A stretch of DNA of 64,000 bases, from NCBI GenBank assembly GCA_951406725.2, contig OX597838.1:23808001-23872000 (forward strand), in the 5' to 3' direction. Both the position numbers and the translations under genes were made by a program. Positions 1-64,000 of this stretch are shown here, piece by piece; the stretch's first letter is position 1, and each line of letters opens with the position of its first letter. Origin of the DNA: Octopus vulgaris. Taxonomy: Eukaryota. The notes beneath the pieces are model-generated. The model was not told the origin of the DNA, did no database searches, and saw only the letters and a program-made list of their open reading frames with translations.

Positions 1-1028
1 TGTTGACCCCCCCAAAGGGATGAAAGATAAAGTTAACCTCAGTGGGGTTTGAACTCAGAATGTCAAGAGGCAAAAGAAATACTGCAAAAGATTTCTTTGG
101 CACTCTCAACAATTTTGCCAATGTCCACTGACCCTTTAATGGTTTGTGATTTAGGCACAAAGCCAACAATTTCAAGGGGCAGGGTTAGTCAATATCATCA
201 GCGTAATACCTGACTGATATTTTATTTCATCAACCTCCAGAGTGATGAAAGACAATGTTGACCCCAGTGGGAACCGACCTCAGAACATATAAAGTATTTG
301 AAGAAATACCACAGAACATTTTCTCCAATGAGCTAGAGATTCTGCTAACCTATTGCCCTAATGGAAATAACAATTCTTTCAAATTTCGGTGCAAGGCTAA
401 CAAATTTTTAGGGAGAGGGAGACCAGCTGATTACATTGACCCCAGTACTTGACTGGTACTTTATTTTATCACCTCTGGCAGAATTTTAAGTCAGAATGTA
501 ACTCCGGAAGAAATGCCACTAAGCTAATGATTCTGCCAGTTTGCCATAATAATAATAATAATAATAATAATGACAATGATGATAAGTCTTTCTGATTTTG
601 GCAGAAGGCCAGCAGTTTTAAGGAAAGAGGATAGCCAAGTACATTAGCCTCAGTGTTCAAATGGTGCTTATTTTATCGACCCTGAAAGGATGAATGGTAA
701 TGTCGACCTGACAGAATTTGAACTCAGAATGTAAAGCCAGAAGGAATGCTGCTTAGCATTTTGCCCGGCATGCTAACAGTTCTGCCAGCTCACCACCCTA
801 ATAATAATAATAATCTTTTCTACTATAGGCACAAGGCCTGAAATTTTGGGGCAGAGGGCTAGTCAATTACGTCGACTTCAGTGCATAACTGGTACTTAAT
901 TTATCGACCCCGAAAGGATGAAAGGCAAAGTTGACCTCGGTGGAATTTGGACTCAGAACATAGCGATGGGCGAAATACCGCTAAGCATTTCATCCAGTGT
1001 GCTAATGAGTCTGCCAGCTTGCCACCTT
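1..1028 (-). mobile_element. Cluster of SINE family S2 copies separated by (AAT)n
   Basis: Repeated gacccc-gaaaggatgaaaggcaaagtcgacc...gaatttgaactcagaa...ctgccagctc (B box gagttcaaattc on the minus strand). Confidence 0.75.
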
Positions 1029-2029
1029 AATAATAATAATAATGATAATAATAATAATAAAAAGAAGAATGATGATGATGAGAAGAATGATGGAAAAAGA
1101 TATAGATTTTGTTATTTGTTTTAAAGGAAGAGAAGAAAGAGAGAAAGACATTACCAAAAAATACACAAACATATTGTTGCTTATTGTTCTTGTTTCCTTG
1201 TGTTTTTTTCCCCATTTGATGTCAAATCAATTAAGACATTCATTTAAAAAAAAAATGATTAAAAAAAAAAAAGAGAAAATGAGATTTTGTTTTTTTCAAG
1301 GTGATAAACAAGTGTAATATTTTAGCAATAGTCAAAGACAATAGATAGAAAGATAGATAGATGGCACTGAATCCTGTCATGTATACAGCTCGTGTGTGTG
1401 TTTGTGTATGTGTGTTGTTTCTCTCTATATATATATAATATGTCAACAGGTAGTGAAGAATGCAGCCAGTCACATCCATACATACACACAACTAATGAAA
1501 GTACATACACCAGTGAATTTGCAGAAGAGTTTCTTTGTTTGTTTGTTTGTTTTGTTGTCCCCGCCACCATATTATATATATATATATATTTCTTTTTTTT
1601 TTTTCCTTTTTTTGAGTTTTTATTTTCACCATTTAACCATTCTAGGGAACAATTTCGAATGAGTCTAAGATTATTATTGATCAGTAAAAGAAAAATTAAA
1701 ACCAATCAAATTGTGATGTGTCGATTTTTCTGTTTTTAACCCTAGATCAAAGGAAGAAAAAACAAAAACAAACCAACAGGTCAGTGACCCTTAAATTGTT
1801 AGATTTAACCTCATCAGAGGGCACCTATATTCGTTTTTCTTTTTTTCGTGGGAGGGGGTGTATCTGTATGGCTTTCATGTATCTGTGTGTTTACATGTAT
1901 GCATAAATGTGTTTAGATGTATATGCATATGTATATACAAAGTCACAGTTTTAATAAATTAATTTCCTTTGCTTTTTAGACAGCAGTGAGTTCCCCCAAA
2001 GTTTATAGCAAAACCTAACCGTCGACCAG

Positions 2030-5000
2030 CTATACATAACTGGACAGCTGGCTCATGTGGTTCTGTACAGAGTTGCCATGACGGCTTGTTTGATTTGTGG
2101 AGGAGTTCCCCTCATTAGTGTAGTTTCGTGACAAATCCAGAGCAACACTACTGGAGTTGCCATGCTTATTAGAGCGGTGAGATTTCTCTGGTTTGCGACT
2201 TGCAGAACTTGCAGATGATGATGATGGAGCCATCCAAGGACTGGAAACGATTTTGGTCTCTCTTGGCGTTGTATCTGGGCTAGCACCAGGGTATGATTTC
2301 CGATTTTTATCTTTACTGCGAGCGTGTCTCTTCTTTGGTATCACTCCGCTGGGCGGTTGATGGACTTCCACACTTGCAGTTGTAGTACAGCTGCTCCCAC
2401 TTGTAGATTTATGAGTAGCTGAAGAGCTAGATTTGGTTTTGTGATCTGGAGAAATTCTAGGATGTGACATTTTTTTAACTTTGTAGCCGGAAGAACTACT
2501 ATTTTGACCAGCTCCGGCACCGTTTAGCTTCACGGTGCTGTGAGCATTATCTGTTGGGTATGATAATTGGCCTGTGTTGGAGGATTTGGGACTAGCAGTT
2601 AGGTATTTCATCATAGAAGGAGACAGTTTGTTTGATTCACCTTCTTTCTCAGCATTTCTGTCTTTGAAGTGATCCGTAACACTTTTGCCGTGTTCTTTTT
2701 TATGGCCGCAACTGTGCGATGCGGTCAGCCTCTCGACGTAACCATACTGCTTGTAACAAGGCTCACATATTTTATTAGCGTTACTATGGGAATTGCTATC
2801 GTGGGTCTGTGAGGAGTCAGAAGATTTCATAGCTTGAGTAGTCGACATGTTGAAAGAGTTTTGTATACTGTTCAAAAGACTACTTGAAGTGGTTGAGGCA
2901 CTCTTGCAGTTGGTGTTTTCTTGATGGTTTGCTGACTTGTGGCCCGATCTTTTGCTAGCTTTAGACATACTGCCAAGGGAATGTCGTTTCTTACGGTCTG
3001 CAGGACTTGCTTTGGGTTTAGGGTACACTGGCAGTGGAGGTGGGGGTGAGGTTTTATCAGTAAATGGAAAGCTGCTTGAGAGACAGTCCTTGGGGCTGGC
3101 GTTAAGTGGACCAAACTTACTGAAGTTTGTGAGACTGGAATTCGTAACGTTAGTTGCAGTCATAGTTTTGCTGGTGGTAGAAGAGCTGTTAGTCCTCGAT
3201 GTAGCTCCTGAAGAAAAGGTCGGGGCTAATTCTTTTGAACCTGATGCAGACCCTAAATGAGTGCTATCTCGTAGAATATCTAAAGGCTTCGCAATGCTCT
3301 GCAGAACAGGTGTGATGTCAATAGTTCGTATAATGTCGTCGATTGACTTGCGATTATCCAAGGAACGAATCTCAGATTTGCGAGGATATGATTGAGCTAA
3401 TGTGCAATCACTTCTTTTGATCAGCCTGCCTGTAGCGCTGTTGACAGCCGTTGTAATACTTGATGGATCACAGCTCCAACTGGAATGGTGAGAGTGATGG
3501 GGAATGTGGCTGTTAGCTTGATGGTGAGCACTAGAACTGGATGCAGAAGAGGTATGAATGTGGCTGCTTTGTGGTTTGAAGTGTTGATGCTGGGCAATCA
3601 GTGATGAAGACGTGGATGTTGAAGGAGGAAGAGAAGTCGGAGGAGCTGAGGATGAAGGCTTCGAGTAGCTGTTTTCGTCATGTTCTACTGATTGTCGAGG
3701 AATGTCTGAATAACGCTTAAGAATATTGGACACTAAGCTCGCGGTGGTCAAGGGCTCGTGTCGTTGGATTGGCAAATGAGTAGCACCAGCTGTGACCGGA
3801 TTCACCATGTTCGTTATGTTACCACTATCACCACCATCTTTAATGGTTTTTGTATGAAAGGGGTCAGCGTAAGGGTTTTCATTCTTGATAAGGTGGCTGT
3901 TGCCAGCGTTGTGTGTAGCTTCGATTGTGTTGCTGCTGGTGATAGTGGAAGGAGTAGAGGTGCACGAAGAGGAGTTGTTTTTCGGTCTCTTCTTCTCACC
4001 AGTCTCCGAACAAATTGAGAACAAAGAGATATCTGAAGTCAGTGAATTGGAACGGTCTTGCAATGTACCCATGCTATTCCTCGACGGAGATGACCCCGAG
4101 GATACAGGGGTGCCAGGGCTCTGCAGTCGGCCACTCAGTATAGTTGCAGGGTGATGTAAGTCACGGAAACCGCGTTCTGATAAGCTATCCTCAGCATGTT
4201 CAACAGAAAGTAAGCCGCTTCCACTGGCTCCAGAAGTCAAGGACAGGACACTTGGAGGAGTAATTTTACTCGTCTGAGTAGCCATCTCGGATTTCTGGAG
4301 GTCTGGTTGCAAGGGTTTCAATTCCAGGGGAGGCAGACTATTTCGAATCTGAAGAGCTGATGATGTCACACCAAAATCATGGCTTTGAACAAAAGAAGAG
4401 TTAGCTAATTGATTAGCTGAATTCAATTTGGAAATATTAGATTTTTCACCTTGTTCGCTGACAACATCGGTTTTGTTACTGCTGGTTCCGTGACTGACAG
4501 ATTGCTGATTTGGAGAGTCAATATAACTTATCCGAACCGGCTTTCCAGGAACAGCTGATTTGGTAACTTCTGCATTTGCTGTGCTTTTGGACTCGTTAAC
4601 ACAATCACCAGTTAAATTCTCGTGTGCTGGCTGTTTTTCCCAACCAGTATAGCAGTCACTAGATTTTGAAACACTCGGTTTGAAAGAGGAAACAGCAGAC
4701 CCAGCAGCTGTTGATTGTTGCGGTTGTTGGTTATTGGTTCCCAGAGAAAATCCCACAGCGCTGTTACTAGACTTGAGCCAAGAACTAGAAACATCGGCGG
4801 ATTCTTGCTCAGATTCTGATGAATCACTGGTATCAGAAGGAATGTAATTGTTTCGAAAACAATATGAATTACGTGGACTGTGGCTTTCTCGTCGAATTTC
4901 GATACTTTCAGAGCGCTTGATATACCAAGGTGCAAATTTATCTGCTTTTGATGTTGATGTTGATGCTGCTGTTACAGATGATTTTTCACCGGTTTCTCTC

Positions 5001-5655
5001 AGAGATATAGCTGCTGCTGCTGCTTGCTGCCTTGTGAGACCCAAAGCGATGCCGTCCTGGTGTTCCTTTCCACTGGGAAACAAACACGAACGGATCCGTT
5101 CAGCCCGTGCCGCAATGCTTCCGCAGGAATTACGCGCCTGACGACCGTCAGAAATTTCAGCTGATGTACAAGAACCGAAGAACGTACTGAAGGGACGTGC
5201 TATTGATGGAGAATGGCCGGTCCTGGTAAATGGAGAGGTGAACTGATTTTCGTCGGTGCCAAACGGAGTTTTCGGTGTAGTCTCGTGTAGACTGCTGTCG
5301 TCGTCATTGTCTACATTCGACGGAAACTCACAACTGACACCTTCTAAATTGAGGCCGTGCATGGACGGGTTAGACTCGGCTTCCTGGCCACTGGTATCAT
5401 TTGGGTTTATTGTGCGATTAGTAGGGCTGAGAGTGTCAGAAAAGGCAGGGTTATGACCAGCCATCTGGTACTGCACTTCTTCGTAAGGGGGCGGTGCCTC
5501 ACAAGGCTGTATATAGGTGAATGGTTTCGGTAATGTGTACGGTGGAGGGGGACCCTCGTAAGGGGGTGGGCAAGGCATACCAATTGAAAAGGCATCCTGA
5601 GAGAAAGGGTTGTTATCGTTGTCATCATCTTGGTGGTTTCGAGGTGCATTCAACC
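2030..5655 (-). CDS. DGCR2: Terminal coding exon of a DGCR2/IDD-like membrane protein; long low-complexity cytoplasmic tail
   Basis: 1207-codon ORF. Minus-strand acceptor ttcttctcttaatttttgcag|GG TTG at 5657-5656; phase 1 joins the TM exon (A+GG=Arg). PPPPY, PPPPY and PPPY motifs lie near the start, as in DGCR2 tails. Stop TAG at 2032-2030. Confidence 0.88.
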
Positions 5656-6043
5656 CTGCAAAAATTAAGAGAAGAAATGAATAAAAAATAGAGTGAGGGG
5701 ACGGGGGAGAGAGAAAGAGAGAGAGAGAGGGATTAAGAGATTAAGTAAGAAATAAGAAATTCAACTTTCACTTTTAATGAGATTATAAATATTAAAGAAG
5801 AATCATTCAGATTATAATATATTCCAGACTCATTGACCTCATTTTTACAGTATATTTACAAATATATATATATATATATACACAAAATATATGATAAGCA
5901 TGGTGATACATATATGCATAACATATATATATATATATATATATACATACACATACACACTACACAGATATATATATAGATACACCAACTGCATCTTGGA
6001 AGGTATTTATAAGCCATTTAAAAACACAAAAACCGTTAGATTC

Positions 6044-6104
<61 letters not shown>

Positions 6105-6470
6105 CGGGGGGGTATAAACAAAATACAAAAACCCACTTAGCATTTTACGCTTTATAAAACAGGCACATGTTTGTCAAATTAACTGGCAGGATTACATAAT
6201 TGCTTGTCAAAGATTATATAATCCAATTAATTTACCTTCTCAGTGTTTATATATATATATATTTATGAACAAGATCAAACATACATCCACAAGGTGTGTG
6301 TGTGTGTGTGTGTGTATGTGTGTGTGTTGTTAGTTCATGGGTCGGCTGCATTTTAGGTGTAAGAAAATATATTCTCAGCGTGCCTGGTATTAAAAACACC
6401 TGAAACAAAATCATAGGTATGCAAGACAACTCATATCAGGTCCCTTTTTGGACCTGATGTGAGTTGATGT

Positions 6471-6885
6471 CTTCTTCTTCTTCTTCTTTCTTCTTCTTCT
6501 TCCAATCAGGACTCACACCATTAGCCACAAAGAATAATCTCTAATTTGAGCCTACTCTAAGCTACTAAGAATGCGTGTGACAACTTGAAGATCCACCCAC
6601 CACACATGATAGGCTAGCTACGTTGTTATCCTCATTCCGTAAACGGTAGCTTTTTTAACGGGTGGAGAGCCGAATCATCCTGGGGTACAGAAGATTCGCA
6701 ATCTAGACTAGGGTCTGAAAGTTTACCACACCATAGTGGGTTACACCATGGTTCTTCTACTTTGTGGCAGAAGTAGGAAGAAAGAGTGAGAGAAAGTTGT
6801 GGTGAAAGAGTACAGCGGGGTTCACCACGACCCCCGCCGGAGCCTCGTGGAGCTTAGGTGTTTTTGCTCAATAAACACTCACAAT
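6471..6885 (-). mobile_element. 5'-truncated S4-related retroposon with (AAG)n tail and 11-bp TSD
   Basis: tgagttgatgt is duplicated at 6460-6470 and 6886-6896; the S4 body lies at 6770-6885. Confidence 0.7.
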
Positions 6886-7523
6886 TGAGTTGATGTTTCA
6901 CCGTTGTTGTGTCTTTTCAATGCCACACACCAAACCAGGTCTGCTGCGAGCTGTATCGCCGACCATGACTAAATGCTAAATGGTTTAAACATCATCTGCT
7001 GCCATTTTCTACTGCTTCATGCCATGGGAAAGAATTTGAATATGTATCAGAAGCAGCTTGAGCTGTATAAAGAAAGTCGAACACACATACACAAGGTGAG
7101 TGTGTGTGTGTGTGTGTGTGTTGTTAGTTCGTGGGTTGGCTGCGTTTTAGGTGTGCGAGAATGTATTCTCAATCGGATGCAGTCGTTGGATGACCTCATC
7201 TGACACGACACGAGAAAATCAACAGCCACTACTGTTTTTGATATTACACCATCTTATAGCAACAGCAAGGTGTTTGCTGTTGTTTACACCAATGCGTGGG
7301 ACATCAATTACACCTATGCTTGGAGAGTGACTGCTGCTGTTACATAAAAGCTGGAGAGTTTGATTGGATTAACGGATCCTATATAACAGGAATTACTTTT
7401 CTAGACTGTTCTTTTCTTCTGAAGAGGGACCTTTGAGTCTGTTCATTGCTTCTTGTTTTATAGATTTTTATATGAATTCTACATACATTAAGAAATTTCC
7501 ACATGTACATCGTACATCCAGTA

Positions 7524-7583
<60 letters not shown>

Positions 7584-7740
7584 AGGAGTGGCTATGTGGT
7601 AAGTAGCTTGTTTACCAATCACGTGGTTCCGGGTTCAGTCCCACTGCGTGGCACCTTGAGCAAGTGTCTTCTACTATAGCCTCGGGCTGACCAAAGCCTT
7701 GTGAGTGGATTTGGTAGACGGAAACTGAAAGAAGCCCGTC

Positions 7741-7770
<30 letters not shown>

Positions 7771-7779
<9 letters not shown>

Positions 7780-7867
7780 AAAATAGTAAAGTGTGAAAAA
7801 ACGACAGAAGGCTTAAATGTTAAAAAATATATATATTTGTGTCAAATGTCTGGAGAATATTGGAAAA

Positions 7868-7899
<32 letters not shown>

Positions 7900-8437
7900 A
7901 TATAGTGAGAATTTACCAAAAAAAAAAAAAAACACGAAGACAGGTGGTGTATAAAACAGATGTTAGTATAACGCTCAGGAATAGAAAAAGTCTTTTACGT
8001 TTCGAACCTACGCTCTTTGACAGAAAGAAATGCAGAAATAAACAGGGAGAGAAAATAGAAAAAGGTTTAGTGGCTAGCGATCTATCATGACAAATGATAG
8101 ATCGCTAGCCACTAAACCTTGTCATGATAGATCGCTAGCCACTAAACCTTTTTCTATTTTCTCTCCCTGTTTATTTCTGCATTTCTTTCTGTCAAAGAGC
8201 GTAGGTTTGAAACGTAAAAGACTTTTTCTATTCCTGAGCGTTATACTAACATCTGTTTTATACACCACCTGTCTTTGTGTTTTTTTTTTTTTGGTAAATT
8301 CTCACTATATACACACACACACACACACATATATATATATTTTTCCAATATTCTCCAGACATTTGACACAAATATATATATTTTTTAACATTTAAGCCTT
8401 CTGTCGTTTTTTCACACTTTACTATTTTCTTATATAT
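7771..8437. repeat. ~670-bp near-perfect palindrome with ~320-bp arms
   Basis: 7771-8093 is the reverse complement of 8119-8437, apart from two substitutions noticed and simple-repeat length changes. The 25-bp spacer is an extra copy of atgatagatcgctagccactaaacc. Confidence 0.92.
8119..8305 (+). mobile_element. Family A short element with hammerhead-like motif, ending at (TA)n
   Basis: atgatagatcgctagccact...tcttt-CTGTCAA-A-GAGC(gtag)GTTT-GAAACGTA-aaaga...ttcctgagcgt...aaattctcac(TA). A mirror copy lies at 7905-8093 on the minus strand. Confidence 0.65.
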
Positions 8438-8470
8438 TCACCCACATGCTTTACCAAACAAACTTTCTTA

Positions 8471-8560
<90 letters not shown>

Positions 8561-10161
8561 GTATGTGTGTCTGTGTTTGTCCCCTCCCAACATCACTTGA
8601 CAACCGATGCTGGTGTGTTTATGTCCCCGTTACTTAGCAGTTCGATAGAATACGTACTGGGCTTACAAAAGAATAAGACCCGAAGTCGAGTTGCTCAATT
8701 AAAGGCGGTGCTCCAGCATGGCCGCAGTCAAATGACTGAAACAAGTAAAAGAGTATATAAACATATATATATATATATGTATGTATGTATGTATATATTT
8801 CTGTGTGACTTAGAGGTTGAGAAACCAACTAAGGGATAGTACCTATCCAATATACTGCTGGTAGTGTACCCAATTATTCTGCCAAACTGTCCAACCCGTG
8901 CCAGCATGGAACGAGGACTTTAAATGATGATGATGATGATGATGATATAGCTATGCCTGCATTATATGTGTATTTGTGTTTGTGTGAGTTGTATGTTTGT
9001 GTGTATGTGTGTGTAAGAGAGAGGGATAGAGTGAGTGTGTGAGAGAGAGAGAGTGTGTGTGTGTGAGAGAGAGACAGAGAGAGAGTGTGCATGTGTGAGA
9101 GATAGAGTGCGTGTGTGTGAGAGAGATAGAGTGCTGTGTGTATGAAGAGAAAGATAGTGGGTGTGTGTGAGAGAGATAGAGAGAGTGTGCATGTGAGAGA
9201 GTGTGTGTGTGTGTGTGTGAGTGAGTGAGAGATAGAGTGTGTGTGTGTGAGAGGGAGAGAGAGATAGTATGTGTGTGTATTACTATATCAGTGTCATAAA
9301 GTTATAATTGACTAAAACAGAGAGAGAGAAAAGCAGATAAAGGACAGACAGACAGACATATGGAGAGATAAAGATATACAAAGATATGCAGAGAGAGAGA
9401 AAGAGTGAGATAAATAAGAGACAAGCATACAGAGACAAAGATGGTCAGAGGGGGAGGACAGACATGAAACAGACAGACATACAGAGAATGGGGGGAGAGA
9501 GAGAGAGAGAGGCAGACAAATAAGGGACAAGCATACAGAACAAGGGGAGGGAGAGAGAGAGAGAGAAATACATACAGGGGGTAGGGAGAGAGACAGACAT
9601 ACAGAGAGATAAAGACACAGATAAAGGTAGGGTGAAAGAGAGAGAGAGAGAGAGAGAGAGAACAGAATGCTCATCAAGACTTATGAATGATCCATCATAT
9701 ATGCAAGTGTGTGTGTGCAGGTATGTGTGCATATACACATATACAGCGACACGTGTGCATGCACGTGTTGATGCGTATGATATGAACAAGTGTAAACAAC
9801 AAAAAAAAAACAACAACAAAGAAACAAAAAAAACCACCTAAGTACTGGCAACACACTCTGTCCCCCACTCTGATAATATAACAACAACAACAACAACAAC
9901 AAAAGCAGCAGCATCAACAATACAAAAATCTCCATCAAAGACAATGAAATTTATCAACAATAACAAAATAAAATGGAAACAAAATCTTCCTACCCCAATC
10001 TATTCTGACCACTCCCTGCTCTTCATCGTTTCCCACCGACCCTCTCATTCCTCCAGAGCCACCTCACCTACCCTTCGACATTAAAGAATCACTTATTTTT
10101 GATTTCATTTTTTTTTTTGGTTTTTGGTTTTTTTTTTGGTTTTTGTTAGTTGGTTACTTAC

Positions 10162-10296
10162 TTCTCATTTGTATGAGATGTCTACGTTGACAGAGGCGAT
10201 GGACCATAAAAAGCAGCAGAGCTAGTACGAGAAATGAGGTCACCGTGCTGGCAGCCAGTCGTAATCCTTGGTCTGCGATGTCATCATCACTACGAC
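10162..10296 (-). CDS. DGCR2: Transmembrane exon of the DGCR2-like gene
   Basis: Bounded by ctctttcag| and |gtaagt; 135 nt, phase 1-1. Translates [44 protein letters not shown], closely resembling the vertebrate DGCR2 TM segment (recalled as ..[27 protein letters not shown]). Missing from the ORF track. Confidence 0.92.
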
Positions 10297-10504
10297 CTGA
10301 AAGAGAGAGAGAGAGAGAAAGAGAAGACAAGTGAGAACGAAATTAAGTAAATACGTAAACACACACACACAGAAAATAATGCAGGTAGTTTCTTTTCGGT
10401 AAATTTCACATCCCCCCTCTCTTCTCTTCCCTCTCCCCACTCCATCACCACCTCAGATTAAAGTAAAACGGAAACGAAATTGCATAATTAAATTTCAATG
10501 TGCT

Positions 10505-10866
10505 TGCGTGGTTAAAAAGAACCTTACTTTTCAACCATGTGGTCTTGGGTTCAGTCCCACTCTGCGACACCTTGGGCAAGTGTCTTCTACTGTAGCCCCT
10601 ACCCCACCCCACCCCAGGCCAACCAAAGTCTTGCAAGTGGATTTGATAGATGGAAGCTGAAAGATGCCTGTTGTGTGTGTGTCCCATCACTACTTGACAT
10701 TCAGTGTTGGTTTGTTTATATCCCTACAACATAGCAGTTCAGCAGCAAAAGAGACTGATAAAATAGGCACCACACTTTAAAAAAAAAAGTACTGGGGTCG
10801 ATTTGTTTGACTAAACCTGTCAAGGTGGTGCCCAAGCATGACCACAGTCCAATGCCTGAAACAAGA
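10505..10866 (+). mobile_element. SINE S1, diverged
   Basis: gggttcagtcccact...ttgggcaagtgtcttctact. Confidence 0.65.
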
Positions 10867-11152
10867 AAAAAAAAGGTAAAAGATAACTGGAAAGATCAGA
10901 GAAATTATTTGTTGTTCCTGCAGTTTATTTCATACACAGAGAACTATGTTATCCAGTGTGTCCTTAGTTTTTTTTTTTTTGTTCAATTTCTGATTTAAAG
11001 GTAATTTGGCTGCTGTATCTAGCTGATTAATTGACCATGTAATAGTTCCTTTGTTGTTGCTTAATGCCTGATCTATGATTATAGGTGACCCCTTTGTGAT
11101 CATCCTGTCAACTATGTGTATTTGTCTGTATGTATGTATGTATGTATGTATG

Positions 11153-11190
<38 letters not shown>

Positions 11191-11494
11191 TGGCTGTTGC
11201 CAGTACCGCCTGACTGGCCCTCGTGCCGGTGGCACGTAAAAGCACCCACTACACTCTCGGAGAGGTTGGCGTTAGGACGGGCATCCAGCTGTAGAAACTC
11301 TGCCATATTAAGATTGGAGTCTGGTGCAGCCATCTGGTTCGCCAGTCCTCAGTCAAATCATCCAACCCATGCTAGCATGGAAAGCGGACATTAAATGATG
11401 ATGATGATGATGACAGACACACACACACATACACACACACACACATAGTCCATATTATCTAATGTACCCGTCTTATTTTTTTAATTAATAATAA

Positions 11495-12648
11495 TTGACC
11501 CCCAGTGTTTCACTGGTACTTAATTTATCAACCCTGAAAGGATTAAAGGGAAAGTCGACCTTGGTGGAATTTGAACTCGGAACATAGAGACAGATGAAAT
11601 GTCACTAAGCATTTTGCCTGGCACATTTATTATTCTGCAATAATAATAATCCTTTCTACTATAGGCACAAGGCATGGAATTTGGAGGAGGAGGATGTCCT
11701 CTCAACGATTACCTGGAGATGATTTTTAAAATGAGAATATCTGAAATAAACTTGACTTGAGATATCTTGTCCACAGACAAACACACAAACAAACAAACAT
11801 GACTGAAAAACAATACCTCTGCCTTCACTAAGACAGAGGTAGTAATGATAATGATGATAATAATAATAATAATCATCCTTTCTACTACAGGTACAAAGCA
11901 CGAGATTTTGTGGGATGGGGCTAGTCCATTACATCGACCCCAAAAGGATGAAAGGCAAAGTTGACCTGAGCAGAATTTTAACTCAGAACATAACGACAGA
12001 CAAAATGCACTTAACATTTTGGCCAGTGTGCTAATGATTCTGCCAGCTTGCCACCTTTACAATGATAATAATAGTAATAATAATAATGATAAATGCCCTG
12101 ATGCAGTACCAGGCAGTGGCTCTCATGGCTTCTGATCTTAACTGATTGGAAGTGTTATCATGTACATTGTTTTGTCTTGGTATAAAAGATGGGCTACAGC
12201 AAATATTCTGCTCAATACCACAGATTTGCTTGTCAGTTGTTTGACCTTAACCAGTTGAGAATGTCCCTTAGTGGCTGACGATATGTGCATCTCTGATCAC
12301 GAGCAGAAGTAGTGGGGGAGCATCATAGCCATGTGTTGAGAGGAATTCTTTGGGGTTTGGATAATTCACCTTTGGAAATATCGGTGTTTTGTTCAACATC
12401 CTTAAACAATCCTTATTCAGGGACCTTTTGAGCAGAATGGGCTACCTGACCAGAAAAAAATTCTAACTGGGCTCCACCTGCAAGGTCATGCGCTGTTTAT
12501 CTTGATATGAGATCACCATGTCGTGCACATATGGTTGTGATGCATGTGCCTGGTGTACCCTTATCAGACGGGTAGTCATGATGGGTATGCTGGGCTTCGT
12601 ATATTTTACCCCAGTGTCACTTTGATGGCATGCACTGCTCTCTCACTC

Positions 12649-12684
<36 letters not shown>

Positions 12685-13115
12685 TTGTTCTAGTAAAGGC
12701 ATGAGACCTGAAATTTTTTTTGGGTGGGGAGGGTACTAGTTGATTATATCGACCTCAGTGTTTCACTGGTACTTAATTTATCAACCCTGAAAAGACGAAA
12801 GGCAAAGTCAACTTCGGCAGAATTTGAACTCAGAACGTAGTGATGGGCGAAATACCGCTATGCATTTCATCCAGCGTACTAAATATTCTGCCAGCTCGCT
12901 GCCTTAATAATAATAATAATAATGATAATAATAATCCTGAGGGGACTAGTCGATTATATCTACCCCAGTGTTTCACTAGTACTTAATTTATCAACCCTGA
13001 AAGGATGAAAGGGTACATTGACACTGGTGGAATTTAAACTCAGGATGTAGCGACAGACGAAATACTGCTAAGCATTTTGCCTGGCATGCTAACGATTCTG
13101 CCAGCTCGCCACCTG
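11495..13115 (-). mobile_element. SINE S2 cluster with other insertions
   Basis: S2 copies at about 11495-11625, 11875-12057, 12685-12906 and 12940-13115. Confidence 0.7.
12091..12648 (+). mobile_element. Unclassified ~560-bp element embedded in (AAT)n
   Basis: A second, 5'-truncated copy lies at about 24933-25361; both end cactgctctctcactc(AAT)n. Confidence 0.7.
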
Positions 13116-13699
13116 AATAATAATAATAATAATAGTGATAATAATGATAATCTTATTGTATGTAGTGCTCAGGTGCACCACAATACATCAGAAAATGGTA
13201 AGAGAGGTGACAGAAAGCATCAATAAGCCAAGTAAAGAAACAGCAGTGAGATTAAAAGAATACATACATGGCACACAGAATGAAACACAAAAAAACCCCC
13301 TTTGGAAAGTGAACAGTAAAAGAGCCATAAAAGAAGAAAGAATACATAGGTTCGTCAGGAACTGTGTTGATGAATTACAAGAAGTATGGGGTTTTTGAAG
13401 GATTCCATGTCCTGACATCTAACAATCAAATGTGAGTTGTTTATTCCATGCTTTCATATTTCTGAGCTTGGAGCAAAAAAAAAAAATGCTTCTGAAAATC
13501 ATGGTTCTGCAGTGTTCGTGATTTTAAAAGCATGATTAAAGGTAATTTGGTTGCTATATCTAGCAAGTCGAATGAACCTCACAAAGGTTTTCTTCTTACT
13601 GATGTTGTTTGACCCCAGGTTGGTTATGTTCTTAATTAAAGATGTTCTAGCAGTGATCATGACAGATTTTATTTGGATAAACGTATCTTACTCTTTTGC

Positions 13700-13905
13700 T
13701 CTTGTGCTTGTTTCAGTTGTTTGACTGCAGCCATGCTGGAGCACTGCATTAAAAGGGCTTTAGTTGAACAAATCAACCCAGGACGTATTCTTTGCAAGCC
13801 TAATCCTTATTCTATTGGTCTCTTTTGGTGAACCACTAAGTTATGGGGATATAAACACACCAACACCAGCTGTCAAGTAATGCTGGGAGACAAACACAGA
13901 CACAT

Positions 13906-13963
<58 letters not shown>

Positions 13964-14125
13964 GATAGGCTTCTTTCAGTTTCTGTCTATCAAGTCCATG
14001 TACAAGGCTTTTGATGGTCCAATGCTATAGTGGAAGACACTTGCCTAAAGTGCCATGCAGTGGGACTGAACCCGGAACCATGTGGTTGAGAAGCAGGCTT
14101 CCTACCACTCAGCCACACCTGCACC
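13700..14125 (-). mobile_element. SINE S1
   Basis: Reverse complement of the S1 layout. Confidence 0.75.
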
Positions 14126-14431
14126 TTGGACTGCATTACTCACTGTCATTTCTTATTACCATTCTTATTGTCCATTGGTGTTTGATGTTACTGGTCAAAT
14201 GAAGGTGGCAAGCTGGCAGAATCATTAGCACGCCAAGCAAAATGCTTAGGGGTATTTCGTCTGCCTTTATGTTCTGAGTTCAAATTTCGCCAAGGTCAAC
14301 TTTGCCTTTCATCCTTTCAGAGTCACTAAATTAAGTACCTGTTGCGCACAGGGATTTGATCTAATCGACTGGCCCACCCCCCTCCCCCAAAATTTCGGGC
14401 CTTGTGTCTAGAGTAGAAAAGAATCATTGGC

Positions 14432-14612
14432 AATAATAATAATAACATCGAAAAGTACCTTAGGAATGAGAACCCAGGTTTGAAATTTCCCCAAGACACC
14501 TGATGTAAGCTGGAGGGTACATCAGCTGAAACATTGTGTTAACAACAAACAAGATGAGGACAAATATCCGTCAATAATGTACATAATTCCTCATCTCTTA
14601 AATATAGGACTG
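14432..14612 (+). mobile_element. Family B element body, 5'-truncated at (AAT)n
   Basis: Colinear with the reverse complement of 17787-17970. Confidence 0.7.
14495..14540 (+). ncRNA. Degenerate type I hammerhead, same family as 17876-17921
   Basis: gacac-CTGATGT-aagctg(gagggtacat)cagct-GAAAC-att-gtgtt; A9 is mutated. Confidence 0.55.
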
Positions 14613-14627
14613 AATCATTAGCATGTA

Positions 14628-14777
14628 GGCATAGGAGTGGCTGTGTGCTTACCAACCACATGGTTCTGGTTTCAGTTCCACTGCATGGCACCTTGGGCAA
14701 GTGTCTTCTACTATAGCCTCGGGCCGACCAAAGCCTTGTGAGTGGATTTGGTAGACGGAAACTGAAAGAAGCCCGTC

Positions 14778-14819
<42 letters not shown>

Positions 14820-15041
14820 ATGTGTGTGTGTGTGTATGTTTCTGTGTCTGTGTTTTTACTCCCACCATTGCTTGACAACCGATGCTGGTGTGTTTATGTC
14901 CCCGTAACTTAGCAGTTCAGCGAAAGAGGCCGATAGAATAAGTACTAGGTTTACAAAGAATATGTCCTGGGGTCGATTTGCTCGACTAAAAGGCAGTGCT
15001 CCAGCATGGCTACAGTCAAATGACTGAAACAAGTAAAAGAG
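14628..15041 (+). mobile_element. SINE S1
   Basis: Full head/microsatellite/tail layout ending gactgaaacaagtaaaagag. Confidence 0.8.
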
Positions 15042-15633
15042 TATGTCGAAGGAAATGCTGAGGGCGTTTCTTCCAACTCTACATTCTGAGCTCAAATACC
15101 ACTGAGGTTGACGTTGGCTTTCATCCTTTCATGGTTTGATAAAATAAGGTCAAGTTGAGCACTGGGGCCGGTGTAGTCAACTAGTCACCCTCCCAACAAA
15201 CTTCAAACCTTGTGCCTATCATAGAAACGATATTACTGGCCACATCTCGAATGTTTCTTTTTAAAGAAACCAACAAAGAAATCTCTGTTCCAGTAGGTTG
15301 AGCAATAAATATAATCATCAATGTTTGATGAAATTAAATAAATAGCTAAACAAAATCTTTCCCCAAACAATAAAAACAGGAAATTGATGATTGACAAAAG
15401 TATATTGTAACCGTTCTGAATCCAAGCCAAAACAATAATGACTTTTGCTCAGTTATTGGAGAAAAAAAAAATCCATAAATTTATAGGGGGGTGGAAGGTA
15501 GGGGGATACAAGGATTGTATAATTTGATATATGCATACATATACATACCTACATATATATATATATATATATATATGTACTCACAAACACATACATATAC
15601 ACAATAGATATATATATATATTATGCATATCTG

Positions 15634-15697
<64 letters not shown>

Positions 15698-15708
15698 TAT
15701 ACATATAT

Positions 15709-15743
<35 letters not shown>

Positions 15744-16359
15744 CACCTACATGTATATACATACACATACATATTCATATATATACATACACACACACAT
15801 ATATATGTTTATATATATATATTTGATTAATGAGAGAGATGGAAGATAAGAGAGAATGTTTATTAATCACTACAATTCTATTTTCCATCTCTCTCATTAA
15901 TCAAATACCCAATGAACTCTGAAAGTGAACGTGCTTTACCAGTAACTACCAGGTGTACACCATACGATTTATTATCTAATAATATATAAACTAATACACC
16001 TGTTTGTTATTCCTACACCTATCTTTGTCTTTTGTAAATTTGAACTATATATATATATATATATATAGTTTAGAACATGTATTCATAATGATGTATATTG
16101 TATATGGTGATTGACGATTTAAAGTCTATTTCTCAGCATATTGGCATAGAAATTGTTTCTTTTGCCCTGAAATTTGTGGGGAGAGGACTAGTCGATTACA
16201 TCAACCCCAGTGTTTCACTGGTACTTAATTTATCGACCCCAAAAGGATGAAAGGCAAAGTCAACCACAGCGGAATTTGAACTCAGAATGTAAAAGACAGA
16301 TGAAATACTGCTAAACATTTTAGTCAGCATGCTAACGATTCTGCTAGCTCACTGCCTTC

Positions 16360-16394
<35 letters not shown>

Positions 16395-16669
16395 TATAAT
16401 CTTTTCTACTAAAGATACAAGGCCTGAAATTTTTGGGGAGGGGTAAGATGATTACATCGACCCCAGTGTTTCATTGATGCTTAATTTATTGACCCCCGAA
16501 AGGATTGAAAGGTGTTATATCTTCAGTGACAATATATAGCATGTGTGTGCGTGTGACAATATATCACAGTATCAAATATAACCGTATAACAATAAGCAAT
16601 GGTTATCTTATTATAACCATTTGCACAATAACAATCCAAGACTCCAAGAATCGAAATCAAATTCAATGA

Positions 16670-17127
16670 CTGGCATCCGTGCTAGTGAAGCGCTAAGAGT
16701 ACCATACGAGTGAGATCGTTGCCAGAGCAACAAGCTGGCCTCCGTACCGATGGCACGTAAAAAAAACACCATTCGAGCGTGATCGTTACCTGCGTTGCCT
16801 TACTGGCACTTGTGCTGGTGGCATGTGAAAAAACATTCGAGCAAGGTCGTTGCTAGTGCCCCTGGACTGGCTCCTGTGCAGGTGGCATATAAAAAGCACC
16901 ATTTGAGCATGGCCGTTGCCAATACCGCCCGACTGGCCCTCGTGCCGGTGGCACGTAAAAGCACCCACTACACTCTTGGAGTGGTTGGTGTTAGGAAGGG
17001 CATCCAGCTGTAGAAACTCTGCCAGATCAGATTGGGTCTGGTACAGCCATCTGGTTCACCAGACCTCAGTCAAACAATTCCAACCCATGCTAGCATGGAA
17101 AGCGGACGTTAAACGATGATGATGATG
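16670..17127 (+). mobile_element. SINE-like family S3 (internal tandem units, (GAT)n tail)
   Basis: Repeated gccggtggcacgtaaaaagcacc units, ending aagcggacgttaaacgatgatgatg. Other copies at about 11190-11410, 22928-23330(-), 34228-34558(-), 37885-38108, 42615-42937, 49045-49330(-), 55085-55375 and 61838-62025(-). Confidence 0.75.
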
Positions 17128-17388
17128 CTGACTCCAATGCAGAATCAATAACAAGACTAACACCCTCACAGATTAACCTCAACTAAGGCTTGTCCAATCC
17201 ACTGACAGTTATGTGTGAGAGGGTGTCACTTCATTTGACAAGAAAAGGCAAAGTCGACCTCAGTGGAATTTGAACCTAGAACATTAAGATGAACGAAATG
17301 CTGCTAAGCATTTTACCTGGTGTGCTAACGATTCTGTCAGGTCACAGCCTTAAAATAAAAGAAAAATGATAATGGAAAAAAGGCTCAC

Positions 17389-17658
17389 GTTTTACATTCC
17401 CGATGCCATTTTTATCACCAGTTCTGTTGGAATGTGTATTCTCTGGTCCGCCATTCAAACATCGGAAGTCACAGCAAGCATTCTCAACAGTTTTGATCTT
17501 CATGCAGGCTGGAGGAGAACAAAGGACCATGTTACACATGATGTGTAGACCGTTCTGGCACATACAAGACCGACACGGCTCATCTTTATCGGGTGTGTAT
17601 TCGTCACCGTTGGACACGATGTTCCCCTCCCAGTCACGGCATGGCAAACTGGAGACAC
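17389..17658 (-). CDS. DGCR2: VWC (von Willebrand factor C) domain exon of the DGCR2-like gene
   Basis: Bounded by tttctcttccag| and |gtgagc; 270 nt, phase 1-1. VSSLPCRDWEGNIVSNGDEYTPDKDEPCRSCMCQNGLHIMCNMVLCSPPACMKIKTVENACCDFRCL shows VWC cysteine spacing (CxxCxC...C...C...C...CC...C). Confidence 0.9.
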
Positions 17659-17786
17659 CTGGAAGAGAAAGATAAATTGATTTAGACAGATAGAAAGAGA
17701 TAGAGATATAGATAGATAGATAGACAGACAGACAGTTGGATAGATAGATATAGAGATAAAGATAGATAGATAGACAGACAGACAAT

Positions 17787-17968
17787 ACAGTTCTATATTT
17801 AAGAGATAAGGAATTATGTACGTTATTTACATTATTTACATTTGACAGATATTTGTCCTCATCTTGTTTGTTGTTAACACAGTGTTTCGGCTGATATACC
17901 CTCCAGGCTTCTTCAGGTGTCTTGGGGAAATTTCGAACATGGGTTCTTATTCCTAAGGTATTTTTCGA

Positions 17969-17999
<31 letters not shown>

Positions 18000-18092
18000 G
18001 TTGTTGTTTTTTGTTGTTTATGTCACTGCTTGGAATCGAACTCGGAATCTTGGGGTTAGTAGCCCACACTCTTAACCACTATGCCATATGCC
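17787..18092 (-). mobile_element. tRNA-headed SINE-like element carrying a hammerhead (family B)
   Basis: Minus strand: A-box-like ggcatatggcatagtggttaa and B-box gagttcgattcc head (18092-18020), an (AAC/AAT)n linker, then a ~180-bp body shared with 14441-14612. Confidence 0.7.
17876..17921 (-). ncRNA. Degenerate type I hammerhead in a tRNA-headed element
   Basis: Minus strand gacac-CTGAAGA-agcctg(gagggtatat)cagcc-GAAAC-act-gtgtt. Stem I is gacac/gtgtt; the cleavage-site U is mutated. Confidence 0.6.
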
Positions 18093-18362
18093 CGTGGGCA
18101 ATTATGGAGTGAATTTTAGGGCTTTCTTCTGACTCTTGGTTCTTTACATTTTGAGTTCAAATTCCACAGAGTGTGACATTGGCTTTCATCCTTTTGGGGG
18201 TCGATTAAATAAAACACAAATTGAGCACTGCAGTCGGTGTAATTGACAATCCACCTTTCCTCGGAGTTGCTGGCATTACGCCAAAATTTGAAACCATTAT
18301 TATTAGTAATAGCATGAGACAACAAAGGAGAAACAAAAATCTCTCTCACTCTAGATATATAC

Positions 18363-18396
<34 letters not shown>

Positions 18397-18899
18397 CATA
18401 TATATAAGGAAACAACAAACCAAAAAGTTGAATCATTGTGCACTGATGTATAAAGGTATAGATAAGGATGTAAATGACAGGAAAGTTAGAAATAAAACCA
18501 ACTCAAAGACCAAAATGGAACCTGCCCTCACCTCACGCCAATAGCTGAGAGAGAGAGGAGAGAGAGGGAGACTTCTTGGTAGTTAGTAAAATACAGCAAA
18601 ACTGAACAAAGAGGAAGTAATCCAATATGAAAGACAGACAATTGCTGAAAAAGCTTTGAAATAAAAGACCAGGAATGGAAGGTCTGATTTTAGCTGCCGT
18701 AAGATCAATGCCACGGCTAGATCAAAAACGACCAAAATAAAATGAGCGGTTAGCATCAAACTGTAGACTATGCAGTCAGAATAAATATATATAATTGGCC
18801 AAACCATTCTTAGCCGCAAAGAAAGAATATAGACACTGGCATGATTTGGTGGGGTGAGCGGGGAGAGTGGTTATGGCCACTGAGTAAATGGTTCTCTAT

Positions 18900-20298
18900 G
18901 AATTTTGGTACAAAGCCAGTGATTTTGAAGGGGTGAGGAATCAATTACATCAACCTCCACCCCAATGTTAAGCTGGTACTTTATTTTATTGACCCCCCCC
19001 CACTGAAAGAATGAAAGGCAAAGGTGGGATTTGAACTCAGAATGTAAAGCCAGAAGAAATGACCCTAAGTATTTTGTCTAACATGCTAATGTTATTTCTT
19101 TATTGCCTACAAGGGGCTAAACATAGAGGGGACAAACAGGGACAGACAAAGGGATTAAGTCAATTACATCGACCCCAGTGCGTAACTGATACTTATTTAA
19201 TCGGCCCTGAAAGGATGAAAGGCAAAGTCAACCTCGGCGGAATTTGAACTCAGAATATAACAGCAGACGAAATACCTATTTCTTTATTACCCACAAGGGA
19301 CTAAATATAGAGGGGACAGACAAAGGGATTAAGTCAATTACATCGACCCCAGTGTGTAACTGGTACTTATTTAATCGGCCCTGAAAGGATGAAAGGCAAA
19401 GTCGACCTCAGTGGAATTTGAACTCAGAATATAACAGCAGATGAAATACGGTTAAGCATTTCGCTCGGCGTGCTAACGTTTCTGCCAGCTCACCACCTTA
19501 ACATGCTAATGTTTCTGCAAGCTTATCGCCTTAACAACAACAACAACAATAATAATAATAGTTTCAAATTTTTGGCACAAGGCCAGCAATTTTGGGGAGG
19601 GAGTAAGCTGATCATGCTGGCTCCAGTGCTCAACTGGTACTTATTTTATCAACCTCAAAAAGATGAAAGGTGAAGTCAACCTCAGCAGAATTTGAATAAC
19701 AATAATAATAATGGATTCAAATTTTGGCACAAGGCCAGCAATTCCAGGGAGGGATGAGTCAATTCCATCGACCCCCAGTGTTCCACTGGCACTTATTTTC
19801 TCAGCATAAGAAGGATGAAAGGCAAAGTTGACCTTGGTGGAATTTGAACTCAGAACATAGTGACAGGCGAAATACTGCAAAGCATTTTGTCCAGCGTGCT
19901 AACAATTTTGCCAGCTCGCCACTTTAAATAATAATAATCCTTTTTACTATAGGCACAAGGCCTGTAGTAACTGGTACTTATTTCATTGACACCCCCCCCC
20001 CCCCCCCGAAGGGTTTGAAAGGCAAAGTCGACCTAGGCGGAATTTGAACTCAGAATGTAAAGACAGACAAAATACCTATTTCTTTGCTACCCATAAGGGG
20101 CTAAAATACAGAGAGGACAAACAAGGACAGACAAACAGATTAAGTCGATTATATCGACCCCGGTGCGTAACAAGTACTTATTTAATCGACCCCGAAAGGA
20201 TGAAAGGCAAAGTCGACCTTGGCGGGATTCGAACTCAGAACGTAACAGCAGATGAAATACCGCTAAGCATTTCGCCCAGCGTGCGAACGTTTCTGCCT
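18900..20298 (-). mobile_element. SINE S2 cluster including tandem multimers
   Basis: About seven S2 units, with fused junctions near 19275 and 20075. Confidence 0.75.
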
Positions 20299-20300
20299 TT

Positions 20301-20342
<42 letters not shown>

Positions 20343-20577
20343 CCTTTCTACTATAGACACAAGGACTGAAATTTTGGGAGAGAGGTTTAGTTGATTTCAT
20401 TGAATCCAGTGCTTGAAGAGATGAAAGACAAAGTCAACGTTGGTGAAATTTAAACTCAAAACACAAAGAAGAATTACTCCTGAGCCTTTTGTTCAACATA
20501 CAAGAAATTTTGCAAGCTTGCTGCCCTCAAGCCATGAGTAATATGTAAATACATTCTTTTGTTTTGATTAATACCTT

Positions 20578-20942
20578 TTTACCTCCGCCATAGCGAAGGC
20601 GGAGGTATTGTTTTCATTCGTGCTTTTTGGTTTGTCCGTGGACAAGATATCTTAAGAACTGCTGGATGGATTTGGATGAAACTTGCAGAGATGTTTGGCC
20701 TCATGACTGGCATGAACTGATTAGATTTTAGGATCGATCTGGTAACAGACAAGGATTCTGGATAATTTTCCATTTATTTTACTTAATTTTTGAAAGTGAT
20801 CGGGTTCATTTTTAGTATTCTTGTTTGTGAGAGCGGTCAAGTTTATTTCAGATATTCTCATTTTAAAAATCATCTCTGGCTAATCGTTGAGAGGACATTG
20901 GTGTTGCCTTGGCAGAGGTTTGCACTCTGAGCACTCTTGTTT
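20578..20942 (+). mobile_element. Helentron-associated (HINE/DINE-like) non-autonomous element; fragment at about 11705-11842 (-)
   Basis: 5' hairpin tacctccgcc-atagcgaa-ggcggaggta, subterminal inverted ccttggcagaggt near the 3' end, T-rich flanks. Confidence 0.55.
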
Positions 20943-21252
20943 TACCTCTTTATTTTTGTCCATGCTTGCATGGATGGGATAGCAAAGATAGGAATTGATT
21001 TAAGAGCAGGATCTTATGGTCAGATGCTGTTCCTGTTGCCAACTCATACTCGGTCATAGAGTCATAGAGTGACTTGTTATAATATCAACAAGGAATGCTA
21101 ATATCAGCATCACAATCAATTCGCTTAAATGGCGACAAGTAACACATCAACATTCACACAAATTTACACACAGACTTATTTACACACTATTATCTATAAC
21201 TCTATGTACTTCAATTTCAAGGGTTAAAAGCAAATTTCAAATGTATGTGCTT

Positions 21253-21293
<41 letters not shown>

Positions 21294-21592
21294 CACACAC
21301 ACACAAATATATATACATGTATGCACACACTCACCTACATACATATATATTCATATATACATACATACATCACCACACATACATGTATACACACACACAT
21401 ACATACCTAGTTATATACAAATATAAGCACACAAGTACCAACTACAGCATGTGGTAATGACACAACTATGCTACTCTGGAATTAATGACTCTCAGAATGG
21501 CAAGCACATCCAAAAGAAGCCATTCTGGTACCACAATCAAAGATAGAAAAGGTAAAAAAAAAAAAGATCCTCACACACACACACACACACAC

Positions 21593-21644
<52 letters not shown>

Positions 21645-24019
21645 AAATATATATATATATATATATGTATGTATAAATATATATATATATATGTATATAT
21701 ACATACATACATACATATATACATGCATACATACATACATGCATACATACATACATATATTATGTATATGTACAAACAAAAAAAAACCCAAAACAAACAT
21801 AAAAACACCTATACATTGTGATAGACATCGTGATTCCTTTTGAGCAAAAACATTGATGTTTTTTTTTATTTCATTTCCTTCCGGAACCAAGTACAAAGCC
21901 CTTGAAATAAAAACAAGATGTAAGGTTTGAGAGTAAAATGGCACCGACAACATGGTAATGTAATGGATTTGATAAAGAAGAACATGAATGGAAACACTAA
22001 ATAAAAACAAAAAAATGCGTACCAGGGCTCACAACTTTGCAACACAATCTATAAAATAGCCTTGTTAGGTACAGAATAAAGTCTTCCAATATTATATTCC
22101 AATACATGCTATACCATTACCTCCCAATATTACAATATGACTCGTACAGTACATGTTCTATACAATCAGTATTCATTACTATAACCCAATCTACATTCTA
22201 CATCCAATGGTTCCAAACCATTTTTTGCCAATGGACCCCTTTTGATTTCTGTTTCACTCTACTGGCCTCCGCACCCCCTCATGTTAAAAAAATACCCTAT
22301 TGTAGTTTTCTAATTGAATATTATTAGGAATTGTAAGGCAGCGAGGTGGGAGAACCACTGGCATTGTCTTTAACGTTCTGAGTTCAAATTACACCAAGGT
22401 CGACTGTGCCTTTCATCCTTTCAGGGTTGATAAAATAAGTGCCAGTTGACCACTGGGGTCGATATAATTGATTTACCCCCTTCTCTCGAAGTTGCTGGCC
22501 TTGTGCAAAAGCTTAGAACTAATATTACAACACGACTCGCACAATACATATTCTTTATAATCACCACTCAGTACCATAACCCAAACTACATCCAGAGGTT
22601 CTCAACCATTTTTTGGCTATTTTACTCTACTACCCCACCCCCTGGTTAATAAAATATCCTGCCGTAGTTTTATAATTAAGTGTAATTAAGAATTGTAAGA
22701 CAATGAGGTGGTGGAATCGTTAGCATGTTGGGCAAAATGTTTAATGGCATTTTGTCCTTCTTAGACATTCTTTATTCAAATTATGCTAAGGTTGACTTTG
22801 CCTTTCGCCCTTTTGGGATCGATAAAATAACAGTTGAGCACTGGGGCTAATGTAATCAACTTAACCCCTTCTTCTGAACTTGCTGGCCTTGTATCAAAAT
22901 TTGAAACTAAATATTATTAGGAACTCATCATCATCGTTTAACATCCACTTTCCATGCTAGCATGGGTTGGATGGTTTGACAGGACTGGCGAACCAGATGG
23001 CTGCACCAGGCTCCATCTGGCAGAGTTTCTACAGCTGGATGCCCTTCCTAATGCCAACCATTCCAAGAGTGTAGTGGGTACTTTTACGTGTCACCGGCAT
23101 GAGGGCCAGTCAAGCGGTACTGGCAATGGCCATGCTCAAATGGTGTTTTTGACATGACACCTGCACAGGAGCCAGTCCAGTGGCACTGGCAATGACCTCG
23201 CTCAAATGTTTTTTCACATGCCACCGGTATTTTTACGTGCCACCGGCACAGAAACCAGTCAGCTGCTCTGGCAATGATCATGCTTGGATGGTGCTCTTAG
23301 AGCTCCACTGGCACAGGTGCTAGTCATTGAATTTGATGTATAATAAAAAGAACTATTAAAATATTTTGTGTATTTTAGGAGTATAACCAATTTCATCATC
23401 ACTGTTTAATGTCTGCTTTCCATGCTGGCATGAGTTGGATGGTTTGACAGGAGCTAGCCAAGCAGAAGATTATGAGCGATGGCTGGAAGAATATTGAGCT
23501 TTATTTGATAACCAGTTGATCTAGCAAGTGGGGCCTCATATCAGTGAAGGGGTGCTGGTGCGCATTGATGCCGTTGACAGGTAGGCCCTGGAATGGTGCT
23601 CATTCTCTCCTGATGACCCCATGCACTTGCTGCTTTCTGGTATGCGGAACTCTCGACCGGTAGTACTTGTCTGTTTTGGCACAGTTTTTACAGCTGGATG
23701 CCCTTCTTAACACCAACCACTCAGCAGAGTGGACTGAGTGCTTTTTCCCTGGCACCAGTACAGGTGAGGTCAGTTTTGGCAAGGTTTTTACAGCTGGATG
23801 CCATTCTAAACACCAACTGCTTTACAGTGTGGATGGGATGCTTTTTACGTGGCACCAACACTGGCAGGGACACCAAGTAACTTGCAAGACAAAGAACCTT
23901 TGAGAAGGTAGGGGACATTGGCGGAGGTAACTTTAACAAAATCTTATATGGACCCCAGTTAAGAACCACTGTTCCATACAATCACCATTGAATACTATAA
24001 CCCAATCTACATTCTACAC

Positions 24020-24574
24020 CAGTGGGTCTCAACTATTGTTTGCCAATAGGACCCCTTTGATTCCTATTTTACTTGACTGCCCCCAACTCTATTAAAAAAT
24101 ATCCTATTGCATTTCTAAATTAAATATTTTTACGAATTGTATAAAAAAATTGTTTAAATATTTTGTGTACTATAGAAACATAACCAATTTTTCGCACATC
24201 GTTTAACAACAAAATATTATATGGTTTTGTGGTTAAGAAGCTTGCTTCCCAATCATATGATCCTCAACGATTTTTTTTATCTATGGACCCAGTGGACACC
24301 CTATAGCCATTTGATGTTTAGAAACTGGTTTTATAGAAACTTCTTTCAAAATTCCTATTTTGTGATTCACACATCAACTCGTGTTGGTTGAACTATGCAA
24401 AACATTAGAGAAAGAAACCCAGCTGTTTCTTGCAAATGATGCATTTAAATCAAAATTTTACAGGGACACCTAAAATACTCCCGTGGATCCCCAATTTACT
24501 ATTTTGTTAGTGTGGACCCGTAAATCTTATACGGACCCTCGGGGGTCATATGAACTCTGGTTGAGAACTGCTGC
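24020..24574. mobile_element. hAT-like MITE remnant; related left ends near 22205 and 22593
   Basis: cagtgggtctcaac ... gttgagaactgctg termini. Confidence 0.5.
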
Positions 24575-25361
24575 TGTAGCATTTCAATTTATAGCAAACA
24601 GTCACTCCTCTCCATCTTCTCCTCCCAAATACTTCCTCTCAGTAGTGAGAGCGTTTTCTGTTTCCTTTTTCTCTGTGTCACAAGCTACATGCACATTTAC
24701 TAGTGCCAGTTGCATGAAAAACTAAAGAGAAGCACCCGTTGCTTCCCAACCACAGGGTTCCAGGTTCACTTCCACTGCGTGACACCTTGGGAAAGTATCT
24801 TCTATTATTGCCTCAGGTCAACCAAAAAACCTTATGAATGGGTTTGGTAGATGGAAACTGAAAGAAGCCTGTTGTGTGTGTGTGTGTCTGTGTTTGTTCC
24901 CACCACTGTTTGACAACTGGTGTTGGTGTGTTTATTCTGCTCAATATCATTGATTTGTTTGACCTTAACCAGTTGAGCATGTCCCTTAGTGGCTGACGAT
25001 ATGTGCATCTCTGATCATGAGCAGAAGTGGTGGGTGAGTATCATAGCCATGTGTTGAAAGGAATTCTTTGGGGTTTGATTAATTCACCTCTGGAAACACG
25101 GGTGTTTTGTTCATCATCCTGAAACAACCCTTATTCAGGGACCTTTTGAGTGGGATGGCCTACTCAACCTGAAGAAAACTGGGTCCCACCTGCAAGGTCA
25201 TGAGTAGTTTATCTTGATAATGAGATCACCATGTCGCGCACATATGGTTGTGATGCATGTGCCTGGTGTACCCTTATCAGACAGGTAATCATGATGGGTA
25301 TACTGGGCTTCGTATATTTTACCCCAGTGTCACTTTGATGGCATGCACTGCTCTCTCACTC

Positions 25362-25398
<37 letters not shown>

Positions 25399-25737
25399 GT
25401 AATGATAATGATAATAATAATACTTTCTACTACAGGCACAAGGGCTGAAACTTGGAAGGAGTGGGATAGTCAGTTACCACCTTCATTAAGAATAACTAAT
25501 GATAATAATTCTTTCTCATTTTGACCCAAGGGCAGAAATTTCGACTGATGTGGGGAAATCAATTGCATCAACTCCAGTATGCAACTGGTACTTATTTTAT
25601 TGACCCCCGAGAGGATGAAAGGCAAAGTCAACCTCAGTGGAGTTTGAACTCAGAATGAAAGACGACGAAATGTCATTAAGCATTTTGCCTGGTGTATAGT
25701 AACGATTGTGCCAGCCCACTGCCTTAATTAAATAATA

Positions 25738-25772
<35 letters not shown>

Positions 25773-25919
25773 CAATATGGATGAGGGTGGTGGTGGATTT
25801 GAAGAAGATGGCAATTATGATAGTGAGGATGATTTTAATGTTGTTGATGGTATCAGTGTTGATGATGATGGTGGTGGTGGTGGTGGTGGTGGTAGTGGTG
25901 TGGTGGTGGTGGTGATAGT

Positions 25920-26150
25920 GGAGAGCTGGCAGAAACGTTAGCACACCGGGCGAAATGCTTAGCGGTATTTCATCTGCCGCTACGTTCTGAGTTCAAATTC
26001 CGCCGAGGTCGACTTTGCCTTTCATCCTTTCGGGGTCGATAAATTAAGTACCAGTTACGCTCTGGGGGTCGATGTAATCGACTTAATCCGTTTGTCTGTC
26101 CTTGTTTGTCCCCTCTGTGTTTAGCCCCTTGTGGGCAGTAAAGAAATAGG
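25920..26150 (+). mobile_element. SINE S2, consensus-like full copy
   Basis: gagctggcagaaacgttagc...ctgagttcaaattcc...gcctttcatcctttcggggtcgataaattaagtaccag...aaagaaatagg. Confidence 0.85.
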
Positions 26151-26724
26151 TGGCGATAGTGGAGATGAAAACATGCTGAATATGATGGTGTTAGTGGGGG
26201 TGATGATGCTGTTGCCGATGTTAAAAATGATATTGATGACGACGATGATGATGATGTTAATGATGGTGTTGGTAAATGGAAGTAAATGAAACACAACAAT
26301 GAAAAAAAAAACAGCTGAGGAATGAGTAAACAAGAGCAAAACATATAACTGAGTGAAGAATGTTCTTTTTCTTTTTTTTTTGTTGATTTTTTTTTCCGCC
26401 CCATATGCAAGACAACTTGAAACGAAGCCTGACACATGTGCAGAAGAGAAGCGTGAGGTTGTGACACTTATGCCTGTCCCACCCAACAAACAGCAGCAGA
26501 TATACGAGTGTGAACGGGGAAACAGGAAGTGGTCTATCAAGAACTTACATCATCACCACGACCAACACCACCACCACCACCACCACCACCGCTGCCGCCA
26601 TCACGACCACCACCGGCGCCAGCATCACATACTGCCAGAGTAGAATGATGATGTCATTAGCATTCAAACAAACCAATCGATAATTCAAAGAATGGCAGCG
26701 ATAACTGCAGCGCCAGCAGCAGCA

Positions 26725-26756
<32 letters not shown>

Positions 26757-27989
26757 AGCAACGACGACAGCAATGGCAGCAGCAGCAAATACAACAGCAG
26801 CAGACGGCATTTCCTGACTCACAGTAATAACAATAACAATGAAGATGCTGATGATAATGATGATGATGACGATTTTCTTTTGACTAGGCTGAAGGCCAAT
26901 TTTTCTCAGGGAATGGGAATCAATGGAACTGACTCCTATATGCTATCTCTCTCTCTCTCTCTATGCATGTATATGTTTGTGTGTGTGTGTGTGTGTGTAT
27001 GTAAGTGTGTACATATGTATATGTGTATATAAGTGTGTATATGTTTATATGTGTATATATATATATATGTGTGTATGTGTTTATATATGTATATATATAT
27101 ATATGTGCATGTCTGTATATATATATGTGTGTGTGTATATATATACATATATATATATATACATATGTATACATGTGTATATATATGTGTGTGTGTTCAT
27201 GACAGTGCTCCAGCAAAAAGGAAAAACAATAAAACAATATTAAGGGTGACATAAAACGGAATGCAAAAAACCAAAACAAAAACAACAACTGGTTCTTCCA
27301 GAATTGGAACTCAGAACCTAGAGAAAGCAAAAAAATTCAATGCAACAAAGAATTTAGTCTGTTACTACAGCTGAGCTCGACACAAGCAGAAAGTCATAAA
27401 ATATGTTGGGGGGGGGGGTTAGCAGATCATATCAATACCACCACTTGACTTGTATTTATTATTTATTGTGGAAAGATAAGGCAGTGAGTTGGCGGAATCA
27501 TTAACACGCTGGACAAAATGCTTAGCGATATTTCACCCATTGCTACATTCCGAGTTCAAATTCTGCTGAGGTCGACTTTGCTCTTCATCCTTTCGGGGTC
27601 AATGAAAAGGATGAGCACTAGGGTCGATATAATTGAATTTTCCCTCTCCCCCAAATTTCAGGCTTTGTTCTTAGAGTAGAAAGGATAAATTAGCCTGGAC
27701 AGGATTTGATCTCATGATATAAACTGACTCTCTGTCAGTTACAATGAGTGTTCCACAAGCCTTGGGTTAGCTGATAAAATGTTGAGTGGAATTTGGTAAA
27801 TGGAAACTGTGTAGAAGCCCATGTATGTGTATGGACTTAAGTTATGTATTTAGATATAAAAAAAAAAACTGGCATTCTGTCAATTACGATGAGGGTTCCA
27901 GGTGATCCAATCAACGGAATAGCTTGCTTGTGGCATTAATGGTCAAGTGCCTGAGTATTCCACAGACATTCTTTTACTCTTTTTCCACT

Positions 27990-28320
27990 CTTTTACTCGT
28001 TTCAGTCATTTGACTGCTGGAATGCTGGAGCACTGCCTTTAGTTGAACGAATCAACCCCAGGACTTATTCTTTGTAAGCCTAGTACTTATTCTATAGGTC
28101 TCTTTTGCCGAACTGCTAAGTTATGGGGACGTAAACACACCAACATCAGTTGTCAAGCGATGATGAGGAGACAAACACAGACACACAAACACACACACAC
28201 AAAAACACACGCATATATATACACACAATGGGCTTCTTTCAACTTTGGTCTACCAAATCTACTCACAAGGCTTTGGTTGGCCTGAGGCTACAGTAGAAGA
28301 CACTTGCCCAATGTGCCACA
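27990..28320 (-). mobile_element. SINE S1, 5' truncated
   Basis: Matches the S1 reverse complement. Confidence 0.7.
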
Positions 28321-30359
28321 AGTTTACATCGAGATTCTTTCTAACAAAATACAAAAATTAAATGAAACACAAACCGTTTTACAGAATTAGAATTTATTCA
28401 TATATGGTGGTAGTGGTGGTTGTTGTGGAGGTGATGGCAGCAGCAGCAGTGGTGGTGGTAGTGGAGAATTTCAGTCATTTGATGATGAAGATTCAGTTGT
28501 GCGATCAATTGAATAACCTGCTTATTGAATTAACATATGAGTGGTTGGGTAGACAAGTGTATCCTTAACATAATTCTCAAGAAGAATCATCAAGACACAC
28601 TGGTGTGTGATGAGGCTGTATCTCTTAAATTACAGGTAGAATCCCACTTGATGGACTTTTTTCTTAAGGTTTCTGTCTACCCAGTTTCACTCATGGTATA
28701 TGGGCTGATCCAAGGCTATAAAAAAAATGACATTTACCTAAGATGCCACACAGCGGAATTGAACCATGTACCATAGAGATGCAAAGCAAATTTCTTAACC
28801 ATCCAGTCATAGAGCTCCTATGATTCATTCATTCATACAGACATATGTAAGCATGTATGTATGTACATACATACATATTATCATAATAAAAGGCCACAAA
28901 AATCCTTCTGAAATACAGCTCAGATTATTTTAAACCCCTTTATCTGATATATATATATATATATATATGCATATAAATTAGAGAAGAATCACCATGTAGC
29001 GATTCAACAATGTAATAGCAATGATATAATTAAATTATGCCATATAGAAAAAAATTAGAAATACGATAAAACATATACCAATAATTAAGTAAAGTACAAA
29101 ATAAGTTTGGAATAATATTCCCTAATATTATTATTATTATATATACATATATATATATGTATATATGTGTGTGTGTATCTAAATATGTGTGTGTATGCAT
29201 ATGTGTATATCAAAAGGATGTGTTATAACACTATCCCACATATACAAAAACAGCCATACCAACAGTCCAACATACCTCCATCATCAGCTGCCCCACAGAT
29301 ATCATTATGGTTTCGATACCTGGACAGCACCATTCAATCCGGTGGTGTCAATAGCACTAAAAGACTTTTTGCCAACATAATGTGGCAACCCCAGGATGGG
29401 ATAGATATTACTGTTATTTAGCCCCATGTAACACCGTTTCTAGCTGGCTACACAACACAAAAGCTCTGTGTCCTTATAACAGGAACATTTATCCTATCCT
29501 GGGATCGCTACATTATGCTGGCAAAACGTAATCACTTTATCATGCTGTTACTGTATATCTCTCTTTGAGAGATTTAAAAATATAATATTTCTGTTTTTAT
29601 ATATACATACACATGTATATAAACCAAGTAACATTATTTTGAGGATGGTCGTCATAGACATCATAATCATAATTCTTTGTATTATTGGCACAAGGCCAGC
29701 AATTTTGTGAGATGGTGATGGTGATGGTGGCAGTGTATATGTGTGTGTGTGTGGGGGGTCTAGCTGATTATCTTGATGCCAGTCTTTGGCTAGTACTTAT
29801 TTTATTAACTTTCATCCAGATGGATGAAAGACAATGTTGATCTTGGTGGGATTTGAACTCAGAATGCAAAGAACCAGTGCAAAAGAATCCTATCATCCTG
29901 TCACCTTAGTCATCGCAATCATTTACAGAATGAAATGATATGATGTGTCATTATAAGAATATCATCACCACCATAATCATATCATGCAGATATCGTACAG
30001 TCATTATATCACCACAAATAGTCATCATTGCACAATCATCATATCATCATCATCATCATCATCTTATCACAGTCATATTTTTCAGTGTTGTCATAAATTA
30101 CCATTGTCCTAAACAGATATCGGATGTATTGACAATACATCCTCCTCTTCATCATAATAATGATTTCAAATTTTGGCACAAGGCCAGCAATTTTGGGGGA
30201 GGGGTTAAGTTGATTACGTCAACCCCGAAAGGATGAAAGGTGAAGCTGACTTTGACAGAATTTGAACTTGAAAATTAAAGACGGACAAAATACCACTAAG
30301 CATTTTGTCTGGCATGCTAACGATTATTATTCTGCATTAATGATAATAATAATTAATTC

Positions 30360-31002
30360 TTTTATTGGCCACAAAAAGCTCACATACAAAACATTAAAAG
30401 ACATGCAACAACATAAAAGACAAAAATAGGACAATACCAAGGAGGTTTCCACGTGTATACAAAGTAATAATAAAAAAGTGGAACAAATTAAACTCCCAAT
30501 AGGGGAGGCACTTTAATGTCCTCATGGAAAAACCCACAAAAGCCATGGGTGCCTGAAGAACAGGTCAAAAGCCCTTCTCCTCTTTCTTTTTTTGAAGGTG
30601 CATGCTCAGAAGTGGACCTTTCACACTGGCCATTCTTCCAACATTCACCTACCTTTCAACAAAGATGCTACAAAGCAACAGTTCCCTCTCCATCCTCAGC
30701 TTCCTTTTCAAGTGAAACTTGAAAAAGTTGATGAGGGCTTGGCCAAAGAGGAAAGTGTCTGTCTTTAGCCCTTTCAAGTGGGTCCACGATACTACCTCTT
30801 TTGCTACAGCCACTAGACAAATAAAAATTGCCTGCCCCTACGGGCCAATGGAGGGTGGCAGGGCAATCTTGACAATGGATTCAGTAGATAGCCGGATTTG
30901 TCCTACATGCGCCAGTAGGTCTTCAACATAAATTCACAGGTCAGCAATACTCGGACACTGGAGTAGGGCATGCAGAATGGTTTCATCGTTCTGAGTGCAC
31001 TT
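30360..31002 (-). pseudogene. L1/Tx1-like LINE 3' fragment
   Basis: Minus strand ETILHALLQCP zinc-binding-like motif and downstream helical ORF2 C-terminus with stops. Confidence 0.55.
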
Positions 31003-31004
31003 CA

Positions 31005-32070
31005 GGCAGGCCCGGAAGAAAAAGAGGAAACAACAAAAGCTGTAAAATAAGTGAAATCCAAACTAAAACTGGAACGACGAAGTATCATGATAAAACAATG
31101 GCAAGAAAAGCCCTTACATGGCAAATACTGGGATAAGCTAAACAGAAAAGAAATAGACAAAGTAAAAACCCAATAATGGCTGAGAAGCTCAGGACTCAAA
31201 GAAGAAACTGAAGGATTTTTTTTTTTATTGCAGCACAAGATCAAAACCTCCCCACCAGAAACCATCAGAAACATATAATGAAGTAAAATACAACTGCAGA
31301 ATATGTGGTGATGGGGAAGAAACGATAAATCATATTGTCTCTGGCTGCCCAGTCCTGGCTAAGAAGGAATATATTCACAGACACGACAGTTATCATGAGA
31401 TGAACCTCTCATATTGACTTATAGTGTATATAAGCACTCGTTTTTATATCGCTGGCGGGAAGTACTCGTCTGATACCACAGCTGAAACTGCCATTTTATG
31501 TGGTTTCGGCTTTCCTTGGTCTTGCAATAGTAACAAATCCTCCATCAGCGATATACATAGAATCTCAGATTCTAAGAAGGAATATATCCACAGACATGAC
31601 AGACCTATATACACTGGAAGCTATGCCAACACTATGGAATAACAAGAGAAAAATGATGGTATAAGCACACGCCAGAAAGCATCACAGAAAATGACAAAGC
31701 AGCCACACTCTGGGATATGTCAATACACACAGATAGAGAAATCAAGGCTAATAAGCTGGATATAGTTGTCAGAGATCACCAAGGAAAAAAAAAAATGCCT
31801 TCTAATTGATGTACCGATCCCAACAGATGGTAATCTATCTCTAAAAGATATGGAGAAACTCTCAAAATACAAAGATCTGGAAATAGAGATAACCCAAATG
31901 TGGAGCCTAAGAACAGAAACAATCCTTATAATAATAAGTGCATTAGATATGATTGAAAAGCATTCAGACAAATACATGACCAAAACGCCAGGACTTTACA
32001 AATGTATATAACATACAGAAAATAGAACTTCTAGGCACACATCTTACATAGCACTTTCAATACAGTGAAA
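31005..32070 (+). pseudogene. Degenerate R4/Dong-like non-LTR retrotransposon 3' ORF (zinc knuckle plus restriction-like endonuclease)
   Basis: CRICGDGEETINHIVSGCPVLAKKEYIHRHD followed by DIVV..CLLIDVPIPTDGNLSLKDMEKLSKYKDLEIEITQMW, with frameshifts and stops. Confidence 0.8.
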
Positions 32071-32758
32071 ATAAGAGCACCACAATAAACCATACACACA
32101 CATACCCAAGGCAGTTTAGTCAGAAAGATTGAACTAAACCACAGCCAGATGACAGCTGGTAAGCCAAAACTTCAAAGTCACTGTCAGTTTTTTTCTTGTA
32201 AAAATTAATGAAATATGTTTGTTCCTTCTCGAGCCATGCCTGGCTCATAAGGGCTGGTTTATTCATATATGGGCTGGTTTATTCATCAACTTTTTCAAGT
32301 TTCACTTGAAAAGGAAGTTGAGGATGGAGAGGGAACTGTTACCTTGTATTTTGTCTGTCTTTAATTTGTTCCTTGGCGTATAAGTTCCCCACCTGGACGG
32401 GACACCGGTCCGTCACAGGTGAGCTGCAAGATGCAGGAGGAAAGAGAGAGAGAAAGTTGTAGCAAGTCAGCAGAAGTTCGCCCTTATCTTCTGCCAGAGC
32501 CATGTAGAGCTTAGGTGTTTTGCTCATAAACACACACATCGCCTGGTCTGAGATTCGAACCTGCGATCCCTCGACTGCGAGTCCACTGCTCTAACCACTA
32601 GGCCATGTGCAATGAAATATGTAGTTGAGTAAAAAGTACAGTGATCCTTCCGTTTAACACTTGATTGTTTTTATATATAACTTAACATAAAAACAAATAT
32701 TAAAATTTTATATATATCTATTTTGTTTCAAATTTGTGTGAATGTGTATAGAATAATA

Positions 32759-33254
32759 TATTAGTAGAATAAAGTTAAAACATAGTCTGGTTTTCACGCT
32801 TTTCATTATGGCATTTTAACAAAATTAGCGCTTTCATACATAGAGTACTCATCAGATTTCAAATGTATTTAAATGACAGTTGAGTTCTTGACAACCTTAG
32901 AATGCTTCAACCAGCTCACTTTTTAGAATACCATTTTGATCAATCTGCATGCTCTTCAACATCGCGGTTTGTCAGGTGTACCAATATTCTGTGAATTGTT
33001 TAGATTTATTAATCCACATCATTAACTGGTTGTTATATTATTGCTTGTTATTTCCGTTTTGAGCAGGTTTGAACATTTTAATAAACCGTTTTTCTTTTAT
33101 CTGTCTTCCAACCTCACCTGTGTCGTGTCGTTTGTGGAAAGGAAAAATTAAAAACATTTTCTGAGTACACTATGTATGAAAGTGCTAATTTTGTTAAAAT
33201 ACCATAATAAAAAACGTGAAAACCAGACAATGTTTTAACTTTATTCAACTAATA
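32759..33254. mobile_element. Fold-back element or MITE with ~93-bp imperfect TIRs
   Basis: tattagtagaataaagttaaaacatagtctggttttcacg...gagtactca pairs with tgagtacactatgtatgaaag...tgttttaactttattcaactaata. Confidence 0.75.
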
Positions 33255-33358
33255 CTTATATACATAAAGATAGGATAAAGTTCATTTCCAAGTCATGTAG
33301 ACTCATAGGGCCAGTTTTCCCACCTGGATGGAATGTAGATATACATATATATATATAT

Positions 33359-33540
33359 ATAGATCGTTAGCCACTACACACATTTTTTTCTCTCCTTGTT
33401 TTTTCTGTGTACATTTCTGTAGAAGAGCGTAGGCTTGAAACGTAAAATACTTTTTCTATTCCTGAGCGCTATACTAATACATCTGTTTGTTTTATACACC
33501 ACCTGTCTTCGTCTTTTGTTTTTTTACGTAAACTTTCCCT
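33359..33540 (+). mobile_element. Family A element with hammerhead-like motif
   Basis: attt-CTGTAGA-A-GAGC(gtag)GCTT-GAAACGTA-aaat at 33413-33448; flanked by (TA)n on both sides. Confidence 0.65.
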
Positions 33541-33780
33541 ATATATATATTATTTTTTAAAAAAATATATGCTTAGCTTTTAAAAAAATTCTTGACACTC
33601 CCACAATATCTGACGAAAGATTTTCTTAAATGAAATTATTAATTTTATAAAAAAGTAACAAAATGACACAAACCTACAGAAAGAATTTTTTGCATCATGT
33701 TGTGCTTTTCGCTGTTTTCAGCTTCTCAAATGTGTTACAAGGTAATCTGTTTAGACACAGTTTATATTATTATTATTATA

Positions 33781-34202
33781 GAAACAAAGCACAAGTTTGG
33801 TCTTATTCCTGGTAGGATTTATGTGGGTAGTGCATTACTACTTGTAACCTTAGGTATCCACACATTTTCAGCAGTCTTTCAAGTGCTTAGAACTCTCCTG
33901 ATAATCTCTGCTGTCCCTAAGAGGCTCCTAACTTTTTGTAGGAGCTCTACTGGGTATTCTGTTTCAATCTCCTTCAGCCATTTGTCTATACCTTTGCTTA
34001 CTGTTCCCAATGCACCAGTTATTATAGACATAACATTTACTGTTCTCATGCTCCAAATTCTTCCTATTTCAAATTTTAAAGGATTGTATCGTTTTTGTTT
34101 TTCTTCCTCATTCTATACAATCCTGGAATCAAACATGCATGATGGCTTGATAAGTAAGCAGCTTTGTTTTCTTTATCTACGATTGGAATATCTGGTCTAA
34201 TC
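33781..34202 (-). pseudogene. Second R4/Dong-like RLE 3' fragment, inserted in (TAA)n
   Basis: Minus strand EEEKQKRYNPLKFEIGRIWSMRTVNVMSIITGALGTVSKG; TAA repeats on both flanks. Confidence 0.7.
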
Positions 34203-34800
34203 TATTATTATTATTATTATTATTATTATCATCATCATCGTTTAACGTCCGCTTTCCATGCTAGCATGGGTTGGACGATTTGACCGAGGGCTGGTGAACC
34301 AGATGGCTTGCACCAGGCTCCAATCTGATCTGGCAGAGTTCCTACAGCTGGATGCCCTTCCTAACGCCAACCACTCTGAGAGTGTAGTGGGTGCTTTTAC
34401 ATGCCACTGGCATGGGGCCAGTCAGATGGTACTGGCATCGACCTCGCTCAAATCTTTTACACATGTCACGGGCACAGGTGCCAGTAAGGCGATGCTGGTA
34501 ACAATCATGCTCGAATGGTGCCTTTTACGTGCCACCGGCACGGAGGTCAGATAGCTGCTAATAATAATAATAATAATAATTAAAGTGGTGAGCTGGCAGA
34601 ATCATTAGCATATCGGTCAAAAATGCGTAGTGGTATTTTGCCCGTCTGTACATTCTGAGTTCAAATTCCTCTGAGGTCGACTTTGCCCTTTCATCCTTTC
34701 GGGGTCGGTAAATTAAGTACTGGCTACACACTGGGTCAATGTAATCGACTAGTCCCCTCCCCCAAAATTTCAGGCCTTGTGCCTATAGTAGAAAAGATCA

Positions 34801-34837
<37 letters not shown>

Positions 34838-34870
34838 CAGCAGAATAGTTGAACCACCTGAACTTCTTTC

Positions 34871-35138
34871 CATTTGAACAGAACATGTGCAGAACCAAAA
34901 TTATATAGAGTGTCATATCAATGTAGTAGTGTTTGATTAGTCTTTTGCAACCAATGAAATCATTTGCTATCATTCATTCTTGGAAAAAAATAACAACAAA
35001 AAAAACCTTCACTCAGATCTCACAAAGCAAACTCACAGCTACACAAAGAGAATATATTATTTTTACCTTTGTAATCATCGATATGAAATCTAATAAACAC
35101 AATTACAAACAATGATTTTTTAATTAACAATACAAAGC
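34871..35138 (-). other. Candidate upstream (signal-peptide or 5'UTR) exon of the DGCR2-like gene
   Basis: Strong acceptor tttttttcttttttatttttacag| ending at 35139 in otherwise unique sequence. Several phase-1 compatible readings exist (see findings). Unconfirmed. Confidence 0.3.
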
Positions 35139-35604
35139 CTGTAAAAATAAAAAAGAAAAAAATCAGGCGATGGAGAAAGAAGCACACATGTACATACATC
35201 TATAGACAGAGACTTACAAACACTCACGTGTTCTTTCTCTCTTTCTCTCTCTCACGCACACATATAAATGGGGATGTCCATAAATACAGATGTTGACACA
35301 CAAAGGCACAGACTCAGATAAACACATAAGTGTAATGCTGTCTGTAGCCAGAAAGACAGGCAACTACACGAAAACACTATCACACAACATAAGCAAAAAT
35401 ACACTGACAGACTGACACACACACAAACAGAGCTTACATAGTGCAACAAGCCATTCGTTCGCACATAGACACACACATATACATAAATATACACTCATGT
35501 ACTGAAACTGGATTTTACTTCTGTTTGTCACTACAATAAATGTTATGTATGGATATGAACTTGGTAACAAAAATATGTCTTTGTATGTATGTATGTATAT
35601 ATAT

Positions 35605-36012
35605 AGGCACAGGAGTGGCTGTGTGGTAAGTAGCATGCTTACCAACCACATGGTTCCGGGTTCAGTCCCACTGAGTGACACCATGGGCAAGTGTCTTCTA
35701 CTATAGCCTCAGGCCAACCAAAGCCTTGTGAGTGGATTTGGTAGATGGAAACTGAAAGAAGCCTGTCGTAGATATATATGTATATATATGTATGTATGTG
35801 TGTGTATATGTTTGTGTGTCTGCGTTTGTCCCCCCAACATCGCTTGACAACCGATGCTGGTGTGTTTAATCCCTGTAACTTAGTGGTTCAGCAAAAGAGA
35901 CCGATAGAATAAGTACTAGGCTTACAAAGAATAAGTCCTGGGGTTAATTTGCTTGACTAAATGCAGTGCTCCAGCATGGCCTCAGTCAAATGACTGAAAC
36001 AAGTAAAAGAGT
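35605..36012 (+). mobile_element. SINE S1, near full length
   Basis: Complete consensus-like copy. Confidence 0.85.
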
Positions 36013-36379
36013 AAAAAGTATATATGCGTGTGTGTGTGTATTTTATTCTTTTACTTGTTTCAGTCATTTGACTGCAGCCATGCTGGAGCACTGCCTTGAA
36101 AGATTTTAGTCAAACAAATCAACCCCAGAAGTTGACTGGTATCCTGTTTTATCCACCCTGAATGGATGAAAGGCAAAGTCAATCTTGGTGGAATTTGAAC
36201 TACAATGTAAAGCTGGAAAAAATATAAATACTGCTAAGCATTTTGTCTGGTGTGCTAACCATTCAGCCAGCTCACCACTTTTAATAGTAACAAACTTTAA
36301 TGTATTACAATACACTATATCTCATCAGGAAAACGTAAAAGTGGGGACAGAAATAAACCAGAAGTCCAAAAATAAAGAC

Positions 36380-36615
36380 ACCAATTAAAGCTAAAAGTAC
36401 ATGCATAGTACAGAGAATAAATTATAAGACAGGAAAGTGAGCAGTAAAAGAGTCATAAACAGTAAAAAATGCATTGGTATGTGGGGAGTAGTGATGGTAA
36501 ATTTCAGGAAGTATGGAATTTTTGAAGGATGCAGTGATCTGATATCTAACAACCGATGCGGGTAGTTTATTCCATGCTTTGACAATTCTCGGCATGAAAA
36601 ATATGTTTCTAAAAG
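36380..36615 (-). pseudogene. CR1-like LINE 3' end; related copy at about 13300-13505
   Basis: FRNIFFMPRIVKAWNKLPASVV...SFKNSI. Confidence 0.65.
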
Positions 36616-36759
36616 TCAAGGGTGGGGGTGTGTGTTCTTTTTCCACAACCACCAGAGCACGAAGCGCTCCTTACAAACGCAGGTTGGTGAGATGGTTGTG
36701 ATCTGCAAAGTTTTGAGTACGAACCAGAAAGCGAAGTATGAGCACACAATGCACATGTA

Positions 36760-37740
36760 CTCTTTTACTTGTTTCAGTCATTTGACTGTGGCCATGCTGG
36801 AGCACCGCCTTTAGTCGAGCAAATCAACCCCATGACTTGTTCTTTGTAAGCATAGTACTTATTCTATCGGTCTCTTTTGCCGAATTGCTAAGTTACAGGG
36901 ACGTAAACAAACTAGCATCAGTTGTCAAGCGATGTTGGGGGGACAAACACAGACACACAAAAAATATACACACACACATACATATATATATATATACGAC
37001 AGGCTTCTTTCAGTTTCCAAATCTGTCTACCAAATCCACTCCCAAGGCTTTGGTCGGCCCAAGGCTATAGTAGAAGACACTTGGCCAAGGTGCCACGCAG
37101 TGGGACTGAACCTGGAACCATGTGGTTGGTAAGCAAGCTACTTACCACACAGCAACTCCTGTGCCTATACTGAATTTTTAAAATGGAAGAGAAGAATAAA
37201 AACACAATGTGCGTGTCAAAATAAAACAGAAGAGAGGCATAAACAAGTTATATGATGGTCTGCACTGCATGTCTGACATCACCATCACACAGCTTTGCTG
37301 TAATTTTCTTGTCGATTTCTATGAACATGTCCACGTGTGGTATCTTTTGTCTTTTACTTGTTTCAGTCATTTGACTGCGACCATGCTGGGGCACTGCCTT
37401 GAAAATTTTTTTTAGTCAGATGAATCAAGCTCAGTACTTTTTTTAAAGCCTGGTACTTGGCCTATTGGTCTCTTTTGTTGAACTGCTAAGTTACAGGTCT
37501 GTAAACACACCAACACCAATTGTCAAGTGTTAGTGAAGGAACAAACAAAGACACACACACACAAGCACAAATATTCATACATGTATATACAATGGGCTTC
37601 TTTCGGTTTCCGTCTGTCAAATCCACTCACAAGGCTTTGGCTGGCCTGAGGCTATAGCAAAAGGCACTTCCCCAAGGTGCCACACAATAAGACTGAACCC
37701 GGAACCATGTGGTTGGGAAGCAAGCATCTTACCACACAGT
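36760..37740 (-). mobile_element. Two SINE S1 copies (about 36760-37168 and 37350-37740)
   Basis: Reverse-complement S1 copies. Confidence 0.8.
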
Positions 37741-38566
37741 CAAGTACTGAATTAAAAAATGTGGCTAAAGTTGTTGGAGACACGTGTGTATAGGATCTTC
37801 CTTGATAACCTTAACAATTTGAAAAATTCAGAAAAGAATTTGTTGTACCACAGTTGCACTGCTTGCAACCATCTGTGATTTTCCGGCACGATAAAAGCAC
37901 CAACCGATCGTGGCCAGTGCCAGACTCCCCTGGCACGTAAAAAGCACCCATTACACTCGCGGAGTGGTTGGCGTTAGGAAGGGCATCCAGCTGTACAAAA
38001 ACTGCCAGATCAGACTGGAGCCTGGTGCAGCCTCCTGGCTTCCCAGACCCCGGTCAAACCATCCAACCCATGCTAGCGCGGAAAACGGACGTTAAACGAT
38101 GATGATGATGCACTGTCCTATTGGGGAGGTGTTGAGTGTTTCAGAGTTTCTTAATGCAACTGGTGGACTGGAAGAGACAGTCCAGTTTTGGAAATTTATG
38201 GACACCCTTTATTAATAATAATTGTTTCAAATTTTGGCACAAGGCCAGCAATTTTAGTAGGAGAGGGAATAAGTCATTAGCAATGACCCCAGTACTTTAT
38301 TGGTACTTAATTGGTACTTTATTTTATTGACCCCTGCTGAAAGGATGAAAGGCACAGTTGATCCTGGTGGGATTAGATCTCAGAACATAAAGAGCTTGAA
38401 GAAATGCCACTAGGTAGCACATTTACACTGCCTGCATATATGCACTAGTAATTCACCATATACAAAAAAAAAAAATGTCAATACAGCTATGTTTAAGATA
38501 GCAGGTTTGTACTAATAAATATGGTAGTGTGTATCTTTTGCTTATTAATGTATACTCTCTCTTTTA

Positions 38567-39175
38567 CTCTTTTACTTGTTTCAGTCATTTGACTGCAGCC
38601 ATGCTGGAGCACCGCCTTTAATCGAGCAACTCGACCCCGGGACTTATTCTTTTGTAAGCCCAGTACTTATTCTATCGGTCTCTTTTGCTGAACCGCTAAA
38701 TAACGGGGACATAAACACACCAGCATTGGTTGTCAAGCAATGCTAGGGGGACAAACACAGACACACAAACACACACATGCACATACATATATACGACGGG
38801 CTTCTTCCAGTTTCCGTCTGCCAAATCCACTCACAAGGCTTTGGTCGGCCCAAGGCTATAGTAGAAGACACTTGCCCAAGGTGCCACGCAGTGGGACTGA
38901 ACCCGGAACCATGTGGTTAGTAAACAAGCTACTTACTACACAGCCACACTTGTGTATATGTGTATATATCTTCTATCTTTTACTTGTTTCAGTCATTAGA
39001 CTGCAACCATGCTGGGGCATAGCCTTAATGGGATTTTGTCAGACGAATAGACCCCAGGACCTCTTTCTTAAAGCCTGGTCCTAATTCTGCTGGTCTCTTT
39101 TGCTAAACAGCTAAGTTATGGGGATGTAAACACACCAACACCAGTTTTCAGGTGGCAATGGGGGACAAATGCAGC
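38567..39175 (-). mobile_element. SINE S1 full copy plus a partial copy
   Basis: Reverse-complement S1. Confidence 0.8.
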
Positions 39176-39269
39176 TAAGAACCCAAAACCTAATCAGTGC
39201 TTCCAAAACCTAGGACTGAACAATATGTGACAAGACATAGCTTACAAATGAGACACAAAAGACAACATA

Positions 39270-40045
39270 GTAGTTTACCACCATCATAGTAAGTACATCA
39301 CAACTTTATGACATCTTAATCTACAGCTGTAGTAATCATGTTATGACAAAAAAAAAAACCCATCATATTACAGCACACTATGACATATCTTAATCTATAG
39401 ATAAGAAACTAAAGTCATCATGGCATGGCTGAACAATACATCACATCACAACATACTATGACACATCTTAGTCTACATCTAAGACAGTAAAGTCATCATG
39501 TTATGACTAAACACCATCACATCACAACATACTATGACACATCTTAGTCTCTAGATAAGGCAATAAAGTCATCATGTTACGACTAAACACCATCACATTA
39601 CAACATACTATGACACTTAGTCTACAGAAAAGACAGTAAAGTCATCATGTTACAACTAAACACCATCACATCACAGCACACTATGACACATCTTAATCTA
39701 CATCTAAGACAGTAAAGTCATCATGTTACGACTAAACACCATCACATCACAGCACTCTATGACACATCTTAGTCTATAGATAAGGCAATAAAGTCATCAT
39801 GTTTATGACTAAACAACATCACAGCACAGCAAACTATGACATCCCATAATCTATAGTTAAAACAATAAAGACGCCATGTTATGACAGAACAACATTTACA
39901 TTACAGCACAATTACATCATGACATCGCAAAGCCTATGGGCAAACCACGAAAGTCATCACGCTATGACTGAACAACATCACATCACATCACAGCACAGCA
40001 GACTATGACATTACATAATGTATGGTTGAGACACTGAAAGACTAT
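39270..40045. repeat. ~76-bp minisatellite, about 10 copies
   Basis: agtcatcatg recurs at 39413, 39491, 39567, 39640, 39716 and 39792. Confidence 0.9.
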
Positions 40046-40292
40046 CACAGCGGCCCGCCTGTGAGTCACGCCACTGGTGTGATCAAACTGTCAGTGTATT
40101 ATGACTCAGACGGCAGTGATAACACAACACCAATCACCACGACAACACCACCATCACCATCACCATCACAATGACCAGCGAAAGCCATGTCTTTCTTCAA
40201 TGTTCATATCCAAATAATGATGAAGTACAGAATGTGAACCACACCAGAGAAACTAGAAGCAATCTCTGACATTTAAGGCAACTATCATTTTT

Positions 40293-40328
<36 letters not shown>

Positions 40329-40470
40329 GTGAGTGAGAAAGAGAGAGAGAAAGGAAGGAAAGTATAATATATATATATATATATAATGCACATGTATAAA
40401 GCACACACATGAAAGTGTGGTAGAGGATGAAAAGTGTAAATACAATAGAGATAAAGAAAAATATGGAACA

Positions 40471-40526
<56 letters not shown>

Positions 40527-40543
40527 TGTTCTATATGTCTGCA

Positions 40544-40593
<50 letters not shown>

Positions 40594-40711
40594 CACACAT
40601 GCAGACATATATGTATATATACACACACATACATATCACATAAGTGAGACAAAAAAATTGAAAGACAAATAGAGAGAGATACACAAAAGAGGAAGACAAA
40701 ATAATGGAGAG

Positions 40712-40763
<52 letters not shown>

Positions 40764-41089
40764 GAGAGAGATTAGTTATTTTTTAGTCACTAGCATTGCA
40801 TTACAACATACTCAAAATGATTCATCAAAGAATGAACTCCGAAGTTTCTATTTTTAGCTAGAATTCTTCACCAAAGCAACCAATAAGAAAGCAGTTTGTT
40901 CACCACCCTGCAAGACAAAAAAAAAAAAACAAAGAAAAAAAAAACAAAAACAAAACTTCAAGATGCAACCGGATGCAACTAAGTGCACAGACCACCCCAG
41001 ACCTGCACACTACGAGGTGACCTTTCCTCAATCTTCAGGTGGCAGCAGAGGTACAGTATCAATTGTAGTCTCACTGATGGGTGTATATA

Positions 41090-41590
41090 GGTGTGTGTAT
41101 ATATAGATATATATATATAGAGAAAAAGATATATATATATATATATATATACATACACACATATATTTATGTATATATGTGTATAAATATGTATGTGTGT
41201 ATATATATATGTACACGTGTGTATGTATATATATGTATATACATATATATATATATATATACATACACACATATATTTATGTATATATGTGTATAAATAT
41301 GTGTGTGTATATATATATGTACACGTGTGTATGTATATATATGTATATACATATATATATATATATATACACACATATATATATATATACACACATATAT
41401 ATATATATACACACATATATATATATACACACACATATATATATATATATATATACATATATACATATACACACACATATATATATATACACACACACAT
41501 ATATATATACATATACACACACATATATATATATACACATATGTGTATATATATGCGCGTGTGTATATATGTATGTGTGTGTGTGTATAT
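41090..41590. repeat. Compound TA/CA microsatellite; similar tracts at 15530-15820, 21570-21770, 26945-27195 and 59680-60175
   Basis: Direct reading; source of the many YI/CV ORF artefacts. Confidence 0.9.
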
Positions 41591-41599
41591 GTATTCTTT

Positions 41600-41972
41600 T
41601 AGTTGTTTCAGTCAGTTGACTACGGCCATACTGGAGCACTGCCTTTAGTTGAACAAATCGGCCTAGGACTTGTTCTTTGTGGGCCTCGTACTTACTCTAT
41701 CGGCCTCTTTTGCTGAACTGATAAGCAATGGTGGTGGGACAAACACTGATACATACATATACAGCAGGCTTCTTTCAGTTTTCATCTACCAAATCTACAC
41801 ACAAGGCTTTGGTTAGCCTGAGGCTATAGCAGAAGACACTTGCCCAAGGTGCCACACAGTGGGACTGAACCCGGAACCATGTGGTTGGGAAGCAAGTTTC
41901 TTACCACACATCTATGCCATGTATGCATATATACAAATGTATGTGTGTATATATATATATATATATACATAT

Positions 41973-42013
<41 letters not shown>

Positions 42014-42495
42014 TTTATATGTACATATACAGATGTATATATACATACATATATATACATATATACTTACATATATACATTCATATACATACACGCATAT
42101 GCATGCACATACATACATATATCTATATAGATAGATGTTTTTATTAGTATTTAGCTGGAACAAAATTACTCAAGGGCTGAGATTTTCATGTATTAGCTCG
42201 AATCATGAAACTCAGACCTTGGGTCACTCTGCTGATTCTGCTAAATAGAAGAAAAAAAGAGTAATAAGTACAGGAGTGGCTGTGTGGTAAGTAGCTTGCT
42301 TACTAACCACATGGTTCCAGGTTCAGTCCCACTGTGTGGCACCTTGGGCAAGTGTTTTCTACTATAGCCTCAGGCCGACCAAAGCCTTGCGAGTGGATTT
42401 GGTAGACGGAAACTGAAAGAAGCCTGTCGTATATATGTCTGTGTTTGTCCCCCAACCATCACTTGACAACCGATGCTGGTGTGTTTACATCCCCT
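41600..42495. mobile_element. Oppositely oriented SINE S1 pair (41600-41918 minus; 42270-42495 plus)
   Basis: S1 heads pointing away from each other. Confidence 0.75.
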
Positions 42496-42965
42496 TTATC
42501 AAAAGACTGAGTCCGCAGGATAAAGAGTGGCTATAAGAGGAACCCAGGTGAGCTGATATGGTGATAGTGATGCAAATAAGTATGCTTGCACTTGATAATA
42601 AAATACATAAGCACCCCCGTGCCAGTGGCACGTAAAAAGCACCATCAGAACATGGCTGAAGCCAGCGCTGCCTGACTGGCGTCCGTGTCGGTGACAAGTA
42701 AAAAGCATCAACTGATCATGGCTGTTTGCCAGCCCCCTCTAGCCCCTGTGCCGGTGGCATGTAAAAATCACCCACTACACTCTCTCAGAGTGATTGGCAT
42801 TAGGAAGGGCATCCAGTTGTAGAAACACAGCCAGATCAGATTGGAGCCTGGCACAGCCTACTGGCTTGCTAGTCCTCAGCCAAACCATCCAACCCATGCT
42901 AGCATGGAAAACGGACGTCAAACGATGATGATGATGATATATGTGTGTATATATATATATATATA

Positions 42966-43176
42966 TTCAAAATGTGACCGCGTGTGTACTGTTGGCGATT
43001 TTTTTTCCTCCATCTTCCCTTCTCTGGATCTTTCCTTTTCCTATGTTTCTGACGAAGAGCTCCGCTCGAAACGTAAAACCCTCCTTCTTCCCTTCCTTCC
43101 TGAGCGTCCAATAATACTATATTTGTTCCACATCCTCGCGTAGTTGTGTTTTCTCTTGGTGTTTTCATGTTTGGAT

Positions 43177-43180
<4 letters not shown>
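42966..43180 (+). mobile_element. Family A-related element with an intact hammerhead, inserted in (TA)n
   Basis: TA repeats on both sides. Shares AGAGC..GCTCGAAACGTAaaa and ttcctgagcgt with family A. Confidence 0.65.
43045..43079 (+). ncRNA. Minimal type I hammerhead ribozyme with intact core
   Basis: gttt-CTGACGA-A-GAGC(tcc)GCTC-GAAA-CG-TA^-aaac: stem I gttt/aaac, stem II GAGC/GCTC, palindromic ACGT stem III, GUA cleavage triplet. Confidence 0.8.
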
Positions 43181-43223
<43 letters not shown>

Positions 43224-43784
43224 ATATATATATATATATACAGGGAGAGAAAGAAAGAGTGAAAATATTCAGAAGATGAGCACTTGTGTATAAGTATGTA
43301 GATATTTATAAATTTAAGTCACAATATTTGGATTCAACTAATCTGGTGGTAGTCAGGGGAAAAAAGCTCCTTAATGTATCATTCTATAAAATATAGAATA
43401 TGTAGTACAAGTCAAAAAAAACATAAGGAGTGTATAAAATTATAAATAAATAACGAAATGTTCTATAATAAAATTTATTTAATCATTGGAAATTCTTATT
43501 TAACAACAATTGTTTCATGGCTTAATGAACATGTATAGATAATTGATTTTATTGTATTTTACAATAAGTAATAAATTAATTATGTGTCTGCATTAATATA
43601 TGTATAGTCTTTAAATTAATGTAGATATTAAGCTAGCTCTTTAGGTTGAAAGAAATTTGTGTTAAAAATGATATATCGACAAAGTTTTGAAAACACAGTC
43701 AATTTTTTTTTTTTTTAAAAAAACCTCTTTTGGCAGATTCCTGTTGTGAAATCGTGTGCTGTTATATTTCAGGATACTCTATTA

Positions 43785-44270
43785 TTTGTTTCAGTCATCT
43801 GACTGTGGACATGCTGGAGCACTGCCTTTAGTCGAACAAATCAACCCCAGGACTTATTCTTTGTAAGCCTAGTACTTATTCCATCAGTCTCTTTTGTAAA
43901 CGCACCAGCATCGGCTGTCAAGCCATGGTGGGGGTGGGACAAAGACAGACACACAAACATATACGCATGCACACACTCACATATATATATATACATATGA
44001 GGGGTGTATGAAAAGTTTTGAGCCTTGAAGTCTTGTACCTTCATCAGAAGTCTTGTACCATGTTTTGTTTTTTTGAGGTTCAAGACTTTTCATATACCCC
44101 TCGTATATGACAGGCTTCTTTTTCAATATCCATCTACCAAATCCACTCACAAGGCTTTGGTCGGCCCAAGGCTATTGTAGAAGACGCTTGCCCAAGGTGC
44201 CACAGTGGGACTGAACCCAGAACCATGTGGTTGGTAAGCAAGCTACTTACCACACAGCCACTGCTGTGCC
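43785..44270 (-). mobile_element. SINE S1 with a MITE nested in its microsatellite
   Basis: S1 halves flank 43998-44103. Confidence 0.75.
43998..44103. mobile_element. Mariner-type MITE (106 bp)
   Basis: 28-bp TIRs TGAGGGGTGTATGAAAAGTTTTGAGCCT and CGAGGGGTATATGAAAAGTCTTGAACCT (rc); TA on both flanks. Confidence 0.75.
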
Positions 44271-44489
44271 TACACTCATTTTTTTTCCTTTTGCCAGATA
44301 ATCACATGCACTGTATACTCATTCTTCACTTCAACTTTGTGTTTATTCTTACTTTCTTACTTTGTCTGAAATCTTTTGTCACACATCCTGTGACCTCTTC
44401 AGCAACTCTCCATCCCACGTGTCTTCTCTTGTCCTGTTTAATCCATTCTGTCTTTCTGTGGAGTGTATCCTTATCTGAATACACATTTT

Positions 44490-44494
<5 letters not shown>

Positions 44495-44526
<32 letters not shown>

Positions 44527-44626
44527 TCACTGCCTGGAATCGAACTCAGAATCTTGGGGTTAGTAACCTGTGCTCTTAACCACTACGCCATATGCCATAA
44601 CTCTTCATCTCTTAAATATAGAACTG
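44495..44626. mobile_element. Rearranged family B element: tRNA head (minus) fused to an inverted 3' tail fragment
   Basis: 44521-44596 matches the 18020-18092 head. 44597-44626 (tcatctcttaaatatagaactg) matches the family B 3' end in the opposite orientation. Confidence 0.55.
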
Positions 44627-45669
44627 AAAACCAATTTCCCCTACCATCGCTTGACAACTGGTGTTGGTGTGTTTACATCTCAGTAACTTAGCAGTTCGGC
44701 AAAAGGAAACAATAAAATAAATATAAGCTTTAAAAAAATGTCCTGGGGTCGATTTGTTCGACTAAAACTCTTTAAGGCAGTGTCCTAGCATAGCCATAGT
44801 CAAATGACTGAAAGAAATAAAAGATAAACGATATGATGATGGAATGTTAAGAAAGGGGGGACCCCTACCCAACTTCAAATAAAAATAAACATGGCTATCG
44901 TCACTGGTGTCACTGTGTGGTAAGAAGTTTGCTTCCCAACCACATGGTACAAGGTTCAGTCCCACTGTGTGGCACTTTGGGCAAGTGTCTTCTACTACAG
45001 CCCTAGGCTAACCAAAGCCTTGTGGGAAGATTAAGTCAATGGAAACTGAAAGAAGCCCATCATATACAAGTATGTATGTATGCCGGAGTGGGAGCTCCTC
45101 ACCACCTGGTTTCTAAGGAGAGTCAATTCGGCTCAGGATGGAAATAAAGCAGGTAAAAGACCACATGTTGAGCAGTAGTGGGATTATGCCTGTTTGATAC
45201 AACTGAAAACTAATTTCCTTTTGACTGGGTGCCCCAGCATGGCCACAGCCTTAGGGCTGAAATGTATAAAAGAATATGTATGTGTGCATGTCTTTGCGCT
45301 TGTGTCGTAGTTGCCCTCTACCACCATTTGTCAACCGGTGCTGGTTTGTTTACGTCCCTGTAACGTAGTAGTTCAGCAAAAAAGACTGATAGAATAAGCA
45401 CCAGACTTCAAAAAAGTAAAAAATAAAGAGAATAAAACAGAAAGAAAGAAAAGAAAAAAAAGAACAAAAAACAGTTCTGGAGCTGAAGTCAATTCGTTTG
45501 AATAAACCCTTTGAGGTATTGCTCCAGCACGGCCACAGTTCAATGACTGAAACATGTAAAAAAAATAAAATGACAGAAGTCAATATGCATTTATACACAT
45601 ACACACCAGCACATAAACACACAGCGAGGGCCTCTTCAACACACATATATATATATATATTATCATAAG

Positions 45670-45706
<37 letters not shown>

Positions 45707-45861
45707 TTGAAGAGTATCATGGCTAATAAAGATGAAGAAATAATCTATAGATAATCTATAAAACTGCTCGTAAAACACTGAATAAAAATAGCGTTCATAA
45801 GATTAAGCTGCGGATATGATTGAATTGGTACCTAATGAATATGATACTAGGAAGAGTGCAT

Positions 45862-45897
<36 letters not shown>

Positions 45898-45899
45898 CG

Positions 45900-46350
45900 T
45901 CATCACCACCACCACCACCAACTCTATTAATAATACCATCGCTGCCACCACTACCACCATCGTCACAAACTCTACTAATTACACCGTCGCCACCACCTCC
46001 ACCACTTCTACTACTGTCAGCACCGTCATCATTCCTACTATCTCCACCATCCCTACTAGTGATACCATTTTGCTGCCATCACCATCGTCGTCAGCACCCC
46101 ACCACTACCATCACCACTGGCATCATCATGATCATCACATCCACCGTCACCACCACCACCATCTCTAACGTCACCAATACCGCCGTTTTCTCCACCATCA
46201 CCAGTGTTACCCTCATCATTACCAGCATCACTACCACAAATGCTATTATCATCGCCACCACTGCCATCACCATTTCTGTGACTACTACTATTACTGCCAA
46301 AACCATCATCACTACCACCACCACTACCACTATCATCATTGCTACTAACA
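45900..46350. repeat. Degenerate (CAC/CAT)n trinucleotide tract
   Basis: Direct reading. Confidence 0.8.
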
Positions 46351-46449
46351 TCATAAAAAGCATGGCCTTGAAAATAAAAGTGTAAGAATTTACAGAAAAC
46401 AGTAGAAGGATGAGGCAAGTACTTTCATTCATAAAATGGGGGAATACTA

Positions 46450-46888
46450 TGGCAGTGAGCTGGCAGAAATGTAGCACGTGGGGCAAAATGCTTACCGGTA
46501 TTTCGTCTGTCGGCAAGCTAGCAGAATTGTTAGCGCGCTGGACGAAATGCTTAGCAGTATTTTGTCTGCCACTAGGTTCTGAGTTCAAATTCCGCTGATG
46601 TCAACTTTGCCTTTCATCCTTTCAGGGTCGATTAAATAAGTACCAGTTGCACTGGGGTCGATATAATCGACTTAATCCCTTTGTCTGTCCTTGTTTGTCC
46701 TCTTTGTGTTTAGCACCTTGTGGGTAGTAAAGAAATAGGTATTTCGTCTGTCTTTACGTTCTGAGTTCAAATTCCACTGAGGTCAACTTTACCTTTCATC
46801 CTTTAGGGGTCGATAAATTAAGTACCAGTTGTGTACTGGAGTCAATCTAATCGACTGCCCTCCTCCCCCAAAATTTTGAGCCTTGTGG
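46450..46888 (+). mobile_element. SINE S2 multimer
   Basis: Doubled head, then tail fused to an internal restart near 46738. Confidence 0.75.
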
Positions 46889-47129
46889 AAGAATACTGAT
46901 GGAACGCTCCTGGTGAACCCTTGATGCAAACATGTCTTTATCTCATGCCCTACCCCATCCACCTTGCATCCATTTTTTACACCTCATAACATGGAAAAGT
47001 GATTGATCATCGTTGCCTATCTATTCTGCTCCATCACCCTTCTAAGCTTATCATCCACCTCTCTTCATCTCTCTCTCCTCTTGGATTCTACTTTCAGTCT
47101 GGTAATTCGTTAGTCTTGCCAGTTACAGA

Positions 47130-47450
47130 GTGCAGGCGTGGCTGTGTAGTAAGAAGCTTGCTTCCCAACCACATGGTTCCATGTTCAGTCCCACTACATG
47201 GCACCTTGGGCAAATGTCTTCTACTATAGCCCTATAGCCTCAGGCCGACCAAAGCCGTGTGAGTGGATTTGGTAGAAGGAAACTGAAAGAAGCTTGTCGT
47301 ATATATATATATACACATACATATATACGTACATTGGGGTCAATTCATTCATTCAACTAAAAAGATTCAAGGCTGTGCCCCAGCAAGGCGGTGCCCCAGA
47401 AAAGGTCTGCCCAAGCAAGGCTGTAGTCTAATGACTGAAACAAGTAAAAG
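47130..47450 (+). mobile_element. SINE S1
   Basis: Head and tail recognisable. Confidence 0.7.
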
Positions 47451-47979
47451 ATAAACAAATAAATAAAAATGCACCCAGTACACTCCGTAAAGCAGGAAGG
47501 GCATCCAGTCATAAAAATCTTGCTCTTGATATATGCATCAGATCATGTAGACCTGTCCAACCAAAGCCAGCAAGAGGACAGAAATAAAATGACAATGATG
47601 ATGTTGATGATGAATTTAGCAATAACTATGGTGGTGGTGGTGGTGGTGTTGGTAGTGATGTAAGGTTTCTCTTTGTCAATATTCAGAATTTCGTTTTTTA
47701 CATCTTTATAGAGAATAAATGTATAATTTGATTATATATATACACCCAGAACCATGCTAGTAGCTTAGGAGTGAAATTTAGGATTTCTTGGTTTTCTGTG
47801 AATCGATTTTGATAAAAATGTTCCAAGCTGGTTTGCAGACTATGGCAACACCATTGTTATGTTTTCATCATTCTGAGTAACATCCTTTCTTTTTTATTTT
47901 AGATTCTTCAGTTTTGGGGTGAACCATGCTAATAGCGTCTCTCCTCTCTAAGAACAATGGGATGTAGAAAAGGCCTTAA

Positions 47980-48355
47980 CAATGAAGAATAGTCTGTCAT
48001 CATCTAGGAAAGTGCTAAAGGCACCTCTCTTTGTGTCATTGTGTAGAAGTTAGGTCATCATGTGGACATGGTTAGATAATTCCTGAAGGATCTTTTGCTA
48101 TGGAAGAAATGATCTGATTGTTGGACATCCAAGACTGTGACAACTAGGGATTTAAAGAATATTGGCAAGTTACATGGGAAACCTGGCCAAACAAGCATAG
48201 CCATTTTCCCTGCCTCCAAACATCCTCATGTACCGAAAACCACCAGAAATCACATTCTTGGGACCATGGCTTCCATGCAAGAACCCCTGAAACTACCTTC
48301 TTTAACGCCCCATCACATGAGTTTGAGGCTTCAATGGGCCCAAAAGTACATGACA
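47980..48355 (+). pseudogene. Tc1/Tc3-like transposase relic (N-terminal HTH region)
   Basis: PLKLPSLTPHHMSLRLQWAQKYM resembles the Tc1-family 'KP.LT..H...RL.WA' motif; truncated at TA repeats. Confidence 0.55.
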
Positions 48356-51300
48356 TATATATATATTTTTCACTGTGTGTAGTTCAGTTCCTTCTTCAAA
48401 TTTTTCACTGTGTGTAGTTTTCCATTTTGACACTCCTACGAGCATTCGTAACCTCATTACCACTGTTATAACGACACCGTTATATAGTGGGAGGTATCTT
48501 CATCGCCATTGATATGTCCTGCATTATGACGACATAACTTCATCATCTGCATGACTGGCCCATATGGTGTACCTCGCTGACTGACCCTGCTTGCTGTGTC
48601 TATCCAGTATTTATCAGTAGTGGAACAGCCCACTTCTCACTTGGGGGTGTCCGCCACAACAAGTATTCAAAGATATCCCGATATATCTTCAATATGATCA
48701 GCCAAATTATGTCTGACAGCTGATACTTGTACAGGGGCTTTCTAAAGCCAACTATATGGTTAATACCCAAACTGAATTGATGTTTGTGTGTGTGTGAGAC
48801 CCTTGTTTTGACATCATCTGATGGTTGTAAACAAATGTTGCTGTCAAACAAGCGATGTTGTTTGTTTTCAGTCTCCCGTGTAAAACATGTCTGGCCATGG
48901 TAAAAATACTTTATTTGGAAGCAAGTGAAGGTTGGTTTCAGGGAGGGCATCCAGCTGTAGAAAATCTGTCTCCATGAACTCTGTCTGCTCCATGCAAGCA
49001 AAAATGATGATGGTACATATAGATGTGTGTGAATACATATATCATCATCATTATCTAGCATCCATTTTCCATGTTGGCATGGGTTAGATAGTTTGGCTAG
49101 AATTAGTAAGCTGGAAGGCTGCACCAGGTTCCAATCTAATTTGGCATGCTTTCTACAGTTGGATGCCCTTCCTAATGCCAACCACTCCACAGAGTGTAGA
49201 GGGTACCTCTTATGTATCACCAGCACAGGTGCCTTTTACATGTCACTGACACAGATGGTTTTTATGTGCCACCTGCACGGGTGCCTTTCATGTGTCACTG
49301 GCACCAGCCACAACTACCATTCCACTTGGCTTGATAAGTCTTCTCAAGCACAGCAAATTACCAACAGCCTCCATCTCTTGTCATTGCCTCCATGAGATCC
49401 AGTGTCCAAAGATCATGCTTCACCACCTTGTTCCATGTCTTCTTGGGTCTATCTCTTCCACAGGTTTCCCTCTGTAGTTAGGGACCGGCACTTTGAGAGG
49501 AAATGCATTTATAAATGATTATGTCGCATAAACAACATACATACATGATCATTCTTTCTCTCTCACACACCTGAAAAGAGACTGACACATATCAAGAGAC
49601 ATCATATATACACATCGACCTCCAAAGGTAGACGGATTCGGTCATAATAGAGAGAGGCCACAATGGTTTATCTAGTAACCAAAGTAACCGAAGAGGGATT
49701 GGTAGAGAGATGTGGGGATGAAGATGGTATGGAGAGCAAGAAAGAGGTGGCAGCAATGATTTGACTATAGAGAGAGGGGGAGGGAAGAGTGAGAGAAGGA
49801 AGACAAGGGAGAAGAGAGAAAAGAAAGACAAGAAAGGTGGAAGAGAGATAGAAACACAGAAAAATTGAAAGAAATAAGTGGGAGAGAGAGAGAGAGAGAG
49901 CAAAGACTGTAAAATTATATAAATACACATACATACACATATATATGTACACAATGCACACACACACATATATATATATATAAATAAATATATATAAACA
50001 CACACATATACATATATATATATATATAAACACACACATATACATACACACACACATATACATACGCATATATATATACACACACATTCACTCACACACA
50101 TACTTATAGATATACTCAATACACACACACGTATATATAAAAATACACAATACACATATGCATATATATACACACACATGAGAGGTAGAAATAGATAGAT
50201 ATTGAGAGGGAGAGAGGAGTGGTAGAAGGCTGCAGCCAGAATCAGAAAATAGTTGAATAATATAGTTGTAAGTATTCTTCCTTTGTCAATGTTTAAAGAA
50301 TAACAGAATCAACAGAATATCAGAACGTTCTGACAACAACAACAACAAATTGAATTATAGAATGGCAAAAACGGCAGAATGGCAAATAAACAAATAAATA
50401 AAAATGGTAATAATAAATAAATAAATGAGTGAATCATTTTAATTTGACAATGTAGACATTATATTTGGCAAACAACAAAAGAGATGTACACAAGCTCTTT
50501 AATAGCACTTGTCTAGACTGGAGTACCTTCTTGAAGAAATACAAAGACCGAGAGAGGCAGGCTGGCAATGTGTCTATGTTTATATGATGTGAATAAATAT
50601 CTTTATTATTAAGACAGAGGCGCAGGCATGGCTGTATGGTTAAGGAGCTTGCTGCCCAGCTGTGCAGTCTTGGGTTTGATCTCACTGTGCAGCACCTTGG
50701 GCAAGAGTCTTCTACTGTAGCCTTAGGCCAACTAATAACCTTATGTGTGGATTTGGTAGGCAGAATCTGAAAAACAAGCCTGTTGTGTGTGTGTGTGCGT
50801 GTGTACACACACACACATGTATGTATTTGTTTTGCAAGATTCCCGATGTGAAATCGTGTGTTGAAACATTGTTATATTTTGGGATGAGAAACAAAAATAA
50901 AAAAAAAAAACATCCTAAAATATAACAATATATATGTATTATTCTTATACAAGAATGTTGTCGACAGTGACTTCGAAGTTTCAGATAGCCTAGCTGGCTG
51001 AACATATAATATATATATGTGTGTATATCACGTGACCGACCAGACCATCAGATGTTGTTACACATCGCTGGTCACAATGCATTTGCATTGTTTTAGCCTT
51101 CAAATGACGCCACCCCACTGGCTAAGCGAGCAGGCCAACAGAAGAAAGAGTGGTGAAAGAGTACAGCAGGGATCACCACCCCCTGCCGGAGCGTCGTGGA
51201 GCTTTTAGGTGTTTTCGTTCAATAAACACTCACAACGCCCGGTCCAGGAATCGAAACCGCGATCCTACGACCGTGAGTCCACTGCCCTAACCACTGGGCC

Positions 51301-51408
51301 ATTGCGCCTCCACTTGTGTGTATATACACACACATATACAGGAAATATATGTACATCTGGAGTGAAAAGTCACATTTTGTGAATTACTTATAAAAAAGAT
51401 GTAATTAA

Positions 51409-51629
51409 CCCTTATGTTATCATATTTGTTTTGAGATGCTCTGTGTTTCTTTTAATTAATTTAAGATATAACAAAGAATTTAGTAGAATAACTTAGTTAT
51501 TGTTAAGCTAGTGTTAGGAACATAAATTGTGACTACGGTTTGGTGGAAGATTTTAATTCAAAACTTATGAAAAGAAGACATTTGTACTCAGAGCCAGAGC
51601 AGGTTTCAGCCAGGTTGGTAACGAAAGGG
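51409..51629. mobile_element. piggyBac-type MITE
   Basis: TTAA|CCCTTATGTTATCA ... TGGTAACGAAAGGG|TTAA. Confidence 0.7.
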
Positions 51630-51692
51630 TTAAAACGAATTTATTAAACTTTTAGACACCTCTGTGACTTTTGGGCCACCCTATACATGCAT

Positions 51693-51723
<31 letters not shown>

Positions 51724-53941
51724 AATATCTTTGTGTTGTGTTTGTCTTCCCACCACTGCTTGACAGCTGATGTTGGTTTGTTTACATCCCTGTAACTTAG
51801 CAGTTTGACAAAAAGAGACTGATTGAATAAATAGCTGACTAAACAAAAAAAAAAAAAGAATTATAGTTGATTTGTTTGACTAAACCCCTCAAGGAAGTTT
51901 TCCAGTATGATGGCTGCTATCCAGTAACTGAAACAAGCGAAAGATAAAAGATTGTGTGTGTGTGTGTGCGTGCATGCATGTGTTTGCATGTGCCTAGCAA
52001 AATCAGTATATGTAGGACGTATCTTATCTAAAACGAGACACCTGACGAGATACTGCCTACACTGATGGATGCAACACAGCTAGCTGTGCAATATCCCACC
52101 AATATGGGACAGATGCAGGAAGGGTGGAAAAAATTGTTTCTATGGCGTATGTTTTCCCCAGCTGGAGGAGACACCAGTCCACTGCAGCACTACTCATTTT
52201 TGCCAGCTGAGTGGACTGGAGCAACATGAAAAGAAGTGTTTTGCTCAAGAACACAACGTGTCACCAGGCCCAGCAATCGAAACCACAATCTTACGATCAT
52301 GGTGCTGACACCCTAACTACTAAGTCACGCACCTCGAAACATAAGAATATAGCATTACTTTTATTAGTGAAGACCTTTCATTGTAGAAGACATTTTCTAA
52401 GCTCTTTTCTCTTCTTGTGAGAAATACACTCAAAAGGCATGCAGCTTTCTCTCTTTGCCCACTTCTCTCTGTCAATACCTCCCTGCCATCTCTCTCTCTC
52501 TCTCTGTTACGTCATCTTTGTAATTGATGTCACTAAAAATTCAACTGACTTGATTGTTGAATGAACTAAAAGGGATGACTGTTTTACTTTGAGTGAAAAA
52601 GCACCAAATCTAAAAATAGAAGCAATTTAGCCCTTCGCAAAGATACTTTGTCTACTCTGTACAGCAATCCTTTCCCGCATTGAAGAGCATTAAAACTTAG
52701 CAAAGAATTGTAACAAAAGAGAAAATAGTTCTAAGGTTAGCTCTTATATAAATCGAAAAAAGTTTACTCCAACAAATTTCTATGAAAATGTAATAAATAT
52801 ATTTGTTCTGTAAATTGGTATCATTATAAATTTTTGAAAATATTTTAAATCTAACTTCTGTACTTTTCCTTGGAGAGCATCCAAAAAGAAATATTTTGAT
52901 ACTTAATTTGTGAAATTTGGATGAATATTTTAGGAAATATGACAATTTGAATGGTCAACAAATTTGTTGAAATCTTGTGCAATTAGGCCTAAATAAATAA
53001 TTAGTTATATTTGTCATATTATATTTTTGAAACTGAGGTGATAATTATCTTCAAATTAGACAAATTAATAGTGTCCATGGGATAGCAGTTGCCCTTTTTT
53101 TTTTTCATGTTCTCGAAAATGAAACTTTTTCTTGGCAATTTTTTAAATATTTATTTTGGCAACTTTTCAAATGATATTTTGTTGCTTGTAACAAACAGTT
53201 GATTTTGCAGTGTTTTCAGACCTTGCTAAATCCACAAATTCAAGCTATAGGAACTTGAGTTTTGGCGCATTTGTAGAAGGTAGAGAACTCAATAAATCTT
53301 GGGATTTCGGAACATGACATCATTTCAATAAAATTTTAATGACCTATTGAACATAGCTATAAATGGTAGAGTTTTAGATCAGGACAGCCTAAAAGTTTGA
53401 TTTTCTGTTTTGACGAGGATTTTCCCCATTTTCTTTTCACTACACCCTTAGAAATGATGGGGAGAAGCTTTTTATATAAAAAAAAATTTTGGAAAATTTA
53501 TGGTTTTTTCATCATCTCCTTACCCCCACCCTCTCCAGACCAATTTTGGCCAATATTTTTTTAAACTATACACTTAAAAACGATGGGAGAAGCCTTTTTG
53601 GTAAAAAAAAAAAAAAATTTTTCAGTTGAAAAGGTGTGTGATCTAAAGGAGATTTAGCTGTTGTTTCTAACACATGTCATGACCACCTGGTACCTTCCTT
53701 GTTTTTTTGTTACTCTGACATGTATTGATGTTTTTAAATATTTTTCCTTCCCATAAACACATCTTATGAATTGATGATGTGGAAATAACACACAGGTTTT
53801 GTTTAACCTAAGGATGGTTCATTGCTGGAATTTAAGCAACCCTACCGGGAAAATTTTGTAATTTTGATTTTTAACATCCCACCCCGCATCAAGTGAGTCA
53901 AGTTTGTGTGTGTGTAGATGTGTGAATGTAAGAAAAATACA

Positions 53942-54342
53942 GGTGCCAGAGTAGTATGTGATCTACATGCCATGGTGATCTACATTCAAAATTTTGTTGT
54001 AAATTTGCAATTATAATTAGAGATGGATCAATATCTCCATGTTCATCAAGGAGTTCATAGCGTCGGAGAAATTCTATTGCAGCTTCTTCATCTCAAATAA
54101 CCAGTGTGTAAAATTCTTTTGCTCTCATCACGATGTCTTTCAATAGGCTCAGAACTAAAAGTTCTTAAATCATAAAAGTTATTTTTGGTTTATTTACGAA
54201 ACCAAGCGGAAGTCGAGTAAACAGATGAATTTTAAATGAAGATCAAAAAGTTGGTGTAGATCACAAACCATACCATTTGAACTAATGTAGATAACAAGCT
54301 ATACCAGAAACATGTATGTAGATCACATATTACACCAGCACC
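53942..54342. mobile_element. MITE with ~29-bp TIRs and a probable 8-bp TSD
   Basis: ggtgccagagtagtatgtgatctacat versus rc ggtgctggtgtaatatgtgatctacat; flanks aaaataca and aaaatata. Confidence 0.65.
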
Positions 54343-54534
54343 AAAATATATTTACTAACAGAAAAGTATGCTATTAAAATAAATTATCTTTTACATCCCT
54401 TTTATTAAATTATTGGGAATAAATTCAAGCAGTAACTTTCTCAGGTTCTCTGATATTTTAAAATTATAGACAGAAACAAGGGGTGTGAAACAAATCATAC
54501 ATTTTCAAAATATTTAAAAATATATATAATAAGC

Positions 54535-54664
54535 ATAGGCGCCGAAGTGGCTGTGTAGTAAGTAGCTTGCTTATCAACCACATGGTTCCGGGTTCAGTCC
54601 CACTGCATGGCACCTTGAGCAAGTGTCTTCTACTATAGGTAGATGGAAACTGAAAGAAGCCTGT

Positions 54665-54711
<47 letters not shown>

Positions 54712-54925
54712 ATGTATGTATAAGTTTGTGTGTCTGTGTTTGTCTCCCCACCATCGCTTGACAACCCATGTTGGTGTGTTTACGTCCCTGTAACTTAGCG
54801 ATTCGGCAAAAGATACCGATAGAATAAGTACTAGGCTTACAAAGAATAAGTCCTGGGATTGATTTGTTTGACTAAAGGAGGTGCTCCAGCATGGCTGCAG
54901 TCAAATGATTAAAACAAATAAAAGA
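54535..54925 (+). mobile_element. SINE S1
   Basis: Consensus-like, with an internal deletion. Confidence 0.8.
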
Positions 54926-56064
54926 ATACTTTGTTGTTTGTAAATAATTTTTTTCTTATATACACACACAACTTGCTTGGTCCCTGGGATGGGGTGGGGT
55001 AGAGAAATGAGGAGGGTAGTCATGGGATGTTGCTAGAAACAATAGTGAAATCTCCTTTGAGTCACACACCTTTTCATAAAAAGCTCCATCCGAATGTGGT
55101 CAATGCCAGCCCCCCACCCTGACTGGCTCCTGTGCTGGTAGCATACAAAAAGCACCATCCGAATGTGGCCGATGCCATCTAACTGGCTCCCATGCTGGTG
55201 GCATGTAAAAAGCTTCCACTACACTCTGAGAGTGGTTGGCGTTAGGAAGGGCATCCAGCTGTAGAAACATTGCCAGTTCAGGTTGGAGCCTGGTGCGGCC
55301 TTCTGGCTTGCCAATCCTCAGTCAAACTGTCCAACCCATGCCAGCATGGAAAATGAATGTTAAACAAAGATGATGACAGAGTCTACTGGTCAAACTAGGT
55401 TTTGACAAGCAGTGTCAATACACTTTAATGCTATGCAAACAGTCACGGCAGCCTCTTTATATTGACTTAGTGCTTCCGTGAAATATCGTGGTCAGAATCA
55501 TCAATGGCTGTACTGAATTTGAGGAAAATTATTCTTTCTTATGGTATAAAAATCTTGAAGAAAACATGTTCTTTTCAAAGTGAAAATTAACGATAAAATT
55601 TTCACTTAATATATTTCATAACAATTATCTGACCTACCTCCATCGATTTTCATATCAAAATAAAACAAAAAATGTCCTTATTGATTTTTATATCAAAATA
55701 AAACAAAAAAGTCCTTTTCATGGTCGTATCATTTTCAACACAAATCAGGTAGTAGTGCTCCAGTGCACTGAACTAGAATAAGAGTTACTGTTCAGCAGTC
55801 AAGAGCAAAAATGGGCAGGACGAACGTGAGTGGTTAGGGCATCAGGCTTACAATTATGAGGTTATGAGTTTGATTCCCAGACTGGGCTGTGTGTTGTGTT
55901 CTTGAGCCATACACTTTATAAGGGTGATTGAGGGGACCTTTCCTGATATGTAAGTGTCAGATTTTGATCAAAAGTATATGAGAAGGAAGTTCACATCCAA
56001 AACTTTCAAATGAGATATAATTGTCCATGGAACAAAAAAATTTGTTTTGACATGAAAATGATTA

Positions 56065-56459
56065 TAGGCACGGGAGTGGCTGTGTGGTAAGTAGCTTGCT
56101 TATGAACCACATAGTTCCGGGTTCAGTCCCACTGCGTGGCACCTTGGGCAAGTGTCTTCTACTATAGCCTCGGGCCGACCAAAGCCTTGTGAGTGGATTT
56201 GGTAGACGGAAACTGAAAAGAAGCCCATCGTGTATATGTATATATATATATGTGTGTGTTTGTGTGTCTGTATTTGTCCCCCCAACATCGCTTGACAACT
56301 GATGCTGGTGTGTTTATGTCCCCGTAACTTAGCAGTTCAGCAAAAGAGACCAACAGAATAAGTACTAGGCTTACAAAGAATAAGTCCTGGGGTTGATTTG
56401 CTCAACTAAAGGTAGTGCTCCTGCATGGCCACAATCAAATGACTGAAACAAGTAAAAGA

Positions 56460-56460
<1 letters not shown>
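56065..56460 (+). mobile_element. SINE S1, full length
   Basis: Consensus-like. Confidence 0.85.
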
Positions 56461-56494
<34 letters not shown>

Positions 56495-56987
56495 TATATA
56501 TTTGAATTAAATAATGGAAGCAGCTCTACAGTAAAAATTCCATCAATATAACATCTTTAATGTATGTGTGTTGTTGAAACACCAGAAGCTGCAATTTTTC
56601 ATTGGGGAAAAAATCCTTTTATAGACATATTGTGTTAAAAAAAAAAAAGTATATATATATATTTCAAAGCCAGGTGAAATGAAATCATCCCAGAAGTGAC
56701 TGCAAGATCAACAGATACATATTTTGTGTTTGTAATAGTTTCTCAATCTCGCATTTCTCATGTCCCTTTCAAAATGAAATCGAATCAGCTGGTTTGCAGT
56801 ACATAGGGACAGGGGTATAAACTATATGCTGGTGTACGAAAGCACTGCACGAGCAAACTAAAAATCTGAATTATGCAATCAAAGCAGTTCCACAGCAAAA
56901 ACTATATCAATGCAACATACTCAATGTGTGTGTGTGTAGTTGAAACACCAGAAGCTATGGTTTTCATCAGGAAAAAAATCCATTTAT

Positions 56988-57370
56988 GGTAGTTAGTTAG
57001 TTAGTTAATTTGGCTCAAAAGCAAATAGCAAGGCCATGTAGGGGGACATGGAGTTAAGTACAGGGTGGTGTTCATGTAAAGAGTTCAGGCCACTTGAGGT
57101 CCAGGGAGGCTTTGAACAAAGCGGTCGTCGGCATCTTCACCATCTCATCTGGCAGCTTGTTCCACGGATCCGCAACCCGGACGGAGAAAGCTCCTCTCCT
57201 TCGATTGAGATGAAATCGTCGCAGGTAGAGCTTTTCGGAATGACCCCGCAGCCGACGCTCTGGAGCAGGAGTGAAGAACAGCTCTTTCGAGAGGTTACAT
57301 TTTCCGCTTATGATGTGGGCGAGAATGAGATCACTACGGCGGCGGCGTTTTTCAAGAGAAAAACACACTG
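56988..57370 (-). pseudogene. CR1-like LINE 3' end with (AACT)n tail
   Basis: LEKRRRRSDLI...RLRGHSEKL...FSVRVADPWNKLP...FKASLD is typical of a CR1-group ORF2 C-terminus. Confidence 0.8.
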
Positions 57371-57775
57371 TAAGTGGTGGGTGAATTTAGTTTCCATCTG
57401 TTGATCAGCAGTGATAGCATTCTTAAATATAATGCTTGGATGAGTGCAAAACCTGCTGCATGAAACCATTAATAGTGTTGTTAATTCACAAATAAAGAAT
57501 GAATATATTTAGATGACTATTTATGTGTGTGTGCATGTATGTATGTATATGTATAGAGTGCTAGGTGTGGTATACAAATATTGAATATTGAGAAAAAAAG
57601 GTCACCAGAATTTTGGAAAAGAATCTTTTCATTTATTCATTATTAGCGCTTTCGTTCGTTTCTCAAACTTGTTTGATAATTTCGGGAAACAAACAGAAAC
57701 GTTAATAATAATGAATAAATAAAAAGATCTTTTTCCAAACTTTGGTGACCGTGACCCTTTTGTCCGGCATTCGCC

Positions 57776-57957
57776 ATGATAGATTGTTAGCCACTACACA
57801 TTCTTTATTTTCTCTCCTTGTTTCATTTTGTGGAAGAGCGTAGGCTCGAAATGTTAAAGACTTTTTCACTTCCCAAGTGTTATACTAATACATCTGTTTG
57901 TTGTCTACACCACCTGTCTTCATCTTTTGTTTTTTTTTTTTAGTGAATTCTCCCCCT
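57776..57957 (+). mobile_element. Family A element with degenerate hammerhead-like motif
   Basis: atgatagattgttagccact...TTGTGGA-A-GAGC(gtag)GCTC-GAAAtgtt...; ends at (TA)n. Confidence 0.6.
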
Positions 57958-57982
57958 ATATATATATATTATATATATATAT

Positions 57983-58355
57983 TGTGGAGGCGCAATGTCC
58001 CGTTGGTTAGGGCAGTGGACTCGAGGTCGTAGGATCATGGTTTCGATTCCAAGACTGGGCGTTGTGAGTGTTTATTGAGCGAAAACACATAAAACTCCAT
58101 GGCACTCCGGCAGTGGGTGGGTGGCAAACCCTGCTTAACTCTTTCACCACAACTTTCTCTCACTCTTTCTTCCTGTTTCTATTGTACCTGTATTTCAAAG
58201 GGCCAGCCTTATCACACACCGTGTTATGCTGGATCTCCCTGAGAACTTCGTTAAGGGTACACATGTTTGTGGAGTGACAACCACTTGCACGAGCAGGCTG
58301 TTCTGTTGATCGGATCAACTGGAACCTTCATCGTCATAAGTGACAAAGTGCCACG
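57983..58355 (+). mobile_element. tRNA-derived SINE family S4
   Basis: A-box-like ggcgcaatgtcccgttggttaggg and B box ggtttcgattcc. Homologues on the minus strand at about 62207-62588, 51140-51313 and 32430-32610. Confidence 0.75.
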
Positions 58356-58605
58356 ATATATATACACACATATATATAAAATTAGTGTACAATTATACAC
58401 AAAAGAGGTGAGCCTAACAGGACACCTTACATGCTAAAAGGAGCAGTCAAAGTCCAAACCACGGTTAAGAGTAATTTCAAAGGAGCTGTTAGGCTCACAC
58501 CTTTTGTATATAAATGAACACTAATTTTATACAAAAAATATGTTGTCTATTGACTCTTTTATGCATACTAACTGGTAGAAAAATTTTTTACCCTATATAT
58601 AATTT

Positions 58606-58640
<35 letters not shown>

Positions 58641-59970
58641 GAGCAAAACGCCCCCTCCCCCCTCCAATGGACGGTGCTGAGTTGTCAAACATTTAAACCA
58701 AATTTTCTCAAAACAACTTGTCCGTCCGTCCCATAGGCCTCCCCTTTGAGAAACACTGATTTAACCTAAATCTGAGACACCAGCAAAAGAAGAAATAAAG
58801 ATAGACTTTTTTTCTATTCCAAAGAAAAACGATTTTATTCACATAAATATGCAACCAAAGAGTTTAAAGTACCAGTAATGATAAGGCTGTTGACTGGGAG
58901 AACACAAACATGGTTTAAACAGTAAGCTTGGCAGGAAAGAAACGTGCCTTTAAGCAGTACAAAAACAACAAAAAATGGAAGGTGCAGATATGTACAGGTT
59001 GACAGAAGAAAAGCAGGACAAAAACGGTTTTATCAAATATCAAATTTGAGCACAATCGGATGGAGGATGTCCGAGATCCTAGAAGACACACACTCAGACA
59101 GACAGAACGGATTTTATATAATGAATAAAGAAGATATGCCTAAATAAAACTCCTCCTGCAGATGTTTGCACATCTCCTGGCTTGACATCGCATGATTGCT
59201 GTAAACGAGAGTCATCGTCATGCAAGCATGTCCTTCGTTTCCAATCTTCTGTAAAAAAATATGTCTAGCTATGTGGTAATATCACCTTAATTGGAACAGG
59301 CAAATGTTGGCAACTAGATGGGCATCCAGGTGTAGAAAACCTGCCTCAGCAAATTCCATCTGACCCATGTAAACATGGAAAAATAGACATCAAAAATGAT
59401 TATGATGCAGTGTGTGTGTGTGTGTGTGTATGTGTGTGTGTGTGTGTATTATCGAGTTAGATAACAGTGAGATCTAATGCATACAAATTAAGTTAATTTA
59501 TAAATTAATTATTATCCATTAGATTACTCTGTTTCCTAACTTGATAATAATGTTTGGTATTTTATGATATTTTATGTAATATATTCATTGAAGAAATATC
59601 TCTTCAAAATATGATATATCAAACCAGGGTATCTTGGATAAAATATCCTTATAAGAGATTTAAATATTCTCATTGTGACTATACATATATATACACACAC
59701 ACACATATATATATATACATATGTACATACATATACAAATACATACATGCATACATATACAAATACATACATGCATACATATATATATACATACATACAC
59801 ACACAAACATATATACATATATATCTCTATATACATACACACATATAAACATATATACTTATATATATATACACGCATATAAACATGTATACATATATAT
59901 ATATACATACACATACAGATATAAACATATATATATATACACACACATATACATACATACATACAAACAC

Positions 59971-60005
<35 letters not shown>

Positions 60006-60008
60006 TAT

Positions 60009-60061
<53 letters not shown>

Positions 60062-60125
60062 CACAGATATTTAATATTCTATAGATTGATATTGAACCGT
60101 AAACAACTTCCCTCCTTGCATCTAT

Positions 60126-60178
<53 letters not shown>

Positions 60179-60628
60179 TTTATTTTTTTCATATTTTGCT
60201 TCGCAAAAGGAAACAGTGGCTCTCATTTCAGAAATATATAACATCATTGAGAAAGTTCAATACATCATTACAGCAGTGATTTCCAGCAGGGGATGTCATG
60301 ACACCCTAGTGTGCTGTAGACAGTTGTCAGGGGATGTCACAGGGTCTATATAACATAAATAACACAATTGACAACAGAGCATCAATAACAAGGGTGTCAT
60401 GTACCTTAGATGTAGAGAGGGTGATAGGGTAACAAGGTCACACAGACACCGGAAGCCAGTAACATTACCGTGGTACGTTGCAGTATTTCATTACATCTCG
60501 CTCTTTCTCTCTCAGTGTTGGATCTGTTCATGTATGTGTGCATATCTGCGTTGATGTATATATCTATAACTGTGTATGTGTATGTAAATATGCATACATT
60601 CATACATAAATGTGCTTATACACACACA

Positions 60629-60861
60629 CAGAGTGGGCCAAAAGTCACAAACCTGCACAGTTGGCATTTTATTCATATTACATTATTATTATTATTATTA
60701 ATGTGTAAACGCCCACACTTTATATCTGTCTTTGTATTGTCCCCTTCAATCTTGGCTCAGGTGTCAAATAAAAATAAATCATCATCATTATTATTATTAT
60801 CATTATCATTATTATTATTATCATTATTATAATCATTATCATTATTATTATCATCATTATT

Positions 60862-60893
<32 letters not shown>

Positions 60894-60993
60894 CATTATT
60901 ATAATCATTATCATTATTATTTTTATCATTATTATTATTATTATTATCATTATTATCATTGTCATTATCATTATTATTATTATCATTATCATT

Positions 60994-61031
<38 letters not shown>

Positions 61032-61190
61032 CATTATTATTATTATTATTCATTTTGCTTGTCATGTACATGTATGTGTGTGTTCATCGTTTTCTATTTG
61101 TTTTATTCAATTTTAGAAAAATTGAAGCAAGTCTTTGACGATTCCAGCGTATATTGAATTTATTTTGTGCATGACTTTTGGTTCACCCTG
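60629..61190. mobile_element. Tc1/mariner-type MITE containing a ~270-bp (ATT/ATC)n tract
   Basis: cagagtgggccaaaagtca ... tgacttttggttcaccctg|ta. Confidence 0.6.
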
Positions 61191-61314
61191 TATGTGTGTG
61201 TATATGTGTGTGTGTGTGTGTTGCACATGTATTCTCATACTCTACCTATCTATATCTATAAATTGATAGAGATACATATGTATATATATATATAGATGCA
61301 TACATACAGATAGA

Positions 61315-61645
61315 GGCACAGTCGTGGTCATGTGGTAAGAAGCTTGCTTCCCAACCACATGGTTTTGGTTTCAGTCCCACTGTGTGGCACCTTGGGCAAG
61401 TGTCTTCTACTATAGCCTTGTAAGTGGATTTGGTAGACAGAAAGTGAAAGAAACCTGTCATGTGTGTGTGTGTTTCTGTGTCTGTCCTCCCAACATCGCT
61501 TGACAACTGATGCTGGTGTGTTTATGCCCCCCCATAACTTAGTGGTTCAGCAGAAGAGACCAATAGAATAAGTAGTAAGTTCCTGGGGTCAGTTTGCTCG
61601 ACAAAAGACAGTGCCCCAGCATGGCCACAGTCAAATGACTGAAGC
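61315..61645 (+). mobile_element. SINE S1
   Basis: Consensus-like. Confidence 0.75.
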
Positions 61646-61654
61646 AAAATAATA

Positions 61655-61696
<42 letters not shown>

Positions 61697-62096
61697 AGAC
61701 AGAAAATGGAGAAATACTGATGAACAACAATTGACTTACATCATGTTCATCCTTGTCTTCACCTATAATTTATGAGCATAATATGCTTGCATATGTATGC
61801 CCATGGTTAAACATAGGTAATATACCAGTAGTGTAATCATCATCATCATCGTTTAACGTCCGTTCTCCATGCTAGCATGGGTTGGACGGTTCGACCGGGG
61901 TTCTGGGAAGCCAGAAGGCTGCACCAGGCCCCAGTCTAATCTGGCAATGTTTCTACAGCTGGATGCCCTTCCTAACGCCAACCACTCCATGAGTGTAGTG
62001 GGTGCTTTTTACGTGCCACCTGCACCTTCTATCCCTTAGATGGTTATTTTAACCTCTAACTCAGCTAACTTTATATATTGTCAGAATGATGTAGAC

Positions 62097-62139
62097 ACCT
62101 CTGATGAGAACCCAATAAGGTTTGAAAATTGATTAAGGT
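62097..62139 (+). ncRNA. Minimal type I hammerhead ribozyme with intact core
   Basis: acct-CTGATGA-gaacc(caataa)ggttt-GAAA-attgat-TA^-aggt: stem I acct/aggt and a 5-bp stem II. The stem III region AATTGATT is one transition from the palindrome AATCGATT. Confidence 0.75.
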
Positions 62140-63548
62140 TGTTCATCATTTTTTTCAGTCTGCGGAGAATTGGCTAAATTTTGCCCTGTTTATAATTTTA
62201 CCTATGGCGCTCCGTTGGTCATGATGACGAGGGTTCCAGTTGATCCAATCAATGGAAAAACCTGCTCTTGAAATTAACGTGCAAGTGGCTGAGCATTCCA
62301 CAGACTCACAGACGTGTACCCTTAACGTTGTTGTCAGGGAGATTCAGCGTGACACTGAGCGTGACAAGGCTGGCCCTTTGAAAATATAGGTACAACAGAT
62401 ACAAGAAGAGTGAGAGAAAGTGTGGTGAAAGAGTACAGCAGGGTTTGCCATCGCCCCCCTTATGGAGCTTCGAGGAGCTTTAAGAGTTTTTGCTCAATAA
62501 ACACTAACAATGTCCGGTCTGGGAATTGAAACTGCAATCCTATGACCGCGAGTCCACTGCCCTAACCACTGGGCCATTGTGCCTCCACATAATTGTACCA
62601 TATGTTACACACACACACAGACACACACATATGTATGTGTGTGTGTGTGTGTACAACAATAACAACAACATTCTAAAGAACACTCTTCATATGCTTATAT
62701 ATTTGTAATGTAACAGTTGTCACAGTGTGTGTACCAGCCCTGCACATGTTCCTAAGGTTAGCTAATATCATGCCCCTTCATATCCTCCCTCCTACTTCTC
62801 ATTCAACATATTCAACCCCTGCCAGAATTAGGTACTTCAGTTAATTTTTTTGGTTTGATTTTCCCCGTGTTTTTTATTTTTATTTTTCTGCTTGCTTGGT
62901 TGATTTCACGATCACCTAAAACTAAGATATCTCAGAAATAACTGAAGCAAGAATGCATATTTTATTTTATTCTTTTGATAATTATTTAGTAAAATGAATA
63001 AAAAAAATATGCATTTATTGTTTTTTTTTATTTATTTATTATTATTATTTTTTTTTTTGCTTTCCTGAATGTTGCTTTTATGAAATATAATGTAGTCCTC
63101 CATCAAGCTCTATTCAACATTCAATATGTCTAACACTGAGCATGCTACTTATGTTGGGAATATGAAAAACGAAATCCAATAGAATTATAGGGTTTTTGTG
63201 AAACAAAACAAGAAAAAATTTTTAATGAAAATGAATACTGAAATAATATAGAAATATGTTCAGGCAAAAACACACACACACAAAAACATACTTGCATACA
63301 GAAGCATGTTGAGATAATAAAGTAAAAACAAAAACAAGAAAAGTCTGTTGTTTGCTGAACTCGCTATTATAGCAATGAAAGAGGGAGAAAGAAATAGAAA
63401 CAAATATATATGTGTATGTGTGTATATATGTGTGTGTGTGTATATATATATGCATGTATATGTGTCTGTATATATATATATATATATGTGTATACATATA
63501 TGTGTGTGTATATATGTGTGTATATATATATATATGTGTGTGTGTATG

Positions 63549-63591
<43 letters not shown>

Positions 63592-64000
63592 GTTAAGGGA
63601 AAAATCTATGTACTTCAGGAAAGAGAACTACTTTTTCTCTTTTTTCTCTCAGTGGAAGAAAAAAGAGAGCAGTATTCAAGGTAAGCTATTGATGTATTGA
63701 TTGGTCTACCAACTGATACATCTCGAGTTCAAATCCAGCAAACATGCAAACAGGCATGGGCTGGGTGTTTAAGAAGTTTGCTTTACAACCACGGGGTTCA
63801 GGGTCCAACCTCGCACTGTGATACCTTCTACTGCAACTCTAGGTTGACCAATACCCGGTGAGTGTAATTTGGTAAGCGGAACTGTGTAAAAGCAGTGATT
63901 GTTTGTGTGTCCCTCTCTTATATATATATATATATATATATACACACGCAAACACACATATATACACGCATACATATATATATCATCATCATCACCATTT

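Follow-up and report, generated by a model that had tools for sequence, protein, structure and literature searches.

Minimal hammerhead ribozymes occur by the thousand in the ends of Penelope-like elements (PLEs) of many animal genomes, and the published set includes the molluscs Lottia and Crassostrea (PMC4209133). The role of these hammerheads in PLEs has been stated to be unclear (PMC8557442). In PAc, the sole PLE that has been reconstituted in vitro, insertion proceeds as usual when the hammerhead is mutated, and the hammerhead cleaves only together with the protein (PMC11167929). The genome of Octopus vulgaris is rich in PLEs, which make up 6.83% of it and fall into 190 families, 31 of them recently active (PMC13282606). 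Our literature search found no description of hammerhead-bearing PLE ends for Octopus, no cephalopod name occurs in the supplement of PMC4209133 as far as it was searched (all but one file), and the giant squid paper does no more than count 235 Rfam hammerheads.

Here we analyse a window of 64,000 nt of O. vulgaris DNA (assembly GCA_951406725.2, contig OX597838.1, 23,808,001–23,872,000 of the forward strand) that consists of intronic and upstream DNA of one Octopus gene. This gene (2030–17659, minus strand) was delimited by tblastn with Octopus proteins and has three exons: a cysteine-rich exon of VWC type (17659–17387), an exon with a hydrophobic segment (10294–10163), and a long Ser-rich exon (5655–2030); the last exon matches proteins of O. 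sinensis and O. vulgaris with full identity. Three hammerhead motifs lie within the introns of the gene and the others upstream of the VWC-type exon, just as the initial annotation had placed them. In our view these motifs are probably the signs of several octopus PLE families, of which the window holds pieces of the pseudo-LTRs (pLTRs), that is solo or 5′-truncated ends together with fold-back stumps, some of which were perhaps amplified as short non-autonomous units.

Hammerhead motifs and their cores

The initial annotation had listed eight motifs, all of which were said to follow the order stem I, CUGANGA, stem II, GAAA, palindrome, UH, and stem I. All eight were found again at their positions and strands. 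When parsed part by part, however, only two (43045 and 62097) fit the pattern completely. As the motifs at 7991 and 8184 belong to a single insertion, whose two arms share 99.4% identity, the eight motifs represent seven events. In addition, the window holds an intact motif that had not been listed (32855–32826, minus strand) and its broken partner (∼33155–33192, plus strand). CUGANGA, GAAA and UH are all intact at 43045, 62097 and 32855, and in none of the other six parsed motifs.

Chance expectation was estimated with a descriptor written after the motifs had been seen and with 30 dinucleotide shuffles in 500-nt blocks. Three loci with an exact core were observed against a shuffle mean of 0.03 (maximum 1). 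With one core mismatch allowed there are 4 loci against 0.23 in shuffles, and with two mismatches 10 against 2.1. A stricter pattern taken from the published consensus has one match against 0.02, a number reached in 2 of 100 shuffles. The motif count thus exceeds that of shuffled sequence. The observation on which the initial annotation was built therefore stands in part: the motifs are real and above chance, whereas the full pattern holds for two of the eight. Hammerhead models of Rfam gave no match among the 150 of 195 window matches listed, nor in separate local scans of two intact motifs; the Rfam matches listed are miRNA and snoRNA noise driven by microsatellites. When single motifs or their homodimers were folded at minimum energy, most folds lacked the hammerhead shape, and we counted them neither for nor against the motifs.

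The sequences of stems I and II differ among A/D, B, C, and E, the groups described below, yet all of them pair in the part-by-part parse. The palindromic segment 15.1–16.1 is ACGU in motifs A1, A2, A3, and D, AGCGCU in E1 and AAUUGAUU in C, and it is disrupted in each of the two B copies. An extra base after A9 is common to groups A, B, and D, as in the published PLE hammerheads (PMC4209133).

Repeat families and insertion anatomy

The motifs sit in dispersed repeats of 170–350 bp that form five groups (A–E), and these elements of about 200 bp are devoid of a recognisable ORF, as had been reported. The claims of at least three families and of a high copy number are likewise borne out, the latter by aligned contigs assembled from four sequencing runs, two of DNA type and two putatively of RNA. 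The list of molecule ends from these contigs is empty and was given no weight, since ends do not show in contigs. Family A is the commonest, with probably 10^4–10^5 copies.

The youngest insertion of family A is a fold-back (7771–8472) that interrupts the (TA)n run within a host SINE. As delimited by arm alignment it comprises a left arm in minus orientation (7771–8093) and a right arm in plus orientation (8119–8437), which are 99.4% identical over 319 nt and are separated by a duplicated centre of 25 nt (8094–8118). A one-sided extension of 35 nt on the plus strand follows (8438–8472, its end being fuzzy within (TA)n). The halves of the host SINE are 856 nt apart here, as compared with 34–94 nt in 8 of the 13 other rows. 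Head-to-head arms, a duplicated junction, a one-sided 35-nt tail (defined for PLEs in PMC8557442, PMC3846280, and PMC11167929) and a (TA)n target are hallmarks of PLE insertion, and they coincide at this site. The one-sided tail of 30–40 bp known from EN+ PLEs was seen in this one case only. Motif A1 (7991–8028, minus strand, position 17 at 7996) has paired stems I and II, the palindrome ACGU and the core CUGUCAA with the changes A6U and G8A; its mirror A2 (8184–8221, plus strand, position 17 at 8216) carries the same two changes. The fold-back could also be a later duplication at the DNA level.

Further copies of family A on the plus strand are a solo copy with a (TA)n run on either side (A3, 33359–33545; motif 33413–33448, core CUGUAGA with A6U), a solo copy with a (TA)n end (A4, 57763–57960; motif 57824–57860, core UUGUGGA with C3U and A6U, palindrome decayed) and a 3′ fragment with a (TA)n end that lacks the motif (15988–16051, nhmmer E 0.0011). 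Family D (42967–43180, plus strand) is a distant relative of A (nhmmer with the A profile, E 1.1e-8), it also lies between two (TA)n runs, and its motif (43045–43079) is fully intact with the core CUGACGA. (TA)n thus flanks the A pair, A3, and D on both sides.

Family B is present as two copies of 93% identity, one on the plus strand (14445–14612; motif 14495–14540, core CUGAUGU with A9U, palindrome decayed) and one on the minus strand (17788–17972; motif 17876–17921, CUGAAGA intact, U16.1 changed to C, no palindrome), and as a 3′ fragment of 33 nt (44596–44628, plus strand). Both copies have (AAT)n on their 5′ side and start at the identical base after it, which is suggestive of a defined short element rather than of random truncation. 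Directly upstream of the motif of the first copy we noticed a second, relic hammerhead-like stretch (∼14455–14494).

Family E forms the other head-to-head pair (32722–33291). Its left arm (E1, 32722–32899, minus strand), whose 5′ limit was set from contig joints and depth, carries CUGAUGA at 32855–32849, the palindrome AGCGCU, and position 17 at 32826. In the right arm (E2, 33004–33291, plus strand), which is 92% identical to the left one over 117 nt, the core of the motif at ∼33155–33192 is partly lost to small deletions. Many contigs of other loci span 33004–33164. Among the 15 joints listed of 66 in total, 6 connect 32864–32899 to varied points in 32967–33199, and each of the two DNA-type runs contributes contigs to these; de novo formation of the junction at every locus would lead to such a pattern. 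The two arms diverge upstream of the motif, which a simple model of truncated copies does not explain. Motif C (62097–62139, plus strand; core CUGAUGA, palindrome AAUUGAUU) is fully intact and single in the window, within which no limits of its element were found.

The anatomy of these insertions and the richness of the genome in PLEs support the PLE link that had been proposed. Within the window no autonomous partner with the same termini was found: neither 150 of the 373 complex frames nor 123 of the 128 frames around the elements gave a Penelope, RT-core, or GIY-YIG match in Pfam, and no convincing target-site duplication outside microsatellites is associated with the window elements. A frame in the family E spacer with weak resemblance to a GIY-YIG tail was discarded, as the resemblance is lost with the majority letters of the contigs. 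Two sub-threshold Pfam matches lie elsewhere, a zf-RVT at 31184–31414 and a piece of a Tc1-type transposase at 48113–48379.

From this anatomy we infer a course of events as follows. A PLE protein with reverse transcriptase and GIY-YIG endonuclease, encoded elsewhere, would nick AT-rich or microsatellite DNA, and would copy the RNA beginning at a point downstream of the hammerhead. If copying terminated early, ∼200 bp with the motif in mid-element would be left, a fold-back at the 5′ end would produce the head-to-head arms, and two nearby start points would give a one-sided tail. The hammerhead would be carried along as a part of the pLTR.

The role of cleavage and the competing explanations

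Judged from their cores, most copies in the window cannot be normal ribozymes. In family A position 6 is U in all four motifs, that is in three of three independent insertions, so that the A6 of PLE minimal type I hammerheads is missing. The contigs agree with this: for run X18 the sole T>A place listed is 33060, so that A at 33420 stays below 10% in this run, and 33420 is not among the 40 of 93 rows listed. The majority letters of the contigs restore the outer pair of stem I (33413 is C in 95–99%, 33448 is G in 73–98%) and G10.1–C11.1 (33436 is C in 91–98%). G8A is common to both arms of the young insertion. Since the core of family A seems to have been defective while the family spread, mobilisation of these elements would not rest on cleavage, and the spread with U6 together with the loss of G8 in the youngest insertion of the family suggests that cleavage is not needed for it. 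Thus, the view that the elements are ribozyme-processed is unsupported: the commonest family lacks A6, its youngest insertion also lacks G8, and PAc mutants insert (PMC11167929). Tentatively, and with rather less than even confidence, we put forward that the dominant pLTR family reached tens of thousands of copies with U6 while all its helices and all other core bases were kept, that a derivative without G8 was mobilised recently, and that the fold was then kept for a non-catalytic job, for example, as a feature that the PLE protein recognises or as a means of RNA dimerisation via the palindrome. If so, family A with U6 and its sister family D with A6 would constitute a natural test, on the scale of a genome, of what the hammerhead does in PLEs.

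Other readings have to be weighed against the probable origin from pLTR pieces. The elements may be short retroposons independent of autonomous elements, whose RNA would be excised by dimeric hammerheads and made circular in the manner of animal retrozymes before PLE enzymes insert it again. In favour of this, dimeric cleavage is conceivable for the three intact motifs (43045, 62097, and 32855), pLTRs have relatives in the animal retrozymes (10.64898/2026.07.22.740005), and both B copies have a common fixed 5′ end. We nevertheless regard this as unlikely, since retrozymes occur in tandem and have canonical hammerheads (PMC7229834), whereas here none of 59 tandem-repeat rows covers a motif, the motif sits in mid-element with sequence on either side and not at an end or a permuted junction, and the most abundant family lacks A6. 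An exhaustive mutational scan of a type III hammerhead found little activity in mutants of the CUGA turn (PMC9901934). Less likely still is that family A, and perhaps B, is a SINE-like element of pLTR origin moved by other machinery such as a LINE, the hammerhead being a relic of the master copy. Very high abundance, narrow size, simple-repeat ends, and the family-wide A6U would suit such an element, and SINEs and LINEs are abundant in octopus (PMC13282606). No element has a tRNA head, however, no ordered pair of A box and B box was found on either strand of 10 element copies, and the young A insertion bears the PLE marks of head-to-head arms and a one-sided tail. B-box-like words within A1 and E2 were set aside as lone matches.

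It appears very improbable that U6 is a working natural core variant and that family A cleaves slowly, as dimers or with the help of a protein, in a way that matters to the element. The fold is kept and stem pairs are restored in the majority letters; the cleavage of the PAc hammerhead depends on protein (PMC11167929), and a natural A6C variant of phage Bcep176 keeps low activity (kobs < 0.1 per min; PMC3088659). A single change in one master, followed by its multiplication, would, however, leave the stems intact as well, position-6 changes strongly reduce activity (PMC3088659, PMC9901934), and the youngest insertion adds G8A. The least credible reading of all, already largely refuted, takes the motifs for fortuitous resemblances within AT-rich repeats. 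Six of the eight listed motifs violate the pattern ascribed to them, no hammerhead model appears among the Rfam matches listed and two-mismatch matches occur about twice per shuffle, but the strict matches exceed the shuffles (3 vs. 0.03), differing stem sequences pair in four groups, and the anatomy is of PLE type.

Thus, with pLTR pieces of PLEs as the preferred origin, the former interpretation is retained for the PLE-kind minimal type I hammerheads, the families, the copy number, and the host gene, and is given up where it took all motifs to be intact and the elements to be retrozyme-like and ribozyme-processed; of the tandem arrays that retrozymes would form there is no trace.

Comparison with known hammerhead-bearing elements

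The intact motifs equal the minimal hammerheads of PLE pLTRs (PMC4209133, text and Fig. S3) in the short stem I, CUGANGA-H, G10.1–C11.1, GAAA, and the palindromic stem III, and groups A and D also share their U-rich 5′ flank. As in that study, most motifs are single and dispersed, which was attributed there to truncated PLEs, and some form opposite-strand pairs 100–700 bp apart. In contrast to family A with its U6, A6 is present in every row listed from Fig. S3. Searches that require CUGANGA overlook the most abundant hammerhead-like repeat of the window. Among the core variants of Perreault et al. 2011 (PMC3088659) A6C is found in one sequence, whereas here most copies of a very large repeat family apparently carry U6; a natural A6U hammerhead did not turn up in our literature search. 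Patterns of families A and B gave 0, 0, 0, and 1 matches in metagenome and viral contigs. The single match was rejected, as it resembles the window in nothing but the pattern, and nine matches in prokaryotic genomes, all without the flanking motif, are due to chance.

The insertion units of EN+ PLEs (Penelope/Poseidon, Neptune, Nematis, and Hydra; PMC3846280, PMC8557442, PMC11167929) have in common with the window elements the head-to-head inverted pLTRs with a palindromic or duplicated junction, the one-sided 30–40-bp tail, and the AT-rich or microsatellite targets. They differ in having an ORF, which is absent from the window. Another difference is that the A pair carries ∼130 extra bases, which are missing from the other A copies.

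Animal non-LTR retrozymes (PMC7229834; 10.64898/2026.07.22.740005) are likewise non-coding, 150–450 bp long, endowed with a type I hammerhead, and related to PLEs. Retrozymes, however, are arranged in tandem, have canonical ribozymes, and form circular RNAs, whereas we find dispersed monomers and inverted pairs with minimal, mostly broken motifs. The motifs are not canonical type I hammerheads, as stem I has 4–5 bp and two intact motifs are without an Rfam match.

The Naiad PLEs of octopus (Naiad_Ovul and Naiad_Obim; PMC8557442 supplement) come from the same host genus and share the preference for (TA)n targets. Naiads lack canonical hammerheads and are present in cephalopods as remnants (PMC8557442). 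Read by eye, the consensus ends of Naiad_Ovul and Naiad_Obim bear no likeness to groups A–E, and five short motifs have no octopus place among the matches listed in the Naiad supplement, although a match that runs across a line break can escape such a search.

PLE pseudo-LTRs, solo or truncated, that carry minimal hammerheads are a known and ordinary class, to which this window probably adds cephalopod examples. Where a very large family has fixed a change at position 6 and its sister family is intact, the role of the hammerhead in PLEs could be tested in a natural genome.

Hammerhead motifs and repeat families

All eight motifs of the initial annotation (7991(-), 8184, 14495, 17876(-), 33413, 43045, 57824 and 62097) are present at their places. 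When they are parsed part by part, the full pattern of stem I-CUGANGA-stem II-GAAA-palindrome-UH-stem I, which had been ascribed to all of them, is found in only two of the eight, 43045 and 62097. The motif 17876 (-) lacks U16.1, 14495 (+) carries A9U, 33413 (+) A6U, 57824 (+) C3U and A6U, and 7991 (-) and 8184 (+) both carry A6U and G8A. A descriptor scan added an intact ninth motif, 32855-32826 (-), whose partner near 33160 is broken. The motif frequency exceeds that of shuffled sequence, as the exact-core descriptor, composed after the motifs had been seen, finds 3 loci in the window, against an average of 0.03 over 30 shuffles (one core mismatch, 4 versus 0.23; two, 10 versus 2.1). A pattern built from the published consensus of Penelope-like elements (PLEs) has 1 match versus 0.02. 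No Rfam hammerhead model matched among the 150 of 195 window rows listed or in the two intact motifs scanned alone, as expected for minimal forms.

Family A comprises four motifs in three insertions (7991(-) with 8184, 33413, 57824), 86-89% alike between insertions, and one 3' fragment; the single copy of family D (43045) is related to it (E 1.1e-8). Family B has two copies (14495, 17876(-)), 93% alike, and a fragment, motif C (62097) is single in the window, and family E consists of two arms (32722-32899 (-) and 33004-33291 (+); 92% over 117 nt). Stems I and II pair in A/D, B, C and E despite differing sequence between these groups; the palindromic stem III, where intact, spans 4, 6 or 8 nt. 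A second, relic hammerhead-like stretch lies directly 5' of the main motif in family B (14455-14494 (+) and 17922-17962 (-)). In the first copy it aligns with motif C, 22 of 23 bases being identical (score 30, versus at most 23 in 200 shuffles); judged by sequence, two adjoining cores may be present in family B. Neither a Pol III box pair nor a tRNA head occurs in any element, and no array in the tandem-repeat scan of the window contains a hammerhead-bearing element; the array 39356-39910 (76-bp unit, 7.3 copies) is without a hammerhead core.

Genomic setting

The proposed host-gene setting is borne out by the exons of a minus-strand octopus gene at 2030-17659; three motifs fall within its introns and the others upstream of the VWC-type exon. 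Of 7,990 candidates scored against the long minus-strand frame 2030-5740, a single protein cluster emerged; its named members come from Octopus sinensis, O. vulgaris and O. bimaculoides. Over 1,206 residues the last exon has no mismatch to the first two and 21 to the third, and two more exons were placed at 10294-10163 and 17659-17387 (-). The gene (2030-17659 (-)) runs from a VWC-type exon rich in cysteine through a hydrophobic segment and PPPY-type motifs to ~1,200 Ser-rich residues, a layout that may resemble DGCR2/IDD; its database names "serine-rich adhesin-like" and "mucin-5AC" look like low-complexity labels. In the host pre-mRNA the arms at 7771-8437 would fall within the last intron and pair almost perfectly as a hairpin of 320 bp, which would hide the motif and offer a double-stranded editing target; RNA editing occurs in cephalopods.

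The window is also rich in microsatellites and SINE-like repeats. Sub-threshold matches are a zf-RVT at 31184-31414 (+) (E 1.3e-4), where an L1/Tx1-type LINE probably ends, and a Tc3-type transposase HTH at 48113-48379 (+) (E 1.6e-4). A self-inverted, MITE-like 151-bp repeat (57600-57750, 76%) lies immediately upstream of the family A copy at 57824.

Origin of the elements

We suggest that the elements are most likely pieces of PLE pseudo-LTRs (pLTRs), which a PLE protein with RT and GIY-YIG domains would copy into AT-rich targets, both the enzyme and the RNA step being presumed. In O. vulgaris, PLEs fall into 190 families that together make up 6.83% of the genome, and 31 of these families have been active recently (PMC13282606). 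The fold-back insertion 7771-8472, with the motifs 7991(-) and 8184, is one unit: its arms of 323 and 319 nt have their 5' ends facing each other and differ by 2 substitutions over 319 nt; the 25 nt between them repeat the 5' end, and the right arm alone has 35 extra bases. For PLEs, PMC3846280 and PMC8557442 describe inverted pLTRs joined at palindromic junctions, with a 30-40-bp tail as an optional feature, and PMC11167929 attributes the tail to two internal starts of reverse transcription. The insertion splits a SINE at its internal (TA)n, and the two SINE halves lie 856 nt apart here; in the other 13 rows the spacing is 34-94 nt in eight, the remaining five being 266, 662, two very large and one blank. 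At the 0.0036 per Myr quoted in PMC13282606, the arms would be ~1 Myr old, provided they were identical when inserted. The stretch 8312-8472 reaches ~130-160 nt past the usual family A 3' end, within the window in this insertion only, and would be either a longer pLTR or carried-along flank.

The family E arms are also head-to-head. Of the 15 contig joints listed for the region, out of 66, six connect 32864-32899 to six different right-arm points (1-2 contigs per run each), which fits junctions made anew per locus; alignment artefacts are possible. Upstream of the common motif these arms differ (32873-32899 (-) versus 33004-33147 (+)), both sequences being high-copy and each having an AG-ending stretch, a candidate splice acceptor; they may represent two subfamilies, or one may be spliced and the other unspliced.

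Against the PLE reading count the single tail, the lack of a convincing target-site duplication around the elements, the unlikeness of the E arms upstream of the motif and the fixed 5' end common to both B copies. No PLE coding remnant was found among 150 of the 373 window frames or 123 of the 128 frames near the elements, and no PLE partner is tied to the element ends in the frames searched within the 64-kb window. These elements do not look related to the octopus Naiad ends that have been published. By eye, the Naiad_Ovul and Naiad_Obim 3' ends (PMC8557442 supplement) have a CUGUUGA word, again with U at position 6, and CGAAAC ~35 nt later, with stems unparsable as a hammerhead.

Abundance, cleavage and relation to known elements

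Contigs from four runs (X4, possibly the window's own source; X3, another sample; X16 and X18, perhaps RNA) were aligned on 32812-33560 at 80% likeness. The summed depth at 33436, which overlapping short contigs inflate and which is not a copy number, is 3.4 million (X3) and 3.6 million (X4) versus ~40-45 for the eight longest listed pieces per run, a ratio of ~80,000. We read this only as 10^4-10^5 family A copies; extrapolated to 2.8 Gb, three insertions per 64 kb correspond to ~10^5. The high copy number suggested earlier is thus upheld; family E has roughly one hundredth of this depth.

The majority letters repair the family A stems: C at 33413 (95-99%), C at 33436 (91-98%) and G at 33448 (73-98%). 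The 40 rows listed, out of 93, do not include core position 6 (33420, T). In X18 the sole T>A place is 33060 and therefore A6 is below 10% there; X4, X16 and X3 have 1, 2 and 4 T>A places at unlisted positions and alone do not settle position 6, and C or G at 33420 is compatible with the contig tables. All three independent family A insertions have U6, which is most likely the family state.

"Ribozyme-processed", as the initial annotation called these elements, is not supported: the most abundant family is the one with U6, and its youngest insertion carries G8A in both arms. Against our reading counts that this insertion may have travelled in trans as a decayed copy, or that its two arms may stem from a later DNA duplication. 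A6 stands in every row examined of a representative PLE hammerhead alignment (PMC4209133 supplement), a natural A6C variant is slow (PMC3088659) and CUGA-turn mutants have low activity (PMC9901934). Insertion by hammerhead mutants of an anole PLE was normal, with zero RNA reads ending at the site (PMC11167929), and in vitro cleavage occurred in only one of nine Xenopus retrozyme dimers (10.64898/2026.07.22.740005). Cleavage thus seems not to be the driver of spread. Against our reading also counts that, had one master changed once, the family A stems could be intact without selection.

Our search of the literature on octopus or cephalopods and hammerheads found neither these families nor the A6U variant described; Lunse et al. 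2017 (cited in PMC6765202), one PMC4209133 supplement and a Zenodo repeat library lay outside the search and may contain either. Hammerheads are not mentioned in PMC8967140, and 235 were counted in giant squid (PMC6962438). The part worth following up is the U6 family. The class of PLE pLTR hammerhead elements is already known and the octopus families are new members of it. In PMC4209133 the motifs are mostly single, probably from truncated PLEs, opposite-strand pairs 100-700 bp apart are reported, and the minimal PLE hammerhead consensus agrees with the stem and palindrome layout of our groups.
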